This document shows, in pieces, positions 1 to 55,009 of a stretch of DNA of 55,009 nt. The position numbers and the translations under genes were made by a program. The notes below the pieces were generated by a model. That model searched no databases, was not told where the DNA came from, and saw only the letters and a list, made by a program, of their open reading frames with translations. Positions within the stretch are counted from its first letter, which is position 1, and every line of letters begins with the position of its first letter. The DNA comes from a virus (taxonomy: Duplodnaviria > Caudoviricetes), in the IMG/VR virus record IMGVR_UViG_3300050010_000073, positions 1 through 55,009 of that record; one strand, given 5' to 3'.

Positions 1-127
1 GCTACAGGGAATCCTAGTTTTTCTCCTATCCTATTAACATCACTAAATATACCACCCATAGCAGCTTGCTTGGCAATTTCACCAACTAACTGTTTAGTAT
101 CAAAAGGTTGATTAGATTGTTGCTGTT
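1..127. repeat. Terminal overlap identical to 54883-55009 (circular assembly overlap)
   Basis: Exact 127-nt match at both ends. The length equals a common assembler k-mer and the overlap lies inside a CDS, so it indicates a complete circular contig rather than a biological DTR. Confidence 0.95.
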
Positions 128-860
128 GACTATAATCTTGTATACCAGCTATACCACCTTGAATACCAGCATTGACCAATCTATTAACTAAAGCTTGTTG
201 TGCATCTTTAGATATAGTAGTTGTTCCCATACCTAAAGCTCTACTAGCTAGTCCACCAGCAGTTTGAATATCCCGTGGAATATCTTTTATATTAGGTTTG
301 AAACCGCTAAGAGCAAAGTTAACTCCTTCTCCAGCAAAACTTCCAACAGGAGATTGTGTTTGGTCAGCAGCCAACTGTTGTTGCCAAGCCTGATAAGCTT
401 CTGGGGACATAACAGCTTTTTCAGCAGCATTTTGCAGTTTACTGCTTTCATAATTAGCTAACATTCCCACAGCTATAGGAACAAGTAGACTTGTTCCCCA
501 TGTAGCAGGAGCAGCTCCAACTGCCCAAGGCATTGTAGCTCCAGCTGCTGCCGTTCCAGTGATACCAGGAACTCCACCTTGAACTACAGTTCTACCCATC
601 GCTCCACCAAAACTAGATGTAGGCATCTGTTGAGCTGTAGTAGGTTGGAGTTGGGGTTGCTGGGATGTAGATTCAGCATTGCTGCCTCCAAATCCTGGCT
701 GCTGATGTCCCATAATAGCACTGGGTTGTCCTATAGAGCTTATAGGTGTAACCCTCATTCCTTCACCTTCTTGAACCATAGTGAACCTGTCTGGATCATA
801 TCCTAGAGCTTTGAGCTGTCCAGGAATATCTACTTGACCTACATCTAGGGGAGTTGGCAT
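1..860 (-). CDS. N-terminal part of the giant polyvalent/ejection protein; continues across the junction into 54941-48924
   Basis: ATG at 860 (MPTPLDVGQVDIPGQ...) stays open to the window edge and is in frame with MGGIFSDV at 59 (=54941). This adds 267 aa, for ~2,272 aa in total. Missed by the ORF track. Confidence 0.9.
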   Translation of the reverse strand, partial: MPTPLDVGQVDIPGQLKALGYDPDRFTMVQEGEGMRVTPISSIGQPSAIMGHQQPGFGGSNAESTSQQPQLQPTTAQQMPTSSFGGAMGRTVVQGGVPGITGTAAAGATMPWAVGAAPATWGTSLLVPIAVGMLANYESSKLQNAAEKAVMSPEAYQAWQQQLAADQTQSPVGSFAGEGVNFALSGFKPNIKDIPRDIQTAGGLASRALGMGTTTISKDAQQALVNRLVNAGIQGGIAGIQDYSQQQQSNQPFDTKQLVGEIAKQAAMGGIFSDVNRIGEKLGFPV

Positions 861-868
861 AAGTGGTA

Positions 869-1972
869 TTATTGTTGAGGAGGATAAATAGGCATACCAT
901 TAGGAAGAGTGCCTATAGGAGCAGGATAACCATTAGGGCTTAAGCCAGGAGAAGCAGTAGTGGGTGGCCTATAAGAAGGAGCACCTGCATTAGTTCCAGA
1001 AGCTTGATTACCAAGACTAAGAGCAGCATCAATTCTACCTTGTTCAGCTCCTGCTGCTGTACTATAAGCTTTTTGACCTGCCATCAAATATTGCATAATG
1101 TTAGCAGCATTAGGCATAGAAGCTCCAGTGGCAGGATTGACTCTATTAGGAGAAACAGGGAAACTATTGGCTGCTATATTAGGAGCATAATTAGCACCCA
1201 TCCTAGCTATATTGCGAGCCAGAACCTGTTGCATAGGAGTCAACTCTAACTGGTTACCTATCTGTTGTCCAATCAATTTGTTCTGCTGCATCGTATTCTG
1301 TAATCTCTGAGGTTGTATTGCTTTCTCTGTTTGAGCTACATTCTGTGCTGTGGTTCCACCTGCTACATTCTCCCATATGTGTCTATTAGCTTCAGATGAT
1401 CCTACCTCACTAGCTTGTGGTATCATACCTCCAGCCATCTTAGCTCTATATAAAGCCTCAGCTTGAGCAGCTTGATTACTACCCATCTGAGTCTGTTGCC
1501 CACTTTGGGCTACACCCCTATAGCCCGGCTCAAGAGCTGCACTATCCTGAGGAGTTACATTGCGTTGAAGAGCTAGATTGAGTAGGTTCTGAGCACCAGC
1601 CTGATCTTTTCCTAATACATTCTGTCCTACCATTTGACCACCTTGAATGTTGGCTTGTGCCATATTATCAGCCATTCTTCCACCACCAAATATAGCATCC
1701 CATCTTTGCTGTGCTGGAGACATCTGTATGGGAGTATAAGAAGCTGGAGTAGCCGGACGAGGTTGAGTCTGAGGTTGATCTTGTTGATCTCCTTGTCCTA
1801 CAATAGCCTGTAATTGCTGATGAAAAGGAGAATTGGTTTGATCAAGTTGCTGCTGTAGTGTAGCAGGTATAGCAGCCTGTGAAGGTTGAAACTGGCCGCC
1901 ACTAATAGCAGTAGTTAAATCAGGACGAGCACCAACAAGAGTGCCAAGTAAAGCTCCAAAGTCAATAGGCAT
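869..1972 (-). CDS. Putative internal virion (DNA ejection) protein
   Basis: 367 aa, Q/A/G-rich; lies between the tail genes and the giant protein, as in podovirus ejectosome modules. Confidence 0.6.
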   Translation of the reverse strand: MPIDFGALLGTLVGARPDLTTAISGGQFQPSQAAIPATLQQQLDQTNSPFHQQLQAIVGQGDQQDQPQTQPRPATPASYTPIQMSPAQQRWDAIFGGGRMADNMAQANIQGGQMVGQNVLGKDQAGAQNLLNLALQRNVTPQDSAALEPGYRGVAQSGQQTQMGSNQAAQAEALYRAKMAGGMIPQASEVGSSEANRHIWENVAGGTTAQNVAQTEKAIQPQRLQNTMQQNKLIGQQIGNQLELTPMQQVLARNIARMGANYAPNIAANSFPVSPNRVNPATGASMPNAANIMQYLMAGQKAYSTAAGAEQGRIDAALSLGNQASGTNAGAPSYRPPTTASPGLSPNGYPAPIGTLPNGMPIYPPQQ

Positions 1973-1990
1973 ATATAATATCTCCTTGTG

Positions 1991-2728
1991 TTATTTAGTG
2001 TGTTTCCAAATACTAAACCAAAATCTCTGATATCCCGTTCTAGCCCTACAGCCTTTAACAGACATTAACCAGCCACAATGTTCTGTTAGGGGTTTAACCA
2101 TAAGCTCTTGCACTAAACCATCTACAAGAGGAAACCAGTGCATGAGAGGAACAAGCCATCTAGCCATCCTCTTATATCCTCTTGCTACGGCCGGCTCTTG
2201 CTCATAAGCTATATTACGCATTGGTCTAATGAACCAAGGTAAATAGCCTCCATTACCATAAGTCATTATCCAGCAGCACATATCAGCCAATCCACCAGCA
2301 CTACCAGCTCCAGCTGCTACTCCTCCAGCCGCTCCAGCATCAGCAGCAGCACCAAGATCAGCTCCACCAACTCCTACAGCTGTATTAGCAGCAGCTTTGG
2401 CAGCAGCGGGAGCAAGAGTTGTGTCGGCTGTTGTCCCACCTAGCCAAGAGGGCAGAACCTTTTGTACCTGTTGATTAGCCCAATCTCCTAGGGCTTTATT
2501 AACACTACCAGGCGGTCCCATATTAGGTAAATTAGAATTAGGAAGTTGAGGCAAACCCTGACTACTTCCTAATCCTCCAGGATTAAAACTACCAGGCTGT
2601 TGTTGTACTTGATTTGAGCCTACAGATATATTACCTCCTTGAGCATTATTGATAGCTTGCTGATTTATTGCAGCCCACGGAGTAGCAGCAAGTTGAACAG
2701 CAGTTGTTGGTGCGAATTGAGTTGCCAT
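1991..2728 (-). CDS. Putative ejection protein with C-terminal CFI-box-CTERM-like domain
   Basis: Gly/Ala-rich body followed by MCCWIMTYG...LPWFIR..R...GYKRMARWLVPLM, a domain shared with the adjacent gene. Confidence 0.6.
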   Translation of the reverse strand: MATQFAPTTAVQLAATPWAAINQQAINNAQGGNISVGSNQVQQQPGSFNPGGLGSSQGLPQLPNSNLPNMGPPGSVNKALGDWANQQVQKVLPSWLGGTTADTTLAPAAAKAAANTAVGVGGADLGAAADAGAAGGVAAGAGSAGGLADMCCWIMTYGNGGYLPWFIRPMRNIAYEQEPAVARGYKRMARWLVPLMHWFPLVDGLVQELMVKPLTEHCGWLMSVKGCRARTGYQRFWFSIWKHTK

Positions 2729-2746
2729 AATGGGTAATGTATAGTG

Positions 2747-4357
2747 TTATATGTTTCTCCAAATCATCCACCAGAACTTCTTATATCCTATTCTAGCTCT
2801 GCATCCTTCTACCTTCATCTGGTAACCAGCTTGTTCTGATAGAGGCCCAACCATAAACTGATTGACAAGCCAAGACACAATAGAAGAGTGTTGCATCAAA
2901 GGAACTAACCAGCGAGCCATTCTTTTGTAGCCATCACCGAGTCTGGGTTCTTTAGCATACTCTATATCTCTGGCCGCCCTCACAAACCAAGGTAGTGTGC
3001 CATTATAGATCTCAAGGAAGATGAAGCAGCAATTAGCTCCTCCACCCATACTAGATGAACTTCCACTAGAAGCCTGTTGTCCAGCTTGAGCACTATTAGC
3101 AGAGTTAAAAGTAGAACCTAGCTGATTCATTATTCCTCCACCTACAGCTGCTGATGTATTTCCTAAACCAAAAGCATTATTAGGAGAAGTCAAAAACTGA
3201 TTGCTAGAAGTAGAAGTATTAGGACTAGATGTTCCACTAGGTTGTCCAGTTGCTAGCCCAAAAGCATTCTGACCTCCCTGTAATGTATTAGCTGTATTGG
3301 CAGAAGAGGAAGCTAGATTAGCAAAATTGGATTGCTTCTGTTGTAAACCCTGACCGAACAGCATAGCATTGCCTATATTGGTAAGAGGATTTTGCACATT
3401 AGCATTTCCAGCACCATAGTTCTGCTGAGACATTCCCCTGCTTATAGCCGCTTGTTCAGAGCCGCTAAGAGCATTGGGATTCTGATCCTGCATCATAGAT
3501 GATAAGCCAGACATTGTAGAGTTATAGGCTGGATTCATCTGACCCTGTAGATTATTGTATCCACTTATTAGACTATTGGCTTGTGGAGATCCCAGTGTAT
3601 TACTAAGAGCATTAGTATTAGACTGCAAATTACTGGCTCCCATTTGTTGGGAAGTAGCATTAAGCAGTGGAGCATACTGATTATACAAGCTAGTATCAGC
3701 ACCCATTAGACTAGAATTAGCTTGATTAGCAGCATTGGTAGCTGCTGTTGTATAACCGGGCATTTGAGCTTCAAGTGCTTTATAGTAAGCTGGCATCTCA
3801 CTTACTACCTGTGATGACATATTTTCAGCAGCAGTACTACCACTCATAGCAGGTGTAACTGGTGCTGAACTGTTACTGCTACCACTTACATTAGCATCAC
3901 ACCGTAGAGAAGCTACGAATTGTTGCATCGGTGAAGGTGTCCAATCAGAAGTTTTCATATCTTTTTGTTGTCTCTTAAGGTTTCTTGCTGAAATTCTTGC
4001 CCACAGTCTAACTAAACGATCTCCATTGATGTGTTGTCTGTCCAGTTTATTCTTTCTTTCATGTATTGCATAACCCTTGAAATGGCTATCAAAAATACAA
4101 CACATAGCTATAACTGCACGGGGTGTTATATTAAGATTTCTATCTACATATAAAATTCGCTTATCATGGTCTGCATGAGCAACAATGATGCCAGTCACCC
4201 TACTCTCTTCTACATGGTAGGCTAATCCATCACGTTGAGAAGCCTCTTGTAGTTCCTTGATGATCTCGGCTGAAGACATACCAATGAATACTTTATCCTG
4301 TCTATAAGACAGAATAAAAATAAGCAATTCGCCCAATGTAGGTATATTATTGTTCAT
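2747..4357 (-). CDS. Putative ejection protein: N-terminal GNAT-like/assembly domain fused to an S/N/Q-rich body and a C-terminal CFI-box-like domain
   Basis: The first ~133 aa look globular and sit in the position of podovirus gp13/GNAT-like genes. Possible internal start at 3958. C-terminal GGGANCCFIFLEIY... domain. Confidence 0.55.
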   Translation of the reverse strand: MNNNIPTLGELLIFILSYRQDKVFIGMSSAEIIKELQEASQRDGLAYHVEESRVTGIIVAHADHDKRILYVDRNLNITPRAVIAMCCIFDSHFKGYAIHERKNKLDRQHINGDRLVRLWARISARNLKRQQKDMKTSDWTPSPMQQFVASLRCDANVSGSSNSSAPVTPAMSGSTAAENMSSQVVSEMPAYYKALEAQMPGYTTAATNAANQANSSLMGADTSLYNQYAPLLNATSQQMGASNLQSNTNALSNTLGSPQANSLISGYNNLQGQMNPAYNSTMSGLSSMMQDQNPNALSGSEQAAISRGMSQQNYGAGNANVQNPLTNIGNAMLFGQGLQQKQSNFANLASSSANTANTLQGGQNAFGLATGQPSGTSSPNTSTSSNQFLTSPNNAFGLGNTSAAVGGGIMNQLGSTFNSANSAQAGQQASSGSSSSMGGGANCCFIFLEIYNGTLPWFVRAARDIEYAKEPRLGDGYKRMARWLVPLMQHSSIVSWLVNQFMVGPLSEQAGYQMKVEGCRARIGYKKFWWMIWRNI

Positions 4358-6128
4358 TGGATGCTATAACTTCCATCAACTGGGCATAGTCTCTGGCCTG
4401 CTGCTTCATGCCAGAAGCTAGTACGTTACCTTCTCCAGCAGCATTAGCTTGTAAGAGCATAGCTTTGAAGTTCCAGGTAACCCAAAATCCTAGTTTAACC
4501 CCTGGCATTATTGTACCTAAATTGAAAGCAGGAGAACGAGTTTGATCCGATGTGTTATCTCCAAAAGGCAAAGACTGAGGATAGGGAATTATATTAGTTG
4601 CATCAGCATCTGCCTCTATAAACTTAGAAAGTGTATCTACATGTTGACTATCCAAATAAACATCCACATTTACTGTTCCTGACTCCACAACCCTAGTAAA
4701 TACAGGATTTAGAATTTTGGGCTTTAGCTCTATTCCTTGACCTGTAGGAGTGAAATCTCCAATGTAGAAACCACACTCTGCTGTGCTTCCGCCGAAATAC
4801 TGATAGAGCTTATTATCCCCACCTATAAAGAAGAGTTCTCGTATTCCAGTCGTAGTCTTTATGTCAGCAAATTGCTTAATAGAGATAGAGACATCAGAAC
4901 CAAAGAGTTGATCGAAAGAAACAAAGGACTGGAATAGAGTGTCATAAACTAGAACTCCATATCCATAAATTGTATTAACAGCAAAGAAGCCATAGTCTGA
5001 CCACGTAATAGCTGCTGTTATATCCTGCACTATAGCTGTATTATCATCATCAGCATTACCAAAGAAAGCATTCATCTTAGCTGAGAATGGAGCATTACGA
5101 CCCTCAAAACGGGTTTGCAATATAGAGTTAAAAGACTTTATTCCACTATCATCTATGAGGGCGGCATCACCTAATATATCAGTAACTGAGACATTATTTT
5201 TGGGGCCAGTAGAAAAAAGTAATTGATTGGTATAGGTTGGTTCACCAAAGATGGTTGTATTGTAGTTAGGAGCTACCAAGTATGAAGCTTTTTGTGTTGC
5301 AGCATAAAAAGAAGTTCCTAGCCCATTTGTAGATGGAGCACCACTAACTGCAGATAAACAAGTAATAGGAGTGTAATCTACTGAGTAAGCAGCTGCTAAA
5401 GCACCACCTGTAGATTCTGATGGTACTTTATTTCCATTAACATCGATAGCTACTACGAAATCAAGAGGACGGCCAGATACAGAGGAAGCTATCATTGTAA
5501 ATCTATTTACTGTATCTTTAATTAGACAATAGAGTTTATTGTTGATCCACAGCATCATAGTTCCAACAGGAACATATTCCCGAACATTATTTGCATCCCA
5601 TTGTATATAGGTTTGAGCAGCCCTAGCTGATCCATCAGGTAGGATGAGGAAAGGTTGACTAGTTCCATCCTGACAAACTATACAAGCAGGAGAACCATTT
5701 ATCAAAGATCCAACCAACTGAACACCACCAGATGCTATAACCAATCCAGTGCCAGCATCCACTTGAGGAGTTCTATTATAATTTATTGTACTAGCAGGCA
5801 CGCTACAAGCATAGATGACCGGGGCCGTTGCCGACATTTGAAATCCGGGCTGTACATGAAAGCTAGTATCGCTAACATCATAATCTCTGAAATAGCACAG
5901 GCCATCAGCAAATACTAGAAGAAAGTTATCAAAGCCATATACACCCTGTAAGTTACCGAAAGGCGGTAAAGTACTACTAAGATCTTGAGGAAGAGTTATG
6001 GGCTGTGGCCCTCCATTTCTTATACGTCCATTAGCCATGAGAGCATACTCTCCAGGAGCCAACTGGGCAGTATCTTTCTGCCTATTCATGGAAGCAAAAT
6101 TAGACTGTATGAAGGGTATTAGGGCCAT
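4347..6128 (-). CDS. Tail nozzle / packaged-DNA stabilization protein (beta-propeller-like)
   Basis: 593 aa, beta-rich; directly follows the adaptor-like gene in podovirus synteny. Confidence 0.6.
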   Translation of the reverse strand: MALIPFIQSNFASMNRQKDTAQLAPGEYALMANGRIRNGGPQPITLPQDLSSTLPPFGNLQGVYGFDNFLLVFADGLCYFRDYDVSDTSFHVQPGFQMSATAPVIYACSVPASTINYNRTPQVDAGTGLVIASGGVQLVGSLINGSPACIVCQDGTSQPFLILPDGSARAAQTYIQWDANNVREYVPVGTMMLWINNKLYCLIKDTVNRFTMIASSVSGRPLDFVVAIDVNGNKVPSESTGGALAAAYSVDYTPITCLSAVSGAPSTNGLGTSFYAATQKASYLVAPNYNTTIFGEPTYTNQLLFSTGPKNNVSVTDILGDAALIDDSGIKSFNSILQTRFEGRNAPFSAKMNAFFGNADDDNTAIVQDITAAITWSDYGFFAVNTIYGYGVLVYDTLFQSFVSFDQLFGSDVSISIKQFADIKTTTGIRELFFIGGDNKLYQYFGGSTAECGFYIGDFTPTGQGIELKPKILNPVFTRVVESGTVNVDVYLDSQHVDTLSKFIEADADATNIIPYPQSLPFGDNTSDQTRSPAFNLGTIMPGVKLGFWVTWNFKAMLLQANAAGEGNVLASGMKQQARDYAQLMEVIASNEQ

Positions 6129-7177
6129 ACTAAGTTATTGAAAGAATAGGGGAATCCCAGTGGATAACCAGGATACTGTTGATTGAGCATGATGTTAGCA
6201 AAAGCATCTAAGACTGGATTCTCACCAAAATTCATGGACATCTCCATAGAAGAAGAAGTATCCTGAGAAATGTTCTTAACTATCTGATCACATTTAGCCT
6301 TGTATTCTTTGGCTTGATTAGCTGAGAATACAGTAGCATCACTAGAGAGTAGGATTCTGTTCTCTTTATATTTCCAGTAGATAGCTTGATCGTAGTTTGG
6401 GCAAATGAATTCATCTGTAGCTTGAGCTATAGTAGCTGGAGTAGCAAACTCTTTGAACCTGAGCTTCCAGAGGACTTCAACATAGGTAGAAGCTGGTTGA
6501 AATGTTCCGCCAGTACCATTTAGATTGTTGGGCATATTAACAATCTGTACTATCTGAAAGAGAGCTTTAGGTTGATTGTTGGCAATACCAGAGATAGGAC
6601 GATTATCAACATCAGTTATTACAACATTAGATGCCGTCATGCTATCTTTAGTTATAGCCGAAATATCCAAGAACTGGTTTATGGTGCTATGAGTACTATC
6701 GCCGGGTTGAAAAGTCAAAGTTTCTATGGCCTGGTTTGCTGTAGGAGTTGTACCGATAAAAGTAACATTAACAAGGCTAGTTACAGGTTTCTGGAAAGTA
6801 GCTGTTAGTATAGAAGCATTGACTATATCAGTACTTAATGCTCTATCTCCTTTGATCTCCCAACTCAGGAAGTCTTTGGATTGCCAGAACTTGGCTGTAT
6901 ATCTGGGAGCCATAGACCTGATTTTAAGATTGAGCTGAGGAGAATAATAGCGAACTGCCCTTACCTTGCCCACATAGTAAGGCAAGGAGATCATATTGCC
7001 CTGTGGAACATCTACATCCCTAACTTGCTCTCTTAAAGAGCCTACTAGATCATTCTCCTCATAGAGTTCTTTGGCAGCATCATTGATCTTGCGTGTGGTA
7101 AACATGAGCTGGTCACTATTAACCAGGTCTATGCCACCATCAGCAGCAATGTTTGATAATATGTCTTTGAGGGCCAT
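6119..7177 (-). CDS. Head-tail adaptor / tail tubular protein A-like
   Basis: Likely start MALKDIL at 7177. Helical N-terminus (KINDAAKELY), a YDQAIYW-type C-terminal motif and synteny support the call. Confidence 0.55.
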   Translation of the reverse strand: MALKDILSNIAADGGIDLVNSDQLMFTTRKINDAAKELYEENDLVGSLREQVRDVDVPQGNMISLPYYVGKVRAVRYYSPQLNLKIRSMAPRYTAKFWQSKDFLSWEIKGDRALSTDIVNASILTATFQKPVTSLVNVTFIGTTPTANQAIETLTFQPGDSTHSTINQFLDISAITKDSMTASNVVITDVDNRPISGIANNQPKALFQIVQIVNMPNNLNGTGGTFQPASTYVEVLWKLRFKEFATPATIAQATDEFICPNYDQAIYWKYKENRILLSSDATVFSANQAKEYKAKCDQIVKNISQDTSSSMEMSMNFGENPVLDAFANIMLNQQYPGYPLGFPYSFNNLVWP

Positions 7178-7191
7178 AGGATGAATCTTTC

Positions 7192-8454
7192 TTAGGCAAT
7201 CGCATAACATTTAACACAGAAGTTATTCCAAGAAGTTGGTACAACAGGAGCACCACCACCAGCTTTGATAGCCAACAAAACAGAAAGACTAAGCCCTGAG
7301 CCACTGTGATTAAAATTATATGATACTAAAACATCAGCAGCATTGGAAGCAATACTAACTGGAGTGATGTTTAATACAGAAGCTGCTGCATTAGTAGAAG
7401 TATTGTATGAATAAAGTCCTGCCACAGCATCTATCTCATCTCCAACTTGATAGCCTGTTGCAGTATCATTGGTTATACAAGCAAGAACAACCCTTACAAA
7501 CTTTGGTATAACTCCAAGTCCATGAGCAAAAACAATTTGATAAGCACCAAAACTTTGAAAAGGTGGTGTAGCGTTGGCAGGAGGAATAGAAGTAGAACTA
7601 ACATAGGGAGCACCCAGACCATTTATCCAACTAAATCCTGTAGCTCCACCATTTACTTGTGGTGTCTGTCCAGCAGTTCCTATCGCTGACCACTGCAAAG
7701 CTGTTCCACCAGCATTAACTTGAGGAATAGCTCCTGCCGCCCCCAACCCTGATGCCTGACTAAGCTGTGCAAAGTAGTCCATAAGTTCTGTCCATAAAGT
7801 ACCACCAGTATTCATTATCAGGATATTGGAGGCCGGCCCAAGCTTTATCTTACCTTGAGCACCAACTGGATTGATGCCTGCTCCTGCTCCTGCTCCAATA
7901 GATTGAATCTGAGCATCTTGTACTCCATTGGCATCCCCAGTCATATACATAGTGCTATTTAATGTATTAGGCGCCACAGTAGGATTAGGATAATTACCTG
8001 TTAGTCCACCACCTGCCACACCAGAGATAGGTAAGGAACCAACAACTTTGGAAGCATTCACCGAAGCTATATTAGCATCTGTAATTCCTTGTCCACTGGT
8101 AGCCAAAGCTATCATAGCTCCAGTAATAGACTGATTGGCTATAGCTCCAGAAAACAGGGGTTGCCATTTAGCATAGGTAGCTACACTACCACCATTAGGA
8201 TTCCAATAGTAGAAAGTAACTAGAGCTGTGGCCGGCTGAACCCTGCGCCACAAATACAAGTTCCATTTACTATATCCTGACACAGTAGGATCAGGAACAT
8301 TAGGAGAACCAAGAGAAGCATCTGTGGTCTCCATAATTAGCCCCTTGTCTCCAAATGGTGTCCCTGTGGTTAAGATCTGATTAAGTTGTGCTCCTGTTAC
8401 AAATTCAGCATTTGTAAGATCTTGTATATTAAGGAAGTCTTGTAGGCTAGGCAT
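7192..8454 (-). CDS. Tail fibre-like protein
   Basis: Gly-rich, with SITGAMIA/ITDANIA and GTAGQ..VNGG..G.SW fibre-type repeats and a C-terminal HGLGVIPK head-like segment. Confidence 0.6.
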   Translation of the reverse strand: MPSLQDFLNIQDLTNAEFVTGAQLNQILTTGTPFGDKGLIMETTDASLGSPNVPDPTVSGYSKWNLYLWRRVQPATALVTFYYWNPNGGSVATYAKWQPLFSGAIANQSITGAMIALATSGQGITDANIASVNASKVVGSLPISGVAGGGLTGNYPNPTVAPNTLNSTMYMTGDANGVQDAQIQSIGAGAGAGINPVGAQGKIKLGPASNILIMNTGGTLWTELMDYFAQLSQASGLGAAGAIPQVNAGGTALQWSAIGTAGQTPQVNGGATGFSWINGLGAPYVSSTSIPPANATPPFQSFGAYQIVFAHGLGVIPKFVRVVLACITNDTATGYQVGDEIDAVAGLYSYNTSTNAAASVLNITPVSIASNAADVLVSYNFNHSGSGLSLSVLLAIKAGGGAPVVPTSWNNFCVKCYAIA

Positions 8455-8463
8455 AGATTTATA

Positions 8464-9228
8464 TTAGTCTTGAGGTTCGATAACAATGGATTCTGTTCCT
8501 GCTGTTCCCTGAGAGACAATAGGATTGTACTTGGAAGTAGTTACGTTGAGCAACTCCAAAGCACCCGTAGTCATATTAAATCTGTAATTGGTTCCCACAA
8601 CTGGAATAGAAGGAAGAGCAACCTGACCAGTTATGGAAACTAAGGTTCCAGTTTGTTGTCCTGTGTATTGGGCTGCAGCACAAGGTAAGAAAGTCATAGG
8701 AAGAGCAAAGCCAAGACTAGGGTCAAATAGACTTGTATTATCTAAACTGGAACATTGACTCACAGTTCCTAATTGAAAGGTTGTTACATCTGTGAGAGAT
8801 TGTATAGCTTGTTTGACTGAGGTGGCTAGCAATAAACCAAAAGGTAATTGTAACATATTCAGTGCTCCTTGTGACCACACTTCTATAGCAAAGTTTGTGC
8901 CAACGATCATCTGACCAGTATAGAGTGGGGCTGGAATATCTTCCATTGCACTACCAGCTAGATCCCAGAACTTGTATCTTATAGGTTGTCCGGTCTTAGG
9001 ATCATTGTAACGTATGGCCAAATTGAAGTAAGCACCAACAGTGTCAATAGAAGGTATTGCCGGGATACAGAAGTTATTGGAAGCTTGATAGATAAATTGA
9101 GCTACAATGAAAGGAACACCACCAGTAGTAAAGTTTATAGAACCTAAACCAGGGATTGGCAAGTATCCTGTGGCCTTCTCAATTAGAATAGAAGGAGTTA
9201 TAGTTTCCCAGAAATTGTTTGTGAGCAT
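8464..9228 (-). CDS. Putative structural protein
   Basis: 254 aa in the late operon; its C-terminal ~42 aa resemble the C-terminus of 15438-15713. Confidence 0.45.
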   Translation of the reverse strand: MLTNNFWETITPSILIEKATGYLPIPGLGSINFTTGGVPFIVAQFIYQASNNFCIPAIPSIDTVGAYFNLAIRYNDPKTGQPIRYKFWDLAGSAMEDIPAPLYTGQMIVGTNFAIEVWSQGALNMLQLPFGLLLATSVKQAIQSLTDVTTFQLGTVSQCSSLDNTSLFDPSLGFALPMTFLPCAAAQYTGQQTGTLVSITGQVALPSIPVVGTNYRFNMTTGALELLNVTTSKYNPIVSQGTAGTESIVIEPQD

Positions 9229-9235
9229 AGGCTTC

Positions 9236-9442
9236 TTAGTGAACTCTTGCTTGATGAAAGTTGGGCTTTATCCATTTATGAAAGAATGATCCCTTAGAAA
9301 TAGAGTGCTGAAATTGCTTCCATACTTCTTCGGGAACATTTGCGTAGACATGTATTCTATTTTGATATTGAAACTTCACAGTAAGCATTTGGGTTTTAGC
9401 ATCCCAGTCTATTTCAGCAATCTGTGAACTTTCAACTTTCAT
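9236..9442 (-). CDS. KTSC domain protein
   Basis: VESSQIAEIDWD...LTVKF...Y.NVP..VW..F..S.SKGSFFHKWIK matches the KTSC pattern. Confidence 0.85.
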   Translation of the reverse strand: MKVESSQIAEIDWDAKTQMLTVKFQYQNRIHVYANVPEEVWKQFQHSISKGSFFHKWIKPNFHQARVH

Positions 9443-9613
9443 TTATGGATTGAATTGTTCGTTCTGAATCTTGGTCAGAAGGGCTTGAAACTGTTCTGGT
9501 GTAGGCGGGGTATCGCTACCGAACAGTGTTTGAAACTCTGCCACAAGAGCTGGAGTTTCGGTAATTGCAACTTGGACAAGGCTAATGATAGCCATAACAG
9601 CAGCGGGTGACAT
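9443..9613 (-). CDS. Small hypothetical protein (56 aa) with hydrophobic N-terminus
   Basis: MSPAAVMAIISLVQVAITETPALVAEF...QFNP* exactly fills the gap between its neighbours; below the ORF-track size cutoff. Confidence 0.7.
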   Translation of the reverse strand: MSPAAVMAIISLVQVAITETPALVAEFQTLFGSDTPPTPEQFQALLTKIQNEQFNP

Positions 9614-9616
9614 AGG

Positions 9617-9994
9617 TTATTGGATTTTAATGTTGAAGGACGCGAGGAGGTTTCCGAGGTCAGTAAGTGCAGCAGACTCTGCCGCCGCATTGGAAGTCAT
9701 CAGGTTAAGAACCGCTTGATTTGTAGAGCCACTTGCGGCAATAGTAGACTGTACGACAAGCAGTTCTGCTATCTTGACTTTGTTAAAAGCTGCTGCCACG
9801 TTAGTACGCGTGGCCATCGGCACTCCAGTAGTGACAGCATAGTTAGTCCAAAGACTCCAAGCTGTAACAACCGAGGCGTCGATAGCACTTTCTGATTTGT
9901 AGGCTGTAGTTGTTTGTGAAGTTGTGCAACCAACAATAATACAAGCACCAATTGTAAGTGCAAGTAGAGTTGGCATGAGTAAGTTTCTTTTCAT
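9617..9994 (-). CDS. Lipoprotein (possible lysis/spanin-like component)
   Basis: Signal peptide with lipobox IIVG-C. Confidence 0.6.
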   Translation of the reverse strand: MKRNLLMPTLLALTIGACIIVGCTTSQTTTAYKSESAIDASVVTAWSLWTNYAVTTGVPMATRTNVAAAFNKVKIAELLVVQSTIAASGSTNQAVLNLMTSNAAAESAALTDLGNLLASFNIKIQ

Positions 9995-9998
9995 ATTA

Positions 9999-10220
9999 TT
10001 AGGATGGAGGATTTGTTTTAATGTTGCCAGTGTTTGTCCCCACCGGATTGGGATTGTGAACAGTTGTGCTACCGTAGAACACAGACTTAACCATCTGTAT
10101 CAATCCACCGCCATTACGAGCAGCAGTGATACAACGTCCAATCCACGGTAGAATGATACCAGCAGCCAACAGATATGGCTGATACTTCTCTGGCACGATT
10201 TTGTTAAGGGAGTCTATCAT
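9999..10220 (-). CDS. Small membrane protein, holin-like
   Basis: 73 aa with a hydrophobic helix, in a cluster of membrane proteins. Confidence 0.35.
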   Translation of the reverse strand: MIDSLNKIVPEKYQPYLLAAGIILPWIGRCITAARNGGGLIQMVKSVFYGSTTVHNPNPVGTNTGNIKTNPPS

Positions 10221-10239
10221 TATCTAACCTTTCTTTTGT

Positions 10240-10593
10240 TTATGGTGTGCGTGAAACTGTTCCATTGTTAGTTTGTGTAATAACATCAAAATCTTTATAG
10301 AAAATATTTGATTGAAGAAGTCCAACTTTGTAATCAAGTCTATCAAGATGGTTTGACATGTGTTCAAGTGCTGCACCATGAAGTAGAACAGCATTATGTG
10401 TTTCTTTTAGCTGTACCCAGCCTTCTTTTCCAAAGAACCCTAAAACAGCTAGTATAGCTAAACAAAGAGTTCCTACAGCGGAGAGTAAACAATGTGTAAT
10501 AAGACTTTGACTGATAACTATCCTATCAGACTCTTTAGCCGTATCATTAGCTCTATTGGCGTCAACATGTGCTTGATGTGTTTCTTCACTCAT
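10240..10593 (-). CDS. Single-TM membrane protein with coiled coil (holin/lysis-like)
   Basis: TM segment LLSAVGTLCLAILAVLGFF followed by a heptad-like stretch. Confidence 0.4.
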   Translation of the reverse strand: MSEETHQAHVDANRANDTAKESDRIVISQSLITHCLLSAVGTLCLAILAVLGFFGKEGWVQLKETHNAVLLHGAALEHMSNHLDRLDYKVGLLQSNIFYKDFDVITQTNNGTVSRTP

Positions 10594-10598
10594 GGTAG

Positions 10599-10973
10599 TT
10601 ATTGTGTGATATTTGTAACAGTGATTGTGTTGGTAATGGTCGCTGACATGGGAGATTCAAATTCAGCTTTAACACCAAATATTAACATAGGAGTTAGATA
10701 ACTCTGATCATAATGGATTACATTTGTCGTTGTGTATCCAACAACATACCAGTTGGTGAGGTTACTAGATGCCCAAACTGTGTAGCAGTCTGCTCCGTTC
10801 GTGTTCCAAGACAGCGTGACTTTCTGCGACACTATCACAGGGACGGGTGTCATTACGGATGGCATACGCGGCCTGGCTACAATCGGCAGTGCCGGTGGGC
10901 TTGGAATTACATTAGTCTGCGCCCGCGCCGTGAGGCAGAGGCAGAGCAGAAGGATTGTGGAAAGGGGTTTCAT
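10599..10973 (-). CDS. Secreted beta-sandwich (FN3-like) protein
   Basis: Signal peptide ending ARA-Q; VTLSWN...YTVWASSNLTNW motif. Confidence 0.6.
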   Translation of the reverse strand: MKPLSTILLLCLCLTARAQTNVIPSPPALPIVARPRMPSVMTPVPVIVSQKVTLSWNTNGADCYTVWASSNLTNWYVVGYTTTNVIHYDQSYLTPMLIFGVKAEFESPMSATITNTITVTNITQ

Positions 10974-12844
10974 TGGTTTAAAACTACCATGTCCTGTCCT
11001 ATATTCACCTTGCTATACCCATTTGATCCAACGCCACCTTGCGACTGCACCCAAATACTTGCTATGATTGGCAGCGTGCTGGTATTACTAATGGAGATGA
11101 TACTATTACTCCATCCGCCGCCACCCCCCCCTGTGTTCACAATCGAAAATGTGGCTGGAGCGCATAACCCAACACCCCCAATACCAGCAGAATAAACAAC
11201 ATTGTTTGTAGCTTGGGTGCTAACAGAAATGTTCCTGTGAGCGCCCGGTCGCACTCCGAATTGAAGGGTCAATGCAACCGGAAGATTTGAGTTGCCAGAG
11301 GTGCATGTGTGAACGTATGTTCCAGAGTTGTTTGTAACAGAGCCGTTTATTCCCACCCATCGCCCGTCTGTTTGGATTAGAGCATAAGGGCTTGAAGTTC
11401 CCCCATTTGCCGCATTTATGGTTGTATCATTTGTTGAGAGGCTTCCTTGTGCTATAATTGACCAACTTTGCAGAAATAATGGGCTACTATTATTATTTGT
11501 GCTGTAAGAGACCGTCCAGCCTGAGCAGTTGTAGTAGGTGATGCCACCATTGAGACAATTATTAGCGGTGCTGTAAGAGATCGTCCAGCCTGGGCAGTTG
11601 TAGTAGGCGAGGCCACCATTGAGACAATTATTAGCGGTGCTGTAAGAGACTGTCCAGCCTGGGCAGTTGTAGTAGACGAGGCCACCATTGAGACAATTAT
11701 TAGCAGTGCTGTAAGAGACCGTCCAGCCTGAGCAGTTGTTGTAGGCGAGGCCACCATAGTTACAATTATTAGCGGTGCTGTAAGAGACCGTCCAGCCTGA
11801 GCAGTAGTTGTAGGCGATGCCACCACTGAGACAATTATTATCGGTGCTGTAAGAGACCGTCCAGCCTGAGCAGTAGTTGCAGGCGAGGCCACCATTGAGA
11901 CAATTATTAACGGTGCTGTAAGAGACTGTCCAGCCTGAGCAGTAGTTGTAGGCGAAGCCACCATTGAGACAATTATTAGCGGTGCTGTAAGAGACCATCC
12001 AGCCTGAGCAGTTGTAGGCGAGGCCACGTCCTAAATTTTGTGCTTGTATGCCCGTGACTGTATTTGTTACTATTCCGGTTATGGTGGAAGTAGCTCTCTG
12101 CGTCATTTCCAACACGACCACAGAACAATCCAACACAGCAACCACAGTTCCCGCAGGTCTGCCGGAAGATGGAATAGACGCCGAGAAACTCATACCCGGA
12201 TAGAAGTTAGTGTTCCCAGTGCCCGCAACGTTTAGAAATGAAATTACATTACCAGCAACAGTTCCAACCATGTAATACTCGCCGCCTTGTCCTTGTATTG
12301 TGTTTGTGGGGGCAATCCAAATAACATCATTTGTGGACAGCCATGCTGGAGCATTGCTAACTGTGATTGAAGTTGCTCCAACTACTGCTGCTACCGAGAG
12401 ATTTAGATTGGTTAAATGCGGCGTCCCATACATCGGCATGGAATTTGTTCCTACCATAGTCAATTGCGCCGTGCTATTTGTAAATTGAATATAGCACATT
12501 GGTGTATTGCTCGACGTGAACGAAACCGGCGTAGTTGCGCTACCGATCAAATTGGTGCCCCCTCCTGACAGATTGCCATTCATCAGCAAGTAGCAAGGTA
12601 AATTCGTCATTACAAGAAACCCATTGTTGGTGCAGTTACCCCACCCCGTAGTCGCCCGATTATTCACGTCATAGGTTAGCGTAATGCCGGGCCCATTGCT
12701 CCAAGTGTCTCCGCCGAGAGATGGAACAATTCCTAAGTTCCAAGTTGTTGTGCTGGAAAAGTTGCCGCTCTGGACTGTGTAATAGCTCACCCCATAAACC
12801 ATCTGGCCCACAAGTGTTAAAATAACCAATAGTAGTGTTTTCAT
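10970..12844 (-). CDS. Secreted parallel beta-helix repeat protein (tailspike/adhesin-like)
   Basis: Likely start MKTLLLVILTLVGQMVYG at 12844 (signal peptide); contains eight 23-aa beta-helix repeats. Confidence 0.65.
   Translation of the reverse strand: MKTLLLVILTLVGQMVYGVSYYTVQSGNFSSTTTWNLGIVPSLGGDTWSNGPGITLTYDVNNRATTGWGNCTNNGFLVMTNLPCYLLMNGNLSGGGTNLIGSATTPVSFTSSNTPMCYIQFTNSTAQLTMVGTNSMPMYGTPHLTNLNLSVAAVVGATSITVSNAPAWLSTNDVIWIAPTNTIQGQGGEYYMVGTVAGNVISFLNVAGTGNTNFYPGMSFSASIPSSGRPAGTVVAVLDCSVVVLEMTQRATSTITGIVTNTVTGIQAQNLGRGLAYNCSGWMVSYSTANNCLNGGFAYNYCSGWTVSYSTVNNCLNGGLACNYCSGWTVSYSTDNNCLSGGIAYNYCSGWTVSYSTANNCNYGGLAYNNCSGWTVSYSTANNCLNGGLVYYNCPGWTVSYSTANNCLNGGLAYYNCPGWTISYSTANNCLNGGITYYNCSGWTVSYSTNNNSSPLFLQSWSIIAQGSLSTNDTTINAANGGTSSPYALIQTDGRWVGINGSVTNNSGTYVHTCTSGNSNLPVALTLQFGVRPGAHRNISVSTQATNNVVYSAGIGGVGLCAPATFSIVNTGGGGGGWSNSIISISNTSTLPIIASIWVQSQGGVGSNGYSKVNIGQDMVVLNQ
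11491..12027 (-). repeat. Eight near-identical 69-bp tandem repeats (GWTVSYSTANNCLNGGLAYNYCS)
   Basis: The (G/A)TCCAGCC anchor recurs at 11514, 11583, 11652, 11721, 11790, 11859, 11928 and 11997. Confidence 0.95.
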
Positions 12845-12845
12845 G

Positions 12846-15428
12846 TCAATAGGAGGTAATGTAGTTAGTTCCGATCTGGTCAATCTCCACCTTTTCTGGA
12901 AATGACACAGTGCCCGTTCCAATCAGTGTGTTTGTGACTCCATTTACCACCAACAACACTGTGGAAGCATTGGTGATATACAGCCGGGCAGGTCCTGCAA
13001 TGTTATATGTGGTCGGGCTGGAAGCTGTATTCAACCATACAGCTCCTGTTAAAGAAGTGTATTGCAAATTCGTCACCCCGCTCCCGTTGCCGACGAATCC
13101 TACCGTGTTCGTGTTGGTGATTCCAGCCGTTGTGCCAGTGACATTGATGCCGCTGGTCACAGTACCGCCACTCCATGAAGCCGTGTTTGTATAGATGTTG
13201 TTTGACACGTAGGGCTGACCTGCGGTGTTGGTCAATACCACGGAAGGCGCATTCGTCCCCCAATTGTTGAAGTAGTTTGAGACCAGAATGATTGCGTTGG
13301 AAATACCAGACCCGTTGCCGCTGATCGTGCTCCCTACTAAGAACGGCCCACCCACATTCAGTGAACCTGTAATGTAGTTGCTGCCAGGGCCGATGGTGAG
13401 GCTCCCGCCGACGGTCAGGTTGGTTACGCTGGCACGGTCGAAGTTGTTTGAGCCGGGGCCGGACGCAATCAAATTGGTCAGCACCCCGGTCAGGGCGTGG
13501 CCGCTGCCGATGAAGCTGGCGGCGGTGACGGTGCTCGATACGGACAGGGCGTTTGTAAATACAGTGTTCGGCCCGTTGGTTGCACCGATTTGGGATAACG
13601 GACTTCCATCGTTATCAGGCGCGGTGTCGTATGAGTAGTTTCCCTGCCACAGCAAGCTCCCGTCGTTCAGCATGTTGGATGCGATATTGTTAGACCATGT
13701 GCCGGTATATTTGTTGTTCAGCAAAAAGTTTCTCCCATTGACAACAGATTGTTGCTGATTGATTCTGAAATACATTGTGTTCTCAAAAACACAACCTTGG
13801 AACGTCACCCCAGTGCAGTTGTCCATGCCGATTATCGCATCACCATTCCCGGCGAAGTAACAACCGTCAATAAGTTCGCTCTGCAACACTCCCTGCAAAT
13901 AAAGAGGGATGGTTACAGCGTGATTAAAGAAGCAATGCGAAATGACTCCGTGATGATTGTTGAATATCTCCGGGGCGTTGTCCAAGGCTCCGATATAGTT
14001 ATCAACTAGATGTGAGTTATCAATAACCGAATTGGCAGCGTAAAAATCCATGCCAACCACATTGCCTTGGATGCTAAATTGAGCGAAATGCTCATACTCT
14101 GGTGTTTGGGCATTGGGAACATAGTTGGTTTGCCAGTTGGTGATGTAGCCGGGAACTGTGTTAGGCTCGACGCAATACAATCCCATGAAATTGCTCTGAA
14201 TATTTGCGGAGGTAAATTCAAGTTTTGGATAAACGTAGTCCACGCTACCACCGATAGACAATGGAAGGACTCCACATCCGTTAAAACCCTTCACAGAGAC
14301 ATTGCGACACTCACCGACTTGGTCAATGTTGACCTGCAAACCGTGCCTAAGCCCGTTTGGGTTCCAATACTGAAATCGGAATATCTCAGACAACGTGAAT
14401 GGATGCAAAGCCCAAGACCCCCCGTCCCAACCAAACCAAGTGTTTGTCCCCGCTGCTATGTTTGGATACTGTTGACCGTCAATGGCGAAATTGACCAATG
14501 TTATATTGGTATTCAGCATTTCCCTGATGAAGATGTTGGTGTTCCATGCGTTCATAGCATAGACGAGCAACGCTCCGGGGGCCATTTGAATTGCCACTCC
14601 GTTGGTAATCATCAACTCTTGAGACAAATAATGACCCGGTGGAAAATACCAAGACGAGTTGTTGGTTGAAAAAAGGTTGCTCAAGACAATGGTGTTATCC
14701 GTCATCCCATCGGCTACAGCACCATACAGCAGGACATTGAGATAGACCTGATTTGTGTTGGCGGACGCAATAGACGTGTTCACAAATCCAGTTGAAGCCA
14801 GCCCATTCGTGACGCTCGTATCCGCCAGAGGAAGGCCGGTAGCCGCGTTGCTCGCGCCTGAAAAAATGCCGTTGGTTAAAGGAGCAAGCCCGTTGGTTGA
14901 ACCGGCAGGAGCGTTTGTCTGCCAGACAATGAGGTTCGTCCCATTGTTTGTGGTCGCCCCTATGCCGGACACCGGCCCTGAGACGTTGGTGAATGACACG
15001 AAGAAGGTGTTCGATTGAATCGAGGCCAGCGCCAGTTGCAGAACCCACGCCGTAGCCTGACTGTTCGCGTTCGTGTTGATCGTCAACTGCGTCAAGGAGT
15101 TCGTCTTGATGAAAACGCCGTCACCGGGCAGGCCGCCGTTGGTTCCACCACCACCACTTATGGAATAATTACCAGGAGAATTAGTTTGAACACCTGTTCC
15201 ATGAATACTAACAGGGCCAGAGATACCATTAACAAGACTAGCATTAGTAGCACTACCACCAAAGCCATTAGCAGTAGCTATAGTGGCAGCACTAACCGGG
15301 CCAACTATCTTACCACTACCATCATTAGTAACAGTAATGGTAGCTACTCCACTAGTAATAGGACTGGCCGCCCTCACCAAGAAGGTAGAGGAGAGGAGGA
15401 CGGCAATACCTAGTGTAAAGGTTTTCAT
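12846..15428 (-). CDS. Secreted tailspike-like protein with pectate-lyase-3-like beta-helix
   Basis: Signal peptide ending VRA-A; NVLLYGAVADGMTDNT...YFPPGHY motif typical of tailspike beta-helix starts. Confidence 0.7.
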   Translation of the reverse strand: MKTFTLGIAVLLSSTFLVRAASPITSGVATITVTNDGSGKIVGPVSAATIATANGFGGSATNASLVNGISGPVSIHGTGVQTNSPGNYSISGGGGTNGGLPGDGVFIKTNSLTQLTINTNANSQATAWVLQLALASIQSNTFFVSFTNVSGPVSGIGATTNNGTNLIVWQTNAPAGSTNGLAPLTNGIFSGASNAATGLPLADTSVTNGLASTGFVNTSIASANTNQVYLNVLLYGAVADGMTDNTIVLSNLFSTNNSSWYFPPGHYLSQELMITNGVAIQMAPGALLVYAMNAWNTNIFIREMLNTNITLVNFAIDGQQYPNIAAGTNTWFGWDGGSWALHPFTLSEIFRFQYWNPNGLRHGLQVNIDQVGECRNVSVKGFNGCGVLPLSIGGSVDYVYPKLEFTSANIQSNFMGLYCVEPNTVPGYITNWQTNYVPNAQTPEYEHFAQFSIQGNVVGMDFYAANSVIDNSHLVDNYIGALDNAPEIFNNHHGVISHCFFNHAVTIPLYLQGVLQSELIDGCYFAGNGDAIIGMDNCTGVTFQGCVFENTMYFRINQQQSVVNGRNFLLNNKYTGTWSNNIASNMLNDGSLLWQGNYSYDTAPDNDGSPLSQIGATNGPNTVFTNALSVSSTVTAASFIGSGHALTGVLTNLIASGPGSNNFDRASVTNLTVGGSLTIGPGSNYITGSLNVGGPFLVGSTISGNGSGISNAIILVSNYFNNWGTNAPSVVLTNTAGQPYVSNNIYTNTASWSGGTVTSGINVTGTTAGITNTNTVGFVGNGSGVTNLQYTSLTGAVWLNTASSPTTYNIAGPARLYITNASTVLLVVNGVTNTLIGTGTVSFPEKVEIDQIGTNYITSY

Positions 15429-15437
15429 TTAAGGCTA

Positions 15438-15713
15438 TTAGCTAATTCCATTACCAAGAACCCAAGTTACTGAACCATTAGCTCCAGTTGTAGAGACCGG
15501 ATTCCACAAACCTGTAGAAGCATTGAGGATTTGAAGTTGATTGGTAGTCTGATTGATTCGGAAATTGGCACCAAGAGTAGCAACAGAGAGAGCATTAGCT
15601 ACAGCCGTGAGCATCTGGGAAAGGGAAACAACCTCAAGATCATTTTGATCAAAGCGGGGAAGCATAGCTTGAGGGCTATAAGCAGAGGGCTGATAAACAT
15701 TGTTTACTGGCAT
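15438..15713 (-). CDS. Small putative structural protein
   Basis: 91 aa; C-terminal segment shared with 8464-9228. Confidence 0.5.
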   Translation of the reverse strand: MPVNNVYQPSAYSPQAMLPRFDQNDLEVVSLSQMLTAVANALSVATLGANFRINQTTNQLQILNASTGLWNPVSTTGANGSVTWVLGNGIS

Positions 15714-15742
15714 ATTGGTAATAAGGTTTAGGGGGGTGGATT

Positions 15743-15771
15743 AAAAGAAGTCCGGTTTTTGGATAACCGGA
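15743..15771 (-). terminator. Probable intrinsic terminator after the capsid/decoration genes
   Basis: Minus strand reads TCCGGTT-7nt-AACCGGA followed by CTTCTTTT. Confidence 0.55.
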
Positions 15772-15834
15772 AACCTCAGTCCTAATACTGCTACTGACAA
15801 ATGCAAATAAGAACAGAAGCAGTATTGTATAGGA

Positions 15835-16344
15835 CTAAAACGGATAGGCGTAATAGATGACCAGAGTTTGATTGGTGCTATTAGCATCAGTAGTAACTGT
15901 CAAGCCTCGTGTAGTAACGATACGAAGTGGGGCTTTAGTTTGACGAATGTTGGGTGCAATAGCAAATGACATAATGGTTGGCAACGTATTGGTTGCCGCA
16001 GCATTAGTCACAAGCGTAGTGTACTCGCCGGGATATACATTTGTGTACACGGTGCCCATTCCATTAGTCAGTACGCTGGTGATATTGGTCATCACACTGG
16101 TACGAGTAATGTAGGAGTTCGTGAACGCATACGTATTGCTATTGCCCGACTGATCGTAGAAGTAGATATTACCAACAGTGCCAGCACCGCTGATAAGATC
16201 AATTTCCGAGATGTAGGCATTGGTTGGCAGAATCGTACTGGTCTGACTAGCAGTCAGATTAGTAGTCATTACCAACTGTTGAGCTTGGAGAGACAGGGCA
16301 CATGCCATTGCCAGTCCAACGATGTATTTGATAGTGTTTTTCAT
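15835..16344 (-). CDS. Signal-peptide-bearing beta-rich protein in the head-decoration position
   Basis: MKNTIKYIVGLAMACALSLQA-Q signal peptide; directly downstream of the MCP gene. Confidence 0.55.
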   Translation of the reverse strand: MKNTIKYIVGLAMACALSLQAQQLVMTTNLTASQTSTILPTNAYISEIDLISGAGTVGNIYFYDQSGNSNTYAFTNSYITRTSVMTNITSVLTNGMGTVYTNVYPGEYTTLVTNAAATNTLPTIMSFAIAPNIRQTKAPLRIVTTRGLTVTTDANSTNQTLVIYYAYPF

Positions 16345-16388
16345 ATTATTATTCTGTTTCTTATGTAAGAGTGTTTAGTTGCTCAAGG

Positions 16389-17744
16389 TTAGTTGCTAAG
16401 AATAGGCTTCGTAGCTCCCCTCCAACGCTTGAAGATGATTGGCATAATGCCTCTCTTCTGTTTGCCTACGATACCGAAAGTTCCTTGAGCAATGATCTGC
16501 AAGAACTCACCATACTTGTTAGTATCAACAACAGTGTTGCCGTTGCTATCCAAACAAGTGGTAAGCAAATTCTTGGTAATTACTGTTTCAGCATTCCAGA
16601 ACATATTACCAAATCCTTTGGGCATACCATTGCCAGCAAAGTCTTTGGGTGGAGGGCCAACTTCAATGGTATCATAAGCTCCATCTCCATAGCCAACTAA
16701 GAAAGCAACTTCATAAGCTGCTGATGTATAAGCAGGATTAGGAACAGACTCACCATAGTTGAAGGCATTAGGATTCAACTCTCTAACTTCAGGAGTAGGG
16801 AAACTACCATCAGTAGAGATACGGATGGGCAAATCCTCAAGTCGGCAAGTAATACGACCAAACAAGGAGCCTTTGAACGTATCAGTAATCATGTCCAAGT
16901 TCAAAGCCTTATAGCTAAGGAAGAATGGATCATAGATAAACTGATTGTAGGCTTCACCTGAAGTAATAAGAACATACTTACCAGAGAGAGGACTATTATC
17001 TCCTTGAGGTTGTCCAGTACCAAAGAAAGGAGGAATACGAAGATCCGTCTCCATGATATTGAGAGCCAGGTTAAGAGTATTCAAACTCAAATTGCCTGGA
17101 TTACCAATAAGAGGAAACTGAGCCTGCATCCAATTAGAGTCTTTGGCTCCATTGACTGGACTAGCATTAGCACTAAATGTCACCCTCTGATTCAGACTAT
17201 CGAATGTATCAGTAGGAATATCAGTTGGAGCAGTAGTAAGTTCTGCCTTACCATCACTCCTATTGGCTATCATCACATAGGGAGCTTGTGCATAAACATT
17301 ACCACGAATGAATACATTCTGGAACCTGGCGATCTTCTCAACAATATCCATGTTAGTACGATCAACATGATCTTTGAGGAAGTCCCGAAAGGAAGGACAG
17401 AAGTTAAGCACCATTGATTCGAAACGGTGACGAAGGACTTGAGCATCAACAGTACGTTCCCTAACGTCCATGATGTCTTTGAGAGGAACAGAACAGACTG
17501 CATTAGGAAATGCAAACTGCCTGATATTAGGAGAAGGTTCCTTCGAGACCTGCCTCATGATCGGACCCATATTGGGCTGCCATTTAACCTTGCCACAAAA
17601 TTCGGGCCAGATAGAGAAGTTCTTGAAGTACTTGAGCTGCATCTTCACCAAATAGAAGGGCAGCGTGTTATAGAGGTTAATATCCTGCTGCGTCCACTGA
17701 GAGCAGATCGAAGCATTGATATTAGGTACTGTAGTAGTAGCCAT
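16389..17744 (-). CDS. Major capsid protein
   Basis: 451 aa following portal and scaffold, with its own promoter. Called from synteny and size. Confidence 0.75.
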   Translation of the reverse strand: MATTTVPNINASICSQWTQQDINLYNTLPFYLVKMQLKYFKNFSIWPEFCGKVKWQPNMGPIMRQVSKEPSPNIRQFAFPNAVCSVPLKDIMDVRERTVDAQVLRHRFESMVLNFCPSFRDFLKDHVDRTNMDIVEKIARFQNVFIRGNVYAQAPYVMIANRSDGKAELTTAPTDIPTDTFDSLNQRVTFSANASPVNGAKDSNWMQAQFPLIGNPGNLSLNTLNLALNIMETDLRIPPFFGTGQPQGDNSPLSGKYVLITSGEAYNQFIYDPFFLSYKALNLDMITDTFKGSLFGRITCRLEDLPIRISTDGSFPTPEVRELNPNAFNYGESVPNPAYTSAAYEVAFLVGYGDGAYDTIEVGPPPKDFAGNGMPKGFGNMFWNAETVITKNLLTTCLDSNGNTVVDTNKYGEFLQIIAQGTFGIVGKQKRGIMPIIFKRWRGATKPILSN

Positions 17745-17878
17745 AATTCAAATAGTAATTGAGCTTGTTACGAACACTTAAGAATCAATTCAGTGATTCT
17801 CATGCTGTCGTAGCCGCCCAACTACTATTAGTGGCGCTTCTTACAGTGACCAAATCTGTTAGTGTCAATGCATCAGAG

Positions 17879-17894
17879 AGCAACTTTCATGCCA
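17879..17894 (-). promoter_or_regulatory. sigma54 promoter (-24/-12) for the capsid gene
   Basis: TGGCAT-GAAAG-TTGCT on the minus strand, intergenic, ~135 nt upstream of the MCP start. Confidence 0.85.
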
Positions 17895-17903
17895 TGAGGT
17901 CTA

Positions 17904-19265
17904 CTACTGCTGTTTAGCTTGCTCAAAAGCATCCATAGTTACTTCTCCATTGGTTGTAGTGGTAGCAGGGATACTACCTGTGGTAGCTAGAGGACTTTGT
18001 ATTTGTGTAGCAGCTGCTTGCTGAGGCCGGCCTTCCAGTTCAGCTACTCTACGTTGAAGGTGTTGTATGAGTGCATAGCTCTTACCAAGCCAGGGAGCAA
18101 ACACATTATTACGTTGAGATGGTGGTAGTTGCTGTACGATGCCATCTATAACAGGCTTGAAAGCTTGGGCAGTAGGATTACCCTCCTTGAACCAAGGAAA
18201 GTAATGATCCTCAGCTTGTCTAATAGCCTGTATATCACTAACTATTCTCACTTGATAATTCTGTCGGAATTGGGCTTCTACTTGCTGAACCTGTGTAGAA
18301 TACTGATTGGCCTTAATGAGGTTGTTCTGTATCCAAGCTTGGGTATTAGCATCGGCCGGCAATTCCTGTCCTTCAAAGTACTGCCCCCTATCATCCCTAA
18401 TAAGCTGCTTAGGTTTTCTACCTGCCAACAACTCTCCCAATTGTTTCTGCCAATGAGAAGCTTCTGTAGAATAATTATTAGTTTGCTGCACTATCTGTGC
18501 ATACTCGGGAGTGAGAGCATAACCAAGAGGATTGATAGCAGCCACAGGATCAGTTGCTGCTGACTTTTGCTGCTGAAGCTGATCCTGCAACAGTTTGGCT
18601 TCTTGTCGGGTAGTCTCTACTTGTTGCTTCAATTGTTTAGACTCTCTATATATGGGTGCAAGATACCTAAAAGAGTCATTAGACATATCCCTAAACATCT
18701 TTCGCTCTTCTGGTGTAAAGCCCTGCATGTCTCTACCGTTCTCCAATTCTGGGACATGAGAAACAGATGGAGTAGTCGGCTGAGTAGAAGGAGTAGTTGC
18801 AGCAGGTACAGGAGCTGGCTGCCCCGGAGATCGAAAAAGTGGACTATCTTCCAGCTTTATGTCTACAGTCAAAGGCTTACCATCCTTATCCACTCCCGAT
18901 GGTATAGAAGTAGGAGGAGTTACCGAAGCAACAGGAGGAGTGACTGGCACTGTACTAGCCGGAGTGGGAGCTGGTGCAGCAGTACTAGTAGTACTACCAG
19001 GTAAAGTTGGAGTTGTTTGACCAGCTTTAGCACTATCTGATAAATCTCTGGTAGATTCAAACTGAGAGAAATCAGGTAGAAAGTCTCCAGCCGGCCCTCC
19101 CTCCACTGGTATAGTAGATGGTGCAGGAGTAGTAGCTGGACTAGCTGGAGCCGACAATGAACTCAGCACTACACTAGGTAAAGGTGCAGACTGGGTGAGA
19201 GCGGCTGGAGGGGCGGCTGTAACTGGAGGCAGAGGAGCAGGAGTAGTTGTAGTAGCTTCGGGCAT
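17904..19265 (-). CDS. Capsid scaffolding protein
   Basis: P/T-rich disordered N-half and coiled-coil C-half; lies between portal and MCP. Confidence 0.65.
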   Translation of the reverse strand: MPEATTTTPAPLPPVTAAPPAALTQSAPLPSVVLSSLSAPASPATTPAPSTIPVEGGPAGDFLPDFSQFESTRDLSDSAKAGQTTPTLPGSTTSTAAPAPTPASTVPVTPPVASVTPPTSIPSGVDKDGKPLTVDIKLEDSPLFRSPGQPAPVPAATTPSTQPTTPSVSHVPELENGRDMQGFTPEERKMFRDMSNDSFRYLAPIYRESKQLKQQVETTRQEAKLLQDQLQQQKSAATDPVAAINPLGYALTPEYAQIVQQTNNYSTEASHWQKQLGELLAGRKPKQLIRDDRGQYFEGQELPADANTQAWIQNNLIKANQYSTQVQQVEAQFRQNYQVRIVSDIQAIRQAEDHYFPWFKEGNPTAQAFKPVIDGIVQQLPPSQRNNVFAPWLGKSYALIQHLQRRVAELEGRPQQAAATQIQSPLATTGSIPATTTTNGEVTMDAFEQAKQQ

Positions 19266-19266
19266 A

Positions 19267-19575
19267 TTAAATCTTTCCTTTGTAGAGATGGTTAAGAACT
19301 TGTTTGAAAGCTGCGCGATGTGCTAACATAACTCTTAAAGCATCATCAGCTGATGTAGCAGCACTTCTATCGAGACTATCATTTATAGCTTCAATGTGAG
19401 TAATAACATCAACTATTAACTCCTTGGTCTGTGGCATTTCTAGCCAGATCTTGTATTGGCCTTCTTTCTCTTGTCGGGCCAACTCTATCTGTTCTGGAGT
19501 TAGACCTGGTGTTTGACTCTTATCAGTTTTTAACTGACTCTGTATTGTGTTGTCTATCAGTTCTGTAGTACTCAT
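19267..19575 (-). CDS. Hypothetical protein (small helical protein after the portal gene)
   Basis: 102-aa ORF tightly packed in the operon. Confidence 0.6.
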   Translation of the reverse strand: MSTTELIDNTIQSQLKTDKSQTPGLTPEQIELARQEKEGQYKIWLEMPQTKELIVDVITHIEAINDSLDRSAATSADDALRVMLAHRAAFKQVLNHLYKGKI

Positions 19576-21677
19576 TGCATCTGTAGTGCTTTCTGTTGTT
19601 GAGGTTGACCCCCTTGTTGAGGAGGCTTCTGTTGCTGTTGTGGCTGTTGACCAGCTTGTTTATTATCCTGTGCTTGGGCTTGTTGACTAGGATTAATAAC
19701 TTGTTGAGCAGCTTGAATGATCTGCTGCAAAGTTTGTTTATCTTGTGGAGATATATTAGGATCAGTCTGCTCTAAGTGTTGTAGCATCTGGGCCATAGTA
19801 GCTATCAACTTAGTTTCGTCTTGTTGCTGATCCAATATCTGTATCCATCTGTTGGCTTGATTAGGATAAGCCTGTCTTATGAATTCCTTCATGAATTCCA
19901 TAGCTATAGGAGTAGCTTGAAGAACAGGCCAATCCCCTCGCATCTGCTGTAGCATCTTCTGCCGTTCGACTACATCAACACTACCAGCCGGCTTTAGCAT
20001 GTAGTGTTGTTGTATCATCTGAGTATTATTGACATAGCTTGGTACAGATCCACCATCAAGTGTTAGTGTGGGTTGACCAGGAACTTGAAGTAGGTTGATG
20101 AGACCTTGTAGAGCTTGAGACTGAATGATTAACCATTTGAAGTTGCCTTCAAGAGTTAAGAATATAGACAATAAGCTAACTTGAACAGTTGAGAGCTGCT
20201 GTTGGGTTTGCTCGGACGATGTAATCTCTTTGGCCGTCTTCCTGCTATCAACCCTATCATTAGCTGCATAAGAGATCTGACCAGCATCCTCTGAGTTCTT
20301 TGTTCCAAAGTATTCGAGGGCTTGGATACATTGAGGATCAGGTTGGGGGGTAGTAAAGAATTTGATCTCCCTATCATAGAGAGCGCCATTATTAAGTGGA
20401 GTGTTTAACTGCTTAGGCTCGGCCGTAGATGAGGGATCTCCAGCTACAGAGCCATAAACATTGGAGGCACGAGTAAGAGTATTACAGAATCCCGTAGCTA
20501 TAGAGGTTTGAGCTTCCTGCATATACTTATCCAAGAAACCTCGACCTATTGCCATTATGATGGGCTGCTCTTCAGTGATGAGATAGATGTTAAGGAAAAT
20601 GGGATAATCTACTATATCTATGTCTTGCCACTCCATAGTAGGAACCTGTGTCATCTGTATAGAAGGGGGAGTAACAATGGTTTTACCAGGTATCGTGGGG
20701 TGAGGGCTAATCTGTGCTGGTACTTGTTGTGGCACTTGTTTCATTACTTGAACCTGCTTCTTGATTCCCAGCTTGAGCTTCTCTGGCATCTTGAGCCAAT
20801 TATCACAGAACTCTAGAGAGCACCAAGCAACATAGACTACTTTCTGCCACTTGAAGAAGACTTTATAGAGTATGAAGTTCTGATCGGCTCTATCAACTCC
20901 CTTAATAGTATCAAGAGCTATCTGAACTTGATGAGGATCAAAGCCAAAGTCTTTAATCCAAGATCTCAATTGCATTGCCGAAATTGAGTATCTACGCATT
21001 AGGATCTCACAAGAGTTAAGGTCGAGGGCGTCTACTGAGAAGAATAGGTTCTCATGTCCTATATGTTCTGAATCTACATGTAAGGGTTTAGATGGATCAA
21101 ACACTACCTCTGTAGCATCCCATCCATGCAGTTGAGCACCATCAAATACTTTGAAATAGGGTCTCTCCCATCCTGGATACCTGAGACCGGCTGTAACATC
21201 CTTCTCCAAATTCTGTATAGTCTGACTATCTACAGCTGGATTAGCCAGAGGATCAAAAATGTATTGACGGGCTGGAGACACTAGATAATTAACATATGCA
21301 GGATTCTCTCTCCTTATGTTGGTATCAATGACTCTCATTGGCACTATAGTCTCATCGGGCTTTAGCCGTCCTGACTCCCTTAGTCCACGAGGAGACAGAT
21401 CTACTTTCCTATAGAGTCTCCTTTCTATAGTAGCATTGACTTCTGCGTTCCAGAAACCCTTGAGCTTCATCAATCTAATCTTGGCTTGATCCCATACAAA
21501 GAGTCCTTTCCTGACTTCTTCCTGCTCATCCTGTTGCCTTTTAGCCTCTCCCTCTAAAGGTGCTGTCAACTCGACCGGCGGGGTTTGGGGTTGCATGGAC
21601 TGGCTATCTGCCTGCATTTGTTGAGCAGGAGTAGCTACTTGTTCTGGATAATCATTAAAAGATGTTTGTGAAGCCAT
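19572..21677 (-). CDS. Portal protein
   Basis: ~700 aa after TerL, with a Q-rich C-terminal barrel and a KTAKEI motif; likely start MASQ at 21677. Confidence 0.75.
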   Translation of the reverse strand: MASQTSFNDYPEQVATPAQQMQADSQSMQPQTPPVELTAPLEGEAKRQQDEQEEVRKGLFVWDQAKIRLMKLKGFWNAEVNATIERRLYRKVDLSPRGLRESGRLKPDETIVPMRVIDTNIRRENPAYVNYLVSPARQYIFDPLANPAVDSQTIQNLEKDVTAGLRYPGWERPYFKVFDGAQLHGWDATEVVFDPSKPLHVDSEHIGHENLFFSVDALDLNSCEILMRRYSISAMQLRSWIKDFGFDPHQVQIALDTIKGVDRADQNFILYKVFFKWQKVVYVAWCSLEFCDNWLKMPEKLKLGIKKQVQVMKQVPQQVPAQISPHPTIPGKTIVTPPSIQMTQVPTMEWQDIDIVDYPIFLNIYLITEEQPIIMAIGRGFLDKYMQEAQTSIATGFCNTLTRASNVYGSVAGDPSSTAEPKQLNTPLNNGALYDREIKFFTTPQPDPQCIQALEYFGTKNSEDAGQISYAANDRVDSRKTAKEITSSEQTQQQLSTVQVSLLSIFLTLEGNFKWLIIQSQALQGLINLLQVPGQPTLTLDGGSVPSYVNNTQMIQQHYMLKPAGSVDVVERQKMLQQMRGDWPVLQATPIAMEFMKEFIRQAYPNQANRWIQILDQQQDETKLIATMAQMLQHLEQTDPNISPQDKQTLQQIIQAAQQVINPSQQAQAQDNKQAGQQPQQQQKPPQQGGQPQQQKALQMQ

Positions 21678-21684
21678 AAGATTA

Positions 21685-21915
21685 TTACATTGTATGTTCT
21701 GGATTGTGATGCTTGAGATCAAAGTCTATTCTACCTTCTTCTGCTGCCCTCTTACCCTCCTCTAAGAATGTGCTACTGCCGCCCACTACTAAGGGCATCT
21801 CAGACATAGTCTTAACGGACTTGGTGCCATCCTGATGATAGGTGATGCGTAGAGTACCCCTAGTCTTATTGAAGGTAGAATAGGGCAAGGACTTGATGTA
21901 GGGAGCTTGATTCAT
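21685..21915 (-). CDS. Hypothetical protein
   Basis: 76-aa ORF filling the TerL-portal gap. Confidence 0.6.
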   Translation of the reverse strand: MNQAPYIKSLPYSTFNKTRGTLRITYHQDGTKSVKTMSEMPLVVGGSSTFLEEGKRAAEEGRIDFDLKHHNPEHTM

Positions 21916-21917
21916 AT

Positions 21918-23696
21918 TCAGTTCCTCTGACTATCTAGGGCAGACATTAGAGAGCCATAGATTAGCTTGTTGGTGTTCACTGACGGCCCAGATGGTATAG
22001 CATGGGGATCTAAGTTCTTATTGTACATGAGGGCCATCTGTTCGGGATCATCTTCCAATACTAGTTCGGGATGTTGTTGCTTTAAGATATCTCTTATGTT
22101 AGCAAAGTGTTTGAGAGCCATCTCTTCTTGAACATCGAACCTTTTGCTGTCCATATCTTTCACTAGTTGTTCTAGGGATACTACTTTCTCTTTGTTGGAA
22201 GTATCATCTAGGACTTTCTTATCAGCATTGAGTAGTTGATCTACTCTGTAGTCTGAGAGGGCTAGTATGTCAGCATCTGCTCTATCAGGACTAGGAAAGC
22301 CTTCTGCTTTAGCTTCTTTCTTAGACTGTAAGAAGATCCTATTGTTTCCGCCCTCCGTCTGTTTGTAGTGTCTAGCTACTAACTGATCCTTTGTTTTTGG
22401 ATCCATCTTACCATCTAAAGCATCTTCTCCCCACAACAGTAAGCACTCTTCTACCAATCTTTTGACATTATACCACATCTCAGCTCCCTTATTGCCATAA
22501 GCTCTCTTATCAAAAGCTGGTGTTTGATTCATTATACGACGAATGTTCCAGCCCATCTTCCTTAGATTGTCTATAATACCCCTACCTACTCCACCATCAT
22601 CTGCCTTAATATGGGTTGAATCTTTATCTATCCCCTGAGCTTTCAACTCTCTGGATATGAGGTCGGCCGTAACTGTAGTATCCTTTTCTATGAAAGCATA
22701 CCTATAAACTCTCTTGTTGCCCTGCCAAATGGATATAACACATTCATCTCCCCCCGCTGCTAGATCTATTCCTACTTCTTTGGGCCACTTCTCACCTATG
22801 CGTATCTTACAGAGTTCTAAACATTTAGTTAGAGCATCTTCTGTTATGACTACCTGCCCTCCTATCGATGTAAAGAGGGCTTCATGCTTCGACCTGTAGT
22901 ATGCCGAATTGATCCCATACTTCTCTGCATCGACTGCCCTATCCTCTTCTGATAGATGTGGACAATCTTTGGATGTGACCCTAAAGATGTTGGGCCAGTG
23001 ATTAAAAGCCCAATAAAAATCTCCTTTAGGTTCTCCGGGACTAGAGACCATGAGATAGTGGGTGTAACCAGTACACCTCCCAAGCGCACTGAAAATATCG
23101 TCTTTGACACTTTTACATTCATTGGCTATTAGGACTAGTTTGGCTCCTGGCTCTATAGGATGATAACCTTCTGCCCGGCCGGCCTCATCAGTAGCAAAAA
23201 GTATAATCTCTGAACCTGTTAGTAGACACTTGATATTCCTCTGATTGATCTTAAAGATCTTATTGTTCCAGAACTTATTTATCTTTTCGCAGAGGTTTCT
23301 GATGTATCTTTCTGTTTGAGTTGTAAGTTGAGGTCCAGAAGAAGAAGTAATAACAACAGTACATTTGATGTTGCTGACAGCCATAAATACGGCGAAGGGA
23401 GCCACAATGAAGGAGTCTTTACCACTACCATTAGCGGCACACAAAACGAACTTAAGGGGATGCTTATCACTAGCAGGTAAGCAACAAATAGCTTTATTAA
23501 CTTTGATTTGCCAGTTGTGAAATCGGACTGTTCCTTCTGAGAGTTGTTTATCATAAAAAGCTAACATGTCTGCACTATCTTTATGGATAGTAAGAGCCTG
23601 TAACTCACTGTCCTTTAAGCCCACTTCTTCATCGGCTATGAAGGGGAGGTCGGCTAAGCCTTGTCCGCCTACTGCATCTGGAGTTTTTGAGAGCAT
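21918..23696 (-). CDS. terL: Terminase large subunit
   Basis: Walker A AANGSGKD, EGYH, SSPG; nuclease motifs GIDLAAGGD, DDGGVG and SPDRADA. Confidence 0.9.
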   Translation of the reverse strand: MLSKTPDAVGGQGLADLPFIADEEVGLKDSELQALTIHKDSADMLAFYDKQLSEGTVRFHNWQIKVNKAICCLPASDKHPLKFVLCAANGSGKDSFIVAPFAVFMAVSNIKCTVVITSSSGPQLTTQTERYIRNLCEKINKFWNNKIFKINQRNIKCLLTGSEIILFATDEAGRAEGYHPIEPGAKLVLIANECKSVKDDIFSALGRCTGYTHYLMVSSPGEPKGDFYWAFNHWPNIFRVTSKDCPHLSEEDRAVDAEKYGINSAYYRSKHEALFTSIGGQVVITEDALTKCLELCKIRIGEKWPKEVGIDLAAGGDECVISIWQGNKRVYRYAFIEKDTTVTADLISRELKAQGIDKDSTHIKADDGGVGRGIIDNLRKMGWNIRRIMNQTPAFDKRAYGNKGAEMWYNVKRLVEECLLLWGEDALDGKMDPKTKDQLVARHYKQTEGGNNRIFLQSKKEAKAEGFPSPDRADADILALSDYRVDQLLNADKKVLDDTSNKEKVVSLEQLVKDMDSKRFDVQEEMALKHFANIRDILKQQHPELVLEDDPEQMALMYNKNLDPHAIPSGPSVNTNKLIYGSLMSALDSQRN

Positions 23697-23718
23697 TACT
23701 TAATTCCTTCCCATCGGA

Positions 23719-23831
23719 GCAGTAGATAGTAGTGGTTCAAAGCTTAGGGCGCGGGACTTAGTACAATATAACCACGTTATTAGCTGTGATGAACCTTTCT
23801 CCAGAGAAGGAAAGAAACTACTATCTACTGC
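23719..23831 (-). ncRNA. Structured RNA element upstream of terL
   Basis: Perfect 15-bp inverted repeat (23719-23733/23817-23831) enclosing further hairpins. Confidence 0.45.
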
Positions 23832-23869
23832 CCTTCTTCCATTAGCTACCCACCTCGGCATCTACCAAA

Positions 23870-24106
23870 TTATTTCTTAGGAGCACGATGTTCAGGAGTT
23901 ACAACATCATCAATATGGAGACACTCTGCAAGGTTCAGGTATGGGTCTAATGTTCGATTGATAACTGCTAACCTACCGTTACAACAGTCATTGCCTGCTA
24001 TAACATTATAAAGGATACCAATTTGTGGGATTGGATTTGCCGAAAAGTCCGGGATTAAAATTACCACATCTCCATTATGAGCTTCTCTACCATTTTTATA
24101 GTGCAT
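23870..24106 (-). CDS. Hypothetical protein
   Basis: 78-aa ORF in the late operon. Confidence 0.65.
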   Translation of the reverse strand: MHYKNGREAHNGDVVILIPDFSANPIPQIGILYNVIAGNDCCNGRLAVINRTLDPYLNLAECLHIDDVVTPEHRAPKK

Positions 24107-24108
24107 AA

Positions 24109-24594
24109 TTATACCTCTATCATTTCTTTTTGGGTTTGGGGTTGTGAGGGCTGCCCAGTCTCCAACTGAGTAGCTCTCCTAGCTTTATCGAGTTGTTGCT
24201 GAACTAGAACAATATTGAAATTAGTTCGACCAATCTGTGTTAGTCTCTTAGACTTTCTTTCTTCCTGATTCAGACGAACGACGGCTTTAGCACATGAAGC
24301 CTGCACCAATTCTAGCTCTGCACCTTTGGCTAGACGCACTAGGACTTCTCTGCAAGCCTTCTCATCCTCTTCTGGAAATAGAGGATATTCTTCTTGGCCG
24401 CCCTCCCCTCCTTGTATGTGCTGTAGAGAGGTTCCATTAGCTTGCTTACGAGCTTCGGCCGAAAACTGAGAGCTATTCTGCATTAGAGACATTCTAATGG
24501 CTTCTGTGGCCCAGCCGGTCTCCTTAGAGATGCTATCAGGAGACATCCCTAGAGTCTCATACATTTCTAAGATTGTGCGGTCGGCGGCGAGCAT
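24109..24594 (-). CDS. Putative terminase small subunit
   Basis: N-terminal HTH-like segment (LGMSPDSISKETGW); first gene of the late operon, upstream of terL. Confidence 0.5.
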   Translation of the reverse strand: MLAADRTILEMYETLGMSPDSISKETGWATEAIRMSLMQNSSQFSAEARKQANGTSLQHIQGGEGGQEEYPLFPEEDEKACREVLVRLAKGAELELVQASCAKAVVRLNQEERKSKRLTQIGRTNFNIVLVQQQLDKARRATQLETGQPSQPQTQKEMIEV

Positions 24595-24770
24595 GTCTTA
24601 GTTATGTTAGGGGTTGTATAGAAAGCAATTTGACTGGCAGGAGATTGTATGTGTAAGTTTATTGTTTCTCTACTAAACTCCTGTTGTATTTTTTGCATTT
24701 GTTCAGATAGTAGTATTGTATGTTGAGTCTCAATTACTTCTATAAGTTCTTCTTGCATACCCTCCCTGAA

Positions 24771-24786
24771 AGCAACTCTCATGCCA
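24771..24786 (-). promoter_or_regulatory. sigma54 promoter for the late operon
   Basis: TGGCAT-GAGAG-TTGCT on the minus strand, upstream of the terS-like gene. Confidence 0.85.
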
Positions 24787-24938
24787 CCCTCCCTGTATGT
24801 GCTATTCCTCCCTCCTTCTTCTACTTCTTCCTGCCTCCTACAGCTAATCTTTAGTATTTGTGCTTTGGAAATCGAATTAAGGAAATTTGTGTGAGAGTGT
24901 CAGTTGTGAAAGCACCGCATGACTCTGGGTCCCTACCT

Positions 24939-25659
24939 GTCAATACTAGCTATTCTTAGGTGTCAAGTATAGCTTATAGTTGATTAGATAGGAGTCAAGT
25001 ATATGGTGGAAGTGTCAAGCATACAACCGGCTGTGTCAACTACATACAGCTAGTGTCAAGCATACACATTCTAGTATTGACAGACGGGCTGTATGCTTTA
25101 CAGTAAGGAGTCAACTATACAGTAAGGAGTCAAGCACACAGTCTGTCAATACTAGTTCGCTCCTTACAAGAATTTGCTTGACTACTCTAGTCAATACTAG
25201 GTCGTTGATACCCTGCCATATACTTGACAGAGCCTGAAACACCCCTTAGTTTCTCGGAGGGTGGTAGTGATACCTTGTGATACCTTGTAATATAATGTAT
25301 TATAGTATATGAGTCTCTTCTCTCTATAGACAGCTAATTTACCATACCCCCCCCAGTAACACCCAAGGTATCACGGAGGTAGTTTTATAGTATTGACGGG
25401 GCTAGATAGGAGTCAAGCCTAGAAAGTAAGATAGTATTGACTAGGCTAGTCAATACTAGAAGGCCAGAAAGCTAGTCAATACTAGCAAAAAAAGTCATAA
25501 GTCATTGACTATCAACGGGTTACGCACAAATGAGACACTTCCCTTAGTTCCTTAGGTCTCGTCCCTTTCCATATACATAAACCCTTGTCACTACAACATT
25601 TCCCCGCCGTCCCATAGTTGCGACTCTACGCTTGACATTGGCGGTAGTGTATACTTGAC
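24939..25659. repeat. Dense array of GTCAA/TTGAC motifs (frequent extended form GTCAATACTA)
   Basis: 21 copies counted by eye in ~720 bp, several spaced 20-21 bp apart. Confidence 0.85.
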
Positions 25660-25693
25660 TAGTCATAAGTCATTGCCTAGCAAGGAGTTACGC
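25493..25693. promoter_or_regulatory. Two 33-bp direct repeats containing IHF-consensus-like sites
   Basis: 25493-25525 and 25661-25693 are 29/33 identical; TATCAACGGGTTA (25510-25522) matches WATCAANNNNTTR. Confidence 0.6.
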
Positions 25694-25707
25694 TTCTCAT
25701 AAATGAG

Positions 25708-25723
25708 TGGCACAAGGGTTGCT
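25708..25723 (+). promoter_or_regulatory. sigma54 promoter for the early region
   Basis: TGGCAC-AAGGG-TTGCT, exact consensus, intergenic. Confidence 0.85.
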
Positions 25724-25880
25724 CTATATGTGGCAGTTCTTTCACACAACCGGGAGCGCGGGCAAGGGTGGTCAGAGCTAGGCTAGACGTTCTACACGCT
25801 AGACCTCAGTGAGACGGTAAATAGGCTACCAAAGACCTATCAAGTCAGCGAGTATATGGGACTACGCGAATAGACGCGAC

Positions 25881-26303
25881 AAGACGGCTCTAATGGGGTG
25901 GCTTGCAATACAAAACAAAAAGGCAAGTCAATGAATCAAATCAATCCCAAATCAGTTATGTCCCGGCTTACTCTCGAACACCATGATGCTGGTAGTCATT
26001 ATGATTACATCACCAAAGCTTATGAGGATCTGCCGGAACATTTCAAAGGTAGTGCAGTATTCGTGGTGAGCGGCCAGTCGTCAGAGAGCACTGTTGAAGT
26101 GCGGCTCTCACCTGAAATCAGTGTCAAAATCGTTGCCCTAATTGCAGATGAGATGGCGAAAGCCTGTCAGGCTGCAGTGGAGCAAAACAGGAACTTGATG
26201 CTCCAAAGCATCATGGCTTGCACAAAGCCACAACTCAACGCCCCTTCCTCCACACCACAATCCTAGTTAATCCCATTGTAAGCCATTCCATTAGAGCCGT
26301 CTT
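25881..26303 (+). repeat. Long-range RNA stem 1 (25881-25909/26275-26303) enclosing a CDS
   Basis: 29 bp with 3 G-U and no other mismatch. Confidence 0.9.
25931..26266 (+). CDS. Early hypothetical protein
   Basis: ATG at 25931; lies entirely inside stem 1. Confidence 0.7.
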   Translation: MNQINPKSVMSRLTLEHHDAGSHYDYITKAYEDLPEHFKGSAVFVVSGQSSESTVEVRLSPEISVKIVALIADEMAKACQAAVEQNRNLMLQSIMACTKPQLNAPSSTPQS

Positions 26304-26308
26304 AAAAC

Positions 26309-27109
26309 AAACTTGTGGCTAACTTTGCTGGTGCTATTCTATAGCCACAAGTGGACAAGCAAGAATTCAATCCTTGCCGATATATACTAGTTAAACTAGT
26401 CCCTGTTAGTCCACTTGTAACCTATAGAATAACATATGCAAAAAGTTAGCACCAAAGAACTGGCAGCTTCAGGAGTGTTGGCACAAAACATTGACAGCAA
26501 TGCAAGCGGTGCCCGTGAGATTAACCTCATGGACATTGTGAAGCATTGCACCAGCGTCAGTGTCAAAGGCAGTGAATCAAACCTGCGTTTACGGACTAAC
26601 CTTAACAGGAGCAAAGTCCGTATAGCTTGCTTCTCTGAATGGAAGTCCAGGGCAGGTGTTGAGCAGGTGGCACGTGTCCCAGCCGAAATTGCGGATGCAA
26701 TTGAAGCTATGTTGAATGAACTTCAGCAAGCTCTCATAACCTCACAGTTCCGTGGAGACAACATCCTAAGCTACAGCCGCCGCCCAGTTCACAAAGCCAA
26801 GACCAATAGCTTTGCAATGCGACACAATCTTGTGTCAGAAGATGCAATGCTCTTACAAGACCAACTTATGGTTTGCAAATGGTCTTTAGGCGATGTTGAG
26901 CATCGGCTGGCTGCGGACAGGCTCAAGTTCTCTGAGGACAACATTCGTATTGTCAACCTCAAGAAGAACATTGCCGCTCTCACCACCACGAAGCTATACT
27001 TGGAAGCTTGTATCTCTAATCTGAGCAAGCAAACTCCAATGCCTTCAACCCCAGTAAGCTAGTCTCCCTACTGACATAGAATAGCACTAGCAAAGTTAGT
27101 CACAAGTTT
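26309..27109 (+). repeat. Long-range RNA stem 2 (26309-26342/27076-27109) enclosing a CDS
   Basis: 34 bp with 2 G-U and no other mismatch. Confidence 0.9.
26436..27062 (+). CDS. Early hypothetical protein
   Basis: 208-aa ORF inside stem 2. Confidence 0.75.
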   Translation: MQKVSTKELAASGVLAQNIDSNASGAREINLMDIVKHCTSVSVKGSESNLRLRTNLNRSKVRIACFSEWKSRAGVEQVARVPAEIADAIEAMLNELQQALITSQFRGDNILSYSRRPVHKAKTNSFAMRHNLVSEDAMLLQDQLMVCKWSLGDVEHRLAADRLKFSEDNIRIVNLKKNIAALTTTKLYLEACISNLSKQTPMPSTPVS

Positions 27110-27115
27110 AAGAAA

Positions 27116-27323
27116 GCTGGATTGAATGGAGTAGAGTGAAAGCATAAATAAACAGGTTAAATGTGACTCCTTTGTTCGTTCAATCATAACAGAGTAGAAG
27201 GTTTGAACGCGGGAAGCATTGTCTAGCAATAGATATGTGTGTAAGCTACCTTCAAATGAGATTATGCTCTTGCATTACGACATAATACTAGCACTGCCTC
27301 TCCTCTATTCCATTCAATCCAGC
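27116..27323 (+). ncRNA. Stem-3-enclosed structured RNA candidate
   Basis: 21-bp closing stem (27116-27136/27303-27323, 1 G-U) and an internal GCAA-tetraloop hairpin; no ORF in the track. Confidence 0.6.
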
Positions 27324-27366
27324 AAAACAAGGAACAATCTAGCTGCCCGCTGCGGGCGGCAGAACC

Positions 27367-27437
27367 TTGTCTCTTGGTAAAGTGTCCTGAGTTGTCTCTT
27401 GGTAAAGTCTCTTGGTAAAGTGTCCTGAGTAAAGTCC
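27367..27437. repeat. Short tandem repeats of TCTCTTGGTAAAG / TGTCCTGAG
   Basis: Three copies of TCTCTTGGTAAAG and two of TGTCCTGAG, following a GC-rich hairpin. Confidence 0.85.
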
Positions 27438-27449
27438 TAAAGCAATTGG

Positions 27450-27567
27450 GTGTTAAATGGAGTGCATGGTTTAATGCAATAAAAGACTAGCAGTTTATCC
27501 CTTTTCTGCTAGTCAGAATAGGCAATTAGCATTGAATAATCTAATTATCATGCATTCCATTTAGCAT
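27450..27567 (+). ncRNA. Stem-4-enclosed structured RNA candidate
   Basis: 21-bp stem (27450-27470/27547-27567, 4 G-U) with an inner GACTAGCAG/CTGCTAGTC hairpin. Confidence 0.6.
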
Positions 27568-27734
27568 AATGCCAATGCTATAGACATAATTGCTTGCTCA
27601 CATCTTTCTACAAGATTGTTGGGTGTTCCGTATGGTAGTCGGACTCAAGCTCATTAGGTAGCAGATAATCAGCATAGAAGTGCTCTCATTTGCATCGAGA
27701 GTAAAGATGCCAGCAAATGCTTCATTAAATACTT

Positions 27735-27750
27735 TGGCACACTTCTTGCT
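27735..27750 (+). promoter_or_regulatory. sigma54 promoter
   Basis: TGGCAC-ACTTC-TTGCT, exact consensus, intergenic. Confidence 0.85.
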
Positions 27751-27817
27751 TGTATGGCTTGTAAGCCGCGTCTGCTCTAATACCTATGTTAGCTCTAATC
27801 CCTAAATGAATCATGTC

Positions 27818-27942
27818 ATGGTGGGACTAATGGAGTAGAGTAGTGTTGTAATATCGGGACTACAGAGATCAACGCCTGTGGCCGAAAATAGCATACAGCC
27901 TAATAAGCACATGCTGCTACTCTATTCCATTAGTCCCATTAT
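27818..27942 (+). ncRNA. Stem-5-enclosed structured RNA candidate
   Basis: 28-bp stem (27818-27845/27915-27942, 5 G-U). Confidence 0.6.
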
Positions 27943-28121
27943 ATGCGAGGGTAGTAGAGTAGGGTAACCTCTAGGATAAAGGCAGCATGATCCTGCCTAT
28001 AATTAAATAAGCAATCGGCCCAGAAAGAAGATCACTGCAAATACGAGTATGCTTCTGTGTATGGGCCGACCCTTTTGGAAGTGTGAATTAAATAGAACTT
28101 TCAACCGCAAATCAAATAACA

Positions 28122-28391
28122 ATGACTAACCTCATCCTCGCTACAATCACTGCTTATGTAGCAACAGGTCATCTTAATGCAGCTGGGCATAAGCCTATCC
28201 CTGGAATTTCTATTGCCGTCCCTCGCTCTGTTCCCTTGGGTAGTCAAGTAACAATCAACGGCCACACCTATATAGCAGATGATAGAACTGCACGTAAATA
28301 TGATGGCCGCTTTGACATTTTTATGGATAGTCGAAAGGCGGCTATTCAGTGGGGTAAACAAACAAACATAGTAACAATAAGAACAAAATGA
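28122..28391 (+). CDS. 3D-domain protein (lytic transglycosylase-like)
   Basis: TITAY...IAV....PLGS.V.I.G..YIADD.......FDIFM......WG pattern; the first Asp position (IAVD) is replaced by Pro. Confidence 0.75.
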   Translation: MTNLILATITAYVATGHLNAAGHKPIPGISIAVPRSVPLGSQVTINGHTYIADDRTARKYDGRFDIFMDSRKAAIQWGKQTNIVTIRTK

Positions 28392-28573
28392 AAAAAATCA
28401 AATCGAGAAGAATTGGAAAACATTCTTAAGGTTAAGAATGGACCAGAAATCTATGCTCTTTTAATGGGAGCTGTTAATTTATTGATGGATGAATATGGTC
28501 TTTCACCACAAGAAACGGTTCAGTTCATCATAGAACAAAACTAAACAAACAAACAACAGAAAGTAGTAATCCT

Positions 28574-28879
28574 ATGCCACCTACAATCACCGATAGAGCA
28601 CAAAATGCTCCAGGCTACCTGCGCACTCGCACTAATGTATCTCGTCAACTTAGGACTCAAAATTTGGGCCCTATGACTCAACAAGAGTTCCAAGAGATGT
28701 TAGCTCACATTTGCCATCACACTACCCGAGCCATAAGAACTGTAGAGTTTGGTCCTGGCAACAAAGCCACCATATACTTTTTCGGCAATAGCCAAGACAA
28801 CATGGCTCGCTATTCTTTCACTCCCACATACAAACCAGTTAAAGCAATCTCACCCTCAATGCCCACTTTATGTGTATAG
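28574..28879 (+). CDS. Hypothetical protein
   Basis: 101-aa ORF on the early strand. Confidence 0.6.
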   Translation: MPPTITDRAQNAPGYLRTRTNVSRQLRTQNLGPMTQQEFQEMLAHICHHTTRAIRTVEFGPGNKATIYFFGNSQDNMARYSFTPTYKPVKAISPSMPTLCV

Positions 28880-28933
28880 GCAGTCCAAATTAAATTGGAC
28901 ATAAGTCAAACCTATAAAAGAAAGAATTAAATT

Positions 28934-29599
28934 ATGATTGGATACAAACTAACAGATCAAAACATGCGAACTCGCAACAACGTTCAATGGAAACTTGGAA
29001 TTGAACGAACAGTTAGAGGTTCATTTAAAAAACAGCAACTTTGCACACCTTATTGGTTACATTTTTATGTTGAACCACGATTAGCTATAATAATGAATCC
29101 TATAGGAGCAAATTTTAAGTCACCTCGTTTGTTTAAGTGTAATGTAGGTGGTAAAATTCAACACGAGAACAAAGGAAGACTAAAATCTGGTTGCACCAAA
29201 CTAACTTTAATTGAAGAATTAACTTTACCAGTTATTTCAAATAACCAGAAGGTTGCTTTTGGTATTTTAAGCAGCCTAAAAGTGTGTAGGGATCCTGATT
29301 TTGTTTTTTGGGCAAATAATTGGATAAATAACATAGATCGAAGTTATACTACTAATGCTGCTGCTTATACTGCTGCTTCTCATGCTACTTATGCTGATGC
29401 TGCTGCTACTGCTTCTGCTTATGCTGCTGCTGCTTATGCTGCTTATGATGCTCATGCTGCTCATGCTGATGCTGCTGATGCTGCTCATGCTGCTCATGCT
29501 GCTGCTGCTTTTTATGCTACTTATGCTACTACCACTGGTAGCTCTTTTAACCACAAAGATATATTAATCCTGTTAGACCAAGCATTAAAAATAACATAA
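28934..29599 (+). CDS. Hypothetical protein with Ala/Tyr/Asp/His low-complexity tract
   Basis: GYKLTD...WLHFY domain plus a GCT-rich repeat at ~29350-29530. Confidence 0.75.
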   Translation: MIGYKLTDQNMRTRNNVQWKLGIERTVRGSFKKQQLCTPYWLHFYVEPRLAIIMNPIGANFKSPRLFKCNVGGKIQHENKGRLKSGCTKLTLIEELTLPVISNNQKVAFGILSSLKVCRDPDFVFWANNWINNIDRSYTTNAAAYTAASHATYADAAATASAYAAAAYAAYDAHAAHADAADAAHAAHAAAAFYATYATTTGSSFNHKDILILLDQALKIT

Positions 29600-29603
29600 T
29601 ACT

Positions 29604-29975
29604 ATGAGCTTCCTCCTAGATTTCCATAAAGTCATTTGGGCTAAACTCTACTATAAGAATCAAGAAGGTTCTAAAACACCACACCTTTCTTCTTCTCCAA
29701 CAGTCCACGGAGAGTTTATTGTAAATCCTGATGAAGATGCTCTTCCACGTGATTTAGCCTACCCTGGTGAGACTCGGCTAGAAAGAGCTAGGCGTTTAGA
29801 TCTCTTAGATGTATGGATTCCCCGATGTGAAATGCTCATCTATTGCCGGGAATTAATAGTCTGGGAAAGGCAAAGAGCCCTAGATATGTATAAGGCTTAT
29901 TGTATTTTCCTGATGTCCAACAACAAAAACAAAAGAAAGACTACAAAAAATGAAAAGAAGAGCAAAAGTACCTGA
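29604..29975 (+). CDS. Hypothetical protein
   Basis: 123-aa ORF in the operon. Confidence 0.65.
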   Translation: MSFLLDFHKVIWAKLYYKNQEGSKTPHLSSSPTVHGEFIVNPDEDALPRDLAYPGETRLERARRLDLLDVWIPRCEMLIYCRELIVWERQRALDMYKAYCIFLMSNNKNKRKTTKNEKKSKST

Positions 29976-30165
29976 AGGTTATAGAAGGTTGAGAGTTGGA
30001 GAAATAATACGGGAAGGTGATTATAGTTGGGATAAAAGTGCACCAACAGTTATAATTGGTCATATAGCACTTTATGGCCTTAGTGGACTTAAGGTTGAAA
30101 AAGAAGATAGTAACTTCTATTATAGACTCAAACAAACAAACAAACAAATAGGGCTTACAGCATAA
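29950..30165 (+). CDS. Hypothetical protein
   Basis: 71 aa with a PEGYRRLRVGE.I.EGD motif seen in small phage proteins. Confidence 0.6.
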   Translation: MKRRAKVPEGYRRLRVGEIIREGDYSWDKSAPTVIIGHIALYGLSGLKVEKEDSNFYYRLKQTNKQIGLTA

Positions 30166-30175
30166 GTAGATTGGG

Positions 30176-30191
30176 TGGCATAGAACTTGCT
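30176..30191 (+). promoter_or_regulatory. sigma54 promoter for the helicase/ligase/bEBP operon
   Basis: TGGCAT-AGAAC-TTGCT, intergenic. Confidence 0.85.
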
Positions 30192-30346
30192 TATGTCCTA
30201 TTGTTCTGTCTGACAAATGCAAATACTCCACGAATCCGTCTTTAATTTCTATCTATAGCTCAAGAGTTGTCGCTATAGATAGGAAGGGTTAGCTAACCCT
30301 CACAAACCCACTGAACAACTCATCACTCGGTTACATAAATAAAAGT

Positions 30347-31060
30347 ATGCCAACAGACAAATTGGTAGTTCAAACTTCTGCTCAGTCTAATCCTGATATG
30401 CAGAAGCTCATCACAGATGCAGTCGCAATCACGATCAATGTCAAAGAAGGAAAAGACGTCAAAACTCTTAGTCCTATTACTGCCGTTGTTCGCAATGGTG
30501 TTGCCTTGCCCCTCTTCTATACTGATATGGAACGGGCTAAGGGCGATAAAGCTGGAGTTGCTTATCTGGCTCCTCATCCCCAATGGATCAAAGACAATAC
30601 GCCTACCTTCCTGACATGGTTGGGCGATGTTATTATTCGTAGGTGGTGTGGCAGCAAGATCAAGAACGTCCTTCAGGGTCTTAATGAAGAGGCTTGTGCT
30701 GATCTGGTTGTGGATGGAGTTGTTCAACTCTATCCCAATAAGAACCCGAAGATCAAAGAGCCGAAGCCTGATTATCAACAGTTTGACATTCAAGAGTATG
30801 TTGATCTGGTGGAAGAGTTGTCTCCACGTTCAGAGACTGTTGCAGAGATCAACGAACAGTTGAAGTCATTGGCCAATGAATTGGCTGACTTGAACGATGA
30901 AGACTTTAAGACTATTGAAGAGTTCCGTGCTGCCAAGCTCGTTCTCAAGAACCAGATCAAGTCCTATATTCTGGCCCTTGATAAGAAGAAACGGCATAAG
31001 GCTGAAACTCTTACTGAAGGTGAAGAGGATACTACTCCTGCCACTCAGAAAGCTATCTAA
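30347..31060 (+). CDS. Hypothetical protein with coiled coil and acidic tail
   Basis: 237 aa; first gene after a sigma54 promoter. Confidence 0.8.
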   Translation: MPTDKLVVQTSAQSNPDMQKLITDAVAITINVKEGKDVKTLSPITAVVRNGVALPLFYTDMERAKGDKAGVAYLAPHPQWIKDNTPTFLTWLGDVIIRRWCGSKIKNVLQGLNEEACADLVVDGVVQLYPNKNPKIKEPKPDYQQFDIQEYVDLVEELSPRSETVAEINEQLKSLANELADLNDEDFKTIEEFRAAKLVLKNQIKSYILALDKKKRHKAETLTEGEEDTTPATQKAI

Positions 31061-31082
31061 TATACCCTGGTCAATTAAACAA

Positions 31083-31143
31083 CTTAGGTCGGCTCTACCT
31101 GTCTTTCGCCCTCACCGGTCACAGAAGGTATTGCCGGCCTAAG
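31083..31143 (+). other. Intergenic hairpin (processing/stability element)
   Basis: CTTAGGTCGGC/GCCGGCCTAAG, 11 bp with one G-U. Confidence 0.5.
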
Positions 31144-31168
31144 CTTTTAGACGATCTAGGCTCTAATT

Positions 31169-31588
31169 ATGAATATACCTCTAAAGCTCTTTCTACATCT
31201 AGCTGTCAACAATTTTGAAGGCTGGATAGTCCTAGATAGCCAAGCACTCATAGTAGAGTGTCAAAAAGATGATCCTCAAGAACTCCTACATCACATAGAA
31301 ACTATTACTGATGCAACCAAGCTTAGCAAGTTAAATCTTAAGGCCGGCTGGAGACTCTGGCGCAAATGGGACTGGGATCTATACCAGCATCAAGTCCAGA
31401 TAAAGTATAAGAATTGGTCAGCTAGGAAAGCAGTATGGGACAGGTATGACAGGAATATGAAGAAACTCTCCTTAGCTATAGTTAAGATGACTGGAATAGA
31501 TATGGATACAGCTAAACTTATGGCCGACAAGATCATAACAACCAGACCACACAAAGCTGCTAACTTTGACTGTGAACTAGAAAGCTAA
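31169..31588 (+). CDS. Hypothetical protein
   Basis: 139-aa ORF. Confidence 0.7.
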   Translation: MNIPLKLFLHLAVNNFEGWIVLDSQALIVECQKDDPQELLHHIETITDATKLSKLNLKAGWRLWRKWDWDLYQHQVQIKYKNWSARKAVWDRYDRNMKKLSLAIVKMTGIDMDTAKLMADKIITTRPHKAANFDCELES

Positions 31589-31594
31589 CAAAGT

Positions 31595-31930
31595 ATGAAA
31601 GAACTAGACCAAAACATGGCGATTGTGGAATTTTGTGGGTGGAAATGCCATATACCAGAAGGTGATGCAGAAGATTATGGTGATTGTGTACACTGGAAGT
31701 TGGGTCAAAACATAGTATATGTTTTGTCAGATTTACCATCCTACACTACTGACCTCAACGCGATGCACGAGGCAGAGAAGTTGCTGACCAAACAGCAGAT
31801 TGCCTCGTATCAATTCAGTCTGCGTTACGTCACTAAAGAGGGGATGGCTAGTGACTGGAACCTGATAAACGCCACCGCCGCTCAACGCGCCGAAGCTCTC
31901 TTGCGAACAATCAAAAAATGGAAGGACTAA
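31595..31930 (+). CDS. Phage protein (PxYxxDLNA family)
   Basis: LPSYTTDLNAMHEAE...ATAAQRAEA motif common in small phage proteins. Confidence 0.6.
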   Translation: MKELDQNMAIVEFCGWKCHIPEGDAEDYGDCVHWKLGQNIVYVLSDLPSYTTDLNAMHEAEKLLTKQQIASYQFSLRYVTKEGMASDWNLINATAAQRAEALLRTIKKWKD

Positions 31931-31931
31931 T

Positions 31932-34274
31932 ATGGCTACCAAGATCATCAAGCTCTCTCAGCTTTCTCCCCATGAGCAAGACAAGGAAAGACTTCTATAC
32001 CTAAGGAATAGAATCAACTCTGGATTCAATTTCGGACGGCTAAAAACTCTCTTAGATTTCCTCTATGAACTAGGTCATAGTAAAGGCGAATTGCAATATG
32101 CTTATGGAGTTGACCTAAAGACTCTACAATCCACGCCCCTAACCAAAGACTTGCTCAAGAGTCTGCTAGATACAGAGTCTTGGCAAGTTGAATCAACAGA
32201 AAGAGCTAGACAGTATGACCAAATGCACACTACCATGGTGGCAAAATTACCTGATATACCAGAGGTTACATCAGAAGCAAAAGAATCAAATGGTAATCCT
32301 TCTGTGGAAAAGAATATTCTACCCTCCTCTTGGACTCAAGCTTCCCAACACCCAAAGCAGAAAGCCAAACTGTGGAAGAAGCAAGAACTAGCTGCTGCCC
32401 AAATCTATGAGAAGATAGTCTCTGGTGGTCAAGGCATCCTATTGAATGCAGCTACAGGTGCTGGCAAGACCTTTGTTCTAGGTGCTGTTATACGTAGGCT
32501 AATAGACAATCATTGGAAACCTCTAGAAGATTGTTGCTCTCCTTGGCCTATAGTATATGTCACTAAAGCTTCTATTGTAGAGCAGTCTCGTCGTGTCCTA
32601 GAAAGATTCTTTGGCATAGATTGTAGAACAGAAGTTACAGTTATTAACATAGAGCAATTGCGTGCTACTTTCGGAGATAGATTTATAAAGTGGGAGACTC
32701 TTATAGAGAATGGTGAAGAGTTCATAAGACCTATCTGGAAACCTAATATACATCCCATACTCTTTATCTGGGATGAGTGTCACATCTTAAAGAATCTGGA
32801 TAGTCAGCAATCGCTGATAGCTCAGGATGTTAATAACATACAAGATAGGTATGATGAAAAAGTCTTCCAGATTTTCTCTTCAGCAACTGCTGGCACACGT
32901 GTTATTGAATTTAAGTGTTTTGCTGTATCTACTCATGCTAGCATTGCTGACCGTCATTCTGTTACTGGCCGAGCTGCTCTTACCAACAGAAACTGGACAG
33001 CATTTGCCAAGAACATAGCCCATCCTCAAGATCCAGAAGAGCATTCCCCGGCTGCCATAGAGAAGCTCATTACCCACCTACTAGACTATATAGTAGATAT
33101 TAAAGGCTTGCGACCTCAATTCCATCCTACTAATAGGGTAGAGATGATAGAGTTTGAGACTCCCGAAGAACAGAAGCGTTATCAAGATGCTTGGGAAGAC
33201 TACCAAAAGAAGAAGTTAGAGTTTGAGAACTCTGATCTACTTACTGAGGGCCAATCTAGGATGATGATTCTAGCCCAGTTTACTATCTTTAGAAAGATGG
33301 CCGAAGCTATTAGGGCTAGGACTATAGCCCGCAGACTACATCATATGGTTCAAGAAGGTAGTGCCTCAGTAGCAGCCTGCTGCTTCAAGGGGACTATAGC
33401 TAATGCTGTTCAAATCCTAGTAGATGACTATAATGTTCCTAGAAATAAGATCTCTATCATCTGGGGTGGACTAGGTAATGAAGCTAAGAAGGTAAAGAAG
33501 GAGGTAGTAGAGAAGATAAAGAAGCAGCAAGGCATGACAGAAGAAGAACGAGAGACCTTCATACGAGGAATGATCTTGGCCGGCTGTGACATGAAAGAGA
33601 TTGAGGAGATGATAGAGCTACAAGATGAGCTGGCTGGAGATAAGCCAGAGGTAGATAAGAAAGCAGGTGTGAGGGCGTCAGATCATGGCTTATCCAAGCA
33701 ACAGATAGATAGATATGGATTAGGTGCTCAGAGCAAGATACAGAGGCAGGGGGAGATAGATAGATTCCAGTCGGGCCAGAGCTTATACTGCTTTTTTACG
33801 TTTAAGGCTGGTGGTGTAGGTTTAAGTCTACATCATTCTGATGAACTCACCACATTCAAATGCAGAAAACATCCTAATGGAGATTGGTCAAATGAAAATG
33901 ATATATCAAAGGTGCCTACTTGTCCTCGCTTTGTTCTTCTTACGCCTGTCTATTCAGCTATTGAACTTGTGCAGGGATTGGGAAGGTGTGCCAGACTTAC
34001 CTCATTATCTGATACTCCGCAGACAGTATTATTCTACAGGGGGACGATTGAAGAGCGTGTGGCTCATACTGTATCTATCAAACTTAAGTGCCTCAAGAAA
34101 GTTGTAAGGCAGCGAGAGTCTTGGGAATCAGTGATACTTAATCCTGATAAGCTCACTGAAGAGGTAGAGGAAATACCTCAAGATCAAGTAGTCAAACCCA
34201 TACAACAAGAACAACAAGATCCCGATGACGATGTCTTCTTAGGCGGGTCATCGGATGTAGAAGAAGAGGACTAA
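31932..34274 (+). CDS. SF2 DExH helicase
   Basis: ATGAGKT, DECH, SAT, GGVGLSLH and QGLGRCAR motifs. Confidence 0.9.
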   Translation: MATKIIKLSQLSPHEQDKERLLYLRNRINSGFNFGRLKTLLDFLYELGHSKGELQYAYGVDLKTLQSTPLTKDLLKSLLDTESWQVESTERARQYDQMHTTMVAKLPDIPEVTSEAKESNGNPSVEKNILPSSWTQASQHPKQKAKLWKKQELAAAQIYEKIVSGGQGILLNAATGAGKTFVLGAVIRRLIDNHWKPLEDCCSPWPIVYVTKASIVEQSRRVLERFFGIDCRTEVTVINIEQLRATFGDRFIKWETLIENGEEFIRPIWKPNIHPILFIWDECHILKNLDSQQSLIAQDVNNIQDRYDEKVFQIFSSATAGTRVIEFKCFAVSTHASIADRHSVTGRAALTNRNWTAFAKNIAHPQDPEEHSPAAIEKLITHLLDYIVDIKGLRPQFHPTNRVEMIEFETPEEQKRYQDAWEDYQKKKLEFENSDLLTEGQSRMMILAQFTIFRKMAEAIRARTIARRLHHMVQEGSASVAACCFKGTIANAVQILVDDYNVPRNKISIIWGGLGNEAKKVKKEVVEKIKKQQGMTEEERETFIRGMILAGCDMKEIEEMIELQDELAGDKPEVDKKAGVRASDHGLSKQQIDRYGLGAQSKIQRQGEIDRFQSGQSLYCFFTFKAGGVGLSLHHSDELTTFKCRKHPNGDWSNENDISKVPTCPRFVLLTPVYSAIELVQGLGRCARLTSLSDTPQTVLFYRGTIEERVAHTVSIKLKCLKKVVRQRESWESVILNPDKLTEEVEEIPQDQVVKPIQQEQQDPDDDVFLGGSSDVEEED

Positions 34275-34280
34275 TATAAT

Positions 34281-35192
34281 ATGAATCTCCGTCCACCAAT
34301 GTTAGCACCTCACGAGTCTGTAGACTTAGAGAGTTTCAAAGACTATCCCGTCTATGTCTCTCCTAAGTATGATGGCATCAGATGTTTGATAGGAGAGGGC
34401 GGCTGGGCCTATAGCCGAACTCTTAAACCTATACCTAATCTTCATATAAGACAGACTTTAAGAGCACTCCAACTACCATTTGGTTTGGATGGTGAACTAG
34501 TATCCTACACTACAGGCAAGATGGATAAGTATAGTGAAGTTCAGTCAGCTGTCATGTCTAAGTATGGAACTCCTGCTTTCTTATATCATACTTTTGATAT
34601 ACAAACCTCCAATCCGAGTGACTGCTTCCTAGATAGGATGGCTCTTATAGAATCCATTTGTTTTAAGGCCGGCCTACCTCTTATAACCAACAGATGTTGT
34701 TCTTCACGAGCAGAAGTGGAAAATGCCGAACTAAGATTCTTGTATATAGGCTTTGAAGGTGTGATGCTTAAGTTACCTCATGGTTATTACAAGCATGGCC
34801 GATGCACCCTACTAGAGTCTACTATGTTCAAGCTCAAGAGATTCACAGACTCAGAAGCCTTAGTCTTAGGTATGGAGGAAGAGCTAGAAAATCAGAATCC
34901 CCTGGATATGGACTTTGCTGGTCATGCTAAAAGAGGACACTCACAAGAAGGGATGGTTCCTAAAGGTAGAATGGGTAAGTTGCACTGCCGAGATATACAT
35001 GATGCTGCTCTTGAAGAGTTTGATATAGGAACAGGATTCACTCATGCAGATAGAGATTGGTGGTGGCAACACAGGATGGATAAGGAAGTAATAGGTAAAG
35101 TGATGGTCAAGTATAAGTATCAAAAACACGGAACAGACAAGAGACCTAGAACACCAGTCTGTCTAGGTATAAGGAATCCACAAGACATATGA
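34281..35192 (+). CDS. ATP-dependent DNA ligase
   Basis: KYDGIR, LDGEL, FEGVMLK and KLK motifs; OB domain with GTGF. Confidence 0.92.
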   Translation: MNLRPPMLAPHESVDLESFKDYPVYVSPKYDGIRCLIGEGGWAYSRTLKPIPNLHIRQTLRALQLPFGLDGELVSYTTGKMDKYSEVQSAVMSKYGTPAFLYHTFDIQTSNPSDCFLDRMALIESICFKAGLPLITNRCCSSRAEVENAELRFLYIGFEGVMLKLPHGYYKHGRCTLLESTMFKLKRFTDSEALVLGMEEELENQNPLDMDFAGHAKRGHSQEGMVPKGRMGKLHCRDIHDAALEEFDIGTGFTHADRDWWWQHRMDKEVIGKVMVKYKYQKHGTDKRPRTPVCLGIRNPQDI

Positions 35193-35446
35193 GTTATAAA
35201 CCCAAAACACACTTAAGCTATCAAGCAGCCCAGAAAGCTTGGAGTAGGAGACTTTGTTTATATGAAGATGCAGTAGAAGCACTCTCTTGGAGAGGATCAA
35301 GACGGCCAGATGAACAAGATAGCATTATCAATCGTTACAAACTTCTTCGTCGTCATCTCAAGAAAGCTCTTACCGAGCTCTTGAAGTATCGCTATGGTTA
35401 TGTTCCTCATAAGCCGTGGCACGGAAAAACAAACAGTGGTAGTTAA
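35189..35446 (+). CDS. Hypothetical basic protein
   Basis: 85-aa ORF overlapping the ligase stop codon. Confidence 0.6.
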   Translation: MSYKPKTHLSYQAAQKAWSRRLCLYEDAVEALSWRGSRRPDEQDSIINRYKLLRRHLKKALTELLKYRYGYVPHKPWHGKTNSGS

Positions 35447-35461
35447 ATCTCAATATAACAT

Positions 35462-36346
35462 ATGAGTTCATATATACAAGCACCATCAGCAGGAGGCCAA
35501 TCACCTGGTAGTGATATATCAAAGCAGAAATGGGTAGAAGCTATTCAAGATCTCCTAGATGTAGGAGCAACAGACCAAGCTAAGAGGATTGATAAAGAGC
35601 ACAACGTGGGCTTCTTCTCTAAAACTACAAAAGCTCTAAGATATTTAGACAAGTTCATTACTTGTAATCTCCAGATGCTCAAGCTTAAAGAACAAGTCTT
35701 AAGACTAGCTGATCCTACAATTACCGATCCTGTTCTTATTCTAGGAGAAACTGGCACAGGTAAAGAGTTACTGGCTCATGCTCTTCATGCTGACAAAATA
35801 GGTAACTTTGTAGAGATCAATTGTGCTGGACTGCCCGAGCATCTAATAGAATCAGAACTCTTTGGTTATGTAGATGGTGCTTATACAGGAGCTAAGAAAG
35901 GAGGTCAAGCCGGACTCATAGAGTTAGCTGGACAGGATAGCAAAGGCAACCAAGCTAGAGGTTCCCTGTTCTTAGATGAGATAGGTGAACTTCCCTTACA
36001 GGTTCAAGCCAAACTATTAAGAGTCTTGAATGATGGCAGAGTACGGAAGGTCGGCGGAAGCACATATGAATGGGTAGACTTCCGTCTTATATGTGCCACA
36101 CACCAGAGTATAGATGCACCAGACTATAAGCATTTCCGCAGAGATTTGTATCATCGTATCTCTCTTATAGAGCTTAGAACTCTTCCTCTCATACAGAGAA
36201 AAGAAGACATCAAGCCTATCATAGAGAGTTTGCAGATAGGTGCCCATGATAAGCTGTTCGATAGATACATAAAAGATAATACTTTGGGTGGCAATGTCAG
36301 GGACTTGCAGAAACTAGTTAGAAGATTACAATTAGAACTATTATGA
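35462..36346 (+). CDS. sigma54-interaction (bEBP) AAA+ transcriptional activator lacking a DNA-binding HTH
   Basis: GETGTGKE, INCA, ESELFG, GAYTGA, LFLDEIG, QAKLLRVL, FRRDLYHR and GNVRDL; the protein ends ~12 aa after sensor II. Confidence 0.95.
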   Translation: MSSYIQAPSAGGQSPGSDISKQKWVEAIQDLLDVGATDQAKRIDKEHNVGFFSKTTKALRYLDKFITCNLQMLKLKEQVLRLADPTITDPVLILGETGTGKELLAHALHADKIGNFVEINCAGLPEHLIESELFGYVDGAYTGAKKGGQAGLIELAGQDSKGNQARGSLFLDEIGELPLQVQAKLLRVLNDGRVRKVGGSTYEWVDFRLICATHQSIDAPDYKHFRRDLYHRISLIELRTLPLIQRKEDIKPIIESLQIGAHDKLFDRYIKDNTLGGNVRDLQKLVRRLQLELL

Positions 36347-36645
36347 AACTTCTCACCATCCAAGATATAGCAACCTCTGTTCCTTTGTCCTACTCCTATG
36401 TAGTCCTACTTAATGATCTGGCCCGACAGTTCGTTATAGCCGAATACATGATGGGAGTACAACTGGGAACTCTAGCTCCCAATAAAGCTATCAACCTAGA
36501 GCAGCTCCAAGCCGAAGCTATGGAGATAGATGATAGAATAAAGAAGTGTCCTTACTTAAGGGATGCTCTTAAATCTATGTTAGGTCAGTCTACATTTGAT
36601 CTAAGGATAGTTGAACCACCACCAACAGAAGAGAGTAAGAACTAA
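36343..36645 (+). CDS. Hypothetical protein
   Basis: 100 aa; start overlaps the bEBP stop codon (ATGA). Confidence 0.7.
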   Translation: MKLLTIQDIATSVPLSYSYVVLLNDLARQFVIAEYMMGVQLGTLAPNKAINLEQLQAEAMEIDDRIKKCPYLRDALKSMLGQSTFDLRIVEPPPTEESKN

Positions 36646-36861
36646 ATGAAACTAAAAATAACAATTGAAGGTACACCTGGAACAGGTAAAATATTATTAG
36701 CACAAAGGATTCGTGACATGATTATTAAATCTCCATTTGAGATTAGATCTGTAGCTATTATAGACAGATCTTTTATAGGTACCAATTATTGTGCAGTAAA
36801 GAAAGACGCAATGGTATGTGACTGTGTAATAAAAGTAGTAACCAAGCAACCCAAATTGTAA
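36646..36861 (+). CDS. Small protein with P-loop-like motif
   Basis: ITIEGTPGTGKI in a 71-aa ORF. Confidence 0.55.
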   Translation: MKLKITIEGTPGTGKILLAQRIRDMIIKSPFEIRSVAIIDRSFIGTNYCAVKKDAMVCDCVIKVVTKQPKL

Positions 36862-36874
36862 TAGAGTAAGCCCT

Positions 36875-36890
36875 TGGCACACTTTATGCT
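36875..36890 (+). promoter_or_regulatory. sigma54 promoter for the replication operon
   Basis: TGGCAC-ACTTT-ATGCT; GG/GC conserved with correct spacing, intergenic. Confidence 0.75.
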
Positions 36891-36979
36891 TACATCTTCT
36901 CTGTTCATTTGATGTATTGCGTAGTATCAAAGATCTAGTAATATGTCTCCACGTCTAATAAAGAAAGTATAAGTTACCT

Positions 36980-37591
36980 ATGCCCTCATTATCACAAGAT
37001 ATAAATTCTGCTGGTAGTGCTCCTACTGGAAGTCCACCTAGTCCACCATCCAACAATCCAACACCTGGACAAGCTGGAGTAATTCAGACTAATCAGCAGC
37101 CTGTTCCTGCTCAAGGTGGTGGTCTCCGGCCTCAGCCTTCTCAAGTTCAAGCCAATCAAGGAATAGAACCTAGAGGCTTGGCTCAACCTCATCAAACTCC
37201 TCAAGCTATTGCCGACCCTCAACATCCCCAAACTCCATCTCAAGCTCCTAGTGGGCCAGTTGATTGGGCTAAAGCTACAGCCCAGCTTGAGAAAGTTATA
37301 GCTTTCTATGAAGGTTATGCTGGTAAAGTGGGCTGCAATCCCTACTTCTATCTCCATGAAAAGGTTCGTCCTCTTGAGAATAGTTTGCTGGAGAAAGAAA
37401 GGCTGTTCACATATCCTAATGGTGTGTCAAAAGCTCAGTGGGAGTTCCAACTTTATACTGCTATCATGGCTCTGGAATGTAAGGAGTCTTATGCTATGCA
37501 TGATCCTCAAGCTCATGCTCAAGAACAAGAGAGACAGAAGGGTGTTCTGGCAGCTAAGCAGCAGGGAAGGAAAGAGATCTTATTCAATTAG
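36980..37591 (+). CDS. Hypothetical protein with P/Q-rich disordered N-half
   Basis: 203-aa ORF after a sigma54 promoter. Confidence 0.75.
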   Translation: MPSLSQDINSAGSAPTGSPPSPPSNNPTPGQAGVIQTNQQPVPAQGGGLRPQPSQVQANQGIEPRGLAQPHQTPQAIADPQHPQTPSQAPSGPVDWAKATAQLEKVIAFYEGYAGKVGCNPYFYLHEKVRPLENSLLEKERLFTYPNGVSKAQWEFQLYTAIMALECKESYAMHDPQAHAQEQERQKGVLAAKQQGRKEILFN

Positions 37592-37611
37592 TAACAACAG
37601 TGCGTACGAAA

Positions 37612-37978
37612 GCCAGACGCGGATACTAGGCTATGCGTCTGGCATCATATCAAAAATAAGATAGTCTGTAGCCAGCAAGTAAGTTGTGTAGAGATGCACC
37701 AGTCGTACCATGAATGTAGGCTATCAAGTCCTCGGCATTTGATCGGGACTATGCTGATAGTAGTGGATGTTCAAGGAGACCTACAACCTCTGCTTGCTGG
37801 TAACGCTTTTTGAATGGCAGTTAGTAGTCGAAGAGGTTACTATGTTTCTTAGTCAGGAACACGACAGCTTGACTAGCTGTAAGACTGCCTACCCTTTGTC
37901 TCTGCTTGGTAGCACAGAGCCTAAACCAGAACTACCGTTGGTTCTTTTGCAAAAGTTCTCCAACTAAAAAAAAGAACT
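37612..37978 (+). ncRNA. Highly structured intergenic RNA candidate
   Basis: Successive hairpins, a multibranch domain (37672-37800) and a 74-nt four-way junction (37816-37889). Confidence 0.55.
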
Positions 37979-37990
37979 GAGCTATTTATT

Positions 37991-38701
37991 ATGTCAGAAA
38001 CAAATGCAAATCCTCCTGAAGATTCTTCTACTGATGGTGACTCCCAAAGCAAAGAGACAACAGCACAGTTGTCTGCTATTGCCGCCCTCGCTGCCATTAA
38101 AGAATCTCCTGCTGTAGCAGCACAGTTCACCAAAGAACTGATGCGTTCTCCTGGGTTCTCTTCTATCTTCCAAAGGCGTATTAAAGGCCCTTATTATAAT
38201 GTTGTCCGAGCAATGGAATTAAAGCCCATTCTGGATGACATGCTAATTAATCATAAGCCTAAACTCTTCTATGTTAGACGCTTCCGAGTAGACATAAATA
38301 CACTCAGGAATCGTATCTTTCAGTCCTTTAAGTTCCTAACAGAAGATGGTGATATGCTTAAAGAGTTCGGCACGAAATATGCTGAACTTTATAAGCAAGT
38401 AAGGATAGCTAGAGAGAACAAGGGAACGGCCGAAGCTCTTATCTCTATACGCTTCTATACGGATGTGTGTGTTCCCCTGGAAGCAGAAACAGGAACAGAT
38501 AGAAAAGATCAGAACAACTGGAAACAAGATGTAGATAAGTATCTTGAAGATGCTTCTAAGACAGAACCCCTACATTTAACTCATCTAACTCTATCCGATG
38601 CCGAAGTAGAAAGCTTAGATCTATCACTGGGTCAACTGGAAGGCATCCTAGCTAATGTCTCTAACAACACCATACACATTATTAAGTTTAATTCTAAATA
38701 A
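37991..38701 (+). CDS. Hypothetical protein
   Basis: 236-aa ORF. Confidence 0.75.
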   Translation: MSETNANPPEDSSTDGDSQSKETTAQLSAIAALAAIKESPAVAAQFTKELMRSPGFSSIFQRRIKGPYYNVVRAMELKPILDDMLINHKPKLFYVRRFRVDINTLRNRIFQSFKFLTEDGDMLKEFGTKYAELYKQVRIARENKGTAEALISIRFYTDVCVPLEAETGTDRKDQNNWKQDVDKYLEDASKTEPLHLTHLTLSDAEVESLDLSLGQLEGILANVSNNTIHIIKFNSK

Positions 38702-38703
38702 TT

Positions 38704-39294
38704 ATGAGCGAACAAATCTGTGAGTGTGGGCATAGTTCAGGTGAACATGCACAAGGTGGCATGGGAAGTGGTCATGTCTGGACTTACTGTAGAAAAGATA
38801 AATGTAGTTGTCGTGAGTTCAAGCTGAGTCAACCAAGCCCCGAAAGCTCAACGCAAGCAGGGACTAAGACTTTTGAGGAGTGGGTTATTAAGACTGGACG
38901 TAGTCTTGACAGCTTTCATTCAGATTTAGCATTGCAACAAGCCTACGAAGCCGGTCAGTCCAACGCACCTGCGCCGGGAAGGTGGGTGAAGTGCAGTGAG
39001 ATGCGGCCAAATGATCCGTTAAAGGAAGTAACCGTTCATTGCAATTCGGCAACTGGCCCTAAAGTGGTGCGCAGTTATATCAGTTTCCACACTTGGAAAG
39101 CTGTGGTCTATTGGTGGGAGTGGACATACCAGATTCCACCGCCTCCCGCCGTCAAGCAGGATGAGGATGAGGATGAGGATGAGAAGGTGATGAACGAAGC
39201 TTTTGATGATGGTATAAGAATAGGTGATATTGGAATGTTTCGTGCTGGTTGGAAAGCTGCTATCAAACACTCCCGCGAGAAAGGCAAGCAATGA
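38704..39294 (+). CDS. Mosaic phage protein (Cys/His N-terminus, DUF551-like segment)
   Basis: CECGH...CSC at the N-terminus; RWVKCSEMRP...W......PPPP. Confidence 0.55.
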   Translation: MSEQICECGHSSGEHAQGGMGSGHVWTYCRKDKCSCREFKLSQPSPESSTQAGTKTFEEWVIKTGRSLDSFHSDLALQQAYEAGQSNAPAPGRWVKCSEMRPNDPLKEVTVHCNSATGPKVVRSYISFHTWKAVVYWWEWTYQIPPPPAVKQDEDEDEDEKVMNEAFDDGIRIGDIGMFRAGWKAAIKHSREKGKQ

Positions 39295-39458
39295 AATCAT
39301 TTGCTATGATCCAAACTATTTGTCTCACGGGTGGTGCAACCTTGAGTGGTTGTATGGGAGATTGGTTAGTATTTTTTCCTTGTGTTTCTGGTGCGTTTGG
39401 TTGGGTCTGTTATTACATTCTTCTTGAAGAACGCGCCCGCGAGAAAGGAAGTAAATAG
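39291..39458 (+). CDS. Small membrane protein
   Basis: ATGA overlap start at 39291; hydrophobic segments. Confidence 0.45.
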   Translation: MKSFAMIQTICLTGGATLSGCMGDWLVFFPCVSGAFGWVCYYILLEERAREKGSK

Positions 39459-39461
39459 CTA

Positions 39462-39719
39462 ATGACCATAGAAGAACTATTAGAATGTTCTGCTGACAAG
39501 CTAGAAAAGATGACCACAGAACAGCTTCTTAGTTGGTTTGGGCCTAAGCTTAAAATAACCAGACCCGAACTAGCAAGACAAGAACGTAGAGCTTCTAAGC
39601 CTAATAGACAACTGTCTATGGAAAGTCTTTCTCCTGAAGAACAAATCAAGAGAAATAAAGTCAGAGACATCCTAGCTGATCTAGGAATGGCAGCGGATGA
39701 TATAGACGATATAGCCTAG
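39462..39719 (+). CDS. Hypothetical protein
   Basis: 85-aa ORF. Confidence 0.7.
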   Translation: MTIEELLECSADKLEKMTTEQLLSWFGPKLKITRPELARQERRASKPNRQLSMESLSPEEQIKRNKVRDILADLGMAADDIDDIA

Positions 39720-39732
39720 AAACAAATAACTT

Positions 39733-40764
39733 ATGCCCTCACTACAAGAACAATCACAAGGAGTACAGCAGACTGTAAGTGTTCCGACACAAAACATTCA
39801 ACAAGCTATAGCCATCCCTCCTACTACTGTCAAGAAGCACCTAGTTTTTGTGGATGCTTCCCTGGTTAAAGTATCCTCCTGTATGAGGAGGGTATGGCAT
39901 ACAGGAATAGATGGTTTAAGATCTGGTATCAACTCTGTGGATATAGAGTATGGACAAGCCTTTCATGTCTTTGCTAAAGTCTTTAAGGATGATGAAACAG
40001 AAGCTGCCTTTCAACACGCGGCCAAAGCTGCTACCGAATACTTTACTACCACTCCTTTCAAACCCTCTTCTTCAAAAAAGTGGATGACCACAGATCACTT
40101 AAAGAAAACCTTATTTGATTGGCAGCAGCACTGGGAAACACACACTGATGATCTGGATACTATACGTATAGAAGGAGCTAAGACTACCGAATTGAAATTT
40201 GCTATTCCCTATTATGCTGATGATAATTTTGAAGTCATTCTGTGTGGCACTATGGATTCCATATGCAGAGTTAGAGGCGGAGGGGCATATGTTATCAAAG
40301 ACTATAAGACCACTTCTATGTGGGACAATACAGGCTATCTGTGGGGCTACAATCTTGATCCCCAATTGAAGTTCTACAGATTCATAGTAGGAGAATATGC
40401 CCGGCTATATCCCCAATCTATTTATGGAGATATGATAGCTAAAGGGTGTGGAGCAGTGATAGAAGGCATTTTCTTAAAGAGTACAGAGCCAGCCCACATA
40501 CAAAGAGGAGAGGTTAAGTTCTTCAAAGGATGGGAGATGGCTGAGTTCAAAGCTCACTTAGATAAGTTTATTGCCCGTCTAGTAGATGCTTTAAGAACCA
40601 ATACTATTCCTCCTAAAGAAGGTATGTTCAATGGAGCTTGTAGCACCAAGTTTGGTATGTGTGCTTTCGCTGGTGCTTGTGCTGCTCCCGATGAGATAGC
40701 AGCTCGATTTATTCTCAAGAACAATTTCACTAACAAACCCTATAATCCACTTCACTTCCACTAA
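39733..40764 (+). CDS. Cas4-like PD-(D/E)xK exonuclease
   Basis: C..R, G.AFH, ELKF, GTMD, DYKT, Q...Y and C-terminal Cys cluster. Confidence 0.85.
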   Translation: MPSLQEQSQGVQQTVSVPTQNIQQAIAIPPTTVKKHLVFVDASLVKVSSCMRRVWHTGIDGLRSGINSVDIEYGQAFHVFAKVFKDDETEAAFQHAAKAATEYFTTTPFKPSSSKKWMTTDHLKKTLFDWQQHWETHTDDLDTIRIEGAKTTELKFAIPYYADDNFEVILCGTMDSICRVRGGGAYVIKDYKTTSMWDNTGYLWGYNLDPQLKFYRFIVGEYARLYPQSIYGDMIAKGCGAVIEGIFLKSTEPAHIQRGEVKFFKGWEMAEFKAHLDKFIARLVDALRTNTIPPKEGMFNGACSTKFGMCAFAGACAAPDEIAARFILKNNFTNKPYNPLHFH

Positions 40765-40774
40765 ACCTATTACT

Positions 40775-41107
40775 ATGAGTGAACTAAAAGATCAATTCCT
40801 GTCCATCATTAAGAAGAACTCTAAGACTCCAGATGCAGAGTTCTTAGCTTCAGCCCTGGACAAACACTTACAAGATTCCCTAGCCAAGTATATGTTAGGT
40901 TATGAAGAGCATGGAGGATCTATTATGGATAGACCCATGATAGCCGAACTTGATAGTGAACTGATAGATGCCAACCATTACATACAAGCTTTAAGAGTCA
41001 AGAGGGATCTTCTAATACAGAAGGTTCAGGCTCTTCTAATAATCTTAGCCCCCTGTGGCAAAGACAAACAAATCCAAGAAATCCTAAACCTACTCATAAA
41101 CCTATAA
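40775..41107 (+). CDS. All-alpha NTP pyrophosphatase-like protein
   Basis: KY......G......ELDSELIDANHY motif. Confidence 0.55.
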   Translation: MSELKDQFLSIIKKNSKTPDAEFLASALDKHLQDSLAKYMLGYEEHGGSIMDRPMIAELDSELIDANHYIQALRVKRDLLIQKVQALLIILAPCGKDKQIQEILNLLINL

Positions 41108-41114
41108 CTCACCT

Positions 41115-41990
41115 ATGTACATCCCACCTGATTCCCACGATCTAGCTTTAACAAAACAGCCCACCTTCAAGGTGGCTATACAAGGGCCTGGAGGTAGTGG
41201 CAAGACCTTCTCGGCAATGACATTTCCAAATGTTAAGTGTCTTAACTATGACAACAATTTACAAGCATTTCATGGTCGAAAAGACATTATATCCATAGAC
41301 ATGTGGGATGATAATTTTGTAGACAGGATCATGAAAGGTCAACGAGGTAACACTCTTGATCTTTCCAATTCTCCAGCTAATCCAAGACCCAACAGAAGAG
41401 ATGCTACTACCAGATGGCTCAATGAGAATGGGCCTAAGTTTGGGCCAGACGATACTCTATTCATAGACTCTTGGTCTAAGCTACAAGATGGTTTTGACAT
41501 ACAGGAAAACATAGAACCTCACTATAATCAGGATGGTAAGATAGATGAGTTCGCCTTTTGGGCTTCTAAAAAAGATTGGTCACGAGATGTGTGTGAACTA
41601 CTTGGTTCTTTTAATTGTAATGTCGTGGTAGCCTTTCACGAGATGCGATTAACAGATAAAAAGGGTAACTTTGTTGATGGTAAATTTGTACCACTACAAG
41701 AGGGTAAGTTTGTAAATAAAATTTCACTCTACTTTTCTGAGTGGCTACGCTCCTACTTCTTTCCCAAAGGCACTCCAATGGATAATCTTAATCCTCGAAT
41801 GGTAAGTGACTTGGAATTAAAAGGAGATATACTAACTGAAGACTTAGGTGTCTGGCAGACTCAATCAAGCATTTATTGTGACTGTAAGACGCGCATTATA
41901 GGATGTCCAGTTTTCATCAAAGCGTCTTATCAAGAGCTTATTAAACTTTACTCCGCCCATCGTAATAATAGTGTTGCGCCAGCGGTGTGA
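41115..41990 (+). CDS. AAA_24 / Sak4-like ATPase
   Basis: GPGGSGKT, LFIDSWS and VVAFHE; lies between the Cas4-like nuclease and SSB. Confidence 0.8.
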   Translation: MYIPPDSHDLALTKQPTFKVAIQGPGGSGKTFSAMTFPNVKCLNYDNNLQAFHGRKDIISIDMWDDNFVDRIMKGQRGNTLDLSNSPANPRPNRRDATTRWLNENGPKFGPDDTLFIDSWSKLQDGFDIQENIEPHYNQDGKIDEFAFWASKKDWSRDVCELLGSFNCNVVVAFHEMRLTDKKGNFVDGKFVPLQEGKFVNKISLYFSEWLRSYFFPKGTPMDNLNPRMVSDLELKGDILTEDLGVWQTQSSIYCDCKTRIIGCPVFIKASYQELIKLYSAHRNNSVAPAV

Positions 41991-42045
41991 ACTACCCAGT
42001 AGAACTACTCAGTAGAAACTAAACCCAAAAGAAAGAAACAAACAT

Positions 42046-42603
42046 ATGGCAGTCATTGACATGTCAAAGAAGCAATCAAAGAAACAAACACTCAATCAGA
42101 AAGTGGCACTCCCACGGGATCGCTATAGTCTGCGTTGTATCAGTGAAGAGTTCTCACTCTCGAAGTCCTCGAATAACCCTATGGTTACTCGTGTCTTTGA
42201 GTTTGTTAGTGAGTCAGTTAAGCTCCCAGATGGTAGCACACTGGTGCTGGCCGGCCAGGAGTTGACCAAGTATTATCCTCTTGCATCTAATGGAACAGCT
42301 AAGAACTCTCCAGAGGATGCAACAGCTATGTGCTTGGACAACTACAAGCAGGATACTGATAGGATGGGCATTAAGACTGATTGGTCTCACTTCGATACTA
42401 CTAAGCCTGAGTTGAAGGCCAAGGGTATTATCATTGAGGCTATCTGTGGTGATGAAGAACGGGTAGAAAGAAAGGCTCCAGCACCCGGAAAGAAAGAAGG
42501 GGACATTATCCTTGGACTGGATAAGAAACCACTCATCAAGCATCAGGCCAAACTGATGGAAGTCTTGGGTATCTCTGAAACCAAAATCAACGCTCAATAC
42601 TGA
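42046..42603 (+). CDS. Putative single-stranded DNA-binding protein (DUF669-like)
   Basis: LP.DRY.L.......SKSS.NPM motif; Sak4-SSB synteny. Confidence 0.6.
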   Translation: MAVIDMSKKQSKKQTLNQKVALPRDRYSLRCISEEFSLSKSSNNPMVTRVFEFVSESVKLPDGSTLVLAGQELTKYYPLASNGTAKNSPEDATAMCLDNYKQDTDRMGIKTDWSHFDTTKPELKAKGIIIEAICGDEERVERKAPAPGKKEGDIILGLDKKPLIKHQAKLMEVLGISETKINAQY

Positions 42604-42681
42604 ACACCAATAAGGTAGGTAATGCACTCGCTTCTTCCGTCGTGCAGGGATAACGGGAGACCTTTAATTTATTAGACATTT

Positions 42682-44244
42682 ATGCTTCGTCATTTGCCAC
42701 AGTTCGATTACTCAGGACTAACTATTGTTATGTCCCATCCTAGTAGATTTGATACTGAGAAATTACTCTCGGCTAATGGAGGACTATACTTCTGCACTGA
42801 TGTCTTATATCCCTTGGGCATAACAAGATACAATTGTGACATTCGTTTGGCCGATTCTATCTCAGAGCCTCTGTTGCCCCACACTAAAGTGGTTTTACTT
42901 TTAGGTTCTAGGGCTATGTCCTTGTGGTTACCACCTGAAATAGTCAAGGATAATAAACTTGATAATCTCAGGGGATCACCATACAAGATAGGGGATGTAG
43001 TATATCTTTGCTCTTATTCTCCCCAGGACGCCGTAGACAGGCAGGCGTGGGAGAGTCAGCTTAATCCAGAGATGCTTGATTGGCTAGAGCAGGAAGTCTC
43101 TAGGAGACAAGATAGTGATCCCTTTTCTATGAAGAAGAGGAAAGGATTGACTTTCAGAGCCAACTATAGATTTTGGTTGAAGAAAGATGTAGAGAAAGCC
43201 GTCCACATTTTGGAGAAAGGAATTCCATATGATACTGAAGATACTAATTACATTGTATATCCTAACTCTGGGGTTGCTATTGATGCTCTCCTGGTTAGAA
43301 ACAATACATTCCTCTACTTTGATATGGAGACGGACATACAGAGTGGTAGGATCACTTGCTTTTCTTTCGCTTATGATCTTCAGTCTGTGTACGTCGTGCC
43401 TGTTATATTACATGATTATTCACTCGCTTATAGTGAGCTGGCCCTCTGTCAAATCTTTCGTGCACTGGCTATAGCTATCTCTAGGAACACCCTAGTAGCT
43501 CACAACGGGGCTGCCTTTGACTTCTTCATGCTAGCATGGAAATATAGAATACCTATAGGCCCTCAGGTATATGATACTATGGTGGCCGCTCATAGATGCT
43601 TTCCTATGGTAGAGAAATCCTTAGGTCATCAGGTTTCTCTATGGACTTATGAAGCCTATCATAAAGATGAAGCCCAGTTTGCTTTCGGCAATAGAGAGCA
43701 GGCAGAAGCTTTGTGGAAGTATTGTGGTAAGGATGTATCATCTATGATTAAAGTCCATAAGGCCATAACAGAGTATGCTCGAACTGTGCCTGGGCTAGAA
43801 GCTTCTATAGCTCAAGCTATGTCTTCTATTCGTCCCTACTTGGTTACTACCTTGATGGGCATACCCTATGTAATAGAAAAGGTCATAGAGACTATAGCTA
43901 TCAACGACCGGCTAATGACCCAGTACCTCAAACTCATTAGGTGGTTCATAGGCGAAGAGTCTTATGCGGCTATAAAGAAACGATCTAAGAAAGCTCTGCC
44001 CAGCTCCAATTCACAATGCTGCATGTATTTCCATGATATGCTAGAGTATAAGGTAATGCAGCGTTCTAAGAAGCCTCCCAAGAAACCCAGTCTAGCAGAG
44101 AAGCCCCTGCTTAAATTAAAGCTGGCTTATGACAATCCCGTTATAGATCTATGTATAGCTTACCGAGGGTGTCAGAAAGAAACCAGCACTCTTAAATTTG
44201 TACCTTGGTCAATACACAATACCCAAATGCTTAATAGCCTATGA
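42682..44244 (+). CDS. polA: DNA polymerase A, N-terminal part (UDG-like domain, 3'-5' exonuclease, thumb)
   Basis: VVLLLG..A...LRG UDG-like segment; FDMET, HNGAAFD, DTM and YCGKD exonuclease motifs; ends just after YR...KETST. Confidence 0.85.
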   Translation: MLRHLPQFDYSGLTIVMSHPSRFDTEKLLSANGGLYFCTDVLYPLGITRYNCDIRLADSISEPLLPHTKVVLLLGSRAMSLWLPPEIVKDNKLDNLRGSPYKIGDVVYLCSYSPQDAVDRQAWESQLNPEMLDWLEQEVSRRQDSDPFSMKKRKGLTFRANYRFWLKKDVEKAVHILEKGIPYDTEDTNYIVYPNSGVAIDALLVRNNTFLYFDMETDIQSGRITCFSFAYDLQSVYVVPVILHDYSLAYSELALCQIFRALAIAISRNTLVAHNGAAFDFFMLAWKYRIPIGPQVYDTMVAAHRCFPMVEKSLGHQVSLWTYEAYHKDEAQFAFGNREQAEALWKYCGKDVSSMIKVHKAITEYARTVPGLEASIAQAMSSIRPYLVTTLMGIPYVIEKVIETIAINDRLMTQYLKLIRWFIGEESYAAIKKRSKKALPSSNSQCCMYFHDMLEYKVMQRSKKPPKKPSLAEKPLLKLKLAYDNPVIDLCIAYRGCQKETSTLKFVPWSIHNTQMLNSL

Positions 44245-44606
44245 TTTATATACATGATGCACTTAGAAGCCATCTTCTAACAAAGAAAGGTCTATTAGAG
44301 GTTCAGAGGAAGATGATTACTCTTAAAGAGCTTGAAGATAAAACTCATTACGATACCGATGAGTTTATGAGTCTTATGTTTAATCGTATTATGTTCGGTC
44401 ACCTTAGATATGGTGAAATGAAACACAATAAGAAATATGATTACATTAAGTCAGCTAAAATGAAACTTGATCTGTTCCTTGGTGATGGTAATCTTGAACA
44501 TTTAGTTGATGCTGCTAACTATTGTTTAATTGAATTTAGAATTGGACAGCACCCTAAACGTCATTTTGAAAGTCAAGATGATGTAAATCATGCAATAAGA
44601 AAATAA
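44241..44606 (+). CDS. dATP/dGTP diphosphohydrolase-like protein
   Basis: G..RYG.......GNLEHLVDAANY motif. Confidence 0.6.
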   Translation: MIYIHDALRSHLLTKKGLLEVQRKMITLKELEDKTHYDTDEFMSLMFNRIMFGHLRYGEMKHNKKYDYIKSAKMKLDLFLGDGNLEHLVDAANYCLIEFRIGQHPKRHFESQDDVNHAIRK

Positions 44607-44607
44607 T

Positions 44608-45285
44608 ATGAAAATAGAGATACCAGTTCTTGATCACGGATTTGTTCGTTACATAGATCATATGGGAAGTGATCTTAGAGTAGTTGAAGCAGCTAGAGTT
44701 AGTTATCAATCTCCGTCTAAAGGAGATGAAGCTGATAAGAAACTACTTCATTACTTACTTAAGAATAAACATACATCTCCCTTTGAGATGTGCAAAATAA
44801 CATTTAATATACGGATGCCTATATTTGTTATGCGCCAGTTCATTAGACATCGTATGCAAAATGTCAATGAAGTATCAGCTCGTTATTCAGTTCTTCCAGA
44901 AGAATTTTATACTCCCAATTTTTGGAGAAAGCAAGATACAAAAAACAAACAAGGAAGTGTCGAAGCCGAGCTAGATCATAAAGCTTTGGGTATTCAATTA
45001 CAGGATGCCTATAAGCATTGTTATGTTTGCTATGAACAGCTTCTTCATCAAGGTGTAGCAAAAGAAATGGCACGTCTTATACTTCCTGTTGGTATCTATA
45101 CTGAAATCTATTCTTGCTGGGATATGAACAATCTCTTAAAGTACTTCATCTTAAGAGATGATGTTCATGCTCAATGGGAACACCAGCAATTTGCCTTCGC
45201 TATGAAAAAAGTAACTGCCCAAATCTTTCCCTGGATAATGGAAGCTTATGAACAACACTTAAATCCACACACAATAAAGCAATAA
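44608..45285 (+). CDS. thyX: FAD-dependent thymidylate synthase
   Basis: HTSPFE, RHRMQNVNEVSARY, EMARLILP and HAQWE motifs. Confidence 0.97.
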   Translation: MKIEIPVLDHGFVRYIDHMGSDLRVVEAARVSYQSPSKGDEADKKLLHYLLKNKHTSPFEMCKITFNIRMPIFVMRQFIRHRMQNVNEVSARYSVLPEEFYTPNFWRKQDTKNKQGSVEAELDHKALGIQLQDAYKHCYVCYEQLLHQGVAKEMARLILPVGIYTEIYSCWDMNNLLKYFILRDDVHAQWEHQQFAFAMKKVTAQIFPWIMEAYEQHLNPHTIKQ

Positions 45286-45286
45286 T

Positions 45287-45949
45287 ATGACAAACGAACA
45301 AAAGCAGGTAAAAGCATTCATGCAGCTATTTGGACAGGAGACTCCTGATAAACCCTGCATACCAAGTCTTGAAATTAGGAAGTTGAGAGCTAAGTTAATA
45401 CTTGAGGAAGCACTTGAGACTATCAATGCCTTAGGAGTTGGTATTGAAATTGATGTTGAGGTCACAGAAGAAGATATTGGTAATGGCCAATCTATTCTTC
45501 TTCTCAATGATGTTGATGTAACTGCTTCAAATTTTCATCAATGTCAATATGGACAGGCTAATCTTGAACTTATAGCCGATGGTCTTGCCGACTCCCACTA
45601 TGTAGCTTACTGTGGGACGGCTATAGCTTGTGGCTTAGATATGGAACCCATCTTTGCAGAAGTCCATAGATCTAATATGTCTAAGATGTGGACAGTAGAA
45701 GCTTTCTATGGTAAAGCTGGCTGTGTTCCTTACAATGTTCGTGAGGATTCAAATGGAAAAGATATATGTGATTATGGATATAAAGGCGAAAAAGTAATTA
45801 CATATCCAGTTGACACACCTGGTGGTGTTTTTATTGTAGTCAAAAACAAAGATGGTAAAGTTATAAAATCTCCTTCTTATAGCCCAGCCAACATCCAGGC
45901 CGAAATTGATAAACAGCTTTTATGCCCCGCATTACCAAACAGCAAGTAG
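45287..45949 (+). CDS. MazG-like / PRA-PH-family NTP pyrophosphohydrolase
   Basis: LILEEALE, ADGLAD, EVHRSNMSK and DGKVIKSPSY motifs. Confidence 0.85.
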   Translation: MTNEQKQVKAFMQLFGQETPDKPCIPSLEIRKLRAKLILEEALETINALGVGIEIDVEVTEEDIGNGQSILLLNDVDVTASNFHQCQYGQANLELIADGLADSHYVAYCGTAIACGLDMEPIFAEVHRSNMSKMWTVEAFYGKAGCVPYNVREDSNGKDICDYGYKGEKVITYPVDTPGGVFIVVKNKDGKVIKSPSYSPANIQAEIDKQLLCPALPNSK

Positions 45950-46308
45950 CCGATACACAAGCTACACATCTCTATATATACAGTGATGATCGTAGTGAGA
46001 AAGCTTACAGGGGGCAAGCAGAACTGTTTGCTTGGTACTCTCACTGCTATCCTATCTACACTCGTCTGTGGTGTTGTGCTGATCCCGCAGCCCAAGTTAC
46101 CTCTCTACCTCTCGACACCTATACTAAGATGTTACAAGATGAATGTTTTAGCAGAATAGAGCAAGCCATAAAGCTTCATCCACATAAGCCTGTTGTGATA
46201 GTTCCTAAGATTGGCGAGGGCTGTAGCCAACTGAAGCAAGCTCACAAAGCCTACTATCAAGTGATAAGAGATTTCCTAGACAAGCTACAAGAGGAAGGAC
46301 ACTACTAA
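45922..46308 (+). CDS. Macrodomain-like phage protein (tentative)
   Basis: LYIYSDD......GQA...IYT...VVIVPKIGEG resembles phage macro-like families. Confidence 0.4.
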   Translation: MPRITKQQVADTQATHLYIYSDDRSEKAYRGQAELFAWYSHCYPIYTRLWCCADPAAQVTSLPLDTYTKMLQDECFSRIEQAIKLHPHKPVVIVPKIGEGCSQLKQAHKAYYQVIRDFLDKLQEEGHY

Positions 46309-46325
46309 ATTATGGATAGACCTAA

Positions 46326-47471
46326 ATGAACTCTTTAATGCGTAACACAACTTGCTATCATATAGCAGGCACAAAGTTCTTAAGATTAGCCTCCAGGAAA
46401 GTGCAAGGTTTTGGGTCGAATCTACAGAATGTCCCAGATGACATGAGATCTATCTATGTCTCAGATGGCTATAGACAAGAGCTTCGGCCCAAATATGTTC
46501 AGTGGCTCAATAGCGGATATGATAATAGCATCTTCACAGATGAAGAAAAGACTTTCGTTCGTCCCCTACTACAGGATGATCAAGCTGGAGCAGAAGCATG
46601 GATAGTTAGTCAGCTCTTGAAGCCCGGCAATAATCTGGATAAGCTCTTCAAGAATAAGATAAAGCCCCACACCTATCTGGGAATATTCTTTCCTCAAGTG
46701 TGGATAGATCAAGGCTTTCCACGGGTAGATACTATAAGGATGTTACCTATAGAGAAGGTCAAAACCGACCCTGGTTGGTCTGCTCTTGCAGAAGCTATCA
46801 ATGCCTCTGATGGTAATGTTCCACCTAAGCCTCGCTACTACTATGTCTATAAACAGACCTGTCACTCTGGTAATTATGGTATCAAAGAGAATACTTTTAT
46901 TCTTAATGTTCTGGAAAAGTCAGGCGGTAAAATCGTACTATCTAAAGAGGAAGGCAAGGTATTTCTGGATGCTTATCATTTCATGGTCAATGGCTTACAA
47001 GAATGGTGGAGGGAATTAGAAGATCAAGTCAGATCTAATGGAGGTATAGTTTGGAACTGTCTAGGCTATCCTCTACACTTCACACAAGAGATAAAAGAAG
47101 GAGATTTGAAAGATGTTTATTCCGCTTGCCCTCAGTCTACTGTGGGTTGTATTACTCATCTTGCTTATACTGAGCTTCAACACTACATCGAGCAAAGTAA
47201 TTCAAGTTGGGATATACTTAATAATAATCATGATTCTTTTCTTACTCAGGGCTTACTACATGATTGGAAGTTAAGGGCAGCCAAGATGCGGGAGTTCATG
47301 GAAGCTCCCAAACTAGCCACCAAATATGTAGATGAATTCCATATGAGGAGTGAAGTACAAGTAGGATTTAATTGGGGTAAAGCCCATAAGTGTCCTAAAG
47401 ATGCTGATCCCCTTGATCCTGCTATAATTAACCAATATAATCTTGATGGTCTAAGAGAGGTAAAACTCTAA
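46326..47471 (+). CDS. polA: DNA polymerase A, C-terminal catalytic part
   Basis: RLASR..NLQN; motif A DQAGAE, motif B KQTCHSGNYG, motif C NHDS. Confidence 0.9.
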   Translation: MNSLMRNTTCYHIAGTKFLRLASRKVQGFGSNLQNVPDDMRSIYVSDGYRQELRPKYVQWLNSGYDNSIFTDEEKTFVRPLLQDDQAGAEAWIVSQLLKPGNNLDKLFKNKIKPHTYLGIFFPQVWIDQGFPRVDTIRMLPIEKVKTDPGWSALAEAINASDGNVPPKPRYYYVYKQTCHSGNYGIKENTFILNVLEKSGGKIVLSKEEGKVFLDAYHFMVNGLQEWWRELEDQVRSNGGIVWNCLGYPLHFTQEIKEGDLKDVYSACPQSTVGCITHLAYTELQHYIEQSNSSWDILNNNHDSFLTQGLLHDWKLRAAKMREFMEAPKLATKYVDEFHMRSEVQVGFNWGKAHKCPKDADPLDPAIINQYNLDGLREVKL

Positions 47472-47472
47472 C

Positions 47473-48927
47473 ATGGATGAAAAGCCAACAACAGTATTGT
47501 CCAACTATGATCGTTGGATGCTCCTTAATAAGGACTGTACCGCACCCTTGTCTTTTATAGATTGGAGCTTCTACTATCTTATAGCAGCTGCCTTACAGAG
47601 GCGCACGTGGATGGGAGACGAAGATCACAGACCCCTCTACTCCAATATCTATACTACTCTGGTTGGCCCTCCAGCTAGTGGTAAAGGTGTAGCCATAGCC
47701 CCAGTCAATAAACTGTTAAGATGGCATAAATTAGCTAAGGCCGGCAATAGCAGGAATGGAGAGATAACTCCAGAGTCCATGCACAAGGAGAGTGAAGTAG
47801 AATCTCTACTAGCTTCTCATCCTGATCTGGCTCAGAAGTTCATGAAGGATAGGAAAGAGATACACGAAGAACACCTACTTATTCCTTTGGGCGCTAATGC
47901 TACTACTTTTGAATCCCTAGCAGAAACAATAGCGGCGTCTGTCCGCCGTATCAACTACATGCGTTATGATAAAACCCTTTCTAAAGAAATACGAGAAACT
48001 TACTGTCATTGTAGCTTGGCATTTGTACTCACTGAGTTATCGAGCTTATTTAAGAGGCAATCGGAAAACATCGTTAATCTTATTACAGATATGTATGATT
48101 GTGTGCCCTACACTTACAAGACTAAAACCAAGGGTACAGATCATATTGCAAAAGGGTGTCTCAACTTTATGGCTGGAACAACATTGTCTTACATGGAAGA
48201 AGTCTTCTCTGATCGTATTATCAATGAAGGTTATGCTTCTCGAACATTCTTTATTGTTGAAAGTGGCCCAAGATTTTTTAGATGGGAAACAGCCCGCTTC
48301 ACCGAAGAGCAAAATAGGGCAGAACAAGAGCTAGCTGATTACATAAAACGTTTATCTACAGTCTATGGTGAGATGCACTTCTCTCCTGAGGCTGATACCT
48401 TCTTAAAGCATTGGTGGGAACAGGACATGAAGGATGGTAAGAGAGCTAATTTAGATCCAAAGCTAGAACCCTATTATGGTAGAAAGAATATACACCAAAG
48501 AAAGATGTGTATGATTCTACATGCCTCCGAGCCTTCTTTCTTCTTGGAGCCAGAAGGCTCTAAGACTAACATGGAAATTCCCCTAGCTACAGCCCAGAAA
48601 GCTCTATACGTATTGGAGACTGTAGAAAAGAAGATGCACTTGGCTCTTACATTTACAGCATCCAACCCATTATTTAAGCCTGCACGTAGGGCGATGGCTA
48701 TAATAGAGAGGGCCGGCGATAGAGGAATAACTTGGAAAGACTTGCAGTATGAGATGTGGGAGTTCTGTGATGTATCTACACAGATGAAGCCCATTATAGA
48801 ACACTTGATGGGCGTAGAGAAGGTAGAGGCTGTAGAGAATCCCAATGAGAATCTGCAGTGTAAAGGACTCCTATATAGGATACCTCAGATAGCTATAGCA
48901 GAAGAAAAAGTAGAAACCCCGGATTAA
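47473..48927 (+). CDS. DUF3987/YfjI-like P-loop helicase-like protein
   Basis: NIYTTLVGPPASGKG, ELSSLF, DMYD, AGTT and GYASR motifs. Confidence 0.7.
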   Translation: MDEKPTTVLSNYDRWMLLNKDCTAPLSFIDWSFYYLIAAALQRRTWMGDEDHRPLYSNIYTTLVGPPASGKGVAIAPVNKLLRWHKLAKAGNSRNGEITPESMHKESEVESLLASHPDLAQKFMKDRKEIHEEHLLIPLGANATTFESLAETIAASVRRINYMRYDKTLSKEIRETYCHCSLAFVLTELSSLFKRQSENIVNLITDMYDCVPYTYKTKTKGTDHIAKGCLNFMAGTTLSYMEEVFSDRIINEGYASRTFFIVESGPRFFRWETARFTEEQNRAEQELADYIKRLSTVYGEMHFSPEADTFLKHWWEQDMKDGKRANLDPKLEPYYGRKNIHQRKMCMILHASEPSFFLEPEGSKTNMEIPLATAQKALYVLETVEKKMHLALTFTASNPLFKPARRAMAIIERAGDRGITWKDLQYEMWEFCDVSTQMKPIIEHLMGVEKVEAVENPNENLQCKGLLYRIPQIAIAEEKVETPD

Positions 48928-51900
48928 GGAATCACCCCAGACTTAGCTTCATTAGCTATCTTATGCTTCATGTAGTCAATAACTCTATCTGTGGCTTCCT
49001 GCTGTCCCTTGGTCATTTTCATATAATTGTAGTATGAAGCAAACTCAGGAGCCTTCTCTTCAGGATCAGGCACAGTCTGGTAGCCGTTCTTCTTTAGAGC
49101 GTCGAGCCTATCAAGCAGCACTTGAGGCTTATCTCCATACTTACCTATTAGATTGTGAACTAGAGGAGGCAACTGTTCAGTTACTGCTTGCTTTAAGTCC
49201 ATGTTTCTGTGAAACTGTTGAGCACCCAAAGTGGTATAAGGGTTGACTGCTCCCATCAAAGATTGATCTTCATAAGGCAAGCCAGAAGACATTTGAAACC
49301 TTCTTAAGTCCTGCTCCTTCTGGGTCTGCTGGTGTCTAGCATAGTCTTGGGGCATTATCTCTCCACCACTAGCTTTTTCTAAGTTGACTAGACCAACTCT
49401 AGCAATTTGAACATTCTGTTTAGTCCAATCAAGTAAAGCTTTTTGAGTTAGAGGAAGCACTCTGTCCCACCAGTTATCTCCTATGTCTCCATTCTTGAGG
49501 GCTGAAAGAAGATTACCTATATGTTCCATTGTGCTGGTAGCTACTTCATCCAGGGGAAATATAGTTCCCATTCCAGCAAATTTATTCTTATGCATCACAT
49601 CATCAAGACCTTTAAGTGTACTAGTCATTACACCACCAAAGCCAGCCAAAGAATTAAGCTCTAAAGCTGAGTAAGCAATACTGTCTGCGTTCTCTCCATA
49701 AGTTCTTCCATACAATCCCTTCTCTTTGTTAGCTGCCGAAGCCATAATCTCTGATATGTCAGGGACTGGTGTTTTTGTATCTAACAAACCTTCCTTCATC
49801 TTCTTAATAGCATATCCCCCCAGTGTAGCACCCAGTAAAGAGGTAAGCAAAGGAGCAAAGTTACCCTTAGTAGCAGGAGTCCATGCGTTGCGCATCCAAG
49901 CATTAGTAGAAGAAATGTTCCAGTGAGCCAGATGCAAGAAAGCAGAAATCTCCGTATCCTTAGTCATAAAACCCGGCAAAGTCCTAGGATCTCCAGAGCC
50001 ATGAATAGTGTTAGAAAATCTGCTAGCCATGGCTTTTACCTCATCCGGGCTATAGCTTTTGCCCACTTGATAATCGGGATCATAATAGCGAAGAAACTTA
50101 CCAGCCTCGGCATCACCAGTAGAAGCTCTAGCTATCTTACTAGCTATGATATGTTCTCCAGCTATTTGTAGATTACCAGTAAGCATCCTATCAGTAAAGC
50201 CATTCAAAGTATAAGCCTTATAGGAAAGATCTGATAGGCCTTTCAATCTATCAGCAATACTAGAGTGAGCATCTAGTAGCATTTTTAAATTGTCTCCAGC
50301 CGTCTTAGGTGATACTCGTGTTCCTCCAGCATTAACAGCATCCAAATAGCCCTCATTGAAGTGGGTCAAACCTTTCATTATTACACCTAAAGCTTCAGCA
50401 GGATTAGAGATAGCTAAACTAACTCCTTGTGCTATAGAAGAGATAAGCTTATGAATCTGAGTACCAGGCCCTAGTATAAGTGTAGTAGATATATGCTCAG
50501 CTGCACGAGCATTAGGCCGGCCGAACACTGAAGAGCCTACTTCTCCTCTGTAGTGTTCTGTTATATCCTGTACCTTGCTGTTGCCCATCTGAGAAGGATT
50601 AGCTTGTCTTACATCCTCATCTAGGGGTTTGCCCCATCCATCTTCTTTGTAACCCATACTGGCTGCCATTTCTGGATTGCTTTCTACATGCTTATACCAA
50701 GAGTAATCAGCTCCAAACCTATGACTATAAGATTGTAAAGCTTTGCCTAGATCAGCTTCTCTCATAGAAGGAGGAAGAGATATACCTTCTTGCTTTCTTA
50801 TACCATTAAAATAGCTATCGTTGCCTCCAGCTTTCCTGTTGGCTAAATCACCACGTATAGAAGATGTTAGATCATCCCATCTGTCTTGAGCTTGCTTCTC
50901 TGTAGCTCCATTAGCTTGCTGATGTTCCATCCAATCCTGATGCCACTGCTCTATCTTAGAGCTATCGGCCGGGCTATTGATTCTAAGAGTATCAGCTTGC
51001 TCTTTACCTAGTAGAGAGGGGAAGAAGTTCTCATCCTGTTTGAATTGACGCTTATTACCATTAGAGGTTATTACAGGTTGATCTGTTCCTTCCGGGCCAC
51101 GTTCTTCGCCCATTTTACCTAGCAAGTTACGTATCTGTGTATAGGCTTGTTGCTCTTTAGTAGTCCTTAAAGAAGAGGTCATATCTTGCTGCTGATCTCT
51201 GGTAGCTTCTAGGGCTTGACGAACATTAGTACGTTGGGTCGGCGATAGCTCTTTAACCAGCCCAGAGAATTGATTTTCGTATTTACCTGTCATAGCCTGC
51301 TGCTCATTATAGAGCTTAGTGAATTGATCGGCTATATGTCCTCCCTGTTCTCCTGGAATAGAACGTCTTAGACTATCAATGGAAGCTGCAGTAGGTAGGA
51401 ATAGCCGACCTTCAACACCAGAGCCAGAAACTTTATCTTTCTGCTCTCTCAAAGGCTCCTGTTCTCCAGACTGATAGCGTATATCTGGATTTGAAGAATC
51501 AAAAGTTCCTCTGTTACCAATAGCTGACTTAATTTGTTCTGGATGAAAAACAACATAAGCATCCTTACTACCTGGAGCATTAAAACCTGTTCTCCAGTTA
51601 GTTTTATATTTTATACCATCATATCCCATTTTTTCAAGTGCTTCTGAAAAATCCATTCCAAGAGAATTTTTTAATCTTACACCATTTACATTATCTAGTG
51701 CCCAAACTCGTTCATTGCCCTCCCAACGAGGACTAAACTTTAGTGGTGCAAGATTTCTTATAGCAGTTTTATATACCAAATTATCACCAATCATGGTCTG
51801 ATTACCAAAATCTGCTCCTGTGACTTTATTTAACTTCGATACAAAATTTTGTAAATCATCTGATTTTATTGTATCTGTCTCGAATGGACGTTCAATTTTT

Positions 51901-54900
51901 ACATGTAAAGGTAAAACACCACCTTTAATAGCAATAGACTCTTTTGCATATGTTGAAGCAAGTTTTGGATTAGGTGTTACATATACACCCTTACCAAATA
52001 AATTTCCTCCATGATTCCCTCTAGCTATATCAAAACTTTTTATGTCAGGTGTTGGTGTCCCATGATAAACCGTTAAAGGCTCTCCATGTTCATCTACAAC
52101 TTTAGAGTTGCCAAACCACTTCTTGAACTCTGGAGTATCAGTTTGTTTCTTAAGAGGCTCCTGTCCTTCATCTTGTTGTCTACCGGGTCTAGCTGCTTTC
52201 CATGTTTCGTATGCACTAGTAACAGCCCGGCGGAAAGGTAGGCGTTCATTGTTCTTGAGCTGTCCTGACTTAACTAGATCATGTATAGTATCACTAGCCA
52301 AGGGTTCATCTCCTTTAGCTATTGCCCTGGCTCCATGCATACCCAATATTTCTTGTTGTGAATGACTCTCATCAGGAAATAGAGCTTTGCCTATTACTCT
52401 AGCATGTGCTTTCATGTCAGTAACAGTCTTATCTTCTGGAGCTTCATAAGAATCTTTATCAGCATACTTATATTGCTCTGGGCCAGTATAAATGGGCTTC
52501 TGCCCAGCTTCTTGTGTTCTTGGAGTTTGTTTAGGCAAGAAACTATCATCAGGAAGTTCCCAAGGTTTAAGATTTGAATCTTTTGGATGAACACTATAGT
52601 GATGTTCAAAGCCTCTTTCATCCTTTTGATTAGGTCCACCAACACGTTTTAATCCCAATTTATCCATTGCTTCAGCAACGCTAGATGAACTTTTAATAGC
52701 ATTTACTACATCTGGATGCTGATCTTGTAAGTTTCTAGCTGTAACATAAAGAGTTTGATCTTGAGGAAATCCTTCATCTATATTACTATTTGCCAAATTC
52801 ATTATAGAACGTACTCTTTCATTAATAGGAGGTTTAGTGTAGATCTTATTCCTTTCACTCAGTACTTCTCTTTCATTTACTAATTCTTGATCTATGGGTA
52901 TTCCTTGTCTGATCTGCTCATGCAAAGCAGTATTAATCTGATCAATACGTCTTTTATCTTCTTCAGGATTATGTAGAGGCTTCTGCCCAGCTTCCTGATT
53001 ACGGGCGGCACTCTTAGGATTAAGTTGATCATCATAATTATCCAATGAAACACCATGATCTATTAGTCTTTTTCTAGCACCACCCTCTTCAGCTAAAGCT
53101 TCCATATATTCTGGAGAGTCTTGTCCATATCTCTCCTTAGCTTCTTGTCTAAGTCTAAAAGCTGCATTAGATTCTTCTAAGAGTTTTTTGTACTTTAACT
53201 CCTGTTCTTTATATCCTTCATCCAACTGTCTAACACCAGTAGGTTGTCCTCCCAAACTCCCCTGTCCTGCTTCTTGATTTCGAGGAGCATACTTATCCCT
53301 TTCAGCTTCTCTAACACCACCAACTGCTCCAACTCCGTGTGGCTTCAAGTGAGTTTCATAGAAGGGAGCATCCTTAAAGAAACGATTGTGCAGTAAGCGG
53401 TAAGCATCTTCGGTAGTAGCATTACCCCAGCGTAGTTTGGCAGCCGATAACATCTGCTTATAGATGTCCTTAAAACCATTTATGCTCTCACCAGCATGTT
53501 GCTTAAAATACTGACCAGCATGTTCAGCCAAGAACTCTTCATGCACTCCCCTTTCAGCTCCATTACGTCCAGTCTTAGAAGATGGTAAGCCCATCTTAGT
53601 AGGGTCGGCAATAGCCTGTTCAGGAGTAACTCCTTCTATCTTCTTTCTAGCTAGCTCTTGTGCTGTCCACTTAACAAGGTCAGGAGACTTATCTACAGTA
53701 TCAAGCATGTGTTGAGCAGCTTCTCTATCTTGTAGGTGGGGAGAATTAAGTAGATCATGGAAGAAGATATGGCCGCCCGGTTCATGGAAGAAGGTATCCA
53801 GTTGCTTGTAGGTCATCTTAGCTACAGCCTCTTTGACACCATCCCGTAGGTAGGAGATACCATTGATAGGCACACCCTCTGAGTTGACTAGCTTACCAGT
53901 AGTAGGTTCAATGCTTATGTTTCTTTGTAGTCCAGCAGCTTTAAATAGACGAGTAGCCCAATCAGCCCACAGAGGAACTACCTTGCCCTCTGGGTCTTTA
54001 GTGGTAGCTCCAGCAGCTTTAGCAGCAGCGGCTTTCTCTTTACTCTCAGGAACAGGAGTAATAGAAGCAGGCTGTTCTCTGGGAGTTTGAGAAGGTTCTG
54101 TCCCAGGAACGTAGCCATTATTTCTATTCTTAATGGTCTCCATCTGTCCTAGTATATCATTATAGTCCTTCTCGAAGTTGGGATGATTAAGATCAAGTCC
54201 AGACATTCTAGCTTGGAGCTTCTTAAATTCCTGACTATCATCACTCTCTAAAGGCTTTTGCCCAGCCTCTTGACCTAAAGCAGGTGGAGGGGTAGATTGA
54301 TCTCTAAAACGTTTCAATTCAGCTATACGAGCTTGATCTTCTGCACTAGGTGGTGGCTCAGGAGGATTAAGCTCTTCTGTAGTAGCAGGCATTTCTCGGC
54401 GAGGAGGATATAATTGTCTCTCTGGCCCTATTTCACCTTCATGTCCAGTAGGTGGAGTCCAAGGCTTAGGAGGTAATCCACCCTGTCCTGCCTTATCCTC
54501 TGTGCCAAACATGTGTTCATCTGCCATCCTTCTTAGTGTAGCTTCATCCAATCCAACAGTCTGTTTAGCTTCTCCGGGTTCTTCGGGAGTATAAGTTTGT
54601 TTTAATAAGCCAGGAGCTTTCTCTTTCAGGTAGTTATCTAACTCATCTTTGGATCTTACATACTCTACTTCTCCTTCTGTCTTGCTAGGTCTGGTAGCAG
54701 TGAAAGGAATAAGAGGAGCTTGATCGCTATCAGCTATATCAAACTCTTCTCTTGCTTTAGCTTGAGCAGCAGCTTCTTTAGGAGATAGAGCTGTGGTTTG
54801 AGGCTGATTAGCTTTTATGGTAGCTTGATTGCCTTCAGTCTTTTGGCTGACCATTTGTTCTAATTGGTTACCTACTCTATTGGCTACAGGGAATCCTAGT

Positions 54901-55009
54901 TTTTCTCCTATCCTATTAACATCACTAAATATACCACCCATAGCAGCTTGCTTGGCAATTTCACCAACTAACTGTTTAGTATCAAAAGGTTGATTAGATT
55001 GTTGCTGTT
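48924..55009 (-). CDS. Giant polyvalent virion protein (zincin-like peptidase, ADP-ribosyltransferase-like domain, large C-terminal domain); true start at 860 across the junction
   Basis: FFHEPGGH...EEFLAE (~53500-53790); FKKWFGNSKVVD..GEPL.VYHGT...GVY...GYDGI...VVF.PEQIKSAIGN.GTFD..NPDIRY (~51480-52145). Confidence 0.85.
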   Translation of the reverse strand, partial: QQQSNQPFDTKQLVGEIAKQAAMGGIFSDVNRIGEKLGFPVANRVGNQLEQMVSQKTEGNQATIKANQPQTTALSPKEAAAQAKAREEFDIADSDQAPLIPFTATRPSKTEGEVEYVRSKDELDNYLKEKAPGLLKQTYTPEEPGEAKQTVGLDEATLRRMADEHMFGTEDKAGQGGLPPKPWTPPTGHEGEIGPERQLYPPRREMPATTEELNPPEPPPSAEDQARIAELKRFRDQSTPPPALGQEAGQKPLESDDSQEFKKLQARMSGLDLNHPNFEKDYNDILGQMETIKNRNNGYVPGTEPSQTPREQPASITPVPESKEKAAAAKAAGATTKDPEGKVVPLWADWATRLFKAAGLQRNISIEPTTGKLVNSEGVPINGISYLRDGVKEAVAKMTYKQLDTFFHEPGGHIFFHDLLNSPHLQDREAAQHMLDTVDKSPDLVKWTAQELARKKIEGVTPEQAIADPTKMGLPSSKTGRNGAERGVHEEFLAEHAGQYFKQHAGESINGFKDIYKQMLSAAKLRWGNATTEDAYRLLHNRFFKDAPFYETHLKPHGVGAVGGVREAERDKYAPRNQEAGQGSLGGQPTGVRQLDEGYKEQELKYKKLLEESNAAFRLRQEAKERYGQDSPEYMEALAEEGGARKRLIDHGVSLDNYDDQLNPKSAARNQEAGQKPLHNPEEDKRRIDQINTALHEQIRQGIPIDQELVNEREVLSERNKIYTKPPINERVRSIMNLANSNIDEGFPQDQTLYVTARNLQDQHPDVVNAIKSSSSVAEAMDKLGLKRVGGPNQKDERGFEHHYSVHPKDSNLKPWELPDDSFLPKQTPRTQEAGQKPIYTGPEQYKYADKDSYEAPEDKTVTDMKAHARVIGKALFPDESHSQQEILGMHGARAIAKGDEPLASDTIHDLVKSGQLKNNERLPFRRAVTSAYETWKAARPGRQQDEGQEPLKKQTDTPEFKKWFGNSKVVDEHGEPLTVYHGTPTPDIKSFDIARGNHGGNLFGKGVYVTPNPKLASTYAKESIAIKGGVLPLHVKIERPFETDTIKSDDLQNFVSKLNKVTGADFGNQTMIGDNLVYKTAIRNLAPLKFSPRWEGNERVWALDNVNGVRLKNSLGMDFSEALEKMGYDGIKYKTNWRTGFNAPGSKDAYVVFHPEQIKSAIGNRGTFDSSNPDIRYQSGEQEPLREQKDKVSGSGVEGRLFLPTAASIDSLRRSIPGEQGGHIADQFTKLYNEQQAMTGKYENQFSGLVKELSPTQRTNVRQALEATRDQQQDMTSSLRTTKEQQAYTQIRNLLGKMGEERGPEGTDQPVITSNGNKRQFKQDENFFPSLLGKEQADTLRINSPADSSKIEQWHQDWMEHQQANGATEKQAQDRWDDLTSSIRGDLANRKAGGNDSYFNGIRKQEGISLPPSMREADLGKALQSYSHRFGADYSWYKHVESNPEMAASMGYKEDGWGKPLDEDVRQANPSQMGNSKVQDITEHYRGEVGSSVFGRPNARAAEHISTTLILGPGTQIHKLISSIAQGVSLAISNPAEALGVIMKGLTHFNEGYLDAVNAGGTRVSPKTAGDNLKMLLDAHSSIADRLKGLSDLSYKAYTLNGFTDRMLTGNLQIAGEHIIASKIARASTGDAEAGKFLRYYDPDYQVGKSYSPDEVKAMASRFSNTIHGSGDPRTLPGFMTKDTEISAFLHLAHWNISSTNAWMRNAWTPATKGNFAPLLTSLLGATLGGYAIKKMKEGLLDTKTPVPDISEIMASAANKEKGLYGRTYGENADSIAYSALELNSLAGFGGVMTSTLKGLDDVMHKNKFAGMGTIFPLDEVATSTMEHIGNLLSALKNGDIGDNWWDRVLPLTQKALLDWTKQNVQIARVGLVNLEKASGGEIMPQDYARHQQTQKEQDLRRFQMSSGLPYEDQSLMGAVNPYTTLGAQQFHRNMDLKQAVTEQLPPLVHNLIGKYGDKPQVLLDRLDALKKNGYQTVPDPEEKAPEFASYYNYMKMTKGQQEATDRVIDYMKHKIANEAKSGVIP
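54883..55009. repeat. Terminal overlap identical to 1-127
   Basis: Exact match to the start of the window. Confidence 0.95.

Follow-up and report, generated by a model that had tools for sequence, protein, structure and literature searches.

Predicted -24/-12 promoters and a phage-encoded sigma-54 activator lacking a DNA-binding domain suggest a way of timing gene expression in an uncultured tailed phage

The window analysed here, the whole stretch of 55,009 nucleotides, is the complete genome of an uncultured tailed phage, with 54,882 bp of unique sequence and a 127-bp terminal repeat. No tRNAs were found in the genome, and no Rfam families in the window. A minus-strand structural block and a plus-strand block diverge from a non-coding control region, and predicted -24/-12 (sigma-54-type) promoters stand at the heads of gene blocks on both strands (Table 1). 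The replication block that follows the 36875 site encodes an exonuclease, a Sak4-like protein, a split DNA polymerase and a primase, and the gene of a giant virion-type protein of 2,272 aa, about 2,000 residues of which are unannotated, adjoins the structural block.

Table 1. Features of the phage genome considered in this study (positions are those of the window)
Feature	Position	Strand	Remarks
Intragenic co-oriented -24/-12 site	4178..4193	-	in ORF 2747-4357
Intragenic co-oriented -24/-12 site	8887..8902	-	in ORF 8464-9228; 433 nt upstream of ORF 7192-8454
Major capsid protein	16389..17744	-	HK97 fold; closest solved capsids N4-like
Predicted capsid mRNA leader, ~124 nt	17745..17868	-	conserved, covarying structured module
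Predicted -24/-12 promoter	17879..17894	-	135 nt upstream of major capsid gene
Predicted -24/-12 promoter	24771..24786	-	head of structural block: small ORFs, then terminase 21918-23696
Divergent non-coding control region	24787..25707		dense TTGAC-core repeats
Predicted -24/-12 promoter	25708..25723	+	head of plus-strand block; right edge of divergent control region
Predicted -24/-12 promoter	27735..27750	+	within small-ORF region of plus-strand block
Predicted -24/-12 promoter	30176..30191	+	156 nt upstream of ORF 30347-31060
Sigma-54 activator (bEBP) gene	35462..36346	+	294 aa; PF00158
Predicted -24/-12 promoter	36875..36890	+	529 nt 3' of activator gene; heads replication block

Positions 17000-37000 had no match among GenBank phages by megablast. 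When a profile of the capsid protein was searched against 185,579 species genomes (one per species), only two MAG contigs were matched, one of 49.9 kb labelled 'Deltaproteobacteria' and one of 4.6 kb labelled 'Terracidiphilus', both of which are probably binned phage DNA. Parts of 16300-26200 are present in nine RNA-library runs (metatranscriptomes). Contigs from four RNA runs (X1-X4, labelled peat or permafrost and belonging to four studies) were aligned to 17001-37000, and many of the contig pieces are letter-identical to the window, so that the phage or a near-twin was present in those libraries. Being assembled contigs, X1-X4 carry neither transcript starts, strand nor expression ranking: an X3 contig ends at 17852, near the predicted capsid promoter, and X1 and X2 contigs continue through that promoter, while 25005-25671 of the control region has no coverage in X1-X4, an absence that is uninformative in such contigs.

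Both strands of the window were scanned for the strict pattern TGGCAYN5WTGCT, which was matched 8 times, versus 0.11 +/- 0.31 matches expected (a 70-fold enrichment, with none of 100 shuffles reaching 8). All six sites named in an earlier, sequence-only reading of this DNA were recovered at the positions and on the strands that it gave, and two more were found (minus 8902-8887 and minus 4193-4178). Every one of the eight sites matches the orientation of its strand block (P = 0.004), and six lie in non-coding DNA, which makes up 7.8% of the genome as scored after removal of six small ORFs opposing the block orientation (binomial P = 5e-6); the other two are intragenic, with coding potential in the frame of the ORF continuing on both sides. 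The looser pattern TGGC-N8-TGC was barely enriched (11 matches versus 6.25 expected, 4 of 100 shuffles giving at least that many), and the signal therefore resides in the full consensus. A one-mismatch scan of the window was noisy, with 9 matches at spacer 5 versus 8 at spacer 8, and weight was therefore placed only on strict matches and position-restricted tests. The flanks of the eight sites are mutually unrelated, so the sites are not copies of a longer repeat. The sites keep an exact 10-bp register from GG to GC and are placed 90-370 nt from downstream ORFs. At the structural-block promoter, an ATG at 24758 is only 2 nt past the predicted +1, so that the first ORF of this block would be nearly leaderless.

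The product of 35462-36346 is, by domain content, motifs and predicted fold, a bona fide sigma-54 activator (bEBP), as the sequence-only reading had called it. It matches PF00158 over residues 70-238 with 164.6 bits (cut-off 20.2) and E 2.2e-48, and phmmer matches to FleQ, NtrC1 and PspF chains have E-values of 1e-36 to 1e-32, the alignment to the FleQ AAA+ core spanning residues 76-290 of 294 and those to NtrC1 and PspF being shorter (from residue 64-72 to about 257). The best fold matches of the predicted structure (pLDDT 91.9) are bEBP central domains, the PspF AAA+ domain among them, and Foldseek aligns the model to FleQ (6jdi) with E 1e-21. The protein has a Walker A motif (GETGTGKE), a Walker B motif (FLDEIG), an L1 loop (GAYTGA) and a sensor II motif (GNVRDL). 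Across 54 family members, residues G95, G98, G100, K101, E102, D172 and E173 are invariant, as are R226, R232, N278 and R280 of the arginine fingers and sensor II, which align with the FRxDLYYRL and GNVREL blocks of FleQ. Of the 54 members, 51 carry a G[AS][FY][TS][GD][AS] loop, which is exactly GAFTGA in 26.

Neither HTH_8 nor any other DNA-binding Pfam domain was found in the activator, and its C terminus comes 17 aa past the start of the sensor II NVR motif (16-32 aa in the family). It was therefore grouped with enhancer-independent bEBPs of the FlgR/CtcC type. The lack of a DNA-binding domain is not mentioned in the sequence-only reading, and it alters the mechanism, which for such a protein would be enhancer-independent activation from solution. 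In a search for enhancers upstream of the eight sites, no 8-mer was common to more than three of the upstream regions, as expected for an activator of this kind. No N-terminal sensor domain (REC, GAF, PAS or V4R) and no Pfam domain was found in residues 1-69; the model has here an extension of ~65 aa, with four short helices at pLDDT ~90, which could render the activator regulated instead of constitutive.

Relatives of the activator were not found in viral contigs by single-sequence search but were found by profile search, and the motif was examined in a comparison set of 80 related viral loci (1.26 Mb), from which the window was excluded for consensus counts. In these loci TGGCAY-Nn-WTGC has 115 matches with n=5, versus 14, 3, 7, 8, 16, 14 and 9 with n=2, 3, 4, 6, 7, 8 and 9, respectively. 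Preferences at positions left free by the pattern (106 unique sites: T before TGG in 62%, G or A after TGGCAY in 60% and 30%, T after TTGC in 87%) fit the extended sigma-54 consensus. Each of five near-complete relatives contains 4-6 strict sites, with no match to the reversed pattern; on our reading of the strand blocks, 21 of these 24 sites are co-oriented with them, and three oppose the local genes.

The positions of the sites are conserved between genomes whose proteins are only 25-50% identical. All 6 of the whole genomes examined have a site 135-150 nt upstream of the capsid gene, and so do 41 of 51 capsid loci (it is absent from 10), versus at most 3 loci for any other spacer and at most 1 for the opposite strand. 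Another lies just 3' of the activator gene in 6 of 6 whole genomes and in 50 of 69 activator loci, compared with 3 on the opposite strand and 1-3 for other spacers on the same strand. Most of the 19 loci that lack it have a G+C content above 0.5, and these high-G+C loci may belong to other elements. By tblastn against a phage collection, the activator has matches at 33-43% identity; many of the matching records resemble bacterial sequence filed as phage, and there are no Pseudomonas phages among the 65 that match. The gut metagenomic phage MT121960.1 has an AAA+ gene 34% identical to the activator and no -24/-12 site within 3 kb of it, and thus the pairing of activator and motif is not universal. 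Nevertheless, this comparative evidence strongly supports a pairing kept at conserved positions throughout a clade of ~50-kb viral genomes, and with it the earlier proposal of a phage with its own activator and with -24/-12 promoters heading its gene blocks.

The sequence-only reading had also noted the lack of a recognisable sigma factor or RNA polymerase. Six-frame searches of the phage likewise found no sigma-54 DNA-binding or core-binding domain, no sigma-70 region 2 or 4, and no T7-type RNA polymerase, this last being a weak blank because the model was silent in all 14 control genomes too. Sigma-70-type promoter scans were not enriched (18 versus 14.3 expected; 40 versus 44 expected), and terminator-like sites were without clear enrichment (9 versus 4.7; 15 versus 11.8). 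The control region holds all 8 copies of GTCAATACTAG, in both orientations, as well as copies of GTCAAGYATA, and is a candidate place for activator-independent early promoters, operators, or both.

The motifs, their enrichment, orientation and conserved positions, the domain content of the activator and the co-occurrence of the two across the clade are directly established, and from them a mechanism is proposed. The sigma-54 holoenzyme is silent until an ATPase opens the closed complex. Very probably, in our judgement, the phage redirects host sigma-54 RNA polymerase to its own -24/-12 promoters by means of an enhancer-independent activator that it encodes. Host sigma-54 holoenzyme would sit as closed complexes on the promoters of the structural block, the capsid gene, the replication block and the small-ORF block, and the 294-aa AAA+ protein, which keeps all catalytic and sigma-54-contacting elements, would provide the missing activation. 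Needing no enhancer, it would assemble and open holoenzyme complexes from solution wherever a -24/-12 site occurs, so that its concentration alone could act as the timer, and transcripts are predicted to start ~12 nt after the GC doublets.

With -24/-12 sites upstream of the activator gene on the same strand, the circuit probably reinforces itself. The site at 30176..30191 is the nearest same-strand upstream site for the helicase, ligase and activator genes and hence the candidate feedback promoter. The positive feedback suggested by the sequence-only reading is thus plausible, since the 5.3 kb from the site down to the activator gene contain no convincing terminator; 25 of 28 hand-picked relatives are similar, with a same-strand site 4-10 kb upstream. 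The accompanying claim that the whole programme runs on RpoN is not literally possible, because the first activator molecules cannot arise from activator-dependent promoters; an activator-independent promoter would have to start the loop.

Early transcription could instead be driven by an unrecognised phage RNA polymerase, residing for example in the giant protein and serving early genes including the activator, with sigma-54 left to the middle and late genes. The closeness of the capsid fold to N4-like podophages, which according to PMC4496689 inject a giant virion RNA polymerase, speaks for this, as do the position of the giant gene beside the structural block and the length of protein that lacks annotation. 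Such a polymerase was searched for in the giant protein. PHROGs, Pfam and Atlas gave only ADP-ribosyltransferase (ART-PolyVal) and polyvalent-protein leads, and a sequence search of the PDB gave no match to solved structures at E <= 1. We regard this possibility as unlikely, and it would modify the main model and not replace it. It is decidedly improbable that the activator mainly switches on the host sigma-54 regulon, in metabolic or stress reprogramming, with the phage motifs secondary. A bEBP without a DNA-binding domain is inherently promiscuous and would induce host genes regardless, and PMC3844500 describes the whole Salmonella sigma-54 regulon as turned on by DctD250; however, neither the 70-fold enrichment of the motif in the window nor the conserved positions of its sites across 25-50% protein divergence are explained in this way.

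The sites might also be real sigma-54 promoters that are fired by host bEBPs, the phage protein serving as a decoy or anti-activator by poisoning host bEBP rings or tying up sigma-54. Promoters dependent on rpoN occur in phage YuA (PMC10914365), which has no bEBP gene, so that a phage can be served by host activators or in some other way. Loss of catalytic residues would be expected in a decoy, whereas the Walker A motif, the Walker B DE, the GAFTGA-type loop, the arginine fingers and sensor II are conserved family-wide; moreover, most host bEBPs need promoter-near enhancers, and none is common upstream of the phage sites. We give very little credence to this explanation. Least probable of all is an incidental likeness to promoters, the motif being bound by a phage-specific factor, or unproductively by the sigma-54 holoenzyme as a roadblock, a sigma-54 sink or a packaging or replication signal. 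Two of the eight sites are intragenic, and intragenic sigma-54 binding of unclear function is described as common in enterobacteria in PMC3844500, but the 10-bp register, the extended consensus, the co-orientation, the 90-370 nt placement and the bEBP linkage all favour promoters.

Known phage takeovers of transcription rely on a phage RNA polymerase, on a phage factor of the sigma-70 family, or on a small protein by which sigma-70 is retargeted. The combination of phage activator and phage sigma-54 promoters suggests another way of timing phage gene expression. Because sigma-54 holoenzyme stays silent until an ATPase acts on it, it is an ideal all-or-none switch, and a phage that brought the ATPase and wrote the promoters into its genome would own a built-in timer with almost no leak. 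We think it probable, with less assurance than for the mechanism itself, that a large family of wholly uncultured ~50-kb phages with N4-like capsids (hundreds of genomes) has adopted the enhancer-dependent sigma-54 pathway as a master timer of transcription by encoding an AAA+ activator that is minimal, works without an enhancer and amplifies its own expression. It would then be the first bEBP encoded by a virus to have a regulon of its own, and phage RNA polymerases, sigma factors and sigma-70 appropriators would be joined by a fourth strategy, one that ties these phages to hosts with rpoN. If confirmed, it would give a role to PHROG 7998 ('unknown function'), make temporal classes predictable in hundreds of genomes of uncultured phages from soil, peat and freshwater, and supply synthetic biology with a set of activator and promoters that is natural and compact and needs no enhancer; loss of rpoN is then predicted as a route to resistance, and switching-on of the host sigma-54 regulon as a side effect of infection.

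In the open-access literature searched, no description was found of a phage-encoded GAFTGA-type bEBP paired with phage sigma-54 promoters, only host-dependent promoters of the YuA type, and within that literature the novelty claimed in the sequence-only reading stands. In PMC10914365, Pseudomonas phage YuA (Yuavirus) is credited with host sigma-54-dependent promoters, citing Ceyssens et al. 2008, only one sigma-54-like promoter being re-identified there by ONT-cappable-seq. No bEBP was found in YuA, its best PF00158 match being an 11.7-bit P-loop hit under the 20.2-bit cut-off; the present phage, by contrast, encodes the activator itself and has sites at the head of most of its gene blocks. 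Htm (Gp204) of Mosigvirus AV110 has no GAFTGA loop and a DD Walker B, whereas the protein described here has GAYTGA and a DE Walker B; sigma-54 promoters in the phage itself are not reported for Htm, whose proposed target is host genes, whereas here there is a matching promoter set.

HrpS of Pseudomonas syringae is described in PMC3105312 as a small active bEBP with no N-terminal sensor domain and a natural GAYTGA loop. The phage activator resembles it in this sigma-54 contact loop and in having no N-terminal sensor domain, HrpS being cellular. HrpS retains a C-terminal HTH and acts, together with HrpR, at a single enhancer-dependent promoter. FlgR of Helicobacter pylori (PMC9696931) and CtcC of Chlamydia (PMC7482065) are natural bEBPs that lack a DNA-binding domain and need no enhancer. 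Like them, the phage protein is an AAA+ sigma-54 activator whose sequence stops behind the ATPase core. FlgR and CtcC are cellular and have an N-terminal receiver domain under kinase control, whereas the phage protein has the ~65-aa helical extension with no Pfam match. According to PMC3844500, the AAA+-only DctD250 is constitutive and promiscuous, and from solution it activates sigma-54 sites both between and within genes with no enhancer, a truncation of this type being about 10-fold weaker than enhancer-bound activators. In domain content the phage activator is nearly the same as DctD250 and PspF(1-275), all consisting of the central domain alone, but these two are laboratory truncations, whereas the phage family resembles a natural, conserved version.

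The open reading frame at 35462-36346 (+), which the sequence-only reading had taken for a sigma-54 activator of the bEBP type, encodes a protein of 294 amino acids that matches PF00158 (164.6 bits, E 2.2e-48) and carries Walker A (GETGTGKE), Walker B (FLDEIG) and sensor II (GNVRDL) motifs, an arginine-finger block (FRRDLYHRI) and the sigma-54-contacting loop, so that this assignment holds. The loop reads GAYTGA, as it naturally does in HrpS, an active bEBP (excerpt of PMC3105312). Residues 76-290 align to the AAA+ core of FleQ (E 1e-36), and residues from 64-72 to about 257 align to NtrC1 and PspF (E 1e-34 to 1e-32). The AlphaFold model, built with 54 homologues, has a mean pLDDT of 91.9, and its best Foldseek matches are central domains of bEBPs: FleQ (6jdi, E 1e-21), NtrC4, NtrC1, FlrC, LuxO and PspF. 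The protein ends 17 residues past the beginning of the NVR motif in sensor II; Pfam searches found neither HTH_8 nor another DNA-binding domain, nor any match to residues 1-69, which are modelled as four short helices. Across the activator family, the loop is present in 51 of 54 members, and 16-32 residues separate the start of the NVR motif from the C terminus. The closest homologues are likewise short (270-307 amino acids), many of them on contigs of 48-55 kb, and the matching PHROG 7998 (E 3e-32) is labelled 'unknown function'.

The -24/-12 consensus TGGCAYN5WTGCT occurs eight times in the window (0.11 +/- 0.31 expected; 0 of 100 shuffles reach eight). All six sites of the sequence-only reading are present (24786-24771 and 17894-17879 on the minus strand; 25708, 27735, 30176 and 36875 on the plus strand), together with two more on the minus strand (8902-8887 and 4193-4178). 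The looser pattern TGGC-N8-TGC shows hardly any enrichment (11 versus 6.25 expected; 4 of 100 shuffles reach 11), and therefore the signal resides in the full consensus. The flanking sequences of the eight sites are unrelated, and a search upstream of the eight promoters found no common sequence. Every site is oriented as the surrounding genes are (8/8), and six lie within the 7.8% of the genome scored as non-coding once six small reading frames opposing the block orientation had been dropped (binomial P = 5e-6), which bears out the anticipated enrichment of the motif in intergenic, co-oriented positions. The two additional sites are placed inside genes, because the codon bias of the reading frame persists on either side of them. 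Scanning with one mismatch allowed was noisy genome-wide (9 matches in the window at a spacer of 5 between half-sites, 8 at a spacer of 8), and was relied on only for position-restricted tests with their own controls.

A profile of 20 activator homologues retrieved 181 relatives from IMG/VR, of which the best 80 loci were kept. Within these 80 loci (1,255,172 bases), TGGCAY-Nn-WTGC has 115 matches at n = 5, and 14, 3, 7, 8, 16, 14 and 9 at n = 2, 3, 4, 6, 7, 8 and 9, respectively. The free positions of the 106 unique sites favour T before TGG (62%), G (60%) or A (30%) after TGGCAY, and T after TTGC (87%), the pattern of the extended sigma-54 consensus. Five near-complete relatives, syntenic with the window at a protein identity of just 25-50%, contain 6, 5, 4, 4 and 5 strict sites and none of the reversed pattern; 21 of these 24 sites are co-oriented with genes, the strand blocks having been read by eye. 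In all six genomes (the window and these five), sites are found 135-150 nt upstream of the capsid gene, 3' of the activator gene, and at the divergent junction, where they head both the structural block and the opposite block. Among separately fetched capsid loci (51 counted, one partial locus of 52 being excluded), 41 have a same-strand site at most 450 nt upstream, with 1-3 for other spacers and 0-1 on the opposite strand. Of the 69 loci with 1.2 kb of downstream sequence, 50 have the site 3' of the activator gene, versus 3 for the opposite strand; controls with other spacers gave 1-3 (same strand) and 1-4 (opposite strand). Motif and activator are thus found together in related contigs also, where the sequence-only reading had proposed to look for them. 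No site was found 3' of the activator gene in 19 of the 69 loci, most of these having a G+C content above 0.5, upstream in 10 of the 51 capsid loci, or near the 34%-identical AAA+ gene of a gut metagenomic phage.

E-sigma54 sits on -24/-12 promoters as a closed complex, which can open only when a hexameric AAA+ activator engages sigma-54 through its GAFTGA loops; a C-terminal HTH tethers most such activators to an upstream enhancer. The phage activator lacks this tether, a reduced architecture that it shares with DctD250, FlgR and CtcC. Engineered DctD250, without its DNA-binding domain, is constitutive and promiscuous, acts from solution and fires intragenic sites too (excerpt of PMC3844500), and FlgR and CtcC, which naturally have no HTH domain, act from solution as well (excerpts of PMC9696931 and PMC7482065). 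From the retention of the reduced architecture in the family and the lack of a shared upstream sequence, we infer that the phage activator would open every phage -24/-12 site from solution, in which case firing would be timed by its concentration. Between the site at 30176 and the activator gene, 5.3 kb further downstream, no convincing terminator was found, and a same-strand strict site lies 4-10 kb upstream of the gene in 25 of 28 relatives (hand-picked from the 80 loci, with low G+C and about 10 kb of upstream sequence); positive feedback of the activator on its own gene is thus plausible. The regular site 3' of the activator gene suggests that a transcription unit ends with this gene, and that the unit after it, containing replication genes, is strictly activator-dependent.

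Such a loop is not able to start itself, and the first activator needs another source, which may be a sigma-70-type promoter, a hidden phage polymerase, a packaged protein, or a host bEBP with weak activity from solution. Scans of the window for sigma-70-type promoters showed no enrichment. In six-frame searches the window gave no match to sigma-54 domains, to sigma-70 region 2 or 4, or to a T7-type RNA polymerase; the last of these blanks is weak, because the polymerase model matched none of the control genomes either. The divergent region (24787-25707, 921 bp) is dense in TTGAC-core repeats that are nearly absent from the rest of the genome; it contains all 8 copies, in both orientations, of GTCAATACTAG (1.2 expected), as well as copies of GTCAAGYATA. 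The equivalent region of the relatives is full of GTCAAG/GTCAAC-type repeats, some of them palindromic (GTCAAG...CTTGAC). These repeats may act as operators of a regulator, as -35 boxes in early promoters, as both, or as an origin.

The window comprises a complete viral record (55,009 bases). Since 127 bases are repeated directly at the two ends, the unique sequence amounts to 54,882 bases, organized in two strand blocks.

Genome blocks and principal genes of the phage
Feature	Coordinates	Strand	Evidence or remark
Minus-strand block	from about 24782 down to 869, on into giant gene crossing record ends	-	
Plus-strand block	25898-48927	+	
Terminase	21918-23696		Pfam, PHROGs, folds
HK97-fold major capsid protein	16389-17744	-	model pLDDT 74.5; best match N4 capsid 9e99_A, E 6e-11
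Helicase, ATP-dependent ligase, PD-(D/E)XK exonuclease, Sak4-like protein			Pfam, PHROGs, folds
DUF3987 primase-helicase			Pfam, PHROGs, folds
Family A DNA polymerase, exonuclease/N-terminal part	42682-44244	+	
Thymidylate synthase	44608-45285	+	between the two DNA polymerase parts
MazG-like pyrophosphatase	45287-45949	+	between the two DNA polymerase parts
Family A DNA polymerase, C-terminal part	46326-47471	+	

The DNA polymerase halves are separated by four genes, two of which are tabulated, and the polymerase is split in 5/5 relatives. An open reading frame of 2,272 amino acids (48924-55009 plus 1-860, minus strand) runs through the terminal repeat of the record. Its product is probably an injected polyvalent protein. 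The sole recognised domain is ART-PolyVal (residues 950-1147 of the 2005-aa reading frame 48924-54941), LPD39 came up as an Atlas lead (in 28% of one cluster), and conservation in relatives is limited to the C-terminal ~700-1000 amino acids. The sigma-54 site at 27735 is followed, after 372 nt, by an 89-aa reading frame (28122-28391, +) whose similarity to L-alanyl-D-glutamate peptidase families (phrog_2307, E 6e-8) is confined to their C-terminal ~60 residues; its product may be a short protein related to lysis, or its start may have been mis-called.

The nearest solved folds to the capsid protein are N4-like podophage capsids (N4, Moo19, DEV), not those of siphophages. Neither it nor most other structural proteins matched a Pfam or PHROGs family; it has at least 416 homologues at E <= 1e-10, and the 120 listed are all named 'hypothetical protein'. 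The predicted capsid mRNA leader (17745-17868, minus strand; about 110-170 nt when loci L099-L122 of relatives are included) contains a conserved structured module directly after the promoter, in which the 5' flank (TGAC/TGCY) pairs with the loop of the next hairpin (GTCA/RGCA) in a 4-bp helix. Pairing across this helix reaches 91%, and each of the four pairs (4/4) has compensatory changes; 0 of 500 shuffles equal this, and slid controls reach 16-55%. Another stem, which closes immediately after the loop, has at least 4 bp in 14 of 17 sequences with quite different letters, the margin over the shuffled control being small (4.4 vs 3.6 bp). Together the two stems would form an H-type pseudoknot. 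The module, which seems to be present twice, had no Rfam match; it may control the translation of the most abundant late protein or the stability of its mRNA. The first reading frame of the structural block has its ATG at 24758, 2 nt past the predicted +1 of its sigma-54 promoter (window 24756-24772, minus strand), and the equivalent ATG is at +1 and +3 in the genomes of two relatives (G004 and G003, respectively), which suggests that the first late mRNAs are leaderless or nearly so.

Four studies labelled peat or permafrost (RNA-library runs X1-X4) yielded metatranscriptome contigs that include letter-identical pieces of the phage from window positions 17001-37000, which points to cold, acidic soil as its habitat; being assembled contigs, they carry no start-site information.

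Promoters that depend on host sigma-54 are known from Pseudomonas phage YuA, as stated in PMC10914365, which refers to Ceyssens 2008. YuA, unlike this phage, has no bEBP gene. Htm, a bEBP-like protein from a T4-like phage, has no GAFTGA, and no phage promoters are reported with it. Consistent with the novelty claimed from the sequence, the main texts of the open-access papers searched contained no description of a phage-encoded GAFTGA-type activator together with a phage sigma-54 regulon. The parts, activator and promoters, are textbook; what appears to be new is that a virus has captured sigma-54 parts as a timing circuit of its own, and that a large uncultured clade conserves it.

Follow-up and report, generated by a model that had tools for sequence, protein, structure and literature searches.

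T7 is the textbook case of a phage whose early transcripts are cut by RNase III. The enzyme makes paired cuts in both strands of a duplex and leaves 2-nt 3′ overhangs with 5′-phosphate and 3′-OH termini, and perfect duplexes of 21–34 bp are expected substrates in almost any bacterium. Bacterial rRNA operons carry stalks, long-range helices around the 16S and 23S sequences that are cut by RNase III or Mini-III. Sections of two papers describe RNase III cleavage of the T7 polycistronic early RNA and of pre-rRNA (PMC8708148, PMC6938266), and part of a preprint reports B. subtilis mRNAs in which RNase III cleaves long-range duplexes formed within one molecule (bioRxiv 10.1101/2023.03.12.532304).

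Here, we describe five long helices in tandem at the head of the early operon, divergent from the terminase, of a complete uncultured phage from peat soil; the whole 55,009-nt stretch of DNA analyzed is called the window below, and the phage is of lytic type. We hold with moderate confidence that these helices are processing stalks like those of rRNA operons, cut by host RNase III on one polycistronic early transcript. The locus resembles the T7 RNase III sites (R0.3–R1.3, with R1.1 as the model), as far as these are covered in the sections concerned, in that a host-polymerase early operon would yield gene-sized RNAs from double-stranded signals between cistrons, and in that the signals within one phage are similar to each other (PMC8708148, PMC6938266). 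However, T7 sites are local intergenic hairpins whose internal loops lead to single-strand cuts, whereas here the arms lie 69–733 nt apart around whole cargos, form perfect duplexes free of internal loops and, in three cases, surround non-coding RNA, so that the array is not of the T7 type. As in rRNA operons, sequences flanking each product form a helix, the helices follow one another in tandem along a single precursor, and the mature RNA may lack the arms; the cargo, in contrast, is phage mRNA and small RNAs with no ribosomal context, and cleavage is predicted. The B. subtilis targets share with the array duplexes that span hundreds of nucleotides within one mRNA but are, in the part of that preprint concerned, scattered host sites for decay or regulation, whereas the bracketing here is in tandem and conserved in a phage family (bioRxiv 10.1101/2023.03.12.532304). 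Finally, PeSL cassettes of T4-type phages, according to part of one paper, also have repeated similar stem motifs that bound small, uncharacterized early genes and are proposed shuffling modules, but each consists of a sigma-70 promoter and a local terminator hairpin and acts through DNA recombination (PMC2839356). The present stems are long-range, leave no room for a promoter in linkers of 5–6 nt and bear an RNA-specific G-U signature, and thus are not PeSL cassettes.

A first-pass annotation had placed five stems of 29, 34, 21, 21 and 28 bp in this region, and all five were recovered at the same positions, each of them formed in MFE folds. The array reads as follows, a cassette being the unit bracketed by one stem.

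25881..25909, plus strand: 5′ arm of stem 1, 29 nt, with core AAUGGGGU; pairs with 26275–26303 through 26 Watson-Crick (WC) and 3 G-U pairs without mismatch, in the MFE fold
25931..26266, plus strand: cargo of cassette 1, an ORF of 111 aa without family
26275..26303, plus strand: 3′ arm of stem 1, with core AUUCCAUU; starts 8 nt past the stop codon of the 111-aa ORF
26304..26308, plus strand: linker between stems 1 and 2, 5 nt, A-rich
26309..26342, plus strand: 5′ arm of stem 2, 34 nt, core absent; pairs with 27076–27109 through 32 WC and 2 G-U pairs
26420..26455, plus strand: proximal imperfect partner of the 5′ arm of stem 2 (inverted repeats I5 and I11), spanning RBS and AUG of the 208-aa ORF
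26436..27062, plus strand: cargo of cassette 2, an early protein of 208 aa whose family is conserved among related phages
27076..27109, plus strand: 3′ arm of stem 2; starts 13 nt past the stop codon of the 208-aa ORF
27110..27115, plus strand: linker between stems 2 and 3, 6 nt, A-rich
27116..27136, plus strand: 5′ arm of stem 3, 21 nt, with core AAUGGAGU; 20 WC and 1 G-U pairs with 27303–27323
27149..27298, plus strand: cargo of cassette 3, a non-coding RNA of ~150 nt whose RNA contigs are deeper than any others in the region
27303..27323, plus strand: 3′ arm of stem 3, paired with 27116–27136 in the MFE fold
27450..27470, plus strand: 5′ arm of stem 4, 21 nt, with core; 17 WC and 4 G-U pairs with 27547–27567, in the MFE fold
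27547..27567, plus strand: 3′ arm of stem 4; closes a 76-nt non-coding cargo
27589..27794, plus strand: spacer between stems 4 and 5, expressed, with an RNA contig in X15 (depth 61) and an adapter remnant behind 27794
27818..27845, plus strand: 5′ arm of stem 5, 28 nt, with core; 23 WC and 5 G-U pairs with 27915–27942
27915..27942, plus strand: 3′ arm of stem 5; closes a 69-nt non-coding cargo

Recounting the 133 pairs of the five stems gave 118 WC and 15 G-U pairs on the plus strand with no mismatch, in agreement with the earlier count; read on the minus strand, the same 15 positions become A-C mismatches, and no deviation is a transversion. In a scan of the whole 55-kb genome for uninterrupted WC and G-U runs with a loop of at most 1500 nt, the five stems were the five longest long-range helices of the plus strand, stem 2 being the longest of the genome. 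The plus-strand runners-up did not exceed 19 nt and were about half G-U, and the best minus-strand run had 20 pairs with 5 wobbles. Twenty dinucleotide shuffles of the window, pooled, contained a single run of at least 21, compared with five within 2 kb of the real window. With 21–34 uninterrupted base pairs, all five helices have the length of a bacterial RNase III substrate (~20 bp or more). The 5–6-nt spacing of stems 1–3 was also noted correctly in the first-pass annotation; because these linkers are too short for separate promoters, stems 1–3 must lie on one precursor, and no promoter-like or terminator-like site was found at the stems.

As for the cargos, Pfam and PHROG searches gave no match for either the 111-aa ORF or the 208-aa protein, and an Atlas search with the latter yielded only matches below 0.9, with TM scores below 0.5. 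The cassette 3 cargo contains no ORF, Rfam family or tRNA. Rfam had no match at the gathering score in the window and none at E up to 5 in 24600–28200, and ARAGORN found no genes.

Expression was followed in assembled metatranscriptome contigs from four runs of four studies, which lie over cassettes 1–3, the spacer between stems 4 and 5 and the downstream genes; the metatranscriptome runs in which this region is present carry the codes X13, X15 and X17–X20. In cassette 1, the four studies gave contigs at 25945–26281, 26089–26282, 26032–26273 and 26112–26239, and those of two studies end at 26281/26282, 7–8 nt into the 3′ arm of stem 1. Cassette 2 contigs run from 26360/26365 to 27018, with ends 18–23 nt past the inner end of the stem 2 arm. 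Cassette 3 contigs came from three studies, at 27156–27285 (depth 140), 27167–27298 (depth 2787) and 27149–27298 (depth 178), such depths being a hint only and not allowing a strict ranking of genes. Contig ends recurred at 26281/26282, 26360 and 27298, and what we take to be adapter remnants adjoin 27149, 27285 and 27298. All of the remnants (9/9) had one orientation, one that puts mate 1 on the minus strand, which indicates plus-sense RNA if the libraries were of the dUTP type. None of the contigs in the four studies bridges a stem arm or covers the intergenic region 25000–25944. The contig breaks at the arms could also be due to inefficient reverse transcription or priming over very stable duplexes, or to low coverage. 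Cassettes 4 and 5, like the stem arms in general, are left uncovered by the contigs, which is not evidence of their absence.

The arms of cassette 3 appear to have been removed, because the ends 27149 and 27298 fall within the segment that both arms enclose, 13 and 5 nt past the inner ends of these arms, although contigs cannot prove ends; the closed-ended products envisaged in the first-pass annotation do not agree with this. Folded without its arms, the cassette 3 RNA is not unusually stable (z +0.9), and its depth is therefore left unexplained. The register of contig ends differs among stems 1, 2 and 3, and the lack of a common register within the stems is an observation that counts against a processing model.

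Evidence from relatives was drawn from 80 related IMG/VR loci found via the terminase. Wobble-bearing stems of at least 20 bp numbered 34, spread over 21 of the 80 loci; 29 have an early-side position and run in the sense of the early transcript, 4 are early-side stems of the opposite sense, and 1 belongs to the larger structural side. ORFs of at least 80 aa bracketed by runs of at least 18 bp were likewise an early-side feature (9/562 vs 0/526 on the structural side). Homologues of the 208-aa cargo occur in seven other loci (L007, L008, L067, L027, L070, L066, and L006). Including the window, seven of the eight family members are bracketed, by stems of 25–37 bp with unrelated sequences, and in the bracketed members the 3′ arm begins 6–13 nt past the stop codon. 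As judged by sequence comparison, related phages thus have the same bracketing architecture with unrelated stem sequences. Between close relatives, arms differ by 0–6 nt and cargos are 66–86% identical (99% in one hairpin pair). The arm changes, counted in the related loci, keep pairing in 13 of 13 cases (10 one-sided and 3 two-sided), with none disruptive. Because of the G-U asymmetry in the window and in relatives, the pair-preserving changes, the higher conservation of arms than of cargo and the plus-sense transcription, selection acts at the level of plus-strand RNA, as the first-pass annotation had supposed.

By the processing model, host RNA polymerase would start upstream of 25881 and transcribe the plus strand; the contigs support this transcription, and the start site and the polymerase are presumed. 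Each emerging 3′ arm is predicted to pair with its own 5′ arm, consistent with the comparison of relatives, and would seal one cargo: the 111-aa gene, the 208-aa gene, an RNA of ~150 nt and two of ~70 nt. Host double-strand-specific RNase III would then cut both strands of the 21–34-bp duplexes and split the precursor into separate RNAs, whose levels would be free to differ, and the arm remnants may be trimmed afterwards, at least in cassette 3. In cassette 2, folds suggest that the 5′ arm of stem 2 would first mask the RBS and AUG of its own gene and that translation would be freed once the long-range stem forms or is cleaved. That the host supplies the RNase III is assumed; the window encodes neither an RNase III domain nor a dsRNA-binding domain.

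Alternatively, the stems may stay uncut and hold the ends of each unit together, for insulation, for shielding from end-dependent nucleases or Rho, or for translation gating, a reading that we consider rather unlikely. In cassette 2, the stem would compete with the local helix that hides the RBS. Indeed, when 26305–26470 is folded alone, as for a nascent 5′ part, the 5′ arm of stem 2 pairs with 26420–26455 (−52.3 kcal/mol, z −6.2), and in the full-length fold it takes the distal 3′ arm instead. The nested competing hairpin is present in L007 and L008 too, and 3′ arms begin 6–37 nt past stop codons, both as uncut stems would have it. Nevertheless, perfect duplexes of this length should be cut by RNase III, on general grounds and according to part of one paper (PMC8708148). 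Further, the missing arm-bridging contigs, the very unlike contig depths of adjoining units and the position of the cassette 3 RNA ends interior to the arms are hard to reconcile with uncut stems, and three of the five stems have no enclosed gene.

The first-pass annotation had also reported a shared core with a fixed G-U in four stems, and this is correct: AATGGRGT occurs four times on the plus strand, always in a 5′ arm (stems 1, 3, 4 and 5), its partner ATTCCATT sits in the 3′ arms of the same stems, and core position 7 is G-U in 4/4. A host Mini-III-like enzyme or an unrecognized phage protein might read the G-U-bearing AAUGGRGU/AUUCCAUU duplex and cut or bind it, although we regard this as improbable. 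In its favor, L071 and L074 also have AAUGG/CCAUU in stems, L037 has a variant of it with G-U, and 12 nt are identical between the 5′ arm of stem 3 and a stem arm of the distant relative L071, and between the 5′ arm of stem 5 and an L012 stem arm, both above the null maximum of 10. On the other hand, the core is missing from stem 2, AAUGG/CCAUU is found in stems of at least 18 bp in only those 2 of the 80 related loci, and L071 has G-C in place of the G-U. In addition, stems around homologous genes are unrelated in sequence, the core lies 6–11 bp from the outer stem end at no fixed distance from the RNA contig ends, and the phage has no RNase III or dsRBD gene. The sequence-specific, rRNA-like processing proposed in the first-pass annotation is partly supported: RNase III-type processing fits the breaks of contigs at every stem in four studies, but strict sequence specificity is contradicted by the coreless stem 2, by the 2/80 loci and by the unrelated bracketing stems.

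The shared 8-bp core is most likely the result of a stem module having been duplicated or exchanged in the lineage; it may be a locally favored cleavage context but is not an obligatory recognition sequence. Cassette exchange between phages is only hinted at by the two 12-nt stem identities. The conserved core with its fixed G-U and these identities with distant phages are left unexplained by a generic dsRNA nuclease and count against the processing model. The likeness of stem 2 to the core in reverse orientation, noted in the first-pass annotation, is loose and includes an indel. A pattern scan of viral contigs with a 17-nt degenerate arm motif gave 39 matches, with a partner arm in the L071 contig only; the other matches, which lack it, are put down to chance.

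It is very improbable that the inverted repeats act as DNA, that is, as recombination modules, MITE-like terminal repeats or cruciforms. In favor of this, relatives have stem fragments in common but not the cargo, and T4-type phages offer an earlier example of shuffling at regulatory cassettes, according to part of one paper (PMC2839356). However, all 15 deviations being G-U on one strand would have a chance of 2^-15 if transitions struck either arm randomly, and the relatives show the same strand bias (29 vs 4). The arms, moreover, lie within a transcribed unit and are flanked by no target-site duplications or direct repeats, so that they do not qualify as MITEs or terminal inverted repeats. 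Circularization of the excised cassettes into closed RNAs, raised in the first-pass annotation, is hardly credible: its only support is the geometry by which each stem joins two cassette ends, whereas the four RNA runs reported no back-joined junctions (rare forms can escape contigs), no RNA ligase was recognized, the sole ligase being of the ATP-dependent DNA ligase type, and 27149 and 27298 are linear ends abutted by adapters.

To return to the processing model, it allows a broader and quite speculative proposal, that a 50–55-kb uncultured phage family has an rRNA-operon-like first early transcript with one stalk per host-takeover gene or small RNA. The stalks could pass as modules from one phage to another, non-coding cargos, once excised (for instance, the very deep ~150-nt RNA of cassette 3), would function early in infection and be directed at the host, and the core duplex with its fixed G-U would be a handle for a further factor. 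No account of tandem stalks around entire protein-coding genes and small RNAs, with their structure conserved throughout a large family of uncultured phages, came up in the main text of open-access papers. If true, the model would allow early processed units and early phage small RNAs to be picked out of metagenomic phage genomes by a simple sequence rule, and would provide a natural model of end-to-end pairing that sets mRNA fate and compact insulating parts for synthetic operons.

Searching the cassettes and spacers of the window by blastn against the 80 loci gave nothing meaningful, and the three short cassettes, aligned with hairpins of L071 and L012, had no cargo in common with them. Protein scans of viral contigs with TerL and with the 208-aa ORF, and of metagenome contigs with the 208-aa ORF, gave no match, and alignments of the 208-aa family to viral contigs confirmed no locus beyond those in the set. 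The nearest relatives, whose terminases are 60–70% identical, occur in Logan assemblies only, and strain variants are indicated by DNA runs that contain 46–85% of the words. Two MAG contigs, both without the early region, are labeled Alphaproteobacteria and Proteobacteria and give a weak hint of the host group. The window DNA matches no cultured phage; among cultured TerL relatives, the best are Akkermansia phages, at 33% identity.

Five long stems with which the early operon opens are selected as helices of plus-strand RNA, and the architecture that they form is common to related phages. All five lie at the coordinates and have the lengths given by the first-pass annotation, and they make the 133 pairs that it had counted: 118 Watson-Crick pairs, 15 G-U pairs and no mismatch. 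Every one of the 15 G-U pairs would be A-C if read on the minus strand. When the genome was scanned for uninterrupted runs of Watson-Crick and G-U pairs (loop of at most 1500 nt), the five stems ranked first on the plus strand, the remainder being at most 19 nt and about half wobble; the best minus-strand run was 20 with 5 wobbles, and dinucleotide shuffles of the genome (n=20) gave one run of at least 21 in all. RNA folds of parts of the array and of the entire 25870-27330 form all stems. The IMG/VR record is a complete genome of 55,009 bp with a 127-bp direct terminal repeat.

Layout of the genome and of the stem array
~24,600 down to 1, minus strand: structural genes
21918-23696, within the minus-strand structural block: large terminase (Pfam Terminase_6C)
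24600-25880: gene-free region of 1.3 kb between the divergent structural and early operons
25,900 to 48,900, plus strand: early and replication genes
25881-25909 with 26275-26303, plus strand: stem 1, 29 bp
26309-26342 with 27076-27109, plus strand: stem 2, 34 bp
27116-27136 with 27303-27323, plus strand: stem 3, 21 bp
27450-27470 with 27547-27567, plus strand: stem 4, 21 bp
27818-27845 with 27915-27942, plus strand: stem 5, 28 bp
35462-36346, plus-strand early block: sigma-54 interaction-domain AAA+ activator (Pfam E 2e-48)
48924-54941, minus strand, far end of the genome: 2005-aa polyvalent protein with ART-PolyVal ADP-ribosyltransferase domain

The sequence enclosed by each stem is called its cassette. 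Cassettes 1 and 2 carry ORFs of 111 and 208 aa, matched by no Pfam or PHROG family, with 8-13 nt from the stop codon to the start of the 3′ arm. The ORF list of the window has no entry in cassettes 3, 4 and 5, whose arms are 166, 76 and 69 nt apart, and Rfam and tRNA searches of the window returned no family and no tRNA. The linkers are A-rich and, as described before, short, with 5 nt between stems 1 and 2 and 6 nt between stems 2 and 3.

Terminase homologues number in the hundreds, on contigs of ~50-55 kb, and an alignment of 27 of them was used to collect 80 related IMG/VR loci, in all of which the terminase diverges from the early region as in the window. Scanned in the same way for wobble-bearing stems of at least 20 bp, these loci yield 29 that lie on the early side and have the sense of the early transcript, versus 4 there in the opposite sense, and the structural side, though larger, holds 1; at least one such stem occurs in 21 of the 80. 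Palindromic AT-rich repeats make up a few of the 29 (L035, L046, L054, L079) and may be DNA sites. In these four loci and L045, ~4.4-5.6 kb upstream of the terminase, AT-rich palindromes of the type GTTGAYTAAT...ATTARTCAAC are paired ~80-120 nt apart and are likely to be bound as DNA, not to act as RNA stems.

As in the window, two classes recur among the stems of the relatives: some enclose exactly one ORF (loops of 300-830 nt), others 50-130 nt without an ORF. Runs of at least 18 bp bracket 9 of 562 ORFs of at least 80 aa on the early side versus 0 of 526 on the structural side. The 208-aa protein has family members in L007, L008, L067, L027, L070, L066 and L006, with 20-29% identity to the window protein. 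Seven of the eight genes, that of the window included, are bracketed by stems of 25-37 bp, mutually unrelated in sequence, whose 3′ arm begins 6-13 nt past the stop codon; the L006 gene has no bracketing stem. Compared in sets, close relatives show 0-6 differences in the arms versus 66-86% identity of the enclosed sequence, except for one hairpin pair in which the latter is 99% identical. The changes in these stems, 10 one-sided and 3 two-sided in pairwise counts, are all pair-preserving, with 0 pairs broken. By this comparison, the structure is conserved through complete sequence turnover, and the strand is evident as well. The 208-aa family consists of fast-evolving early proteins of ~200 aa with an invariant L-N in an LNR-type motif, and gave no Pfam, PHROG or Atlas lead.

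The region is transcribed. It occurs in six metatranscriptome runs of peat and permafrost, from six different studies, and in many DNA runs. Assembled contigs from four RNA runs were placed on 25000-29000.

RNA contigs on the stem array
25945-26281, for example: cassette 1
26360 or 26365 to 27018: cassette 2
27149-27298: cassette 3
27589-27794: spacer between stems 4 and 5

Genes after 28040 are also covered. The intergenic 25000-25944 is free of RNA contigs from the four runs, an argument against carry-over of DNA. No assembled contig spans any stem arm, the cassette products appear as separate contigs without arms, and the ends at 26281/26282, 26360 and 27298 repeat across studies. Collapse of inverted repeats during assembly does not account for these breaks, because the longest perfect runs of the arms are only 8-16 nt and the arms thus have no common 31-mer.

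Contig depth is by far greatest at cassette 3 (140, 2787 and 178 in three studies, versus 3-290 for the coding cassettes), although depth cannot strictly rank genes. Adapter remnants lie directly at 27149, 27285 and 27298, on the inner side of both arms. The nine remnants share one orientation, with what we take to be the read-2 primer ahead of the insert and the read-1 primer after it; given the usual dUTP libraries, the first mate is then on the minus strand and the RNA is plus-sense. The first-pass annotation had proposed closed-ended, possibly circularised products. Closed ends are contradicted for cassette 3 by the contig ends at 27149 and 27298, between the two arms, and no joints, hence no back-joined junctions, are reported in the RNA contigs, so that nothing points to circular RNA. 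The non-coding RNA of cassette 3 (~150 nt, 27149-27298) has no Rfam match and alone is not unusually stable (z +0.9). The stretch 27338-27430 between stems 3 and 4 lies outside the coverage of RNA contigs; it contains a 24-nt direct repeat in three copies (27369-27392, 27394-27417 and 27407-27430) and a short hairpin rich in G+C. A contig of the metatranscriptome run X15 over 28504-28860 has 13 differences from the window and is unlike it past 28860; this sample thus also expresses a strain that is related but has another neighbour downstream.

The simplest reading, which we consider moderately likely, is a design like that of rRNA operons, with stalks that host RNase III cuts. A single precursor would be transcribed across the array, the stalk of each cargo would close that cargo off, and trimming would come after the cuts; both the enzyme and the cut positions at the stems are presumed. 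The phage genome has no RNase III domain and no dsRBD. That RNase III cuts the early RNA of T7 and pre-rRNA is documented in passages of two articles (PMC8708148, PMC6938266), and that it cuts long-range duplexes in B. subtilis mRNAs in those of a preprint (bioRxiv 10.1101/2023.03.12.532304). Such processing could uncouple the levels of neighbouring units, release small RNAs and regulate how the 208-aa gene is translated. Besides its distal partner, the 5′ arm of stem 2 can pair imperfectly with a second stretch at ~26420-26455, over the AUG and ribosome-binding site of the 208-aa ORF. Taken alone, the first 166 nt of cassette 2 (26305-26470) fold with the arm on this proximal partner (-52.3 kcal/mol, z -6.2), and in the full transcript fold the arm prefers the distal 34-bp pairing. 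In L007 and L008 a nested hairpin competes for the inner 9 nt of the bracketing 5′ arm. From these folds, stem 2 may act as a switch that makes translation depend on the cassette being completed or processed.

A sequence-specific signal at the stems, as first proposed, is not supported, and the core is no general signal. The core AATGGRGT does occur four times on the plus strand, always in a 5′ arm (stems 1, 3, 4 and 5), and faces ATTCCATT with a G-U at the identical position. It is absent from stem 2, and AAUGG/CCAUU is found in stems of at least 18 bp in only 2 of the 80 loci (L071, L074); L037 has a G-U variant, and L071 has G-C where the window core has G-U. Because stem 3 shares a 12-nt identity with an L071 stem, and stem 5 one of 12 nt with a stem of L012, both longer than the 10-nt maximum of two controls (~1,450 arm pairs), while the cargo has no similarity to that of relatives (blastn of the cassettes against the 80 loci; alignment with the L071 and L012 hairpins), inheritance or exchange of the stem modules seems to be independent of cargo. 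The AUG within the stem 1 core starts a 13-codon ORF (25893-25934), which ends in a UGA that overlaps the start codon of the 111-aa ORF (AUGA); in stems 3 and 5 the core reads AUG-GAG-UAG, and a 5-codon ORF starts from that of stem 4. These short frames may be coincidence or hidden mini-ORFs.

A DNA search gave no match of the window to cultured phages, and the best terminase identity to any of them is 33%. The early and replication block encodes a helicase, an ATP-dependent DNA ligase, a PD-(D/E)XK nuclease, DNA polymerase A, ThyX and a primase, and its sigma-54 activator gene suggests transcription of middle or late genes by the host's sigma-54 polymerase. The 2005-aa polyvalent protein probably has multiple domains and is injected or carried in the virion. 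Within the gene-free region, 24900-25700 is dense with two repeat families in both orientations, GTCAATACTAG (~9 copies, some as palindromes of the type TAGTATTGACTAG/CTAGTCAATACTA) and (G/T)GTCAAG(T/C)ATA (~8 copies), which look like operator or iteron clusters of a control region or origin.
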